DNA of 64,000 nt, taken from assembly GCF_006345805.1 (NCBI RefSeq), contig NC_042998.1, forward strand, positions 13,764,001 through 13,828,000, given 5' to 3'. Position numbers and translations under genes: made by a program. This DNA comes from Octopus sinensis. Lineage: Eukaryota. The notes under the pieces were generated by a model, which saw only the letters and a list, made by a program, of their open reading frames with translations, searched no databases and was not told where the DNA came from. This document shows positions 1-64,000 of the stretch, in pieces. The first letter of the stretch is position 1; every line of letters starts with the position of its first letter.

Positions 1-184
1 ATCGCAATATTCAAATTTAATCAAAACCAAAAATAAATTAGATGATAATTAGAGAAAAATCATACGGAGCCAGAAAACACGTGTTGAAAACAATAACGCA
101 GGGTTGAATAATGTTGCAGAAATGATACAAAACGGGGAAATGATCATATATTTCATTTATATTTTAAATGAACTAAAACAACGT

Positions 185-1087
185 TAGTGAGCTTGACCAT
201 CAACTATCTGAAATAATTCAAAAACACGATTCCATTCTTTCAGTAAACCTCTACAGCAAATCAAATGGAAGCTATACCCATGCTGTCTTAATTGGTGTCT
301 CGAGTTCCTCAACAGATGAATAATCCTTGTTTTCTTTGTACACACCGTTCGCGAGATATTCCCAGGAACTTTCTATAGGATTATGGTCGGGACTTCTTAC
401 TGGACATGCATTTTCCTGTTGAAATATAAAGTTCTCACCACGGAGCCTTCTTCATTCTACGTCAGTGTGAGCCCCGTCAAACATATCGATGTATCACACT
501 GCATTGGAACGGTCATCCTCGATGACAAGAGGCAGCATTCCATGGGCAGATACTGCTCCTCACACCATAAGAGCTCCTTCGCTTTTCCTCAGGAGTAAGT
601 AGAGTTTTGTATATATTCACGTGTACAGTAATACGTGTAAACACCTGAGCCATCCAAATTCCATTTTTCTCATCAACGAACAGAACCTTGGTCTATTCAA
701 AATCCCACGTCTGATGCTCCCGGGCAAGCTCCAATTTAAGAGCATTGTGGGAAGTGGAGGCAATAACGGACGTCCTAACAGCTTTTCCAGGAGAAAACAG
801 CGGGTCAGAACCACTTTACTTACGCCGGATATCGAATCTCCAAATCCGGCTGATGCCTTAAGTTTGGAAACAGAAATGCAGCGTGATTTCTTTACAGCTC
901 TGACAATAGCCCTTCCAGCCCTTTCAAAATAGCCTTGGGACGTCCCTCTTGGATCTTTCAGAAAATTGTCCATTGGCGTTCTGCTTCGCTGAATCTTCTT
1001 GGCCGTCTTAGGGTTACACATTCCTTCCGCTTTTATGGCAAGAATCTTCTATTGTTAAATATCGTAAAGCGTTGTAGCTGTAGGCAT
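185..1087 (-). pseudogene. Tc3/Tc1-like DD34E transposase pseudogene
   Basis: Minus-strand reading across frameshifts and stops: MPTATTL..KILAIKAEGMCNPKTAKKIQRSRTPMDNFLKDP (HTH, like the Tc3 N-terminus), KVLFVDEK, PVRSPDHNPIESSWEYLANGVYKENKDYSSVEEL (Tc1-family WP.xSPDLNPIE motif). TIRs not identified. Confidence 0.85.
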
Positions 1088-1428
1088 ACTGGAAATGTAG
1101 TGTGGATCACGGTGAATACCAATGAGTCGAATATGTTTCTGAAACAATCAAGAATGAAATGAAAATTTGTTAGCAGTTTTATAGTTTTGAAGTGTTGATA
1201 TGCTAGGGAATATAGGAAAATCAGGTGTTTTGATGTGATAATAAAGGCATAATTTTTACATTTTACGAAATCCACAAAACAACGTATTTCTAATAGATTA
1301 TGCCTCTTAGTTCGTTTCAATACGGAGCTAAATAAACCTGTAGCTTTATAGATGTATATAAATATATGCGGGTGTGTTTGCATGTGTTTCTGTTTGTGCA
1401 TGCACGTATGTATGTATGTATGTCTATA

Positions 1429-1484
<56 letters not shown>

Positions 1485-1589
1485 TACACATACATATATA
1501 CACATACATATATATACACATTGGAGAGAGAGAGAAAGAGTGACAGATATTATGTATACACACGCACCACACACACACACACGCACACA

Positions 1590-1688
<99 letters not shown>

Positions 1689-1950
1689 CACACATACGCC
1701 CATGCATTTGTAATTTCCTGATATATTTGTTCCTCCTCATTTCGGATGATATATAATACTGAAACATAACCACGGAATAGGAAACATGTGGTTTACACCT
1801 TGTTTATAGCCGGTGCTTTGCTGGAACGCCTTTTTTAAAGCTTCTTTTTGAGTATTTTTGCATGAATTTTATAGTTAACGCAAACTCACTCAGCTACGGG
1901 TGCTGTCACGAAAACGCTCTTTGTGTGTGTGTGATGTGTGTTTCTCTCTC

Positions 1951-2022
<72 letters not shown>

Positions 2023-2051
2023 CATACATATATACATATATGTATATATAT

Positions 2052-2085
<34 letters not shown>

Positions 2086-5000
2086 CATAATACATATATT
2101 CATATATGTATATATATATATTATACATATATACATATATGTATATATATAATATATATATATATATATGATATATATATATATATTATATATACATATA
2201 CATATATATAAATATAAATATAAATATATATATATATAATATATATATATATATAATATATATATAATATATATATATATATATTTATATTTATATTTAT
2301 ATATATGTATATGTATATATATATAATTATCATTATTATTATTGTTATAGTAATATTTATTATTATCCGCTATCAAATTGAATTTCTTCTGTTGCTCTCT
2401 TGTTTTGCATTCCCGGTTTTGAATAATGCTTCAGTTATGACATTTGTCTTTTTTAGCAGTTTTGATAAATATATAATTCTCTTGAAACCCCTCCTAAGCG
2501 CACATTGCCTTTCAACTTTAAGTTGCTTATAAATAATATAGCAAGTGTTGAAGTGAATTCTTTTCTTTGCTTATTCGTACATATTAAAAATATTTGATAC
2601 CCATTATAGAATGGATATATTTCTAAGCTAAATCTTGGATTTATTACTCTCCAAGTACAGACTTGTTTAATAAATATACATATTTCAATCGTTATCCCCT
2701 TATATTGTAACGATATATATTCAAAATTGCAATATTTAAGCGTTTCTTCAAAGATGTCCGTTATTTATCAAATAATTTTTGATACACTCTCATGATGCTG
2801 CTGTTAAAACTTAAAATATCTCTGCATAAATGACCATCTAATATTTATATCAAGTTTTAAAAACAACATTTGAGTTACAAATATATTATCTCTGCTCATT
2901 TATTTATTTCCTGTGTGTAATTTATATCGTTTGCCTGTGAAATTATTCTGTACCATATCAGTTACTTCTAAGAGGGTGTAGCAAGGCTTCTGTTCAGGTT
3001 TTGCCATAGCTCTCATATTTTCCTAGAGAAAACCCAGTACCGAATGATTTTCGTTAATGTATGAGTGTAGCCATAACATATTAACGTCTTTAAAATTCCT
3101 TCTTTTTCATCTGCTGTCTTTTAGGAGAAATATTTGGTGGGACTATTTCTTCTGGTGCTGGACTATTTCTTCGGTTTTTATCCGTTCGTCACAATTTTCT
3201 CACATTATAGATAAAAATGAATAAACTTTATATCGATACAAATACACCTAAACCAATGTAATTTCATACAAAATAAACAAAACATACAGACATCCTCGGC
3301 AAACAAAGAATTGTTCATTATGATTGTTTCTATTTATAATCGCATATTACTTTCTCCTGCGGCTTTGAAATTCTTGCAATTCAATTTCATTAATATCATT
3401 CAATTACTGTTGTTCTTCATGTAATTATTTTCTGTATATTTTCTTTCTGTTTGTTGTAAAAGTAAACTCCCTTGTAGGAAGACTGCTGTTGCGAGGACCG
3501 CTCTGCATAGCCTTCATATCCATAAACACAATATAATATAACTCTATAAATGCTAAATGTTGCCATTAAAAGTATTAGTGTCTACGCTAACATAGACCGA
3601 CCAATCAACACTGCTGCCTTATTATGATCAATGCTCTAATGTTCAACGTAGAGAGACAAATTTTACAATCATAGCTGGCCAAGAATTCTGGAAGATGGCT
3701 TAGTGATACAGATGGTGTCAAAATCAAACCTGAATCAGAGGTCCACTAAACCACATTGTGGAATCTGTATTTCTTCTCTTAGCATATCGTTCTCTCCCCA
3801 CTGATTGACGTTCTTATTGTTACTTGCTTACGCTGTACTCGACAACAGGCACCAAACTTAACTTGTGGTGTAGAATAAGGCTTATGAAGTATATGCTGTG
3901 ATTTAAACTCCTTCTACTATTTCCAAAATAATTTAGAAGGTTCTATGAAAGAAGACTACTAAGTGTTATGTTTGCTAAGCTTTGTTCAATAAATTAATCG
4001 GTTATAGATTTTGTAACTAAAGAAAACGTGATTTAATGAATTATTTAAAATTACGATTGTATCGTGTGTAGAAATTTGTTTTCACACGTCATATATTAGC
4101 CAAGTGAAGGGTATAACCCACTACAATTCCAGAAACGGAAACCGCTAATCCCTTGATCATCACATTTGCATGATTTTAAAATGGACTCTGTAAATGATAT
4201 CATCACCACACTTTAAGCGTAGAGGATCCAAGGGAGAGAGATGGTGTGTAGAAGCAAAAGCAGATTTCAGAATTTGACTGCTACTTTATCGTATGTACAT
4301 CAGAATAATGAAAATTAAAGTGTATCTCGATGGGATTCTGAATCAAAACGTAGAGAACCTGACTGGATAGTGCAATACAGTCGATATGATGCTTGTATAA
4401 ATATTGCTAATACACGTCTTATCCTCGCAACTTACATTGTTATATTGATATTTTGCCTAGGTGGTGATACCTCATGAAGTGTTAGCAACAATCAATATTA
4501 ACCTGACTGAAAGCGCATTATTTATCCCCTTCCAAAGTTTATAATTTCATTAGAAATTAGAAATCCAATGTTTCATTCACTCATAACAATTAAACAGACA
4601 TCAATGCCGGATTTTCAGTCCTGTATCCATACTATTTTCCAGGAAATAATGTATTGGAGATAAACATTCTTTCCTCAGGTCTAACTCATCAATTGTTAAT
4701 GAGCGGCCTCTTGTTAAGAAGGAAAAATATGGTTTTGTTGCATCTAACTTTCACATGACATTGTGAATTTCACTGTTTTAGAAAGCTAGAGAATCGCGTA
4801 TAACAATGCTTGTGTGGTTTCATATGTAATACGTATCAAACGTTATGTTACATATATCACTGTAGATTACTGCTGTCAAAGTTAATTCTTTGAGTCAGGG
4901 CATTTTGACAATGAATTTTTAGAGGTTATGAATAAACAATTCAGTTTTCAGCTGGGTCCAGCTATGCTCTATGGAAAAGAAGCACCTGCAAGATAGAACT

Positions 5001-6003
5001 ATATTCTTAAATATCTTTATCGCTTTAGTTGGATGTAGTGTCAGTTTATTATTCAATATTTTGCAAACCTAAGACGTCCTTGCCAAAAGAATGTTCCACT
5101 TGCTAGGATAGAATAGATTTCTGGAATTAAATCATTTATCAGTAAACTAACAATTACCAAACGATGACAGCGCCAACGCTGAGTAATGGTTGCTGATCGT
5201 GACGTAAAATCTTCCTCTTTGCCATCATAGAATAAATTATGAATTATAAGTAAGGAAATATGTACGCCCTCTGTCGATGATATTCACTGATTGCTATCAC
5301 CCCGGCCGCTTCTAAATGTGTTACATTAATCCTAGCTATCAGAAATACCTAATCCAGTGAATCTCAATATTACTTATGTACCTCTTTATTATTTTATTGC
5401 GTCTTGAAAGAGATGTCACGAAAATATTATTATTATTTGTCGTGTTTATCAAATCCCACTGGTTATTTCTCTTTTCTCAAGCTTTATTTTGCAAAATTTA
5501 CCAGGGATATCATTATGGTTTCACAACATTAAAATTACGTTTAAATTGAGTATTTTTGCTATCTACGGTCTTGATCTACTCCGGATATATATTTAGAGAT
5601 AAGTTACAAGAAAATACCATATCCGAAATTACTCTTCTTTTAGTTACCCTTATGCTCCCAAGATTAATGTCACTTAATCTCAACCAAGATGTTTATTCCA
5701 ATTAGGAAATATAAATACAATATTTAAAGAAAATATAGATTTCCTATTTGCCAATGAAATGGCTCTAGGGGAATAGATTGTATGAATGGAAAGTAATGTA
5801 GGATTCATCGCCTTAAGCGTTATGATGAATTAAAATACGATATGTTTATGTAGACTATTGAATAGACATTTCTAGTAGGCTAATGATAGGAGGTTATAAG
5901 TGAATTTCACAAGTGCATTTCAATTTTCACTTCATTGAATTTTCCGAGTGCTTTTTTTAAAGTTATCGAATAATTCCTGGACAGATGTAATAAACTCGGA
6001 TAA

Positions 6004-6492
6004 GATATTGGAATACCAGGATTGCTACCTTTCTCGAATACCAATATAATAAGAAATATTTACTATAAACTGAATTCAAACGCTTACATTAAGGAGCCTT
6101 ATTGAGTATTTTTGGCAGCTGTATACTTAACCGGACCTATTTTGCTCTGCTAATGTAAATGGTAGCTTCTGTGGAGTATTGAACAAGAAAACTTTGTTTA
6201 GTCAAGACCCTAATTCTATCGAGGAAATATTATGCTCAACAATGCTTATATGATATTAGAATACCAGGATTGCTACCTTTCTTGAATACCAATATAATAA
6301 CAAATATTTACTATAAACTGAATACAAACGCTTACATTACAGAGCCTTATTAAGTATTTTTTGCAGCTATGTACATAACCGGACCTATTTTGCTCTACTA
6401 ATGTAAATAGTAGCTTCTGTGGAGTATTGAACAAGAAAACTTTGTTTAGTCAAGACTCAAAATTTATCGAGGAAATATTATGCTCAACAATG
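6004..6492. repeat. Tandem duplication, two ~248-bp units
   Basis: gatatt..gaataccaggattgctacc...tatgctcaacaatg occurs at 6004-6244 and 6252-6492 with scattered substitutions. Confidence 0.95.
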
Positions 6493-7011
6493 TGTATATG
6501 GGTGGAAAAATCCAAATATCATAATTATAGAGAAGTAACTACCAAACATATTACTTTGCAAAAGATTGTTCTATATTCAATCATGTATTCTATACTAATT
6601 TTATTTCTTATACCATTACTAAACTAATATAATCATAAATTATTTAGTAGAATGTTAAAGAGTATGTCTTTCCTGTATACCCTGTAACGTTTTCACTCAC
6701 ATCTGCAATGCTAGAATGCATTATAGGAAGCCCGTCTAAAGCATATATAGGGGTGTTCAAGCCCAAACTTTATCCTGAATATAAGCTTAGATTTAATAGG
6801 GACAATGTGATACTTGTTATAATTCTTACTGCTAGATGGAACTGGTTGAAGGAGCACGTTCTATTAAACATATTAAACAGGAAGATTCAGCCGACACCTT
6901 GATTCCTTAAGTAGTACAGCATTTGCATAATTCAATACCTGAGCGCATCACATACTCGAACTGTTTCAAGGCAGCAAGTAATATTGCATCGCAGATGTTT
7001 AAAATATAGAT

Positions 7012-7247
7012 ACCTATTTCTTTACTAGCCACAAGGGGCTAAACACAGTGAGAACAAACAAGGACAGACAGACTGATAAAGTCGATTATATCGACCCCAG
7101 TGCGTAACTGGTACTTATTTAATCGATCCCGAAAGGATGAAAGGCAAAGTCGACCTCTGTTGAATTTGAACACAAAACGTAACAGCAGACGAAATACCAC
7201 AAAGTATTTCGCCCGGCGTGCTAACGTTTCTGCCAGCTCGCCGCCTT
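7012..7247 (-). mobile_element. tRNA-derived SINE, family A (GGCGGCGAGCTGGC head)
   Basis: Reverse complement of the copies at 11837 and 20408. B-box-like GAGTTCAAATTC in the family; central gcctttcatcctttcggggtcgataaa; 15-bp TSD aaaatatagatacct at 7001-7015 and 7249-7263. Confidence 0.9.
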
Positions 7248-7480
7248 CAAAATATAGATACCTGGCATACAAACGCTTTCATGAAGTCATTTGATCCTCA
7301 CTGCGGGTACACAATATGGCCGTTTCCGTAATATTAGAGGTAATCGTGATCATACCTGGAATATTTGCTTGCTACATGTATGTGATGACCGGAGATAAGA
7401 TAGATCGTATCGGGACATTTTTCAGTTTATAAACATTACCATCACTTCAATACGTCTTCATTATGTTTTTTTCTTCAGTA

Positions 7481-7782
7481 GATATGTGGTAAGAATCTTC
7501 CTACTCAACCACATGATTCTGGATACAGTCCGTGGCAACATGGAAAAGTGTCTTCTACTATAACCTCAGACCGACAAAAGCTTTGTGAGAGGGTTTGGTA
7601 GACGGAAACTGAAAGAAGCATGTCGTGTTTACGTCCCCGTAATTTAGCGGATCGGCAAAATTGACCGATAGTATAAGTACTAGGCATACAACAACTTTGT
7701 TATGCGATGTATTTGTTCGACTAAACGCGGTGCTCCAGCCTGGCCGCAGTCAAATGACTGAAGCAAGTAAAAGAATAAAAGA
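7481..7782 (+). mobile_element. SINE family B (CORE-like), diverged copy
   Basis: Matches the copies at 29606, 38569 and 54408 (gtggtaag..caaccacatg..gtgtcttctactata..ggtagacggaaactgaaagaagc..caagtaaaaga tail) but lacks the internal microsatellite. Confidence 0.85.
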
Positions 7783-7799
7783 ACAATGAAGATGTCTGG

Positions 7800-8100
7800 A
7801 ATACAGAAAAGAGGAAGACCAGCTGCTGTCCTATGATGCCCATTGACATTCAATGCACAATCATTTCTGATGTGGCAGTTAGATTGCAACTATACCAAAA
7901 AAAATCCGTCAATCTTTCAGCAGCATATAGACAACGCAGAAATACAATTTCATCACAGCAGGGTGCATTTATCAAGATCTACAAATCCAAACACAGATTT
8001 GGAAATCTCTGGGCCTGTTTCATGGATTTTCTAAAAGAGGTTTTGTCAATACTAGCCTCAATGTCCATTCTTGAATAATTGATATCGGTAGATATCCAGT
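7800..8100 (+). pseudogene. Possible decayed LINE reverse transcriptase fragment
   Basis: PIDIQCTIIS..., RST and LWACFMDF(L)K resemble the RPISL / RST / F.DFxKAFD order of LINE RT; heavily degraded. Confidence 0.3.
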
Positions 8101-8874
8101 GATTATTTCCAAAACTCACTAGAATTCATCTGATGAAATGCCAAGTAATCATTTTGTCTTCCCATTTAACATCACTTTCAAGATTCCTGACATACAATCC
8201 ACGAACAACATATTATTCTTGCTCTACATCATTCCATGCACAGTGGCAACGTGCTTCGAGTAAGAAAGTAAGCGGCTTAAAATAAGAGGGAACTTGCATT
8301 TGGGGAAAAACCTCTCAGAGTAAGAAACATGCCCTCTGACGCGAAATTACATCTGCAATTTCGCTTGGTTTAAATTTTGATTTCGAGCAATCAACTAAAA
8401 TTAAGAATATATCGATAGGAAACCTCTTACGTCAATGCCGATTCTCAAAACCACGCCTATGTATATCAAGAATCTTGTGAATTCATTTCCAAGCTGCCAC
8501 TAAATTGAAGCATCAGCATGCAGTTAGGAACCACTGTTCGTAAGTTTGCTGAACAACGGGGCTCTGGAAACGTTAAATTTTTTTCTTGTGTGTGTTGAGC
8601 ATCTGACTGTGTGACGCTATAAGTAATTGTATCAGTGGATGTATGTATGTATGTATGTATGCATATATATATTATATATATATAATATAGATATATATAT
8701 GTAAATTATGTATATTATATATATATATATATATTATATATAATATATACTATATATGATATATATATGTATATAGATATATATATGTATAGATATATAT
8801 ATATATGGATATGATAATATATATATATGTAGATATATATATTATATATATATATATATGTATATATATAATGT

Positions 8875-8969
<95 letters not shown>

Positions 8970-9007
8970 GTATATATATTATATATATAATATATATATA
9001 TATATAG

Positions 9008-9040
<33 letters not shown>

Positions 9041-9050
9041 TATATATATA

Positions 9051-9400
9051 TACTAAGCAATAAAGGGTTAGCAACGAATTGCCTTACCACATAACCGAAT
9101 TTAGAAATAGCAGTCAAGAGTTATAGCTATTTCTTCTACTAAAAAGGGAGATCTCAGTAAAAACAGCAATTGTTTTTGCTGTTTTTACTGAGATCTCCCT
9201 TTTTAGTAGAAGAAATAGCTATAACTCTTTGACTGCTATTTCTAAATTCGGTATGTGGTAAGCAATTCGTTGCTAAACCCTTTATTGCTTAGTATTACTT
9301 AAATTTTCCTCGAATGAGGGCTTTACATGCCGAAGACTACTTGGTGTAATTGATAATTATTCCAATTAATTAATTTCACCCTTCATTATTACGGATAACC
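9051..9400. mobile_element. Palindromic element in (TA)n, probably Penelope-like pLTR derivative
   Basis: Arms 9051-9169 and 9176-9294 are near-perfect reverse complements. A unique tail runs to ~9400, with (TA)n on both sides. Confidence 0.6.
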
Positions 9401-9431
<31 letters not shown>

Positions 9432-9455
9432 TATTATATATATATATATATATAT

Positions 9456-9491
<36 letters not shown>

Positions 9492-9507
9492 ATACATAGA
9501 TAGATAG

Positions 9508-9561
<54 letters not shown>

Positions 9562-9626
9562 CACACATACACACACACAGATATATATATATATACATAT
9601 ACATATACAAATATATATATATACAT

Positions 9627-9683
<57 letters not shown>

Positions 9684-10197
9684 TAGATAGATAGATAGAT
9701 AGATAGATATAGAGAGAGAAAGAGAGAGCGATAAAGAGAGATAGGAGCAAAAGGCCACGACGAAGAAAAGAGAGAAATGCTAGTATTTTAAACAAAGTTT
9801 TTGTTGAAGTTTTGGTTATTTAAACTAGTTATCTGACACGTAACGTTATTTTTTCTTTCTTGAGTATTGTACAACCACTCTTAAGACATTCCATTCCTTA
9901 TTGCAGTTGTCCTATGCATATCTTCGCCATCACAATTATTACCTTCCCACGCGTTTATTTAGAATATTCCAGTAAATTTCATTGAACTGACAGACATATT
10001 CTCTATTCCCATTTGTAGAGAGAATTTTCCTTTTAACTTGTACTTATTCAACTTCAAAAGACACTCACCTGAAATTACACCCACACACACCTGGAGCATA
10101 TCGAACATCAGACATCAGAATATGCTATATGACATTTGAAAATGCTAGTACATTTTTATCAGTCAAATTTCTTTTATATAACAGCAGTAATTTTGCA

Positions 10198-11147
10198 CTA
10201 GCGGCACCCGTTGATATTTCACGGAATTGTTGGTAAACATATTGGGTTATATCTGAAAACTTTAACCAAAAGACCCCAAAGCATAACCTGTGTTGTGTCT
10301 GCATCGAAAGATAGTTGCTTATGTCTTAATCTTTGAAAAGTGAACGAAACTGCAATACGATGATTACTTATTGCACTTTATACTTTATATACTTTATGCA
10401 CAATTTTATAGACTTAATACACAACGCACTTAAAATATTCACTCTTATTTTTCAATTTTTCCCATAAACAAACACAAAAATCCCGTACATATGATACAAC
10501 CTTTAGTTACATTGTATATATCTACTACGTAAATGAGCCTGAATATTTCACGGAATTGCACTTATGTGTATGCGTTGTGATAGATGATATATAATATTTA
10601 GTTCAATTAAAATAAAAAATACACATTTCACTATCCAATTTCCACCACAACTATCTCTATCTCCACCACCACCACTACTACTACCATCATCATTTCTCCC
10701 TCTCTCTCTCTCTCCCACTCTATCTCTCTTCCTCTCTCTCTCCCACTCTATCTCTTTTCCTCTCACTCCCCACTTTCTCTGCCTTTCTGTAACTTCACCA
10801 TCAGAACATCTCACCTCTGCAAAAAAATTATATTTCTAATTTTCCCCCTCTACATTTAACTAACCCTTTTAACCAAGTGATAAATATTACGTTCCCTGTA
10901 CCTTACGTTATTAATGCTTCTCTTTCTTCTTCTTCCGGCCTCATTCTTCGCCTTATCCTCTTCTTCATTTCTCTTACTTTTTCTCTCTCTCATATCTTTC
11001 AGCTACTCACGTGATCGTTTTACACTTACATCCCTTCTACCTCACGTCATGGACGTTTCTCTCTCCCACTTTCTTTCTCCCGCTTTTTTTTCTGAAAGCG
11101 TTATATACGGGCTGAGTAACGCTATGACAAACATAATGATTATAAGA
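10198..11147 (-). mobile_element. Putative non-autonomous Helitron
   Basis: Minus strand starts A|TCTTATAAT (11147) and ends with a hairpin (ccgt(t)gatatttcacgg) followed by CTAG|T (10198). The boundaries are inferred from the termini only. Confidence 0.4.
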
Positions 11148-11319
11148 TGATATTCCTCTTATGCGTTACCTTATTTTCTGAGCACTACAAAACCAAGTTT
11201 TGTTCATTCTCACTCACATGTACGATCAGTGATGAATTGTCAGATTGATCTTGTCCCCTGGGCATATTACCGTGGCAAATGAAAGATAGGGGATGGAGCA
11301 TACGAGAATTTATTATTAA

Positions 11320-11424
11320 TCTCTACAATTGTTTCGACACATCTAGCATCGCCCCTTCATGGGAGGGACATTCAACAACTGCTTCAGGAGCATCAGGCGG
11401 TGCAGATGTATCTTGTCAGGTGAT
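11320..11424 (-). ncRNA. Type I hammerhead ribozyme motif with long stem II (G8A, probably inactive)
   Basis: Minus strand: atcac CTGACAA gatacatct-gcaccgcc...ggcgatgc-tagatgtgtc GAAA caattg TA gagat; stem III is palindromic. Confidence 0.7.
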
Positions 11425-11836
11425 GAATAAATACAATTCGTTAAAATAATAGTTCCGCAATGTAACTTCTCGTTTTGTAGAAAAGCAACCGGACGGAGAA
11501 AAACAAGAGAAATGAAGACGCAATCCAGCGTGAAAAGTATTTTAAATATCCGTTAACAAATATGGATTTATAAACACCATCGGGAAAGCGTCATGGCGCG
11601 AGTACATTCGCTCATACCAGCATCCGCAAAAATGTGAGCATACGCACACGTGAGGTTTGGTGCACTCATGATTACAAAGCGAGTTAGCTATCTACTTGGT
11701 GTTTGTAAGAACGGTGAGCTTCAAAGTATCCATACCCTAAACTATATTAAATTATGTTAACGGTTGATCAGAATTCATTTCCACTGAATTGTACGAAAGT
11801 ACATTTATATGCGCGTAGGTATCTCGAAAGTTTAAA

Positions 11837-12323
11837 GGCGGCGAGCTGGCAGAAACGTTAGCACGCCGGGCGTAATGCTTAGCGGTGTTTCATCTGCCGC
11901 TACGTTCTGAGTTCAAATTCCGCCGAGGTCGACTTTGTCATTCATCCTTTTGCGGGTCGATAAATTAAGTACCAGTTACGCACTGGAGTCGATGTAATCG
12001 ACTTAATCCGTTTGTCTGTCCTTGTTTCTCCTCTCTGTGTTTAGCCCCTTGTGGGTAGTAAAGAAATAGGTATCTCGAGGGTTTCAAGGCGGTGAGCTGG
12101 CAAAATCGTTAGCACGCCGGGTGGAAATGCTTAGCGGTAATCGTCTGCCGTTTCGTTCTGAGTTCAAATTCGTCCGAAGTCGACTTTGCCTTTCATCCAT
12201 TTGGGATCGATTAAATAAGTACCAGTTACGCACTGGGGTTGATGTAAACGACTTAATCTGTTTGTCTGTCCTTGTTTGTTCCCTCTGTGTTTAGCCCCTT
12301 GTGGGTAGTAAAAAAATAGGTAT
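11837..12323 (+). mobile_element. SINE family A, head-to-tail dimer
   Basis: Two full copies (11837-12073 and 12088-12323). The target repeat taggtatctcga.agtt occurs three times, at 11816, 12067 and 12317. Confidence 0.92.
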
Positions 12324-13749
12324 CCCGAGAGTTGTTCAGAAATTCTATTAATGATCTTCTCGTTAGTCCACATAATAGACAAGGATTCCTCGGAGTAGGG
12401 ACGGCATCTCCTGGAAATTATATTGCATGTTTTCATGTACCTTACTATGAACCAAGTTACGCTGTATTAAATTTTATCCGCCTTCATTCGCCATACAAAA
12501 TCTGCTAAAGATGTTCAATGTCTCCTATTGATTTCTTAAGGTTAGCAACATTGTTACGATAACGATTCTTAAATGGATCAGCCGTCTTCCCAATGTAAAC
12601 ATATGGTCCTCCCCTTGTGTGCACGGTACATTTGTATACAAGTTTTGTATTCATACAGAGATTCATCAAAGGATGTTTTGATTTTTCTCTGCATGAGTAT
12701 TTATCGTATTTATTTGCATATAAGGCTGTCCCAAATCCATTTACCGGCGTTGTTACCTTGTTAGCTGTGCCATAAGTATTTCTATTACTACAAATTTGTT
12801 GTAATTGCTGTTTATAATTAAGCTTTATTTATTCATGGTTGGTATTTAGATGCAAATATATGTATGTATGTATGCATATGTCCATGTGTGTATGTATGTA
12901 CATATGTATGTATGTATGTTTGTATGTATGTATGTAGGTAGGTAGGTAGGTATGTATGTGTGAACGATTCGATAAGCGAGGCGCAGGAAGAACGTTAGCT
13001 TAAAAAAGCTTAAAAGTACAAGAATTAACTTTCAGGTACAGTCTCGGTTTACTGAGGCGAAATGTGGATATTTTCTATATCGAAGTAAGGCAGATGAAAA
13101 TGTTATTCTTATTTTTCGGTAAACTGGCCGTTTTTCCAGGTATGCGAATTAAACAGAAGACTTAATGAATGGAGTAGATAATACCCGGGTTATATATGCT
13201 TCATAGCGAGCGGAACCTCGGAAGTAGAAAATATCCAAGCGAGGGGATTACTGCAGGCTACACTTCAGTTCTTCACTCCAAGTGTATCTTGATTAAATAA
13301 AGTTTACATTGTCGTATAGAGGTACATGAAGACACACGGACGGTTGGACCTGAATGTGTAGTGAGCACGGTTAGAATGGAAAATATATTGTGGAGAGAAA
13401 ATAAGGGGAGTGAAAAAGAAAAGAATATAGGAAAAAAGAAAGAGTCGATAAACAAACATTAAATAGTGGGTGGAGTTTCTTTTCTGTAGTTTCAGCTCAG
13501 AGCTGCGCCCATGCCGATGCACCACCGTTTAATGAAAAAATAAAGACGGACGATATGCCACTAAGCATTTCTGTCTAGCGTGCAAACGGTTCTGCCAGCT
13601 CGCTTGCCTTAAAGGATTGTAAAGAATTTAAGCAAAGGCACTTCGCATGTGGTTTTCATTAGGACCATTTTGGCCGGATCAAAGAAAAATGCTAAGATAT
13701 TGGTATTTCAGGATAACGTGGAGCGAAGAGTGGGGAACATTTGTGATCA

Positions 13750-13862
13750 AGGGCTCCATTCAGTTTCTATCTCCCAAATCCACTCACAAGCTTTTGGTCG
13801 TCCCGACGCTATCGTAGAAGACACTTGCCCCAAGATGCAACTCAGTGGAACTGAATCCGAAA
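13750..13862 (-). mobile_element. SINE family B 5' fragment
   Basis: cagtttc..ccaaatccactcacaagcttttggtcg..gtagaagacacttgccccaag is the reverse complement of the family B head. Confidence 0.75.
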
Positions 13863-14144
13863 ACAATCAGGTTGGCACCTTGTCACGAGTGTCTGTATAT
13901 TTACGTGCCAAACGGTATGAATAATCCATAACACCGAAAAGCATAATTTCGAAACTATACATTCTTATTCACATAGCAATACTTATTTCTAGAAATCAAA
14001 TCCACTAGTGTATATATTAAAACCAGGGTGATAAAATCCAACTTCTAATACTTTGTAATATGAGGTTTTGTCCACTACAACTTTTAATAGTTGGTTATCC
14101 ATATATATATATATATATTGTTGTGTCTATAGAGAGTCATTACG

Positions 14145-14178
<34 letters not shown>

Positions 14179-15060
14179 CATATGAATAATTTACTTGTGC
14201 TATTCTGATATTATTCTCTTGTTTCCTTTCAGAAGTGTCATTAGTCTGTCGGTGGTTCATGCGGCTGCAAATCTTATATAATATTGACGTAAGATTTTAT
14301 TTCATGTCTGCATTAAAAGATTAATTCCTGTATATGTTGACTTGTTTATAATCTTGCTTCAATATATCATGTTCCCTTGTCAAGTAAAATTGGCTTCGCT
14401 TGGCATCAGCAATAGAAGCCAGTACATTCTTTATTGTGAGCTGTTTAGCTGTTTTACTTACCTCATTTACAATATTTGCATTTAATATCAAAACGTGTTT
14501 TAACACAACACACTACACATGCAAACACTCACACATTCACTGACAAACTCAAACACAAAACACACAAGCAAGCACACACAAGCAAGCACATACATACACA
14601 CACACAACCACAGTGCGAGATGAATAGAACTCTATGTCTTTTGAAGTCTATGTGATTCCTGTGAAAATTTTGCATAGCTTGTATCTTGATTTTCACATTC
14701 GTGCAAGTAAAAGGCTTCCTTTTATGAAATGCATGCTGTCAAGTATGCAAAAGTAATTGTCTTCAGGAAAAATAAGGAATATATTTGCCATTATACTCTC
14801 CAAATATGCTATATGGCAAAATACAGACGGCTGCAATGTCACTGACCTAAATTTTGATCTCGGGGCAATCAACTAAAAGTAAAGTTACAGCTCTTATTCT
14901 ATTGCCATTTCCGAATGCCTCGTCTTCAGTAACTCAATAATCTTGTGATCTCATTCTACATTCATCAAATTACCACATCACAACGGAAAACAAACTATAA
15001 ATTTTAATATACATACGTATACACACACAAACATACAAACACTCACACACATCTCTTTGT

Positions 15061-15143
<83 letters not shown>

Positions 15144-15681
15144 TATACAGATGTAAATGTATGTATAGATGTAAATATATATATATGTATATATAGATGT
15201 AAATGTATGTATCTATGCGTGTGCGTTTATGTGTGTGCGTATGTGTGTGTGTGTGCTGGTGTATGAATTCAGCATCATATAATCGATGCCTCCTGGTGGA
15301 CTTCCATTGGAAACACTGCATTAATAGGGAAATACTTGTTACCTATTCTTAGATTAAAACAAATACGGCGATCAATGAAAAGCATTGATCATACAGAATA
15401 TCTATAGTTATCTATAGGTTTCTACTAACACAGTTTCGCTTGAAATTCAGAAAACAATAGTTTATTTGTAGTATGGACTATGAAGCATACTAGTTCAACT
15501 TGCCCTTATAGATTTAACGTATTCCTTAATAAATATGTTTTACTTCCAATTTAACATGTGAAACGATTCCTGGTATGCGATTCAAGGTATACGTGCGTAT
15601 GTGTGAGTATGATATTTCTGGTAGGGAGATTTGTATATTCATGTATACAAATTCAGAAACACACACGCATGTATGCATAAA

Positions 15682-15736
<55 letters not shown>

Positions 15737-15823
15737 CTAAATGTATGTTGGTATATACATATATGTGTGTGTGTGAGTATTTATATAGATATAGAGTTAT
15801 GTACATATATATAAATACATACG

Positions 15824-15854
<31 letters not shown>

Positions 15855-15877
15855 CTATATATATATATATATAGGAT

Positions 15878-16310
15878 ACACTGGGTAAATTAAATTGTCA
15901 CCATTGTATAGTTTTAATTTCGCGCATGTGCATTGTTTGTTTTCGCTCAACACGGAGGCCTACATCAAGTGCCTGGAGGAGATGGTGCTGCCCTGGTCCA
16001 AGAGGGTGACTGCTGGAAGAGTCTATATATTGCAACAGGATTCTGCACCATGCCTACGAGCAGAAGAACCCAGTCACGGCTGGCAGTTAATTTTTTCGAT
16101 GAACTCTCTCCTAACATCTGGCCACCTAACTCCCCAGGTTACCGCCCTCTTGATTATTATGTGTGGAGCACAGTTCAGAGAGAGACCAACAAAATTCCTT
16201 GTAAAACCAAAGATAAACTGAAGGCAACGATTATGAAGACCGTGTTTGAAGCCAATGTCGATTTCATTGAATGCATTTCTCTTCAAGCTATGTTAAATGA
16301 GATGTCTCTG
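15878..16310 (+). mobile_element. Internally deleted Tc1/mariner element, DD37D (maT)-like
   Basis: LNTEAYIKCLEEMVLPW..QQDSAPC, a frameshift, then WPPNSPGYRPLDYYVWSTVQRETN. A TA-flanked terminus tacactgggtaaattaaattgtcacc lies immediately upstream. Confidence 0.8.
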
Positions 16311-16364
16311 TGATTTTACGTTTTTGTGTAATTTAGACAATATATTCACAATGACATTTGTATA

Positions 16365-16565
16365 GGGGGAGTTTACGAAAAAAACAAAAGACGAAGACAG
16401 GTGGTGTACAAAACAAACAGATGTATTAGTATAACGCTCATGAATAGAAAAAGTATTTTACGTTTCGAGCCTACGCTCTTCTACAGAATGGGACACAGAA
16501 AAAAAAACAAGGAGAGAAAAAATGTGTAGTGGCTAACGATCTATCATGGCGACTAGTGCCGGATC
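16365..16565 (-). mobile_element. Short PLE-like repeat with a variant hammerhead motif
   Basis: Minus strand 16488-16455: ttCTGTAGAa gagc gtag gctc GAAA cg TA aaa. A related, degraded stretch lies on + at ~18265-18350. Confidence 0.5.
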
Positions 16566-18415
16566 TATCATTCGTATATATACACATGTGTGTGTGTGTG
16601 TGTGTGTGTTTGTGTGTGTGTATGTATGTGTGAGTGTATACATACATACAACATATATACACATGTACGCATGTGTGTCAGAGTGTGATGTGAAAAATCT
16701 GGCAAACATGTTGCTTCGATGTTACGTGTATGCGGGATATATTTTATCGACATTCTATGAATGAATGATAAATTTCTAAGAAGCAAGACAGTATTGATCA
16801 ACATTCATACGATGATTCAAATGTATGACTTTGTTGTACAGGTTCGATTGACTTTCTCATGATGGAATCCTGTTATATATGAAATCACGATTTCCCTTTT
16901 TAAAATGTCAGAAAAGATGTAAAAAATGTGATATTCGAAACACGTATAAGATGATTATTTCCTGAAAGCTGTTTTTTCTAAGCACCGTTTATGTCTCTCT
17001 GGGATAAACTGCAGCCATGTCATATGTAAGCATCTGCGCAGAACACCGTATATACTCTGCTGCTCCTCACTGCAATGTGTGCATCACAGCTGAAGGCGTA
17101 CAGTCATGAAAGGAAATCCGACCCCTCTATAAGACACTCAAGCGTCTGTTGGCAGCTGCACGTAGTTGGGCTCAAGGTCATGGGATGTAAGTGAATGGGG
17201 TTTAAATAAGAATACTTATTTACCATACTCCACAATCTCCATGTCTTGACCATTCGGATTCAGAAATTTTCAACACGTTTGCAGATGAGATAGAATATAG
17301 GGATTTTATCAAATTTAGCAGAGTTTAGTAAGAAATCATTTTTGGTGTGGGTCACTTTTAAGGTATTTCTGTCAAAGACGTATCTTTTAGTTTCTATATC
17401 ATTCTTAGTACTGAAAGAATATTATTTGAACACTAGTAATACTAGTAATAGATCAGTCAATAGCGTCGTCAAGCCTGTTATACAAATGCAATATGAGTCT
17501 GCGCTTTTCCATCTCCGGGAGGACTATTGTGAATGTAATTCGAAGTATATAATATACGTTGGTTTAAGTTTATACTCTTATACAAACTCTTAGATTTCTG
17601 TATCCGAGATAACTAACGCTTGCTAGCAGTTGACTATGTGAACTTATTTGGCAATTTGACATGCATTGTGTGCTCACAGTTTCTTAGCAGTCTATCTTCC
17701 AGTGCACGCTGAAAGGGTGTGTTTTTCAGACAACGATGGTCACTAAATTACAAGCTATACTGTGGTTACATGTTAAAAGTAGCACTCAATTGAAAACTAA
17801 AAAGGAAAACCTTGTGGGCAATCCATCTAATACTCATTTTGATCACTGATTGACAATATGAGACTGCTAAGGCAGTTGCTTCTGCAAAAGAAAAAAGAAA
17901 ATTTTGGATATTCGGAGGGAAAATATTGGTAACAAAAAGAGGACAATGGGGACATGGAAGGACACCGAACGAAAACGAATGTGGAAGGTGGTTAGACCAG
18001 ACGAGGTAAAGTAGTGAACACTGGAGAAATACTGTATGAACGATGGTCACGTGTGAGTAAGGAAAGAGAGTGAAAAAGAGAGAGAGTAAAGGAGAAAGAG
18101 GGAAAGAGAGATATACAATGGCGGAAGGGAGAAAGAAGGAATTAGAGAAAGGATGAGAGATATAACGATATGGATATATATATATACATACATATATATA
18201 TATAGATATATATACGTATCAGCAATACCAAATACACACGTGCCGTAGGCGATTTGTTTTCGTTTTGGTGACTTTTCCCTTTCTGCTCCCCGACGAAGAG
18301 CTCAAAACTTTTCCTTTCACCTAGCGTCAGACTAATTCATTTCTTGCGCACATCCTTATGCTGTCAGTTTTTATTCGTTACATTGGACTGCTTGTTAATT
18401 TGAATTGACTATATA

Positions 18416-18465
<50 letters not shown>

Positions 18466-18596
18466 ATAATATATATATATATAATATTATATATAATATA
18501 TATATATGTAATATATATATATGTATATATATAATATAAATATCTATATCTATATATATTGTCGATTCAAATTAACAACAACAATCCAATGAAACG

Positions 18597-18632
<36 letters not shown>

Positions 18633-18635
<3 letters not shown>

Positions 18636-18843
18636 GGAGTAAACACATAAATGTGAAACAGGTGGAAAAAAGAGTACTCAAATACAGTGGTAGAGTAATA
18701 TGCTTTATTTTAAGCAGCAGAAAATTCAACAAAATCTGTTACACTGAGTTTCTCGTTGCCGTTCATCAGCAGTTTTTGCTAAAAACTGTCTGATGACGGC
18801 AACGAGAAATCAGAGTTAACAGATTTTGTGGAATTTTCTGCTG
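18633..18843. mobile_element. Palindromic hammerhead-bearing element in (TA)n
   Basis: Arms 18715-18777 and 18781-18843. Arm consensus ctgt CTGATGA acggcaacga GAAA ctcagag TA acag; AATAAA downstream on minus. Confidence 0.75.
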
Positions 18844-18870
18844 TGAAATTTAAAATATATTATATTATAT

Positions 18871-18931
<61 letters not shown>

Positions 18932-19729
18932 AATATATATATATATATTATATATATATATATATATAATATATAAATATATAATATATATATATAATAT
19001 ATATATATATATATTTATATTTATATTTATATACATATATATATATTTATATTTATATATATATATTATAATTATATACATATATATATACATGTGCATG
19101 TGAATGCGAGGTTTACACCATGTGTAGGCGTGGTCATGCTTTCGCATTGATTGATACCATTATATTATCTTATCAAATTAGTGTATGAATCTTACACTTA
19201 GTTAATAGGAGTTTATCTTAATATCACATAAATATCCCTTTCGATTGCTGGGTATTTTTTTTGTACATATTCGCGTATTCACTCTCCATGCGAACTCTCA
19301 GAAATAATTTAATTACTGTTCTGACAGACCTACGGTCTCCCGATGAATTAATATCATATACAGCATGAGGCAGTATGCATAATATTGGCACACCGTCCGG
19401 TACCATATTTTCGATGTGGCGCGGTTCAGATATTGCTACTAATATTTTTCAGTCCCATATGACCATTGATACAGCAGAACGAAGTAAGTGATATTCCAAC
19501 CATGATTATCCCAGATTTTCATTCATATATATTTAATCTGGACTACATTATCTATTATGCATGAATGCCCATAATTAGTAAGAGATTTTCTTGTTATCAA
19601 TGAGAGGGATGAGTGTAGTGTCTCGTGAAACCATGCAAGAATCCATGATATTCAAAGTTTGTTCTGTTACGTTTACCATCTTTCATTTCCTGATTTCGAT
19701 GATGATTAACCAATCTTTCTTTAATAGTA

Positions 19730-20118
19730 AGCATGGAAGCACTCCGTCGGTTACGACGATGAGGGTTCCGGTTGATCCTAATCAACCGAACAGCCTGCTC
19801 GTGAAATTAACGTGTAAGTGACTGAGCACTCCACAGACACGTGTACACTTAACGTAGTTCTCGGGAATATTCAGCGTGACACAGAGAGTGACAAAGCCGA
19901 CCCTTTGAAATACAGGTACAACAGAAACAGGAAGTAAGAGTGAGAGAAAGTTGTGGTGAAAGAGTACAGCAGGGATCACCACCATCCCCTGCCGGAGCCT
20001 CGTGGAGCTTTTAGGTATTTTCGCTCAATAAACACTCACAACGCCCGGTCTAGGAATCGAAACCGCGATCCTATGACCGCGAGTCCGCTGCCCTAACCAC
20101 TGGGCCATTGCGCCTCCA
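19730..20118 (-). mobile_element. tRNA-derived SINE family C, full length
   Basis: Minus head tggcccagtggttagg (A box) and ggtttcgattcc (B box); homologous to 35432-35815; TSD tttctttaatagta at 19716-19729 and 20121-20134. Confidence 0.92.
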
Positions 20119-20407
20119 CTTTTCTTTAATAGTACGCGTATAAGCAGGATGTCTGCATCCTGTACGATTAGTACAGATTGGCTTACATATTAAGCAGAAA
20201 GAAATGTGAGAATGATAAATAGAAGCATAACATAATGTAACTGTAATTTCAGGATGGGATAATAAACTTATCACTGTATCATTTTCAGGTAGTTTGTGAA
20301 AATAGAACTGGGGAGAACAGGGAGTAAATCTAGAAAACTAAGCGCAAAGGCGGACGTCATGTATCAAAACTACAAGGTTAGATTATAGGTGGTATATTGC
20401 AATCGAG

Positions 20408-20827
20408 GGCGGTGAGCTAGCAGAAACGTTAGCATACCGGGCGAAATGCTTAGCGGTATTTCGTCTGTCGTCACGTTCTGAGTTCAATTTCCGCGGAGGT
20501 CGACTTTGCCTTTCATCCTTTCGGGGTTGTTAAATTAAGTACCAGTTACGCACTGGGGTCGATGTAATCGACTTAATACCTATGCCTGACCTTGTTTGTC
20601 CCTTCTATGCTTAGCCCCTTGTGGGTAATAAGGAAATGGGTATTTCGTCTGTCGTCACGTTCTGAGTTCAATTTCCGCCGAGGTCGACTTTGCCTTTCAT
20701 CCTTTCGGGGTTGTTAAATTAAGAACCAGTTACGCACTGGGGTCGATATAATCGAATTATTCCTTTTTTCTATCCTTAATTTACTTCTCTGTGTTTAGCC
20801 CCATGTGGGTAGTAAAGAAATAGGTAT
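20408..20827 (+). mobile_element. SINE family A, full copy plus 5'-truncated second unit
   Basis: The second unit restarts at the internal ggtatttcgtctg (~20639). TSD ggtatattgcaatc at 20391-20404 and 20823-20836. Confidence 0.9.
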
Positions 20828-21257
20828 ATTGCAATCAGATGCACATTATGTATATCTCTTGAATTTAAAAGTAAAGAAACAAAATCATTACCAAAACACA
20901 ATAACTGAAGCTGTTTAATGTCGGACATATGCATCTCGATGAACTCCATTTTATAATATTGGTAAGAAACTGAATGAAACACTGAGCTGAACCATCTTCA
21001 CGCAAATTTTCCAATCCTAAATTAGGTTCCAGTGACTCATTTTGATATTTACTGATCGAGAAACAAAAATAAACGACTGAAGTAGATAGTAAGTTTTCCA
21101 TCGTCGAATAAATCTTCTATATATAACATTGAATAAATCTTGCCTCCATGACAACCACACCACTCTATCGCTCATTTTCTCTCTATATATATACACATGC
21201 GCATACTCGCACCCTCATGCTCACGTATTAGTGTATATATATATATATGTATGTATG

Positions 21258-21295
<38 letters not shown>

Positions 21296-21356
21296 ATATA
21301 TATATATGTATGTATGTATATATATGTATATATATGTATGTATGTATATACATATG

Positions 21357-21412
<56 letters not shown>

Positions 21413-22491
21413 TATCCATATGTATGTATCTATATATATATATGTATGTATCTCTCTCTCTGATCATATGTCTCTTTCTCAGTCTCTGTCCTTCCATATA
21501 TATATATATATATCAACACATGATGAAATCTACGATCAACCGAGCGATTGATCAATATATGATTTAGACTTCACAATCAACGGTAATTACCTTCCTATAA
21601 AACACAATCAAAATAATTAAATGTGGTATAATTTCAGTCATATTTGATCTGTATCATACCGTCTTTAGCAATATATGACTAATAATTTTATCCTATTTTT
21701 TCGTTTCAGTATTTTATACTTTTTTTTTTTCATCACTTCCTAACATTAACCCACAAATATAACTACCATTTCAGCGAGGAAAAAATAACATCGATTACAT
21801 ATAACTGAACCCGGTTTAGGTATTGGTTTATTGTCACGTTTCTTTTTTTAGGCCGCGTGAGTCTCTTTTTTGTTGATTGATTTATCTTTTATTGACTACA
21901 CGTTTTGTTCTTTCCTGTGCAATAAATTTCACATTAAAAAAGACATAGCTGAAATAGGTTTTTCAGGGGGGAAAAAGAAAAGCAAAAACGTTATATAGAT
22001 TTTGTTGTTTAACCCTTTATACGTTTTTTTTTTCTTCTTTCATATAGATATAGAGGGAGAATGAAATTGGTACCATAGATTCTTAATTGATAAGTGGTAA
22101 TTAAAACATAAGATTCGGAAAACAAAGGACGAAATAAAAACGGATATTTTAAGTTAAGCTAACAATGACTGTATTGATTTTTGAAGGTTTTTCTTTTTGG
22201 CTTCACTCGGCAACTAAAATATAAATAGACTGCATCAATAGAACATCAAAAGTAATATCACCATGCATTATGATTTGCCTTAGAGAAGCCTGGATATGTC
22301 CTGGGGAACCAGACATTTGGTGAATCAGCTTCATTCAGCTGATGCGTCGTTTATTATTTTTTTTTTACTTATATATTCAAGTATATTAAAATGTCTTATT
22401 TCTTCATGATTATTAAACATACACATACACGCAAACACAAACGTACATGAATACTCACACACACATATATACACGTATATATATATATATG

Positions 22492-22522
<31 letters not shown>

Positions 22523-22621
22523 GTATATATATATGTACATATATATCAATACATACATACATGTACGTATATATATATATATATGTACATGTATGTATGT
22601 ATTGATGTATGCGTTATATAT

Positions 22622-22653
<32 letters not shown>

Positions 22654-22688
22654 CATACATGTATATGCATGCATAAATATCTTTGTAC

Positions 22689-22774
<86 letters not shown>

Positions 22775-23090
22775 TGATAGATAGATATATAGATAGATAG
22801 ATATATAGATAAATAGATAGATAGATAAGTAGATAGGTAGATACTTGTACATAAGCACGTTCCTGTATGACCGTGCGTGTATGTGCTTATGAGTGTATGT
22901 TGCCAATAACGTAGACTTACGTCTATACTACGATGCCTTTCATTTGGAGTGAAAGAACCTTCGGCTGTTTTCAAAGACAAAACTTTCAAATGACACGAAT
23001 GTCAGTTGATATCAAAATAGGTTTATTACGCAATAGCTAGATTCAAATTTTCGCAGTGATGTAGAATCCACTAACCGTTAAGTCTTGTCC

Positions 23091-23091
<1 letters not shown>

Positions 23092-23138
<47 letters not shown>

Positions 23139-23260
23139 GTTATTATTGTTATTGTTGTTGTTGTTGTTGTTGTTGTTGTGGTTGTTGTTGTTGTTGTTAA
23201 TATTATTGTAATTATAATAATAATAATAATTATTATTATTATTATTATTATTATTATTGT
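23092..23260. repeat. Compound (TTA)n/(TTG)n/(TAA)n microsatellite
   Basis: Direct reading of the sequence. Confidence 0.95.
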
Positions 23261-23506
23261 CATTCAGTAGTTTTATTTTTATAGCGTGCTTCACTTCACT
23301 ACTGAGCGGAGCTCTGTGTGCCTTGGGTATGTGCTGTTGTAGAATTAGGGGCCTCCTGTGTCTGTCTCCCGTGCGTTTGTACACTCAGTATACGATATGT
23401 AGTTTGTTTATTTACCATGTATTTTTCATTTATATATAAACATATATAAATATATATATATATATTTATATATATATATATATGCGTGTGTTTGTGTGTG
23501 TGTGTG

Positions 23507-23757
23507 TGGAGGTGCGTGGCTTAGTGGTTAGGGTGTCAGCATCATGATCGTAAGATTGCGGTTTCGATTCCTGGACCGGGCGACACGTTGGGTTCTTGAG
23601 CAAAACACTTCATTTCACGTTGCTCCAGTCCACTCAGCTGGCAAAAAGGAGTAACGCTGCGATGGACTGGCGAACCGTCCAGCTGGGGAACACATACGCT
23701 ACTGAAACCGGCAAACCGGGCCCATGAGCCTGGCTAGGCTTTAAAAGGGCGCATTTA
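23507..23757 (+). mobile_element. tRNA-derived SINE family D
   Basis: tggcttagtggttagg A box, ggtttcgattcc B box, then ttgagcaaaacactt and gcgatggactggcgaaccgtccag (V-SINE-like block); sits between microsatellites. Confidence 0.8.
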
Positions 23758-23784
23758 TGATATATATATATATATATATATATA

Positions 23785-23991
23785 AACGTTAGCACGCCGG
23801 ACGAAATGCGTAGCCGTATTTCATCTGCCGTTACGTTCTGAGTTCAAATTTCGCCGAGGTCGACTTTGCCTTTCATCCTTTCGGGGTCGATAAATAAAAT
23901 ACCAGTTTCGCACTGGGGTGTGTAATCGACTTAATCCCTTTGTCTGTCCTTGTTTGTCCCCTCTATGTTTAGCCCCTAGTGGGCCATAAAG

Positions 23992-23995
<4 letters not shown>
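23785..23995 (+). mobile_element. SINE family A, 5'-truncated, within (TA)n
   Basis: aacgttagcacgccgg...ataaagaaata matches the family A body. Confidence 0.88.
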
Positions 23996-24043
<48 letters not shown>

Positions 24044-26029
24044 TTATATATACATATAACCACACACACTTCTATATATAGCTATATATATATATATATA
24101 TGCATGATTGCATGGGGAAGTGATTTCGTTATTTTGCTTGTGTGCGTATGGCTATCATTTTGCGAATGAGAATGTACATGTTTCTATGAGTAGCGCCAAC
24201 CAAAGGATGGACATATTTAAATGCTCAATAGAACGTTTTAATAGAATGTAGGAAATCGTGCACTGGGGAAGTTTGTTGAAATGTTCCTGGCTTTCGATAA
24301 AAGAAAATACAGAAGGATCAGTTAATTATGATTTTGCTCACCATATTCTACTCTCAGATTCACACACTAATTGCAGGGTGCCTTTAGTTTTTCTAAGCCT
24401 CCTAAAAGAAGTTGCTATGCTGGATCTTCAACTAGGCCGTTAGCGATATCTTTAAAACCAAGAGTATTTCGACATCTGACATATCCTTCTTTTACTCGCC
24501 GTGCTAGCAAGAGGCTAATACGAACGAGTGTTAGAATTGCATATCTATAGGAATCTGATTTTTCTCATATGTTTCTTACGCGCTCATCGGTAGTTTTCAA
24601 ACATATAACTAGAGTTCCCTTTTAACAAAATGTTATGTTCTTTAGATATCAATATGTAGTTATACGCATTTCGTTGCCCTAAACTAGAAGAGTCAAACTA
24701 CTGACGCACGAGCAATGCCGTTTTATATTTCTTACTCTTTCCAATCATCATGCACGTTCTATGCAGGAGTAACGTTATTTTAGTTTGCATTCACGTTGAA
24801 AGTACCCGAATATCTTCTCACTCTTTTGAATTAATAATATGTTCTTCTTGTCACGGAAAACCTTCATCGTACGTCTAACTTTTAAGCTTCCTATATCTTT
24901 GTCTATCTAGCAATCTTTTGCATTTCAATTAGTTTATCAAGCTCATTCTCTATTTTGGATATCTTATGTGCAGAGTGCAAAGGGACCCTCCGTTTTTTAG
25001 GCTAATATTTTCGGTTTCACGTCAAAACAACCAGGGAACGTAGAACCCTTCCATCCGAACAAAATATTTCCCGAGCCACTACAAAATTTCCAGCTCACTG
25101 AAGAGCATACTCATGCATGTAACCGAATCTCTGATATCGCGTGTATAAATATTTATGTTTACGACAACGTTTTATATCTCCCTGCTTTTTATATGTTTAT
25201 TGGGCGTTATAATTTGCACGAACAAGCATGTTCATTTACGCTCATACTTACGCATGTATGTTTACATATACATATATACATGTACAAACACACACACACA
25301 CACACATATGCATATTTTCGTAGGCATTACATGCATATTCACATATGCACGTTCATATTTTTCTTATAGTTATCATAATGAAATCGTTTTGAGCAGCATT
25401 TTCACCTGTTCGGAATTAAAAATAACGTCAGTATTTGATATTATGATTAAGGCGTCAAGGTAGTAGAATCGTTATCATATCCAGCACAATGCTTAGCGGC
25501 ATAACCTCAGTAAAATTCCTCCGAGGTCGACATTGCCTTTCATCCTTTCGGGGTCGTTAAATAAATACCAGTTGAGCAATAGCAACGACGCAATTGTCTT
25601 CTCTCATCACTCACCCAATATTGATGTCATTGCACTAAAATTTGAAACCGATTTTAGAACGTACTCCATTGAGTTTCTCACTTGTTCTTCCCAAATATCT
25701 TGTCTAAATTCAACATAAATCTTGTCTATTCCACAAAGTGTAAATATAAAACAACCTATTCATCAACGATGTGCTAACTACATTTTTGGGATTCAATTCG
25801 TTATGACACTTGGAATGTAAATGTGTAAATGTCTATTCGCATATCTTTATCAAATTTTTAATTAATGTTACATTCATTCCACTACCTAAAGATATGGACA
25901 TCAGTCTTTCTCTCACACTCATAAGGGTTTTCTTTTATAGTATATGCTTTCAATATGGTGTGAATAATATCTTCTTTATTGAATTGTTTAATAGAGGATT
26001 TTCTCTAAATTATATACATATATTATATA

Positions 26030-26415
26030 CTAGCAAATCGCCCGGCGTTGCTAGGGTTTGTTGCGACCCATTAGAATTGGAATTTTTGAAAAGTAAAACA
26101 TTTGCATTATGTAGCTTGTTATTCTCTTTAAGTGAACATTTTTCTGGTTGAAATACACCGAACAATGGTGACTCAGCATTCAAAAACTCGTAAAAAAAGG
26201 GATTTTCATAGAAAAAAGCACCTTTTTGATGTAAATACTTTTTGATCTTAACATGGTCCTATTTAAATTTTATCTTCTACAGAATGAAGAGCAAGCCTTC
26301 TATCATACTCTCAATTTTGGTCATCTTGCGCCGCAGTGTCTTGGAGGAGATTGTGTGAGTTGAAGGCTACCAAACCTGCCACATACAGACAACTTATGCT
26401 TTATATATATATAGA
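26030..26415 (-). mobile_element. Non-autonomous Helitron (~386 bp)
   Basis: Minus strand 5' A|TCTATATATATAA and 3' GC-rich hairpin (cccggcgttgctaggg, 26041-26056) about 10 nt before CTAG|T; no TSD. Confidence 0.75.
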
Positions 26416-26504
26416 TTGTGAAATTTAATTTAAAATTGTTAAATTGAATTTTTCCTTGTAAGTTTTGAAGTTATATTCCTTACTATCATATATATGTATA
26501 TATA

Positions 26505-26547
<43 letters not shown>

Positions 26548-26565
26548 ATATATAATAATATATAT

Positions 26566-26597
<32 letters not shown>

Positions 26598-26835
26598 ATA
26601 TATATATATATATATAACAACAGCAATTGCAGCGTGGAAGGTGTTTGTAAGCCATTTAAGAAACACACGAAAGCCGTTCGATACACTTCAACATTTAAGT
26701 TTAATTTGTCAAAATATTTTCGTCGCTAAAATCCGCGACCTGTTCACTGATAAAAATCCGTGATGCAGCACGGATTTTTGTCAGTGAACAGGTCGCGGAT
26801 TTTAGCGACGAAAATATTTTGACAAATTAAACTTA

Positions 26836-28120
26836 CGAGGGGTGTTCAATAAATAATGCCCCTGACCCACTTGCAGTTGTTTGATCTAGCTGATCTGCAT
26901 GTGCAATTATTTATATCTCTATAGATTAAGTGGCAAATTACAGCTCTGACCTAATTGTGGTTTCTGATTTACAGGTGTTTGAACTGAGTCAAGTGTGAAA
27001 TCGAGCCTGTTGAGTGTCGAGCAGTGATCCGGTTTTTGTATTTGAAAGGACGCACACCACGGGAGACTTTTGATGAAATGAAAGTAACTTATGGTGATGA
27101 TGCCCCATAATATGACCTTGTAAAACGCTGGAATCGTGAATTCAAACATGGTCGGAACTCTGTGGAAACAGCCCAGATCTGGTTGCCCCCTTCTGCCATT
27201 GATGGAGCATCTGTCCGTCAAGCTGAGGCTGCCATTTGGGAAGATTGATGCATAATTATTCGCCAAATAGCCCATGAGGTCAAGATTAGTACCGGGTCTG
27301 TGGAAACTATCATTCATGACCATTTGCATATGCAAAAGGTGTCTGCCAGATGGATTCCCAGGTTGCTCACACCTTTCCCGAAGCAAAAATGCGTCGAGTT
27401 CTCGAGGATGAATTTGGAGATATGCCAAGAAGATGAGTCAACATTTTTCAAAAGACTGATTACACAGGAGGAAACCTGGGTCCATCACTATGATCCAGAG
27501 ACCAAAGCCTAGTCAATGCAGTAGAAGCACCGTGACTCACCTCCTCCAAAGTAGGCAAGGGTGCTGCCCTCCGTTGGCAAGGTCATGCTCACAGTCTTCT
27601 GGGACCAGGACAGAGTAGTGATGACAGATTTCCTGGCAAAGGGTACCACAATTACAGGACCCTATTATGCTTCACTTTTGAGGAAATTAAGAGAAGCTAT
27701 CAAAATCAAGAGGCGGGGCAAGATCAGCAAAGGCATCCTCCCCCTGCAGGACAACGCCCCGGTCCACAACTCGCGTGTTGCCGGGTCAGAAGCACAGGCG
27801 TGCACCTATGAACTCCCCCCATCTCCCCTACTCTCCTGATCTTGCACTCTCTGATTTTCACCTCTTCCCAGCCATGAAGTTGTTTTTGTAAGGAAAGCGT
27901 TTCTCAGATGATGCAGTCTTGATTTCTGAAGTCAAGTTGTGGTTGGAGAACCAAGCTGGAGTCTTCTACAAAAACGGTCTCCAGAGCTGCATTAAATGAT
28001 GGGAGAAATGTGTAACTCGGGGTGGTTCCTATGTAGAAAAAGACTAATAACTGTGTCAAGTTTCGTTGCTCTACTGCTATGGGAAGTGGGTGAGGGGCAT
28101 TACTTATTGAACAACCCTCG
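26836..28120 (+). mobile_element. Full-length mariner (DD34D) element, 1285 bp, inactive
   Basis: TIRs cgaggggtgttcaataaataatgcccctgacccactt / aagtgggtgaggggcattacttattgaacaaccctcg, with a TA duplication at 26834-26835 and 28121-28122. Confidence 0.97.
26995..28047 (+). pseudogene. Mariner transposase pseudogene
   Basis: ECRAVIRFLYLKG, WIPRLL, ITQEETWVHHYDPETK, KVMLTVFWD, LQDNAPVH, PYSPDLALSDFHLF; several stops and frameshifts. Confidence 0.95.
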
Positions 28121-28270
28121 TAAATGTTGAAGTGAATCGAACGGCTTTTGTGTGTTTCTTAAATGGCTTACAAACACCTTCCACGCTGCAATTGTTTTCG
28201 TTTCAGCACACGATTTCAGATCAAATTACTTGCTATGCGGGTACATCTCCGTAATATATAATATATATAT

Positions 28271-28339
<69 letters not shown>

Positions 28340-29605
28340 GGATGGGGGGATGAGGGAGCGGTTGTCACATGCTGAATAATGAGGTGGGTACGCAGAAATG
28401 AGTTTTTGTGGCAGTTCATGCCTATGTTAAAAGTTCTGAGTTAAGTTCTTAGTCTGGAACATCTAATTATAAATATATACGTGTGCGTGTGTTTGTATGG
28501 ACATGTGCTTGCGTGTGTGAGAGTGCGTGTGTGCGTGAGTGTATATGTGTTTGTGTGAGTATGTGTGTGTGTGTATATGTGTGTGCGTGTGTGTGTGCGT
28601 TTGTGTGTGTATGTGTCTACCGTTTAGCCCTACTTATACTTGCTGCAGCTTTCAGCCTGTGTATGTTGAGCCGGCCCCAACCAACGGGTCACATTCAGAC
28701 TTTCTGTGGGAAAACAAGTACACATGTGGCTCCTTGTTACAGGCATGCTGTACACAACTTGGAAGTATATTCTTGGGAAAGATCAGAAAACCTATAGAGT
28801 AAGAAATCCACTAATACTCTTACAATTCCAAATCAATACTGTATTATTACTTACTTTACAAGGATCCTGTATTTTCAAAATGCCTAAGTGTTATTATCCC
28901 ATGCGCAATTTACGACAGCTAGTTTATGGAGACCATTATGTAATTATTGTATACGCAGTTTGTTTCAGTTCATAATTTTCCATTGAGTATGGTTTCATTT
29001 TCAGAAAATATATGATATACAATGTAATTTTTCCAAAATATTTATAGACACATTCTTTGGTATTATCAACGATGTAAACGTTTTCACTTATATTTTAGGA
29101 TTAAAAAGACAAAACTGTGTTTTATTTTTTAATGTGAATATGATAGTATCAGAACATTTATCTGTCCATTAGGATATATTTTCTACTAAACATACATTTT
29201 TGCATAATACTCCTATTGTTTTGCTTTGAAGAGCATGTTTTATATCTAAATCGTTGTGTATATTCTTTAATATTATTACAATAATACGATACTTTTCCTT
29301 TTTCATAATGCAAATAAAAGGAGATATGTATATATGAATATATTTGAAGAAGTTTCTTCTTCTTGAAAAAAAATATATATATATAGTTTCGGAATTCTGC
29401 AAGTATACAAATCAAATATGCAAATTGTTATTCACCATTTTGGTTTCGTTTATAGGTAAGTTTATATAGAGGAAAATGTTGGCCTACCTTTTGTGGAAGT
29501 GGAGATGATTTCAAGCTGTGAAAAATAATTCGTTTTATATCATTTATTACGAATCATTATCCGAAGATGTATTTACCTATGATTTATTCAAATTAAGCTG
29601 ATGAC

Positions 29606-30010
29606 CGAGTGGCTGTGTGGTAAGTAGCTTGCCTACCAACCACGTGGTTCTGGGTTCAGTCTCACTGTGTGGCATCTTGGGCAAGTGTTTTGTGCTATAG
29701 CCTCGGGCCGACCAATGCCTTGTGAGTGGATTTAGTAGACGGAAAATGAAAGAAGCCTGTCATATATATGTATATATATGTATGTATGTGTATGTATATG
29801 TTTGTGTATCTGTGTTTGTCCCTCCAGCATTGCATGACAACCGAAGCTGGTGTGTTTACGTCCCTGTCACTTAGCGGTTCGGCAAAAGAGACCGATAGAA
29901 TAAGTACTGGGCTTACAAAGAATAAGTACCGGGGTCGATTTGCTCGACGAAAGGCGGTGCTCCAGCATGGCCGCAGTCAAATGACTGAAACAAGTAAAAG
30001 AGTAAAAGAG
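29606..30010 (+). mobile_element. SINE family B, full copy with internal microsatellite
   Basis: gtggctgtgtggtaag head, gggttcagtc B-box-like, cttgggcaagtg CORE-like block, (TA/TG)n interior, gtaaaagagtaaaagag tail. Confidence 0.9.
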
Positions 30011-30633
30011 TATATAAGTGTTTTAATTTGATTTTTATAAGCCTTGGCCTGTGATCTGCTGATGCAAATGCAGGGGGAAATGCTGTGTAGTTGAATTCTG
30101 GGAGAGAAACGTGTTCACATTTATCCACTTGCCTTCACACAATGCGATACAATAGCATATCAGGTTTGTAGAATTCTATCTTAATTATGATATCATCTCT
30201 TTTTTACAAGTGGCATAAAGTGCTCGGTTCACACTCATTGGAACTGAACATAACTTCAGATAAAGAACTTTAATTGTGATATGATATTTTAATATACACT
30301 TACTAGTCGTCATTATTCCAATATCATTGAACACATTTCTTAATTCGTTTATGTTATAAAGTATTTATGTATGTAGATGCGTATATATCTTCCAAGGAAT
30401 CTAATGATCTTAGCTTAGTTTTTCTTTGGGGCTGGCCACATTGGAGCAATCTCAAGAATAATAAGCCGAACTTGCGAGAATAATCTGATGCTTGACTGAG
30501 GAAAGAATACTTCGAATGACCAGTACTTGTTTTCTTTGTAACGTCTATCTGGATGATTTTTTGTCCTTTTTGTATCAGCTAGCTGTCCAGACGTTTTGCG
30601 TTCTTGTCACATTTTGCATTATATATATATATA

Positions 30634-30674
<41 letters not shown>

Positions 30675-30989
30675 GTGTATGTATGTATGTATGTATGCAT
30701 GCATGTATGTATTATGTATGTATGTATGTATGTATGTATGTATGTATGTATGTATATCTGAGTACGTACACTTTGCTCCCTTATATGTATGGAGGTAGGT
30801 ATATAGAATAGAATAATAAATATATCATGCAATATTTCAAACATTTTTAACCCCTCAATATACTTTTCCATTTTTGTATTGGTATGCAATTACATCGAAA
30901 TGCATTTCTATTTAATAGGACTATTAATAATAAACAAACGTAAGTATATACGCGCATACGTGACTGAGGAAAGAATACTTCGAATGACC

Positions 30990-31255
30990 CGTAATAAGAA
31001 GCTTTCGTGCCAGCCACATGGTTTCCGAGGTCAGTCTCATTGTGTGACACCTTTGGCGGTTGTCTTCTACAATAGCCTTGGTGTGAGTGGATTTGGTAAG
31101 CTGAAACTGAAATGCCATGGTATATATATGTGTGTGTGTATATGTCTATGCGTGTGTGTGCGTGTGCGTAGATTCATACGGCTAACATTCCTTCAAGGTG
31201 GTGCCCCAGCCTGGTCGCAGTCTGATAACTGAAACAAATAAACGGTAAAAGAAAG
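30990..31255 (+). mobile_element. SINE family B, degraded and deleted
   Basis: ccacatggtttcc..ttgtcttctacaatagcc..gtgagtggatttggta..ggtgccccagcctggtcgcagtc..ctgaaacaa. Confidence 0.7.
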
Positions 31256-33584
31256 GGATAAAATACGGACAACTGCAAAATGCATAAATTGATAATTGTT
31301 TTGGTTTACACTCAAGTCAATTATAGCCGTTCGGAATATGACATCAATCTTTTCATCTTCTATCCATTATGGAATATTTTTAGTGGAAGAGCCTCCTGTC
31401 CAAAATAATTTTATTTTTTTTTTAAGACACTAAGGGATAAATTGATAAAGATTTCCCTGTGCAACCACATGGTAGCATTTACCGTTACATCGAATGTCAG
31501 ATAGATTTGATGAGTTACATGTCCATGGCTCTTACGAGAAGATACCTGTCAAAAATACATGAGAAAACAACATGAGAAAATAAACTGATTATTTATTTCA
31601 TTAAAACTGTTATCAAAATAAAACACTTTAGGTAATTTTTCGTCAATCACTTCTAATTATTGACCCCATTATCACACTGGGGAAATTAATGAATGTCACA
31701 TAAATATTTCTTCTACACCCTGATCAGTTTAAAATCAAAAGTCATTCGTAGTGCAAAGTTAATACCGTACTTTGATAAATTACTCTTCTCATCAACAATT
31801 ATCCGTAAAGCTAATAACACCAAAATTTTATATGAACTTTTTCATCGTTCAGGCGTTAAATCCTTAAAACGTGTTTCGTTATTTTCTGTGTTTTTATTAT
31901 ATCATTATTTCTTTTGGTTTCTAATAATATTTTTAAAGAAAATACAAGTGGTGTTTCCACACAATAACGGGACTACGTTATTTTATTTTATTCCCACTTC
32001 AATTTAATTAAAGGTGCATTCATGCAACCAAGATGCATGGATTTTAAACAGGTGAAAGCTTTGAACGACGTGTTATGTCATTATGGATTAAGATACATTA
32101 AATTCATTTGATTTACTTTTTCTTAGTTTTTCGTTTTTTTTTTGTTTTTTTCATGACAGTGATGTTAATTATTTATCGTTGGAAGTAATTGCGAAAATTA
32201 CCTTCAAGATTCTTGATCAAAATTTTGACATGGCTTTAAAAACTGTTATATTATTAATCATGGAAGTCAATTTTCGTTCATGAAGTGTTTGAGCCCTGCA
32301 TAGTACTGACAGATAAAAAACACTTGCTCACTGTCATTAAATCAAACTCACTTCATGTTGAATTTCAGATATTCCAGCTACGTAACGCTTCTTTGTTGAT
32401 AGTTCTACGCTAATTGCTATAATTTTGTACATCACACGCAACAAAAATTGGAGCCTAGGCCTATGTGTTTATCAGTGCAAATATCAATCTTGTTTTCTCT
32501 CATAACATTTAATGTTACAATAGATCCACTATTCATTTTTAAACGATAAAGAGTGGCTTCAAATGGCATAAAATTTATTTTAACAATAGCTATTGATTCC
32601 AGACAGTAATATGTGCCTTAGGTAAACATTTGACTACTATTTGTAGCAACCCCTGCATCCTTGATTATTTTCTTCGTTTATCTCGTCGTAGTACTCCAGC
32701 AGTTTACAATTATCCTATCGTTGCCCAAATTCAAACCAGTAGGTATATGAGCAAATTTTGTACAGGTAGGACACTCCTGTATCTTTAAAAGTAACTACAA
32801 ACTTATTGTTCACTATGAACTTTCTTTGTATAGGTGCTGATTTTCTACATGTGACGCTTCTGTATATATTCTATATTAATAATCAAAGTATTATTGATTA
32901 TTTTAATTAGTATTGTATCAGGACATAAATTGCACCTGTGGAAGAAGAGTCAGGCGTATATAAATTGTAGATACATTGCAAAAGATCTTGTTTAGTTACA
33001 AGTCAATTTTAATGGTGATTTGATGCAATCGAAAAAAAATAATTGCAAAATATAACTGTGCTCTTTGTAGTTATTTCAAGATCATATGTCAGTAGAGAAC
33101 ATCTTTGTGTAGACATCACGAATTCGAGGCTGGAAAAATAACTTCAAGCCAAAATATTTCCTTAATAGATTTGATAAATATAGAGGTAAATAAAACCCTT
33201 ATTGGATAATTATCATCTTTTTTATGTCAGATAATATTTAACGCAAAAGCTAGACATTTCATTTCCTAGCCTATTTGAAAGCAAGAAAAGATATTCAGTT
33301 ATTGTACACATATGAAAGTGAGTCGATAAATGAATGAACAATATATCTTGTAGCATCAAATTTATAGTTTGATTTTAAATGCCAATTATTCCGTCTTTAA
33401 GCATATATATATATATATGTGTGTGTGTGTGAGTGTTTATATATGTACATATATATATATATATATATATAATATATTATATATATATACATATATATAT
33501 ATCTATATATATTATTATATATATATATATATATAATATATATAATATATATATATATAATATATATAATATATATATATTATT

Positions 33585-33637
<53 letters not shown>

Positions 33638-33741
33638 TAATATATATATATATATATGTAGGTCCCGGGTTGAGTCGGGGTTAACCACAGTAAATAAGGT
33701 ACTCAATACATAGCAGAGTAAATTAATTTATTTTATAGAAG

Positions 33742-33794
33742 GAGCTTCTACAGGACTAGAACTGTTTCATTCAAAAGAAATCATCAGGAAGCTT
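33742..33794 (-). ncRNA. Minimal type I hammerhead ribozyme (intact core)
   Basis: agcttc CTGATGA tttcttttgaat GAAA cag ttctagtc ctg TA gaagct: stem I agcttc/gaagct, stem III cag/ctg, GUA cleavage triplet. Confidence 0.8.
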
Positions 33795-33841
33795 CCTGAT
33801 GATTTCTTTTGAATGAAACATTTCTAGTCCTGTAGAAGCTC
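33789..33841 (+). ncRNA. Second, mirror-image hammerhead copy
   Basis: Same motif on + with one substitution in stem III (cat instead of cag). Confidence 0.72.
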
Positions 33842-34795
33842 CTTCGATATATATATATATATATATATATAAGCTGGTAAATACAATAAATAACCTAATG
33901 CGTTTCAAAACCTCACTGCTTCACTTTCCATAAGCCAGCCCCTTATTATTACGCAATGTAATAATATTTTATAAATATATTGATAATGATTCAGTACTGT
34001 CCTATTCATTTCGCATAATTTATTTAAATATTCAACGTTGTATAAGCCAGATATATTGCTCTCTATTTGAACCATATATCATGGTGTTTATTTTTCATGG
34101 TAGCACAATTTTGACAAAGATTAACATATACAAAAGAACTTTGTTTTAAAAGATACAATTTGAAAATGTGTGCATTCAAATTTGTTTCAAATACATAAAA
34201 TATGTGTTGGTAAATCTATCAAGAAACTGGAATAAAATATGTTGACAGATTGTGAAAAAAAAAATGGAAGCAGTGACATATTTCTGTATATTTAATGAGA
34301 AGTATCGATTTGTTTAGAAAATAAGAAGAAAAGAGTTTAATAAATGATATATATACTCTGCGCTCTGTACGTTATCAATAAAATCAGTGACATTGACAGA
34401 AGAAATATCTGTTTTATTTGCTAAATAACACAATGTTTTTAACTCAAAGTTACGAAATACAATGCTCTATCAACAATTGTATGATAGTTTGAAATTTGCA
34501 GAGAAGCGTCAGCACGTCACAATATTCATTTCGATTTAGCGCAGTTCAATACTTCCCACCGTTCCATTGCCCAAGTCTAGACATTTAAATAAGTATTCTC
34601 TTGAAAGACTGTTTTAACTGAATATAGTTGTTAATAAAATATTGCTTTACTTTTCTGAGTTACTTATATATAATGCATAAAATTAGTTTATATGCTGTAA
34701 ATTTAAAGATATATAGACTAATATCCGAAATATATTTACAAAATTAAAGAAAGTAACATAATTATCTGAGGTTGCTTCAAAAAAGAAACATGAGA

Positions 34796-34862
<67 letters not shown>

Positions 34863-34870
34863 ATATATAT

Positions 34871-34929
<59 letters not shown>

Positions 34930-34931
<2 letters not shown>

Positions 34932-35130
34932 GGTACTCGCCAGGAAAGAAAAGCGTACTCGACAGAAGGAAAAGAGAGTAGCACCGGCAGACATCTCCTT
35001 CAAATACAGTCGCTGTATGCGTGACTGCCACTCCCGTGTAGGCTTCTGTAGTCACCACAGATGCTGCAACACCATCAGCCGTTCACATGATTTCTTAAGA
35101 CGTTGATCCATGGCATCTCGAGACCGACCA
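34930..35130 (+). mobile_element. RTE-clade LINE 3' end
   Basis: Reads ..SFKYSRCMRDCHSRVGFCSHHRCC, like the RTE C-terminal CxRxCxSRIGLxSHxR motif, followed by a short 3' UTR ccatggcatctcgagaccgac. Confidence 0.7.
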
Positions 35131-35431
35131 GTGTGTGTGGGCACACATGTGTTTGAATTTGTGTGTGTATATACACAAGAGCAAACTCCACTTCGTAGAG
35201 TAAGTCGAAACGACTTTGAGCTTGATTGGTAATTATATTGTAATTCAAATGCAGCAGCAACAATTTGTGATGAATGCGGGTATCTGAAATTTAATGTAAA
35301 ATATATGGCGGGAGAGTGAGCTCCTGCTTTGAAGGAGAAAGCGCGCAAGGTCACCACCAACCTGCTGAAAGCATTGTGAAAACGAATGAAGTTATGTTCC
35401 TTTCTTCGGTTTGGTGATAGAGTAGGACCTG

Positions 35432-35815
35432 ATGGAGGTGCAATGGCCCAGTGGTTAGGGCAGCGGACTCGCGGTCGGATGATCGCGGTTTAGATTCCCA
35501 GACCGGGCATTGTGAGTGTTTATTGAACGAAAACACCTAAAGCTTCACGAAGCTCCGGCAGGTGGTGGTGGTGAACCATGCTGTACTCTTTCACCACAAC
35601 TTTCTCTCGCTCTTTCTTCCTGTTTCTCTTGTACCTGTATTTCAAAGGGCCGGCCTTGTCACATTCTGTGTGTCACGCTGAATCTCCTCGAGAACTACGT
35701 TAAGGGTACATGTGTCTGTGGAGTGCTCAGCCACTTGCACGTTAATATCACGAGCAAGCTGTTCCGTTGATCGTATCAGCTGGGACCCTCATCGTCGCAA
35801 CCGACGGAGTGCTCC
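35432..35815 (+). mobile_element. SINE family C, full length
   Basis: Homologous to 19730-20118; TSD atagagtaggacct at 35417-35430 and 35823-35836. Confidence 0.92.
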
Positions 35816-37008
35816 TATATGTATAGAGTAGGACCTAGAGATTCAACCTCCGTTTATGGAATGCTGTTAAATAGTAATCAGCACAGAAGATCATGGCACT
35901 GTTTCGTGGTGTGAAACGTGCGAATCTTTAATTGACGCGTTTAACATTTAGATACTACATTTGGATTTGCAAGTTCTACATGCGTTCAAAATGTAGATAC
36001 TACATGTGAATTTGCAAGTTCTCCACATTCATTAAGATAAAGCCTGACTATTCGTATCATTGACAACTAATTGATCCTGCACTCTGATAATTGCGTCGCT
36101 CAGTTTAACCCCATTCACCATCGAGCTCGGATATGCCATCTTCTTAATTCCATTTTAGCTGTTCAGTGCAGAACATTTTTCAGAGACAGCGAATCAGTGA
36201 CATTAATGAAGTGAAGCCGGGCGTGAGGAATACGGTAACTGTCACACCACAATTTATTGAACGATAGTGAACATGAATAGTTGTTATGCACTTTATATTT
36301 AGTAACATATTTGTGCAGACGAAGCATTAGTCTAACAGTGTGTCAGACGTGAATGACGTATATAACTTCCTTATATAGATATACCTAGTTTGGCATTACT
36401 TATATTAGGTTTTTTGAATATACAGGGAGCATCAGCTTTTGAGGCCATTTGTATGAATTTAGAAAATGATAGCTAGTTCATCAAAGAAAACGAGTTGGTA
36501 CAATTCAACCATGAGAATGCTTTTATTAAGCCTATTCACCCTATCCAATGTTGGCATGAATGACTGCTTCATACGGAGTCGGAAGTTTTGACATGTTTGA
36601 ATCAGATGGATCATTATCAATTCTGGACTTCGTACTGATTATGGTGGACTTGAAGAGTAGTATGGTGTTATAGGGGTAATGATTGAATTCTCGCTCGACT
36701 ACGCTCTATACGTAATAGACTAGAGGATTGCGGTCTGATGAGCTAGGAAGCCATGTGTATAGAACAAGCTGAGTTTGGCACTCATCCACGCTTGGGTTGC
36801 CCTAACCTTTTGAGATAGCACAAGTTCTTGTTGGAAGATGTCAGCTATTCCTTGTGTACTCTCTCACAAATTTCTCGAACACCACTGTATGGACAACAGC
36901 ATTGGTGCTTAAATCATATCAAATAAATGAGGTGGCATGATATCTCCTCGTTGATGACGACTCCCACACCCATCAAAATTGCTAGGAAACAGCATATGCA
37001 TATATGTT

Positions 37009-37046
<38 letters not shown>

Positions 37047-37048
<2 letters not shown>

Positions 37049-38245
37049 AGGGTTGGGCAAAATAAGGGAAACATCTGGCATCATAGCATCATAATTTTGA
37101 AATATCTATAAAACCGTCAGAAGCTTATTTTTATGCTTTTTCATTATTAATGTTGCTTTATATTTTTTTGCTAAAATTGCTGTTTCCTTTCACATATCAT
37201 CAGAAAAACGTAATTAAAATTCATTAAATTGACAGATCTATCGAACTTTCAAAGAGGTCAAATTGTTGGTGCTTGTAACGCAAACATTGTAAGGCAAACA
37301 GACGAAATGTTTGGTGTATCACAAACTACTGTCTCGAAAGTAATGACAGCTTTTGAGAATGAGGGAAAAAAACCTCCACGTCGAAATAAAACTCTGGAAG
37401 AACACTAAAACTTACAGATAGGGACTGTCGGACTCTTATGCAAATTGTTAGAAAGGATCACAAAAGTAGAGCTCCCAAAATTACTGCAGAGCTTAATGAC
37501 CTCGAGACCCCAGTTTCCACAAAATCTGTTCGCCGAGAGCTGCCGAAGCCGGATTTCACGGGAGGGCTGCAATCAGAAAACCATTACCTTCAAAAACAAA
37601 CGTTGCAAAGCGTTTACAATGGAGTAAAAACCCACAGAATTGGTCCCTAGAGCAGTGGAAGAATGGTATTTTCTCGGACGAGTCATCATTTACCCTATTT
37701 CCGATTACCTCCAACTGATTTCCTCCAACTGTAATGCACCAATTCACACAGCTAATGTTGTTACTGAATGGCACAATGAACATTCTAGTGAATTTGAACA
37801 TATTATCAGGCCGCCACAGACCCCAGATCACAATATTATTGAAAATTTATGGTGCATTTTAGAAAAACAAGTAAGGAGTCGATATCCTCCACCATCATCA
37901 CTATAATAATAATAATAATAATAACATCGAAAAATATCTTAGAAATGTGAACCCAGGTTCGAAATCTCCCCAAGACACCTGATGACGGCTGGAGGGTATA
38001 TCAGCCGAATCGTTGTGTTAACAACAAACGAGATGAGGGCAAATATCCGGCAAATGTATATAATGTAAATAAGTTACGTAATTACTTATCTCTTAAATAT
38101 AGAACTGAATTCAGACGTTTTACGAGTCCATACCTCGTAGAACTCAGAACTCAAGCTGTAATTACTGCCAAAGGCGGTCGTACCCCATATTAAAATTAAT
38201 TTGTTTGAAATCTTAAGGTGTTTCCATTATTTTGTCCAACCTCTA
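37047..38245 (+). mobile_element. Tc1-like element, internally deleted
   Basis: TIRs caagggttgggcaaaataagggaaaca / tgtttccattattttgtccaacctcta in TA context; transposase remnants TDLSNFQRGQIVGA, FSDESSF, NAPIHTA, QTPDHNIIENLW. Confidence 0.9.
37974..38019 (+). ncRNA. Minimal hammerhead motif in a ~200-bp insert (~37905-38110) within the Tc1 element
   Basis: gacac CTGATGA c ggctg gagggtatat cagcc GAAT cg TT gtgtt; GAAA is mutated to GAAT; the insert follows an (AAT)n run. Confidence 0.65.
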
Positions 38246-38568
38246 TATTTATATATATATGTGGTGTGTGTGTGTGTGTGTGTGTGTACATGTGTGTGTT
38301 TGTGTGTGTGTGTGTACATGTGTGTGTGTGTGCGAGTGTAGGAGTGCTTGTTTGCATGATGTATGTGTACGGAGCGACAAAGATTGCAAGTAAAATACCC
38401 TCTGATACGTAAATTTAATATCATGGATTTGAAAATATCTTTTGTTTCATTACTTTAAAATATTTTCTTCTTACTTTTCATAATTTCTCTGGAAATAAAT
38501 GTTAATATTTAATATATCATGTGATTACCTCCTTGCTGAGTTTTGATATATATTATAAATATTTACAA

Positions 38569-38970
38569 TGGCGCAGGAGTGTCTGTGTTGTAAGTAGCTT
38601 GTTTACCAACCACATGGCTCCGGGTTCAGTCCTACTGCGTGGCACCTTGGGCAAGTGACTTCTACTATAGCCTCGAGCCGACTAAAGCCTTGTGAGTGGA
38701 TTTGGTAGACGGAAACTGAAAGAAGCCCGTCGTATATATGTATATATATGCGTGTGTGTGTTTGTCTGTCTGTGTTTGTCCCCCTAACATTGCTTGACAA
38801 TCGATGCTGGTGTGTTTATGCCCCGTTACTTAGCGGTTCGGGAAAAAGAGACCGATAGAATAAGTACTGGGCTTACAAAAGAATAAGTCCCGGGGTCGAG
38901 TTGCTCGATTAAAAGCGGTGCTCCAGCATGGCTGCAGTCAAATGACTGAAACAAGTAAAAGAGTGTAGAG
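38569..38970 (+). mobile_element. SINE family B, full copy
   Basis: ggcgcaggagtg head, gggttcagtcc, accttgggcaagtg, internal microsatellite, caagtaaaagag tail. Confidence 0.92.
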
Positions 38971-39099
38971 TAATGAGAGCTTTGAGCATTTTTAAGGGTG
39001 TGAGTATGGCATCCATGTGTCAAATTGATATAAGAGGGACCACTTATCACAAATCTAAGGGACAAATGCTGCGGAACATCTCACGTTGTTCTCTTCAGG

Positions 39100-41270
39100 T
39101 GTTCAACATCCACACATTTTAAATATTCAGTTAAATCTAGAGATTTTGGCGGAACAATTTGGCGGAACTATTTTGGCGGAACTACCTCTATGACTTGTCT
39201 CTGCATTCGATTGCAGATAATAACTGATTTTCAAGGCCGATGAAAGCTGGATGGCGGCACAAGAAAGAAATCCCCTGGGACATGATCGTGTGCTCCACGG
39301 GCTGTAGTTTAAACTGGGTGCCTCATAGCAAATAGCTATAGCTACTTGCACCAAAATTGGAACTCGTTCAGTCCTGCGAAACGACAGGTGGGAAGAGTTT
39401 TAAATATCTGTGTTCAGTAACTCTGATAAATTTTGAGCTGAAGATTTTGGTCAACGTGTAATCTTAAAGGTTACCAAATGTCCTCAATACTCTGATGGGA
39501 TAGAGATTGAAATACACCATCAGAAATATATACATACCCGGTAACTTCAAGCTCCCGTGACTCATTACACAAAAAGTGGGTCAGTAACATGGCATGGGTG
39601 AGTACTGCCGAATTTACATGAATCGACATTTTTCGTCTTCTTTAACTATCCATATATCGTAATCCTTCTCGCGATGCGTGACTTCAACTGTCTTGAAAAG
39701 TTTGATTGTTGCAATACACGGTGAAATCTGCTCGGTGGCCAGAGTTAACAGTTACGTGTCTGATCATTAAGTACTGTGCGTACGGCCCATTAAGAGACTC
39801 CATTGTCGACAACGTTGTGAATGCTGGTGCTTAAGTCTTTACTGTGGTATTTAGAATGAATTATTTGGTGAAAAGAATGTATATCAGAATATGCAGATGA
39901 TGTCACTGCAATAGTTTATCCCCGATCACATCGAGTTTAATCGCAATATTCTAAGTGAAACTAGGCGGTGACAGGAACACAATTTTACGAGGTGAAGTCA
40001 TTAACTACACGACTCGGCACATATTGAGATAGATTTATGCAACCAGCAACATTGCGTGGCACTGGTAGAGGGACCGGTTAAGAAGATCGGGTTTTATTTT
40101 GATACAGGTGTACAAGAACTGGATCAAGGCAAGGAGCAGGGCAGCGAGACTCAGCCAGAAAAAGGACCAGAAGAAATTATCCCTGGAGGATTGAACGGAC
40201 GTAGCGAATAGCGAATGCGTACTTTTTGTTCCTCCTCTATTGCCTAGCCGTCGTGAACTCCACTTCTTGGTTCACAAAAATGGAATGATTGCTCTTCCAC
40301 TTTCTTAGGAGTAGACTTGTCCCGCTGAGCAGACGTAGCTTTTGATGCCAAAGCCAGTATCTGGTAAGTGGACTACTGAGTATAACTTAGCTAATCACGC
40401 GAGACATGCACTGAGTCTATATCTCCAACATTTGACTTTGAAAATGCGAGGTCATCATTTGACAAACTACAACTCGCCTTCTTCACTGAGCTGTGAATAT
40501 ACAAGTCTACATCAAAGCAAGACACTTGGCATTTAGAATGTTGTCAATAATTGCAGTTCTCTGCCAGTAAGACAATACGTGATAAGTGCGTTTTATAGGA
40601 TATTAGCTTCATCGAAAACTCTAGTCGTCAATGACAATCAACTGGTTGTCGTGTTCCAGAGAAACTTAGTTTCAGGGCGTATGAATTTTCAGAAATTATT
40701 TGTCTGGACATCAGACATATCGTATTACTGGTTTGGGACAAATTCTACAGACACGTAGGTGTCGATAACCGAGCTTACAGGGGATGCGCACGGAGTGAGA
40801 AAGATGTTCGACTCTCATTCATGCAGGGTTTCAGCATTGCTCACTTGTCAAATAATATTGGGTATAAAGCAGATCTGGCTGCAAGTAGCCTCCATTTTCA
40901 GGATGCTCCCGCCGCTTACTTTTAGCTGGGATGGGTAGGCAGCGTCTCTGCTGGGTGACAATGCTGAAAGAGGATTTGTGATGAACATGAGTGAAAGGAC
41001 TGAAAACTGTCTTCCCCAACAAGCCTTCATGAACGTTTTCCGGATGAATCTGAAAAGCAAGGTTGTTTTGAGAGTGTGTTACTGCCAACCATGAAATCCG
41101 CTGAATGGTGGGTGACTGTGTTGAACATGGCACTAGTATGTGTGTGCCTACTCGAATCTGGCACCTGAAGGATGGAGAGAACTGAAGCAGTGTGTATATA
41201 CTCCCAATCTTTCCCTTTGTATTCAGAGTGAACTAGGTCGGTTGAATTCTTTATTCACACCAGGATGAAG
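39100..41270 (+). pseudogene. Decayed L1/Tx1-like LINE ORF2
   Basis: Motifs in the correct order: KSPGHD (~39268), TPLSTTL.MLVLKSLL (~39800), SEYADDVTAIV (YADD at 39890-39901), GPVKKIG, KLSLED, and DCVEH near 41115 (zinc-knuckle region); many disruptions. Confidence 0.75.
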
Positions 41271-43017
41271 CAAGATTGTATATAGCACGTAAATATGTCT
41301 GTAAGTATGTATGTATATATGTATGTGTATTTATGCATCTATGTATATATGTGTAAACATTTCATAAGAAAAATTTTCGTTATAACTTTTACATAGTCAA
41401 GAAATACCTTGTCACGCATGAGATCAAAATTAATCATTGTATCTGAGTAAATGCTGCAAAATAGCTTTTATACATAAGAAATACTTTTCAAAGTTTAGAA
41501 TCTAAGCATTTGTTAATTGTGATTTGTTTCACATCTTAAGCTTTCCAATGACAAAAGAAACTAAGAATCATTACTTAAAATAACAGCAAACATTGTGTCA
41601 GTAAATCAATCGATTACCGTAGCATATGAAAACAAACGAGGGACACATTATGAGATAAAAAATCAGGTGAATTATCAGTAAGATGGAACGATGTTCATTT
41701 GTCTCGCGTTTATATACTTGGCACATTAGTAACGAACTCCGTATCTATTTAACCCAGAGTTGAAAGAGTGCATTCAGTATCTTTTACTTATTGCTCTTTC
41801 AGTCTGATTATTAATTAATAAATGCACACATTATACTTTCTTTCTAATTTAGTAAAACCTAGAATTACTATCTGAGTGCAATATCGATAAATAACTCGGT
41901 AGCTCATACTAACAGAGAGATAATCAGTAATTATTTCGGCTGTGTTGATTATATGATAGCATACGCTCACTTTTCATTATTATTGTCAGTGCAGAATAAC
42001 TGATTTGTAAATTTGAAAACCCTGTAATTCGCAACACGTATTTCTCAATTCATTTTAAAATACGGATAATGCATTTTTTCGATTTTAAGTTAGATTGTAG
42101 GCTTCCTTAACTTTTAATCTTCTTTTCCATTTTATGAATAATAATTCCTAAACTAGGAGTCAGTCTCCAAGTGTTATTGATTTTGTTACGATCGATCCAG
42201 ATAATGGTCTGTCAAATACAATATGATCTACATTTATGAAAGCATTTCCACACGTAAGACATGATAATAATGGATCTGATCTAAATACTGCAATCAATTT
42301 GAATGCAGGAATTTCTTTTGTTATGGCAGACAGCTATCTCCATTGATATTCGCAATTATATTAGTATGGATATACCATCACGGATGTGTAATAGAAAACC
42401 CGAACACATTATTACATAAATTACTAAGAGATAACAACTACTGTCGCTGTCAACAGAGCCACATTAAATGAATCAGTAGACAACGATCTTCATCTGTTAC
42501 AAAGCAATGAAATTACTAAGCTCTCCCATACATTTTTAAAAAGATTATTCGTTTTCAAAGATATATTCCTCGGAGAGAAGGCTGACATTTGTAGAGTGCA
42601 GTATGCCATTGTAACAGCATATTATACCTACTAAATTCTCTAAATATCTAAAAGGTTAAAACTTACAACGTTTGGAGAGAAACGGGAAATGGAATGTAGA
42701 AAGTGTAAAGGCCAGTGACATGCTAGTACTTTAATAGCAGTACGTAGAAACCTGAAGGTCACTTTCTCGGTAATATTCGATTAAAAGAAAATGAAAGAAA
42801 ATCAGCGGGATGTAAACATTGCAAATTCCTCTTCTGCCTTGATACATTCGCTCTATGAATTTCTCTTTTTCATTTTTCATCGAATAATATTAATGCGTGT
42901 ACTTCTATATAAGCAATATATAGCGTTAAAATATGTCTGTGTGCGTGTGTGTGTGTATACATATAAATTATGTATACACACACATATATATATATGCACA
43001 CACACATATATATATGA

Positions 43018-43082
<65 letters not shown>

Positions 43083-43154
43083 CAGTGCCTCTCTCCCACT
43101 CACTCTCTCACCCTCTCTCTCTCTCTCTCTCACTCGCACACTGTATATATTACA

Positions 43155-43320
43155 TTTTCACTTGTTTCTGTCATCTGACTGCGTCCATGCTGGAGCACCA
43201 CCTTGGACCATTTTGGTGAAACAAATCCACCACAGACCTTCTTTTAAAGTCCTAATGCTTATTCTATTCGGCTCTTTGGCCGAACCGCTACGTCACAGGG
43301 ATGTAGACATACCAACACAC
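43155..43320 (-). mobile_element. SINE family B 3' half
   Basis: cttgtttctgtcatctgactgcgtccatgctggagcacc..gccgaaccgcta is the reverse complement of the family B tail. Confidence 0.75.
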
Positions 43321-43339
43321 ACTCGCACACAAACACACA

Positions 43340-43690
43340 TGCATCCCGCTCAAAAGGTCCCTGAATAAAGATTGTTTGAGGATGTTGAACGAACCACCCG
43401 TGTTTCTAAAGGTGAATTATCCAAACCTCTAAGAATTACATTCAACACACGGCTATGATGCTCCCCCACTACTTCTGCTTGTGATCAGAGATGCACATAT
43501 CGTCAGCCACTAAGGGACATGCTCAACTGGTTAAGGTCAAACAACTGTCAAGCAAATCTGTGGTATTGAGCAGAATATTTGCTGTAGCCCATTTTTTATA
43601 CCAAGACAAAACAATGTACATGATAACACTTCCAATCACTTAGGATCAGAAACCATGAGATCCATTGCCTGGTACTGCATCACGGCGTTT
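43340..43690 (+). mobile_element. Probable LINE 3' UTR ending in (ATT)n
   Basis: A discrete, higher-complexity block that runs directly into (ATT)n. No coding motif was seen and the family is unassigned. Confidence 0.35.
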
Positions 43691-43715
43691 ATTATTATTA
43701 TTATTATTATTATTA

Positions 43716-43764
<49 letters not shown>

Positions 43765-43846
43765 GTTATTATTATTATTTTATTGTTATTATTATTATTA
43801 TTATCATCATTACTACTACTACTACTACAACTACTACTACTACTAT

Positions 43847-43884
<38 letters not shown>

Positions 43885-43885
43885 T

Positions 43886-43941
<56 letters not shown>

Positions 43942-43942
43942 T
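43688..43942. repeat. (ATT)n-(ACT)n compound microsatellite
   Basis: Direct reading of the sequence. Confidence 0.95.
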
Positions 43943-44230
43943 TAAAAACTCTCGGGTTGTTCTTTACTTCAAACCAGGCAATAACAAATCACCAAAGGTT
44001 TCAATTACTGCCTTCTATGGCGACTCAACGTGAACATACTTTCCTTAGAATGCGAGCTGTCTTCTGGATGACTTCGAGCCTAACACCAGTTCCAATATTC
44101 TTAATATCTTTTCAGGGCAGTTGGAAACTATACCTAATGCTCCAATTACCACCGGTATCACCATTACTTTCCCCATGCCCCATAACTTTGCTATCTCGTC
44201 CCTATGTGTCCTTAAATTGCTATTAAAGTC
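43943..44230 (-). mobile_element. R4/Dong-clade non-LTR retrotransposon 3' end (RLE C-terminus)
   Basis: Minus strand: DEIAKLWGMGKVMVIPVVIGALGIV, a frameshift, then IQKTARILRKV*; a short UTR follows, then a (TAG)n/(TAA)n tail. Confidence 0.8.
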
Positions 44231-44519
44231 CTAACCACACACACACACACACACTCACTCACACACACACACACACACATGCACACACACACACACACAT
44301 ACACACGCATACACACGCGCGCGCACATTCGTTTTAACCCATGTAAACTGCAGCTATAAATCAGATAACCTGGTGTTTTGCTCCAAAATCTAAATTTTGA
44401 ATTTGCTTTCATTAGAAAATTAAACCTCAGATAAAATCATCTTTTCGCTTCGGAATACAACGTTGTTTTTTTTTGTTTTTATATTTTGTAAAGTTAAAAT
44501 TTCTGGTACATTTGTTGAT

Positions 44520-47500
44520 GCATGTAAGTAAACAGGGAGTATTTAATTGTTACCGTAATGGTATGGTTTCCTTGCCGAATCTACGAGAATATCATGACCA
44601 ATTAAAACAACTTTTGAAGAATACCGACATTGGAGGAATGAACTTTCGACAGAATACCACAAGCTATAATTCAATGTATTCCTTAGCCTCATTTGGAGCC
44701 AATGTTACATCACCCCCCTGGTTGTGGCTCATACTATTTCCACTTGCAAGGACAGGTCTATCATCAAGCAAGCAACTTGCATCCTGAAAACAATGAGCCT
44801 AGAAGATTTACTCAACTCTATATTGTTGATTCTAAAAAAGCCTTACAAAGAAGAGCTGAAGTGCTTGAAAATATTAATTGCAGGCATTCAATAATGGAAA
44901 ATATTTCTTCAGTCATGCAGAATAATCCATATACTGCTGCATATTTAAATATGCGCACTGTTGAATAAGATGAAGGAAAAAGAGCAACCAGAGAAAATGT
45001 TAATCCGAGGAAAGTAACTATACATTTCATATGAGGCTCAGATACCAGGATACACAATAACCCTGTTAATAAGGAAATTGAAGATGGTGCACCTCCAGTT
45101 CATCGTGGTATATTTATATATCCACGATGTGAACAAAGACAACAAATATCGTATCTCTCGCAGCATTTAGATCCCATGGTTTATCTAATACTATTTCCCA
45201 ATGGAGAATGTGGTTGGCACGTCAGTATGGAACGTGTCCAACAGAGGCAAACAAGAGTTCGCAATAAAGTCGCAATGCAACAATACTATTGCTATCGTTT
45301 AGCAATAAGTACCATTCACAAATCAGGCAAAGCTATTTCAGCGGTATATTGTTGATGCTTATGTTAAAGTAGAAGGTTGTCGTCCGTATTATATCAGAGA
45401 GCATCAAAATGAATTAAGTGTTGCCTTATATTCAGGGCTCATGGACCACTTGGGGCTGAAATAATTATGATAGAGATAAGATACTGGTGTCCCTGTTATT
45501 CTTCCATCTTCATTTACAGGTAGTGCAAGAAAAATTCATAACAGGATGCCATGTCCATTGTTTGTAAATATGGGAAACCTGATTTAGTTTAAACTTTTAC
45601 TTGCAATCCAAGATGACCTGATATTACAAACAACTTGGGACCCACCGAAATAGCTCAAAATAGGTCGGACTTAATGTCACGTGTGTATAAAGCGCATCTT
45701 AATGAAATGTTAACTGATATTAAAGACAGATATGATCTGGGGTTTCCTGTTGCTCACATTCACGTTATTGAATTTCCAAAACGAGGTTTGCCACATTGTC
45801 AGGTTCTAATTATGTTACGGGAACAAGATAAACAAAGGACACGGGAACAAATTGATTCTCTTGTAACTGCTGAAATCCCTGACAGAAACGAAGCCCTTCT
45901 TCGTGAATTAGTCACGTTTCTGATGATTCACGGACCTTGTGGAACACATAATCCGGGTTTTGTTTGTATGGTAAACGGACAATATCAAAAGAATTTTCCT
46001 AAAGAATTTCGGGAAGAAACTATAGCAAAAGTAAATGGATAACCAGCGTAGAAACGAAGAAATAATGGGGATTCAGTTAGTGTTGGAAATGGCATTGCCG
46101 ACAATAGATTTGTAGTGCCTTTCAATAAATACTTACTAAAGAAATAACGAGCTCAGATTAACTTGGAAAACTGTTCATCGGTTAAAGGCACACAATATAT
46201 TTTTAAGTATGTTTATAAAGGACATGGCTGTGAAGAGATAGAATTTATTTCAGTGCATCAAAATGGCAATGATAGTGGAGAAATAAGACCGCATCAGCAG
46301 TATGATGAAATAAAACAATTCTTATCTCGTGGATATGATTCCACCTCTAAATCAAAGTGGCGCCGCTCCAACTATCCTATGATTAGCTAATCTCATACTG
46401 TGTATCGTCCTGCCGTACATTTTCCAGGTGAACAGAGAGTGTATCATCGATAGGGTGAGCAACAAGGAGCAGTCGACAGAACTCGAGAACGTGACAAAAC
46501 ATTAACTGCTTGGTTCAAATTAAACCAATATGGTATAAATGCACGCCCGTTTTTGTATTGCGAAATTCCTGAACACTACGTATTCAATAAGAAAAACAGA
46601 TGTTGGACACACAGACAACGAGCATGCAGTATTGTCAGCGGAATGTACTCTGTGAGTCGAAGAGTTGATGAAAAGTTTCATTTGAAGCTGTTGTTACTTC
46701 ATGTTCCTGGAGCCACATCCTATGAGGACATAAATCGGTAGGAGAAATTTTACCATCATTTAAAGAAGCCTGCATTAGAGGAAGGTCATTGGAAAATGAT
46801 GAAGAACTAATAAATACTTTCAGAGAGGCAGTAGCATTTAGAATGCCACGTCGGCTACTCAATTTGTTTACCATGACTTGCTTATTTAATCATCCCCGAA
46901 ATGCCCTTCAAATATGGAATAATTACAAAGAAAACATGATTGGGCATTTAGTTATAGGGCACGATGCAACCACTACCGAAAATTTGGCTTTACATTCATT
47001 GAGTGGCGTATTCAGAGAACACGGAACCTCTTGCAGCACGTTTGGTTTGCCAGAACCGATTGGACAAACATTTACACAGGATAAAGATGTGCCCATTGAA
47101 CCTGCTAATATAAGTGCGTTAAATCACGAACAGCTTCGAGTGCTACACATTGTAATGGACGCTGTTGCCGCAGTCGATAGAAGCCAACTACAAAATGGAA
47201 ATTGATTCTATCTAGTAGTTCTGGAAAAATTATCTTTTCAATATGTTACAACGTCATCTTACTGCTAACGGAATTACTGTAAGCATGGCAGCATGGACAT
47301 GTATAGCTACTACATTATTGACAAATGACAAAATTATTCTCAGCACATTTAAGTTACCAGTGCCACTTACAGAAGATAGTGCTTGCAATGTAGCATCAGA
47401 TTCAGAACACGCTATCGAACTTAGATGCATCCAAGTTTTTATAGCAGATGAAGCATCAATGATTTCCAACTATGCTTTTAATGCCATAAATAGGTGCCTA

Positions 47501-48490
47501 AAAGACATAAGGAGGAAAAATAATTCTACTTGGAAGCGATTTCAGACAAACTCCTCCAATTGTTCTCCGAGCTCCCCCAACAGTTATCATTGACACATGC
47601 ATTAAAAGATCACATTTATGACTTCATTTTCATCACCTTAGGTTAACTCGAAATATGAGGGCAGATGTTAATGAACAAGAATTTTCTAAGTGGCTACTTT
47701 CACTTGGTAATGGTTCCCTAAACGTTGTACTCCAAGATGTTCCACTACATATTGTTGACGTACCTACTGCTTCCTGCTATCAAACATCACTTATTTCAGA
47801 AATTGTCAACTATTGCACGCCAGAAGAAATGGAAAAAAGAGTAATTGTATCTCCTAAAATTTCTGACTGTCTGGCAATAACTGAAAAAGTTCTTAATATT
47901 ATACCAGAGGCAATTAAAATGTACTTAAGCACAGATTCAGTGTCCTCCAATAACGAAGAGGAAGTTCAGAACTATCCATTTGAATTCATAAAGTGACTCA
48001 CTCCATCCGGTATGCCACTTCATCGCCTCATCTTAAAAGTAGGGGCTATTGTAATGCTGCTAATAAAATTTTCGATCAGTCAAGGATTATGTAATGGAAC
48101 TCGTATGAAAGTGCAAACACCTGATGAATTTTTTGTAGAGGCATCTTTGGTCACAGGCTCCAACAAATGTCGTACAGTTCTAATTCCCAGAATTGAACTT
48201 AGCCCAAGTGATGCAAATATTCCATTCACACTAAACATACTTCAGCTTCACTTCGACTTGCATATTAAATGACAATTAATAAAGCTCAAGGGAAAACATT
48301 TGAAAAAGTTGGAATATATTTGCCTCAGCCGGTATTTTCTCATGGTCTATTATATTTCGAATTTTCAAGAGCACGAGCTATGAACAATATCAAAGTAAGA
48401 GTTGTGACACTCAGTCAGGAAAACAGACAAGGCCAAAAACGTTGTGTGACATACACACAAAACATTGTCTATCATGAAGCACTGTGCGGA
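44520..48490 (+). pseudogene. Helitron Rep/Pif1-helicase (RepHel) pseudogene
   Basis: Rep: YNSMYSLASFGA, GKPDL..FTCNP, HVIEFPKRGLPHC (HUH region), MIHGPCG, KYVYKGH. Helicase: IADEASM, MRAD, GLCNGTRM, MTINKAQGKTFEKVGIYLPQPVFSHG. Numerous stops and frameshifts; termini not found. Confidence 0.95.
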
Positions 48491-48675
48491 AGATCACCGA
48501 ACCAGCTAGCATCACCAGCACACCAACCGCTCCATCATTACATATCCGCATTACACCTTTAAGATCGGCAGGAACTCTCTCGGTATACAAACAAACCACA
48601 AAATCGCACCTGCCAGCGTCACCACTACATCTAAGCCCATCATATGTATATATATATATATATATGTGTGTGTGT

Positions 48676-48730
<55 letters not shown>

Positions 48731-48774
48731 TATGTATATGTGTATGTATTATGTACGTATGTGTGTATGTATGT

Positions 48775-48975
48775 GTGTATGTGTTTGTCCCACCAGAAAC
48801 CATTGCTTTACAACCGATGTTGGTGTGTTTGCGTCCCTGTAAGTTAGCTGTTCAGCTGAAGAGACTAGAGAATAAGCATCAGGCTTACAGGGAAATGTCC
48901 AGGGTTCAATTTCTCCGATTAACAAGTGGTGCTCTAGCATGGCCACCGTCAAATGATTGAAACAAGTAAAATAAT
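48775..48975 (+). mobile_element. SINE family B 3' half
   Basis: gtgtttgtccc..ccgatgttggtgtgttt..gtggtgctctagcatggcc..gaaacaagtaaaa. Confidence 0.7.
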
Positions 48976-49540
48976 TTTTTTTTAAATACCAGGAAAACGT
49001 TCTGTAACACTGATCCAAGAAGGTTCTTTGAACATGTAGGATGTATTTTAAGGTTAAATAGTTATTTTGGTTGGGTTATATAGTCATTGATGTTACGTTA
49101 ATTTCTATATTCTGTAACTGCCACAATATACTTTTCTAGGCCTGACATTTTTGTAGGGAGGGGGCCAGTTGTTTAGATCGACTGCAGTACACAACTGGTA
49201 CTTAATCTATCGTTCCCGAAAGGACGGAAGGCAAAGTCGAACTCGGCAGAATTTTAACTCAGTACATGAAGACAGTCGTGCATAATATACAAACATTTTT
49301 CATGGCACAAGTAGATTTTTTACAGATGCTTACATTTTTCATGGGCCCAGCTAGTTATTATTATATTTAGAGCTTTCTTGGAACTAGACTTTTGGTCTCT
49401 CGCAATAGTAGGGCCTCCATCTGCATCCTACGGACCGTGCTTTGTGTTGCTATCGACTATCTTTTGGTTTCCTAATGTTCCTAATCTCACTCTGTCTCTC
49501 TGTTTCTGTCTGTCTCTCTATCTCTATCTGTCTGTCTGTC

Positions 49541-49612
<72 letters not shown>

Positions 49613-49647
49613 CATACACACTCATCTGTCTGTCTATCTCTAGAAAG

Positions 49648-49682
<35 letters not shown>

Positions 49683-50696
49683 GTATATATTAGATTCGCT
49701 CTCTATCATAATATCTTGCCAAACAAATGATAAGTTGATAAATTAGAAGATACCGAAGAAAATGCAGTCTTGGAAAATGTATTTACGGAACATTTGCAGT
49801 CGAGAAAGAGAAAAAGAATGAACGTTTTAATTCGTAATTAGGTAGACTTTCCCGCCGGCTGCTTTGAATTGGCAACAAGTTTTATTTAAAGATAGATAAG
49901 ACGAATATAGTATATGGTGCCATAATATATCATACGTTAGAAAGAAATAAAAAAAATCAACAAGGAAGTAGTTGTAAACAGCAGCAATTACCAATGAGTG
50001 AAGAAATAAACAGGAGCAAAATGTCTGAGAAATCAAATATTATTTGAAGTAGTTCAGCCTAAGATATATACCACAAATTACGAAACGGAATTTAAAGTCA
50101 AACATAGCATGTTTTGAAATTAACTAATTTACAAGCTGAGAAAATATCATTAACATTTATAAGTTTAATTACAGGAGAAATGTTCAGACTGGCAGAAATG
50201 AGACAAATTTTAGGTAAAATTTGCAGTGTCTCAGATATTTTTGATGACAAATTTAGAAGCAGGATACAAGGCATACAGGGAAAAAGTCCAGTGTTCAACT
50301 TCTTCGACTAACGAGTGGTGCTCAAGCATGGCCACCGTCAAATAATGATTGAAAGAAGTAAAAGAATTTTAAAGAAATACCAGAAAAACGTTATGTACCA
50401 CTGACCCAAGAAGGTCCTCTGAATATCTACGATGTATTTTAAGGTTAAATAGTTATTTTGTGTAATTGAGATATTTTGGTTGGATTATATAGTAATTGGT
50501 GTTACGTTAATTTCTACATTCTGTAACTGTTACAATATGCTTTTACATGCCTGAACGTTTTGTAGGGAGGGGGCCAGTTGATTAGATCGACCCCAGTACA
50601 CAACTGGTACTTAATTTATCGTTCCCAAAAGGACGAAAGGCAAAGTCGAACTCGGCACAATTTTAACTCAGAACGTGAAGACAGGCGTGCATAATA
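48880..50696. repeat. Local ~410-bp direct duplication (48880-49287 and 50268-50696)
   Basis: Both copies carry a SINE B tail, the same unique spacer and a minus-strand SINE A-related fragment, and end in gtgcataata. Confidence 0.9.
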
Positions 50697-50933
50697 AAAT
50701 TTGCAATGTCTTAGATATTCATGATGACAAATTAGAAGCATAAAATTCAAGGCATGAAATTGGAGTAAGAAGAAGAATATGTCATTATTTACTATGCACG
50801 CAGATTTTAAGGGAGGGATCTTAATCGATAATATCAGTTTGAGTTTGAATTTCGAAAAAAAGCTAGCAAATAGGGTGCCGAAAGAGATCAAAGAGGGTGC
50901 CGACAGAGATCAAAGAGGGTGACGACAGAGGGT

Positions 50934-51298
50934 CATTCCAGACATTCCAGGCATTCTTGACATCCCTGACATTCCAGACATTCCTGACATTCCAGTCATT
51001 CTTGACTTTCTGACATTCCATACATTCTTGACATTCCTGACATTCCTGACATTCCAGATATTCCTACATTTCAGACATTCCTGACATTCCAGACATTCTA
51101 GACATTCCTGACATTCCAGACATTCTAGACATTCCTGACATTCCAGACATTCCTACATTTCAGACATTCATGACATTCCAGACATTATAGACATTCCAGA
51201 CATTCTTGATATCCCTGATATTCCAGACATTCCAGACATTCCTGATATTCCAGACATTCCTGACATTCCAGACATTCCCGACATTCCAGGCATTCTTG
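50934..51298. repeat. 9-bp minisatellite (GACATTCCA/GACATTCCT)n
   Basis: Roughly 40 units read directly, with variants. Confidence 0.95.
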
Positions 51299-51309
51299 TT
51301 CCGACAGTG

Positions 51310-51692
51310 TTCAAAGACGGTGCCGTAAGAGATCAAAGAGTGTGCAGAAAGAGCTCAAAGAGGGTGCAGAAAGAGCTCAAAGAGTGTGCAGAAAGAGCTC
51401 AAAGAGGGTGCAGAAAGAGCTCAAAGAGGATGCAGAAAGAGATCAAAGAGGGTGCAGAAAGAGCTCAAAGAGTGTGCAGAAAGAGCTCAAAGAGGGTGCA
51501 GAAAGAGCTCAAAGAGGGTGCAGAAAGAGATCAAAGAGGGTGCAGAAAGAGCTCAAAGAGTGTGCAGAAAGAGATCAAAGAGTGTGCAGAAAGAGCTCAA
51601 AGAGGGTGCAGAAAGAGCTCAAAGAGGGTGCAGAAAGAGATCAAAGAGTGTGCAGAAAGAGCTCAAAGAGGGTGCCGAAAGAGATCAAAGAA
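51310..51692. repeat. 22-bp minisatellite (GAAAGAGCTCAAAGAGGGTGCA)n
   Basis: About 17 units; related units also occur at 50870-50932. Confidence 0.95.
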
Positions 51693-51978
51693 GAGTGCCG
51701 ATTTTATCGACCTTTGTGATTTCGGTTTCAGTCCCAATATGATGCCATTGTGGTAAGTGTACAATGCTATAGCCGCGGCCCAAATAAAGACTTATTAGTG
51801 AAATTTGTTGACGGAAACTGAAAGACGTCCGTCGTAAATAACTGTGTCTTTGTATTTGATCCCAAACCACAGCTTGACAACTGGCATTTTTGTTTTGTTT
51901 ACAGCCCTGTAAGCTAACGGTACCGCAAAAATATAGTGATGGAATGTGCATCAGACAATAAACAAAATAGATTCAATG

Positions 51979-52038
<60 letters not shown>

Positions 52039-53574
52039 CTGAAGCAAGTAAAGAGTTAAAATATATACTTATTTTTATTTCTAAAAATAAATCTAGAAAC
52101 GATATGTTGCAGTATTTTATATTTGCAAAGTGTAATAATGGAGTATTTATTACCTGAAAAAAATATGAAAATGACGAATACAAATATTAAAATTTGAAGT
52201 CTATATTATAAGTGTAGGTTGATGTAAAGAAATGAGGAATAAAATGTTATTACTAAATTAAAGTAGAAAATGGATAAATGTGTAAAGGAAATATTGAAAC
52301 TATTAAAATGTCAGAGAATTTAGTAAGAAATATATTTTAAAAATATGATTATAATTTATCAGAGACACGAATAGAATAATTTTTCAATACAAGTTGTTTA
52401 AAGACATTATCTCTGAGATAATTGATTTGCCGAAAACTAAATCTTTGTCGCCTAAATTTAATCATTATCACTAATAATACTACATTAACGTTAGTCACGT
52501 TCTGCCTTTTGTGTGTTTTACACATATTTGACAAATATATTAAATGGAGTTTTAGCCTATTATATACTGCATATATGACAAGCTATGCGAATAATAGTTG
52601 AACAGATGAATGCGTGTCGAATTTTCTAACCCTTATTTTCAATTTAAGCATTGATAAAGGCTTAACCAAAATTTTCGAGTTGAGTAATATTTTTACTTAC
52701 AACTGATTATTGCTGTCACATATTACAACTCTGGAATCCTTCCTTAATCCGTTCTGCAAACAGTTACAGAAAACTAGTTGTAATGATAGTATCGAGTTAA
52801 AATGTCCCTAGATGTTTTTTTTTTGTTTTTCCCCGGGGATATTCAGATTAGTTTTTTCGCAGCTGGTTCTTTATTTTTTGAATGTTTCAATATACCCTTT
52901 ATTTTCTCTTCTGGATTGATAAAATATGTTTTGATATACGAATGCTTAACATTTCCGAGCTCATTTCAACGGAAATAAGTATCATTTTTTTCGTTCAAGA
53001 ACTTCAATGTAACTTTTAAATAAAATCTGCAAGGAACTATTGACATGATCTAAAAGAAAATCGAAGAGGCTGATAAGTAGCATATCATCCATGATTTCGT
53101 CGGTAGAGAAACGATTAGATCAACGGAAACGTTGCAACACATTATCAGAATATATTTTAACATACCAACCTCAAGTGTACATTACTGTCGAAGCATATAT
53201 GAAATGAGAAATATAAATCCTAAAATCTTAGTATTTCTCATCGGCTGATCTCCTAATTCTTATTTTAGTAAAACATAGATTTTGTAACAAATTCGCACCA
53301 TATTTTGTCTTTGTGAGTATATTCCTATTTTTCCACAGTTTCTCTTTTCTACACTGTGAGATCAAAAGGTATCAGTGAGACTCCTGAAATTGCGTCGTAG
53401 AACTGGGAAATATTGCTGCGTAGGAAGATTCCACGTTTTACAATAGTTCTAACTAGCGAATGTCTAAGTACATATAGATATATGTTTTTATCTTCTACCT
53501 TTTAATAGTTAAAGACATTAAAATGCGGTCATGCAGAGGCAGTTCCTTTGATATATATATATAGATATAAAAGA

Positions 53575-54297
53575 TTGCAGACCATTCGTGGTTATTAATA
53601 AGTAACTTATTTGCCAAATTTTCAGCATCATCATCTTCGAAACAGTCACCCTGTGCAGAAAGATTCCGGCCCCACCATTTTGGAATCTGGCCATGAAGTC
53701 GTTTTATGTAAACGAGTAGAGGACCTTTTGCGACTGGATCTGGATCTCGACAATTGCGAATTTTCAGCTCGTAGAAAAGATCGCAGCCGGCTGCTGCTAA
53801 ATCTATAGATTAGGGCGTATGCGGAAACGATACCATGTTGAAATTCAGGAGTTTGGAGACTCGCTAACAGAATGCATTATCGTCGTGAAGAACCTAGTTC
53901 TTGGCGCCCCACAAATCCGGTCAATCCAGCGGATATCAAAAAATCCATGAGGATGCTCTGCAATGATCTGCGGCTCTGCAGTGTGCCCGCGCCAATGGAA
54001 ACTGCTTGCGACGCATTACCTCGTTGCTGTAAGCTTGCTGATTTATGCTCGATGAATTTGTAGCAGATTTCCAAAGTTTAACGCAAAATTTCACGTTGGT
54101 TCTCTGTTCCAGCTTCCTGCCCATGAAAAACATCGCAGACTGCAGCAGAGCCATGATCACAAAAACACAATTTTCACAACTTGTGAAGTAAACACAGAAA
54201 TATCAGCAAAATTTCTCATAAAGATCATTGCTAGCTCTCACTGTGCTACCATCTGCTGGCACATAAGAACTAGTCCGAGAAACACTTGTTACCATTT

Positions 54298-54300
<3 letters not shown>
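53575..54300 (-). mobile_element. Heavily deleted mariner-like element
   Basis: Minus strand MGRKLEQRTNVKFCVKL.KSAT (mariner N-terminus) and AQGDCFE near 53650 (C-terminal GxYFE-like); ends are degraded. Confidence 0.7.
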
Positions 54301-54332
<32 letters not shown>

Positions 54333-54347
54333 GCATGCGTGTGTATG

Positions 54348-54389
<42 letters not shown>

Positions 54390-54407
54390 GCATATGAATA
54401 TAAATGT

Positions 54408-54566
54408 GCAGGGTTGGCTGTGTGGTAAGTAGCTTGCTTACCAACCACATAGTTCCCGTTTCAGTCCCACTACGTGGCACCTTGGGAAAGTGTCTTCTAC
54501 TATAGCTTCGCGCTGCTCAGAGCCTTGAGAGTAATTTGGTACACGGAAACTGAAAGAAGCTCGTCG

Positions 54567-54618
<52 letters not shown>

Positions 54619-54875
54619 TTGGGGGGTATGTGTTTGTGTGTATGTGTGCGTGGTTGTGTGTTTGTGTTTGTCACATCCAACATCGCTTGACATCCGATGC
54701 TGATGGGTTTACGTCCCCGTAACTTAGTGGTTCGGCAAAAAGAGACCAATAAAATAAGTACTAGGTTAACAAAGAATAAGTCCTGCGGTCGATTTGCTCG
54801 ACTAAAAATGTGATGCTCCAGCATGGCCGCAGTCGAAATGACTGAAACAAGTAAAAGAGTAAAAGAATGAAAGAA
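54408..54875 (+). mobile_element. SINE family B, full copy with expanded internal (TA)n
   Basis: Same head, core and tail as the copies at 29606 and 38569. Confidence 0.9.
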
Positions 54876-54879
54876 AATA

Positions 54880-54994
<115 letters not shown>

Positions 54995-55519
54995 CGGATA
55001 GATAACGCTTTGAATTGAGGCAGTTGTCTGTCAAAGAGAGAGTAAGAATATCTTTCGAGAATGTCGGTGTCTACACATTTAACATTTATATATCTCTATA
55101 TATTGAAGAGCAGATTCGCTTCTATAAATATATGTTTCTAACTTCAAAAGCACTTAGAAAGTGTGTGCGTAGTTCGATACCTACAGTTACACACACGCAT
55201 TCACACGCATTCACACTCACTTATATATGTGATATTCATAGGTGTGTATATGTGTTTCTGTGTATATATATATAAACACTTAGACGCATATAAAGTATGT
55301 ATCATTCTGTCCCGTGTGGTCTTGTGCGAATATGTATATTTGTATATGAATGATTATTTGTCCATGTGCATGTGTAGTTGCTGAGTATGGTATTTGCTTA
55401 TCGTAACGTTATTTATAAATACACACATTCGGTATTTATAGATATTCATGAGTATCTGATTTTTGTGTGTTTTGAAAAGTTATTACTGTCTATACTCAGT
55501 ACTTACACTTCTTAGACGT

Positions 55520-57650
<2,131 letters not shown>

Positions 57651-59093
57651 TGTAAATTTATAATTGTGTCTGCGTGTGTATATTTGCTTGCTAGTGTTTT
57701 CGTTTGTTTTACGTTCTGTATGAGTACCTAATTTCATATTATGAACTACAGACAATTTGATCAGAGATAAATTAAATAGGTAGCTGAAAAATTCCTCTAT
57801 TTTGACCTGCAGGCAATATGCCTGTGGTCACTAGTCATGTTTTACGAAGTTTAAATAAGTGATTAATTACTTTGCTTCTCACTCGTGGCCTTACATTTGT
57901 GACACACTTATAGAATCCTGTAAAACACCACCTTATGAAATATATTTGGTAAGTTTGGCAAAATGTACTCGTTTATATTATTTCTAAAACCTAGAGAGTT
58001 TAGATGTGTTGCTACTTCCTTGCTGTACCATTTCTACTTGTATTTGAGATTCCTCTTTAGAGTCAAACAACCGTTTAGCCTTGGTCTAAGAAGCTCATTA
58101 GAACGACCTCTGCTCCATAAAGCTTCATATTTGTGTATTATATTTTAAGTGCTTATGTGCTGTACTTTGTTTATCTCCTTATAATTCTTAGGCGAAAATT
58201 GGTAATAGGAAAAATATGTGTTGCTATGCGGTCGGTAAAGGGTTAGAATAATGATAAAACGAAGGAATTTATGCGAGTGGAAAGCAGCTAATAAATGATC
58301 GCTATTCAAATTTCAGTGCAATGGAGTATACTGTACTAGATTGTGTATCCTCTTGGAACTAATTTGGAACATTTAAGGAACAGCACCATTTGAAGAGCCT
58401 AAAAATATACGTTGTCTGGATGTGGTCTTGTATTGCGTGCATATAAAGTGGAGCATTTTGGGCTCCATTAAACTCTTGTAATTTTGCAAACTGATGCTGA
58501 GGTTTTGTTTCACCCAAAGACAGTATTTATTAAGCATCACATTGATGATCAGCTCTCCTGGTGTGGTGATATATATCACCAATTATCTTACCCAATATGC
58601 TATTTGCATAAAAAGCAGGGTGTATTTTATGTGAAATATAGCTAGAATTTAGGTAGACTGTATAAAGACATTCTCAACTACTGATAAGAAATGCATAAAT
58701 GGAGAGACGGAATGTACATTATCTAAAATAGTGGCTAATGTTTACTTTCTTCCTAGCATCTTTTTGGCGGAAATATTATGAACAAACTATATAGGTTTTC
58801 GGTAAATATACTTCCTCTTTCATATTACAAAAACACAACACATATAAAGTTTTCGTTGTGTATTCAAATGTTTTAAGACGATCCTATATGATAAGCACAG
58901 TATTGTCATGGAATTGGATATACCAGCAAGATGTCCATTGATATAGTCATCAGTTTTCATCAAAAGGATCCATTGTTTTTATGATGGTATACAACAAAAA
59001 TGCAATATTGCCTTAAATTATGTACATTCCATTCATCCTAAGCGCTACTTGCTGAACTGCGGCTAAAAAAAAAATGAATATATTTTCCAGGTT

Positions 59094-59150
<57 letters not shown>

Positions 59151-59826
59151 TATAACATTGAGATTTTCACAACTGTTGTTCTTATCGCACTTGCATACCA
59201 GCGAAAGGATACTAGAACCATTTTACCACTGATTAGGAGAGATATCTTATGTAGCTACTGGGCAAAGCAATTCCTGAAAAAGTTCTCTTATCCAAGCAAG
59301 CAAGAAAAAGAAAAAGAAATCCTACAAGAGGATGTAAGATATTCAAAAATATATACTTAGGCAGGCCCTGCTGAAATATATTGACATTAGAAATTATTTT
59401 CGTAATTTACGAATATTATATTAATATTTTATGTTTGTTCATGCAAGACAGGCAATTACACAGCACGTGGGAGGGACTTGGCTAATCTGTTTTAAGGAAT
59501 ATACATTTTCATAGAAATTTGAATTTTCAACATTTTTTTATTTACTCGTGATGACCACACCCTCCCCACTTTTTTCCCATCCTACTTACTAAAATTGACA
59601 TCTTTGAAAAGTCAACAGCCCTCGTGAGAAAATGCGTTGATAGGTTTACAATGGAAAGAAAAAGAAAGAAAAATGGAAAATGAAAAAGTGCTTTGTAATG
59701 AACTTTCAATAAATTGACTAAATCAAATGGAAAAGAAACTTATCTATCTCTCTATATCTATATATCTATCTGTCTATCTATATATGCTTGTCTGTCTGTC
59801 CATCTATCTATCAATCTCTCTGTCTG

Positions 59827-59860
<34 letters not shown>

Positions 59861-61139
59861 CGTTCCTCATCCTTTACTACTTTTCTCCTCTTTCTTGAAT
59901 TCCCTGAAACATTTCTCACTCTCTCTCTCTCTTTCCCTCTCTGTCTATCAATCTAACGTTTTCCCCCCTCTTTACTTTTCTTTTTCTCTCTTGTCCTCCC
60001 GACCCAAAAAATAAACAAACACAATGTTCCTATTTTCTAAACAAATAAAAAAAATAGCACCTGATTTATTTAAACAAACAACGAAACGTTCTGTTTTTAC
60101 CATTTTGATTTTGATTTTGCCTTGACGAGTTCGAAATAGAAACGATAACACTACTAAAGAATTATTCAAAATTTTGACTGCCTCCTTTTTCTCTATATAA
60201 AATATCTGTACAATACTTCAAACACACACACACATACATATAGATATGTGTGTGTACGAATTTATATCTGTATATATGTATATATTGGTCAACCGTGTCT
60301 TATTACGTGGGTCAGAGAATGGTTTAATATTTAAATAGTAAAGATTGGAAATTCTAACAGAGTGACGTTCATCTCGCATTTACCAAATCATTTTCCCAAA
60401 GGTCATAGTGTTTGTTGGTTTATTCTCAGTTAAAAATGATGATAATATCAAAGCGAAGCTTTTGTATGGCAGAATCATTATATATACATGTTGGAACAGT
60501 AGCAGGAACGATATAATTTACGTGACAGTGTGGATTTACGATGGATTTCCTATTTGTGAACTAATATGTCTGGACATATTTGACTCATGTCAAAGGATAC
60601 TTTGTCATTAAATTCAAACAAAAGCGGGAATTCGAATTACATTCTACCTCTCTAATGAAACTTCAATGGACGAATCCTGAAAACCCTCACGTGATTGAAA
60701 GTGGACTACCCGATTAAAATAAGAACTGAGTGAGGAGTTTGTAGGGACGTGACTGTATTAGTTTGGTGCGTTGCTTTAACAGTCAGTAGTTGAACAGTAA
60801 ATACGGAGTATCGTACCTACGTTCGAGTAGTCCGGAGTGCGTTCCGTTAACATATATTTCTGCAATATGCTAGTTTTAGATACCCACAACTAACTAAGTA
60901 TTTGTGTAATGCCATTTTACACCGGACGTGTATACCCACGTCATAACAGAAATAAACAAAGAAAATTTTGCCTAAAACTTGCAATAAATTAATGAAATGA
61001 AGTCTGTTAATTTCATACAACATTAAAATTAAAGAAGCAATAAATGACAAACAAGAAATCAACGAAAATCTGTATAATGTGAATAAAATTTGTTACCTTC
61101 CAAGTATAAGCTTAAAAATAAAAGCCTACTTAGAAATAA

Positions 61140-61655
61140 TTGTTTCCAATTTCGACATAATTATATCGACCCAGTGTTCAACTGATACTTATTTTATCGA
61201 CCCCGAAAAGATAAAACCAAATCTGTCTTTGCTCACGAAATAGCGTTTACCATTTTTGTCCGGTGCGGTAACGATTCTGCCATCTCGTGACCTTGACGTA
61301 GATAATAATATTGATTTCGAATTTTGGCGCAAGACCAGAAATTTGGTGGAGGGGTCACATGGATTACATCGATCCTAATGCTCAGCTAGTACTTCATTTA
61401 TCAACCCGACCTTAGTTAGTAATATTAGTAGTTAGACGAAGACTGCAAGTAGGGAGACCCTTTATTTCCCCAGAAAATAAATGTTAGCATCATTTCATGT
61501 GTCTTTACATTCTGAGTTCAAATTCCGCCGAGGTCGACTCTACCTTTTATCCATTCAGTTTCCATAAAAATTGAATACCAGTAAAAGCACTGAGGTCGAT
61601 CCATTCGACTTAACTCCTCCCCCGAAGTTGTGGGCCCTATGCATAAATTTGAAAT
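61140..61655. mobile_element. Cluster of degraded SINE A-related fragments in both orientations
   Basis: tcgacccagtgttcaactgatacttattttatcgaccccgaaa (minus) and ttctgagttcaaattccgccgaggtcgac (plus). Confidence 0.7.
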
Positions 61656-62866
61656 CCGTATGAAATGCTATATTCCGACATGAGATAACTGAATTCGCAA
61701 TTTCCAGTTATTTGCAAGGTATTAAACCGTGTCACTCCCAACGTGCTAGTGCAGTAGAGGATATTATATAGTTCTGTATCGGTCAACAAGTGTTAGTTTT
61801 AAATATACTAACTGGTCCATATTCTTTTCTGAACAATTATTTATCCGTTGTGGTTACAAGCATAGCCTTGTAAACATTCATGACTATACATAATATAGAA
61901 TTAGCTAAACGGCCTTTACAATCATCCATATAGATTTAGAACGTTAGTGCGCATGCGTTTTTAGTATTGTTTTAATTGTTACTGTTTGATTTTTATGTAT
62001 CCTTACTACTTAATTTGAAAGAAGTACATTAAAAGTTGTATATCTTTTCAGAATATATATGATTCAGGATGTTTGAACATATCACGATTTTATTCACGAA
62101 CGGTACATGTAGAGCAGTAAATATAATTTTCCGAACAATTTGATTCCATAAAGAATTCTTGAATAGGCCCTCTTTTCATCATGATGCATCCATTAACAGA
62201 GTACCATCAAAGGAAATATATATTACATGCAACGCACGGATAGTAAACACACATATAAAGGAAATGTAAAATCATCTTCCCGAAAATCCTTTTAGTATAA
62301 ATGTCATTTAATATAGTGTGATATTTTCTGGATCTAATACATAAGCATTTATCAACCTGCCATAGATACCAGAATCTCTTTCAGAAAACGCACTAAACAT
62401 CTCGCTAATGTGATATCAAAGATTGATAGAAGTTTTCACTCACTCACAAAAGCAAAGACAAATATTTTGAAATAGTAGGCATGCCATTACCATACCTGAT
62501 TCAGTTTATCCTTCTTATATATCTCCTGATAACATATTTGATATGTTCATCAAACTAGAGCTTTGTCGATCTAGAAAATTATCTTTCACACTTTTTCCGA
62601 ATATTGTTATCACACAAATACACAGTCAATGTTGCAGGTTTTTATATTCCCGATTTATTTGATTCAAAGTTTTATGATTTATTTTTATCGTGGAGTATAT
62701 TTTCCTTCTGTGCATGTAAATTTATTATAAAGAATACTGTTCTATTTAGCTTTTTTATTACAACCATGGATGAGGCATGTATATATTTTCCAAAAATATT
62801 TACAAACATCCCATCAGTAAAACTCGTTTAACTGAGAGACCATGGCTTATTTTAGTTATATATATT

Positions 62867-62928
<62 letters not shown>

Positions 62929-63278
62929 CGTGTGTGTGTTGTGTGTGTGTAGCATGTGTGTGTGTGGTGTGTGTTTGTAGGCTAGAATACAAACACAATC
63001 TATCGACCTGATTTAATCTCAGATCCCTTGACCAAAAGCAATTAAATTCACACACATACACAAACATATATTCTTCAAGGAATCAAATCTGAAAACAATA
63101 GCAACAATTGTATGACTCCCAAGGAACCCAGAGTCTGTGCAGGAAATTCTTCAAGAATTGATTTTCTTGAAGTGTGTCATGTGATCACTCTGAAATAAAA
63201 ACTGAGTTATTGAAAGTTTCTATAGTTGCAATAAAAATATATTTCAAAATATAGTATGTCATACATACATAATACATA

Positions 63279-63337
<59 letters not shown>

Positions 63338-64000
63338 TATATATATATATATATATGTATGTGTGGGTATGTGTGTGTGTGTGTACTAGCATATTTCTTG
63401 ATTGATTAACTGGCCAAGTCATACATTTGATGCGAATCTGATGCATCGGTAGCTTAGATTGCTCGATCGTTTCAGTCAAGTGTTATAACACAAGCTCATC
63501 GTTTCATGAGATAAATTAATGTTGTGGCAATGGATTCCATGTCATATTGAAGATATGTCATGAGGACTCTGTCAGCTTTATGACATACATAATTCATGCA
63601 TCAATTACAGTGGCAGTATTTCATTCGGTGAGATTGTAGATGTAGATAATTTGATGAGTTTCAACTATCCTCTGTTAAAGTTTAATATCATTAAACTTTA
63701 TCATCATATTTACATCTTTCTTATTTCTCATCATCTACGTCCATGACGCTTTATGTTTATCGTGGTAATCAGGATTAAAATAAACTGACCAACAAAAATA
63801 AAATCACTGACAAAATCAAAACGAACTACAATGATAATGTTGGTGATACTAATGAAGATCATCTGGAAGGAATATAAGAAAAACACTACTTATATTAAAA
63901 AGCTTAATAAAGTTAATAATAATTACATCTATATTGTTATTGCAACTACTACTATTACGTCTGCTAGCGAAATTACACTGCAATATTAACAATAATAGGA

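Follow-up and report, generated by a model that had tools for sequence, protein, structure and literature searches.

Head-to-head palindromes in an Octopus sinensis locus as probable truncated insertions of Penelope-like pLTRs and of a tandem hammerhead repeat

Introduction

In the available portions of PMC3846280, PMC8557442 (Fig. 2) and PMC11167929, the pLTR of Penelope-like elements (PLEs) is described with a head-to-head truncated copy, a one-sided tail, junction palindromes and two RT start sites. Nicking and extension on both strands have been obtained in vitro, and two internal RT start sites are reported to bound the tail, with uncleaved RNA serving as template (PMC11167929, available text). 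Hammerhead pairs on opposite strands, 100–700 bp apart, are also on record (PMC4209133, in part). Among the clades in the accessible text of Craig et al. 2021 (PMC8557442), the Hydra clade, including the octopus element Hydra-1_Obim, has a C-terminal GIY-YIG, RWK/RWR, DKT, CxCX5C and YRDDG motifs, (TA)n insertion and, close to the 3' end, a minimal hammerhead. The same text mentions an inverted 5'-truncated copy in Penelope-13_HM and names as open PLE questions how tandem and inverted structures form and the bias towards microsatellites. Non-LTR retrozymes are ORF-less tandem units with one type I hammerhead per unit and a palindromic helix III, and their mobilisation by PLEs has been argued from shared hammerheads, co-occurrence and phylogeny (PMC7229834 and bioRxiv 10.64898/2026.07.22.740005, both as available).

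Publications on PLEs already describe the inverted truncated copy, the tail and the targeting of (TA)n, so that the finding from which we started is, as stated, ordinary. The new detail is two fixed end sites, either arm being the longer, subfamily variants common to both arms, an inner pile-up 5' of the hammerhead and an untemplated G.

Four palindromes and their hammerheads

The window, i.e. the whole 64-kb stretch of DNA analysed, contains four long near-perfect inverted repeats (E1–E4, Table 1); in each, one arm bears a unique tail, and the flanks are (TA)n. A palindrome scan of the window recovered E1, E3 and E4 and no further non-microsatellite palindrome, the inverted repeat of E2, with several indels, being shown by self-alignment. 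The single architecture proposed in a preliminary description was confirmed for inverted repeats, one-arm tail and (TA)n flanks; the size of E3 had to be corrected from 1.6 kb to ≈350 bp, split by a later insertion that we take, from resemblance, to be a mariner. In E4 the arms meet via an AAGCTT overlap (nt 33789–33794), corresponding to the hard stop of that family. The ATG at nt 28163 starts the first ≈30 codons of the ORF of the E3 parent PLE, as judged from sequence and from comparison with locus L425.

Table 1. Positions of the palindrome arms, tails and nested insertion in the window
Feature	Position	Strand	Remarks
E1 tail-less arm	9051..9172	-	Outer end = end site B, position 494 of the putative 599-nt retrozyme monomer
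E1 tail-bearing arm	9173..9294	+	Monomer ≈371–494; hammerhead absent in window copy
E1 tail	9295..9400	+	105 nt, end site B to A (monomer 495–599)
E2 tail, putative Hydra-clade PLE pLTR	18633..18702	-	Full elements: ≈70 nt more before ORF start
E2 tail-bearing arm	18703..18776	-	Minimal type I hammerhead, core 18763–18769, minus strand; single-base defects in window copy
E2 tail-less inverted arm	18777..18853	+	Core 18790–18796; outer end degraded
E3 tail-less arm	26624..26765	-	Core position 26741–26747
E3 tail-bearing arm, part 1	26766..26834	+	Hammerhead with G3-C8 core GUGAACA, 26784–26790
Presumed mariner-type DNA transposon in E3	26835..28122	+	1,288 bp; inverted ends, broken transposase; later insertion at TA within one arm
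E3 arm, part 2, and tail	28123..28253	+	Tail 28195–28253; ATG at 28163
E4 tail, putative second Hydra-clade PLE pLTR	33658..33725	-	Full elements: ≈45 nt more before ORF start
E4 tail-bearing arm	33726..33791	-	Intact type I hammerhead, core 33781–33787
E4 tail-less arm	33792..33847	+	Core 33796–33802; one mismatch in helix III

Canonical CUGAUGA/GAAA hammerheads in both arms had been claimed for two elements. This held for E4, which passed the stem descriptor; E2 has both core motifs, but single-base indels prevent either window arm from passing it, the hammerhead being intact in other copies of the family. Within E2 a U4C core subfamily is present (18/58 regex matches start with CCGA). The core of E3, previously called foreign, has hammerhead topology and carries a C3G/G8C swap, the rest being regular. 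A degenerate core suspected in the E1 tail is unsupported: the hammerhead of the E1 family, with core CTGAAGA in 37 of 38 matches, is situated ≈70–165 nt upstream of the palindrome centre, in a part that the window copy lacks. The tail motif common to E2 and E4 proved real, as both tails contain a TACTC...GAGTA stem in their MFE structure; these tails fold no better than shuffles (tail hairpins z -0.1 to -1.1). Rfam gave nothing at gathering score in four parent loci, and the suggested Rfam check of the window returned no hammerhead among the matches listed (150 of 166, E<=1).

A natural G3-C8 hammerhead core would extend the known U3-A8 covariation, and the literature searched contained no report of one. 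Small PLE hammerhead variants have reportedly been described by Lünse et al., and G3-C8 cores may already be among them.

Contigs of four runs from four studies contain the E4 family; a few of the pieces listed cross the E4 centre (to nt 33804–33820) and none has 31 bases on each side. No RNA run was among the matches listed in the search of sequencing runs. The assembly itself shows many homopolymer indels.

Penelope-like parents of E2, E3 and E4

RT/GIY-YIG parents, which the preliminary description had proposed to look for, were found in the same genome for E2, E3 and E4, and carry these elements as pLTRs; the idea of extreme 5' truncations of PLEs is therefore right for these three. Judged by sequence, E2 and E4 are the pLTRs of two Hydra-clade PLEs. 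The E2 pLTR stands directly before the ORF in 28/30 loci (found with the 5' end of the ORF) and in L182 it also follows, at the 3' end, an open RT and GIY-YIG frame of 723 aa; another locus of this family, L183, is a 5.1-kb palindrome. The E4 pLTR was found upstream of the RT in 7/30 loci and downstream of it in L247 and L248, and an open frame of 675 aa with RT and GIY-YIG motifs occurs in L486. A Neptune-like GIY-YIG in L244, considered for the E4 parent, turned out to be a separate nested insertion.

The features of the Hydra clade, namely the RWK motif, DKT, the CxCX5C linker and a C-terminal CxxC/CxH replacing CCHH, are present in both parents (E2: LRWK, SDKT, CNCKSESSC, CKLC, CRH; E4: IRWR, with R for K, SDKT, CNCPDKTTC, CDLC, CMH), together with the canonical hammerhead and (TA)n insertion. 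The hammerhead listed for Hydra-2_aMil in the available part of PMC8557442 closely resembles that of E2; compared by eye, Hydra-1_Obim is of a different family from either. The shortness of Hydra elements (<3 kb), in PMC8557442 a tendency and not diagnostic, is not shared, the 3' UTR being ≈1 kb in E2 and >3 kb and microsatellite-rich in E4, longer than in that clade. PLE tails are described, in the sources as available, as 30–40 bp, versus 66–70 nt in E2 and E4.

As in EN+ PLEs generally, all three parents have a single ORF with RT and GIY-YIG, a type I hammerhead pLTR before and after it (for E3 in L425), and insertions with an inverted 5'-truncated copy, a one-sided tail and a target-site duplication or microsatellite target. 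Homologues of the parent proteins carry PF01541/PF26215/PF00078. Pfam assigned no family to the E2 or E3 parent protein (both scanned), and a PDB sequence search with the E2 parent was blank; the domain calls of these two are based on motifs, on homologues and on one structure model.

E3 consists of the pLTR and first codons of a third PLE. Its parent has the order pLTR-ORF-pLTR in L425, a whole 5' pLTR being present in one of seven long loci, and an open frame of 839 aa with RT and GIY-YIG motifs in L426. The structure model of the protein matches telomerases first, and a PDB sequence search with the E3 profile gave two weak RT matches. By eye against Fig. S2 of PMC8557442, it has the C-terminal GIY-YIG, CX2-5CxxC linker and CCHH of Nematis/Neptune (CQSNCAVC; C-QEGA-C and two His), features given to those clades also in the available text. 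However, it has a ≈70-aa RT finger insert, which Nematis/Neptune lack, and the RT3-RT4 spacing has a median of 131.5 aa in 32 aligned sequences (range 68–135, the short ones N-terminally cut) versus 59–63 in six other PLE-type RTs. An RT finger insert is shared, as far as the same text goes, with Naiad/Chlamys and telomerase, but the endonuclease is C-terminal and the motif DKS, instead of N-terminal and DKA as in Naiad/Chlamys. The combination of C-terminal endonuclease, 131-aa spacing, DKS and G3-C8 hammerhead is absent from the clades described in the available part of PMC8557442, and the PLE-clade literature searched held no report of this type.

Outer ends, centres and arms across copies

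Whole-element searches ranked look-alikes first, and tail queries and position-ordered pattern hits were used instead; a DNA search with the E4 tail gave no match despite the abundance of that family. The elements are not single-copy, a possibility raised beforehand, as each family has 2,470–4,546 exact tail matches, and most copies are short. Outwardly, the insertions end at two fixed sites, A at the tail end and B 55–105 nt upstream of A. In position-ordered samples, and as lower bounds, an adjacent inverted arm was found in 17/29 E2, 16/30 E3 and 39/70 E4 copies, with site B at -66 in 13/17 (E2), -52 to -61 in 15/16 (E3) and -65 to -77 in 38/39 (E4). Targets are (TA)n or AT-rich, the 3' flank being (TA)n in 13/13 E1, 29/29 E2, 16/30 E3 and 67/70 E4 copies. 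Duplications of 10–14 bp enclose the whole unit, palindrome plus tail, against 8–10 bp for PLEs in the published text available; around E3 palindromes in non-TA targets, direct repeats of this length were seen in 7/8. Compared with the published PLE architecture, the whole insertion here is often just two pLTR arms.

Distinct pairs of arm starts numbered 21 in 23 copies of E2, 18 in 18 of E3, 21 in 23 of E4 and 14 in 14 of E1, a few of these being microsatellite false matches. Since the centre differs from copy to copy, these families do not spread as fixed palindromes, and the earlier notion of ORF-less palindromic mini-elements propagating as such fails in the copies sampled by tail. That centres looked fixed among the top hits of E3 and E4 is due in part to biased ranking and in part to a genuine hot spot immediately 5' of the hammerhead.

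At subfamily sites the two arms agree in 57/60 (E2), 43/46 (E3) and 120/124 (E4) cases, values reached by 0/2,000 shuffles (means 0.55–0.64); for E1 the agreement is 7/7, reached by 64/2,000. Of the variants confined to a single tail arm, 13/58 reappear in the partner arm, which is consistent with one shared template and equally with its absence, neither proving nor excluding it. Either arm can be the longer, the tail-less one extending further upstream in the clear cases L122, L147, L160, L171, L268 and L291. The inner ends concentrate immediately 5' of the hammerhead, where an untemplated G often precedes them. Exact ends at the hard stop were counted in 28/78 arms of E4, on one base, in 4/32 of E3 and in 0/34 of E2 (12 within -8/+2), the stop being sharp only in E4. 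The free base before it is G in 10/14 arms (E3 and E4) versus 9/30 elsewhere (Fisher p=0.02), a small, post hoc comparison that includes at least one arm of a diverged subfamily. The hard stop falls at a YAG resembling a 3' splice site; a spliced upstream exon was set aside, no common sequence preceding the stop across copies (by eye). Arm-length symmetry, arm concordance, inner hard stop and extra G are quantified here, no such figures appearing in the available parts of PMC3846280, PMC8557442, PMC11167929 and PMC4209133.

Origin of the palindromes

We read the four palindromes, with a probability of about 0.8, as head-to-head 5'-truncated insertions, three of which (E2–E4) stem from the pLTR ends of three PLEs and the fourth (E1) from a tandem hammerhead repeat of 599 nt, each insertion being the likely result of two target-primed reverse transcriptions. 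The GIY-YIG endonuclease would nick both target strands ≈12 nt apart and the RT would prime one cDNA per nick, starting at RNA site A for one and at site B for the other, with a single RNA, or RNA from the same locus, as template. Both cDNAs would stop early and their 3' ends be joined, often via short self-complementary words (AGCT, CTAG, TGCA, CAATTG). Many would run off at a fixed point, 5–20 nt before the hammerhead core, where the capped pLTR transcript likely begins; the commonest product would then be a palindrome of uncleaved pLTR RNA. Two fixed end sites, symmetric arm lengths, shared variants and the inner stop with its untemplated G fit, as we infer, a model in which both strands are primed and the RT runs off where a capped RNA starts; the hard stop could instead be an RT pause at the ribozyme.

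From the same parents, the inverted arm might also arise when one cDNA folds back and primes itself, or from the copying of an antisense template; such an origin has been proposed for the junction palindromes of rotifer Penelope (PMC3846280). Centres often on short palindromic words and subfamily variants common to both arms would suit this, but we consider it unlikely: either arm may be longer, only one is tailed and both outer ends are fixed, and a tail-less arm reaching further upstream cannot be produced by fold-back from the tail arm, as a single fold-back cannot give sequence upstream of its own start plus a tail unless extra template jumps are added. Still less probable are self-propagating ORF-less palindromic mini-elements whose short copies, transcribed from an internal pLTR promoter, are themselves donors. 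Such a promoter is described for D. virilis Penelope (PMC2377424, as available), so that solo pLTRs could yield some templates, and short copies, piling up at one inner site, prevail; yet centres differ among copies, the palindrome being rebuilt at each insertion, and ORF-bearing parents with near-identical pLTRs exist.

That the palindromes are artefacts of assembly or of fold-back in long reads, or else MITE-like DNA transposons, is very improbable. The homopolymer indels and the failure of any independent contig to bridge the E4 centre fully by the 31-base rule could be cited for an artefact, but the flanking sequences do not mirror each other, palindrome and tail together lie within target-site duplications, the mariner interrupts one arm only and family-specific ends recur in thousands of copies. 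Against MITEs stand the one-sided repeat with tail, in place of terminal inverted repeats at both ends, and the variable centres, in place of a constant interior.

Returning to two-strand priming, PLE integration has a test bed in these young copies, which number in the thousands and combine two fixed ends with a sharp inner stop and a possibly cap-derived G. A broader proposal, which we advance tentatively and with the odds somewhat against it, is that this genome records how PLEs integrate, both strands being primed symmetrically from two RNA sites and the cDNAs running off, strong-stop-like, where the capped pLTR transcript starts; that this machinery places an entire retrozyme array in a single event; and that E3 represents an undescribed marine-invertebrate PLE lineage with a telomerase-length finger insert, a C-terminal GIY-YIG and a swapped G3-C8 hammerhead predicted to be still active.

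A tandem retrozyme with PLE-like ends

E1 is the 3' part of an ORF-less 599-nt tandem hammerhead repeat, a putative retrozyme, which would be moved in trans by a PLE enzyme. The preliminary reading as retrozyme-like and mobilised by PLE enzymes fits E1, except that the unit is the tandem monomer and not the palindrome. As in non-LTR retrozymes, the units of the family are arranged in tandem and lack an ORF, and each contains one type I hammerhead, whose helix III is palindromic; the unit is long compared with the typical ≈300 nt (150 to >1000 reported, in the sources as available), with a helix II of ≈80 nt. No E1 similarity was found in 30 loci of the Neptune-like family seen in L244, where a helper PLE was sought, and no ORF lay beside diverged E1 relatives among the loci examined.

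In (TA)n targets the E1 arrays lie head-to-head and have two fixed ends, which is the signature of PLEs. The word "inverted" is absent from the text of PMC7229834, and the available part of bioRxiv 10.64898/2026.07.22.740005 describes no head-to-head arrays with fixed ends; arrays of this kind are structural evidence for the mobilisation of retrozymes by PLEs. In the E1 family 41/54 insertions are head-to-head, and 88/95 arm 3' ends lie at 494–503 or 589–599. Sub-unit arms begin at or downstream of the predicted cut in 55/64 cases, a figure confounded by length decay. We favour one-step insertion of E1-type arrays over local array growth; the arrays range from part-units to ≈13 units.

Architecture and abundance of the four palindromic elements

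As the preliminary description had proposed, each of the four elements (E1 to E4) was found to consist of a long near-perfect inverted repeat with a tail on one arm and (TA)n on the flanks. Exact tail words were matched 2,470 (E1, array units counted singly), 4,546 (E2), 2,508 (E3) and 2,926 (E4) times in the 2.72 Gb genome, and never when reversed as controls. The palindromes are real and abundant, and we consider, with a probability of about 0.8, that they represent end insertions of Penelope-like elements (PLEs) and retrozymes, the identity of the parents being on firmer ground than the insertion mechanism. The literature on PLEs, Hydra of an octopus among them, already records an inverted 5'-truncated copy, a one-sided tail and a (TA)n preference (PMC8557442); hammerhead pairs on opposite strands, 100–700 bp apart, were noted in 2014 (PMC4209133), and junction palindromes with 8–10-bp duplications in rotifers (PMC3846280). 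Retrozymes and their suspected dependence on PLEs have been described too (PMC7229834; bioRxiv 10.64898/2026.07.22.740005). E1–E4 are therefore further families of established element types.

Palindromes of this kind might be fold-back artefacts, and none of the contigs from four studies in which the E4 family is present strictly bridges the E4 centre. Against such an origin, the flanks of the palindromes are unmirrored, a transposon sits in one arm only of E3, and duplications surround the whole palindrome unit. Indeed, 7 of 8 E3 palindromes lying outside (TA)n are enclosed, together with the tail, by a 10–14-bp duplication, so that each such unit is a single insertion.

Coordinates of the elements, related loci and neighbouring features (window positions unless a contig is named)
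Feature	Location	Description
E1	9051-9400	Inverted repeat, one-arm tail
E2	18633-18853	Inverted repeat, one-arm tail
E3	26624-28253	Inverted repeat, one-arm tail; one arm split by a 1,288-bp mariner-type insertion
E4	33658-33847	Inverted repeat, one-arm tail
Tail stem, E2	18672-18699	TACTC...GAGTA
Tail stem, E4	33699-33720	TACTC...GAGTA
L425	G000:C2:32068500-32078499	E3 parent locus
L426	C13:53096500-53106499	E3 parent locus
L424	C16:8967500-8977499	E3 parent locus
Transposase copies	26835-28122; 15918-16313	Two, broken; taken by resemblance to be mariner-type
Decayed PLE-like end	18276-18409; 18559-18601	Next to E2; broken hammerhead-like motif; 40-nt inverted copy of its end across a (TA)n tract
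Coding remnant	12272-12828 (-)	Decayed, GIY-YIG-like; marginal similarity to E4 parent protein (E=0.05)
Rep/helicase-like fragments	45035-47996 (+)	Presumably Helitron
Minisatellites	50867-51691	Neighbouring 9-bp and 22-bp arrays with open frames

Fixed outer ends and variable centres

In whole-element searches, where only the best 40 candidates by similarity were scored, the centres of E3 and E4 looked fixed. When copies were instead taken by tail, the inner junctions were nearly all distinct, and the fixed centre suggested earlier as the mark of a propagating mini-element was not observed. In the first pattern matches along contig C1, an inverted arm adjoined the tail arm in at least 17/29 E2 (one of 30 copies failed to align), 16/30 E3 and 39/70 E4 copies, arms beyond about 560 nt being invisible. 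For E1, 41 of 54 insertions were head-to-head. Either arm may run further upstream than its partner. In all four families the outer tail end (site A) and the other outer end (site B) are both fixed, site B lying upstream by 66 nt in 13/17 E2, 52–61 nt in 15/16 E3 and 65–77 nt in 38/39 E4 copies; 88 of 95 E1 arm ends fall at positions 494–503 or 589–599 of its repeat unit.

Hammerheads and tail stems

Canonical hammerheads had been noted in both arms of two elements. A stem descriptor called them in both E4 arms, and also called the E3 plus arm; the E2 arms of the window carry single-base indels and are intact in other copies. The degenerate hammerhead assigned to a tail was not recovered, the window copy of E1 being devoid of one. 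The supposedly foreign core of E3, GUGAACA, proved to be a G3-C8 swap that leaves the helices intact (z -3.15); it is present in 79 arms (a loose pattern yielded 38 further matches, mostly chance). Natural U3-A8 cores are published (PMC4209133) and G3-C8 is reported as an engineered partial rescue (PMC11167929); no natural G3-C8 hammerhead was found in a literature search of incomplete coverage. This core is one of the less ordinary features of the set, as is the E3 RT described below. An E2 subfamily with a U4C change (CCGAUGA/CCGACGA; L354-L383, L121-L150) has spread in spite of it, suggesting that cleavage is dispensable.

The motif noticed as common to the E2 and E4 tails corresponds to a stem 5–6 nt past site B which, with a comparable TACTTGC...GCRAGTA motif in E3, is a candidate, unproven binding element for reverse transcriptase (RT). 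By eye, a similar stem occurs in the Hydra-2_Amil tail.

Parent elements

The search for parents encoding RT and GIY-YIG endonuclease retrieved ORFs carrying both with the E2 and E4 pseudo-LTRs (pLTRs), and a pLTR-ORF-pLTR arrangement for E3. At the E2 parent locus L182, E2 sequence is found some 1 kb past the end of an open frame of 723 aa that encodes RT and, C-terminally, GIY-YIG; this sequence also lies directly ahead of the ORF start in 28/30 loci; L183 is a 5.1-kb element of the same design as the E2 family palindromes. The E4 pLTR precedes an ORF related to that of E2 in 7/30 loci and, at L247, lies downstream of the ORF, beyond a long UTR rich in microsatellites. The E2 and E4 parent proteins share 42% identity as well as the Hydra-clade motifs given by Craig et al. 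2021 (PMC8557442).

In the E3 parent L425, the first ~30 residues are encoded by the pLTR plus tail, and telomerases were the top structural matches of the AlphaFold model (mean pLDDT 84). RT3-RT4 spacing is 131 aa over 32 aligned homologues (129 found in all; those named are from octopus, sea cucumber, corals and a snail), versus 59–63 aa in six other PLE-type RTs. Its endonuclease is C-terminal, unlike the rule stated by Craig et al. (PMC8557442), which confines finger inserts to PLEs with N-terminal endonuclease; the E3 parent matched none of the PLE clade descriptions from that paper with which it was compared. L425, L426 and L424 all combine a roughly 70-aa finger insert, C-terminal GIY-YIG and a G3-C8 hammerhead, with marine-invertebrate homologues.

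Insertion mechanism

The 3' flank is (TA)n in 13/13 E1, 29/29 E2, 16/30 E3 and 67/70 E4 copies. The two arms agreed at 57/60 (E2), 43/46 (E3) and 120/124 (E4) subfamily sites, equalled by none of 2,000 shuffles, and at 7/7 in E1, matched by 64 of 2,000; only 13 of 58 singleton variants were common to both arms. In the proposed mechanism, a staggered double nick would open the target, each strand would prime one cDNA, one starting at RNA site A and the other at site B, each would run off at a capped pLTR start or be truncated earlier, and the two ends would be joined via microhomology. PLE copies cover the ribozyme cut site, implying uncleaved templates. The proposed mechanism agrees with the anole PLE in vitro, for which nicking and extension of both strands, two internal starts bounding the tail and uncleaved RNA as template are reported (PMC11167929).

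Inner ends cluster just 5' of the hammerhead, at a single base in 28/78 E4, 4/32 E3 and 0/34 E2 ends and within -8/+2 of it in 51/78, 10/32 and 12/34, respectively. A free G ahead of the stop base was found in 10/14 arms versus 9/30 elsewhere (p=0.02). The cap step is the weakest part of the mechanism, because the inner stop coincides with YAG and could be an RT pause or a splice-related end instead of a capped start.

The E1 retrozyme family

E1 belongs to an ORF-less family with a 599-nt unit in tandem arrays, one hammerhead per unit (CUGAAGA core, long helix II, GAAAC-GUAC-GUC), some arrays being head-to-head from both sides (3.6 plus 4.8 units at L552). Sub-unit arms start at or after the predicted cleavage site in 55/64 cases, a weak hint of cleaved templates. 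Diverged relatives (62–72% identity; L247, L040, L060, L181, L428), some of them repeated in tandem roughly every 540 nt, form several retrozyme-like families inserted in (TA)n within UTRs of other PLEs. An abundant Neptune-like PLE family with inverted arms of its own was also seen (L244, L491-L520).
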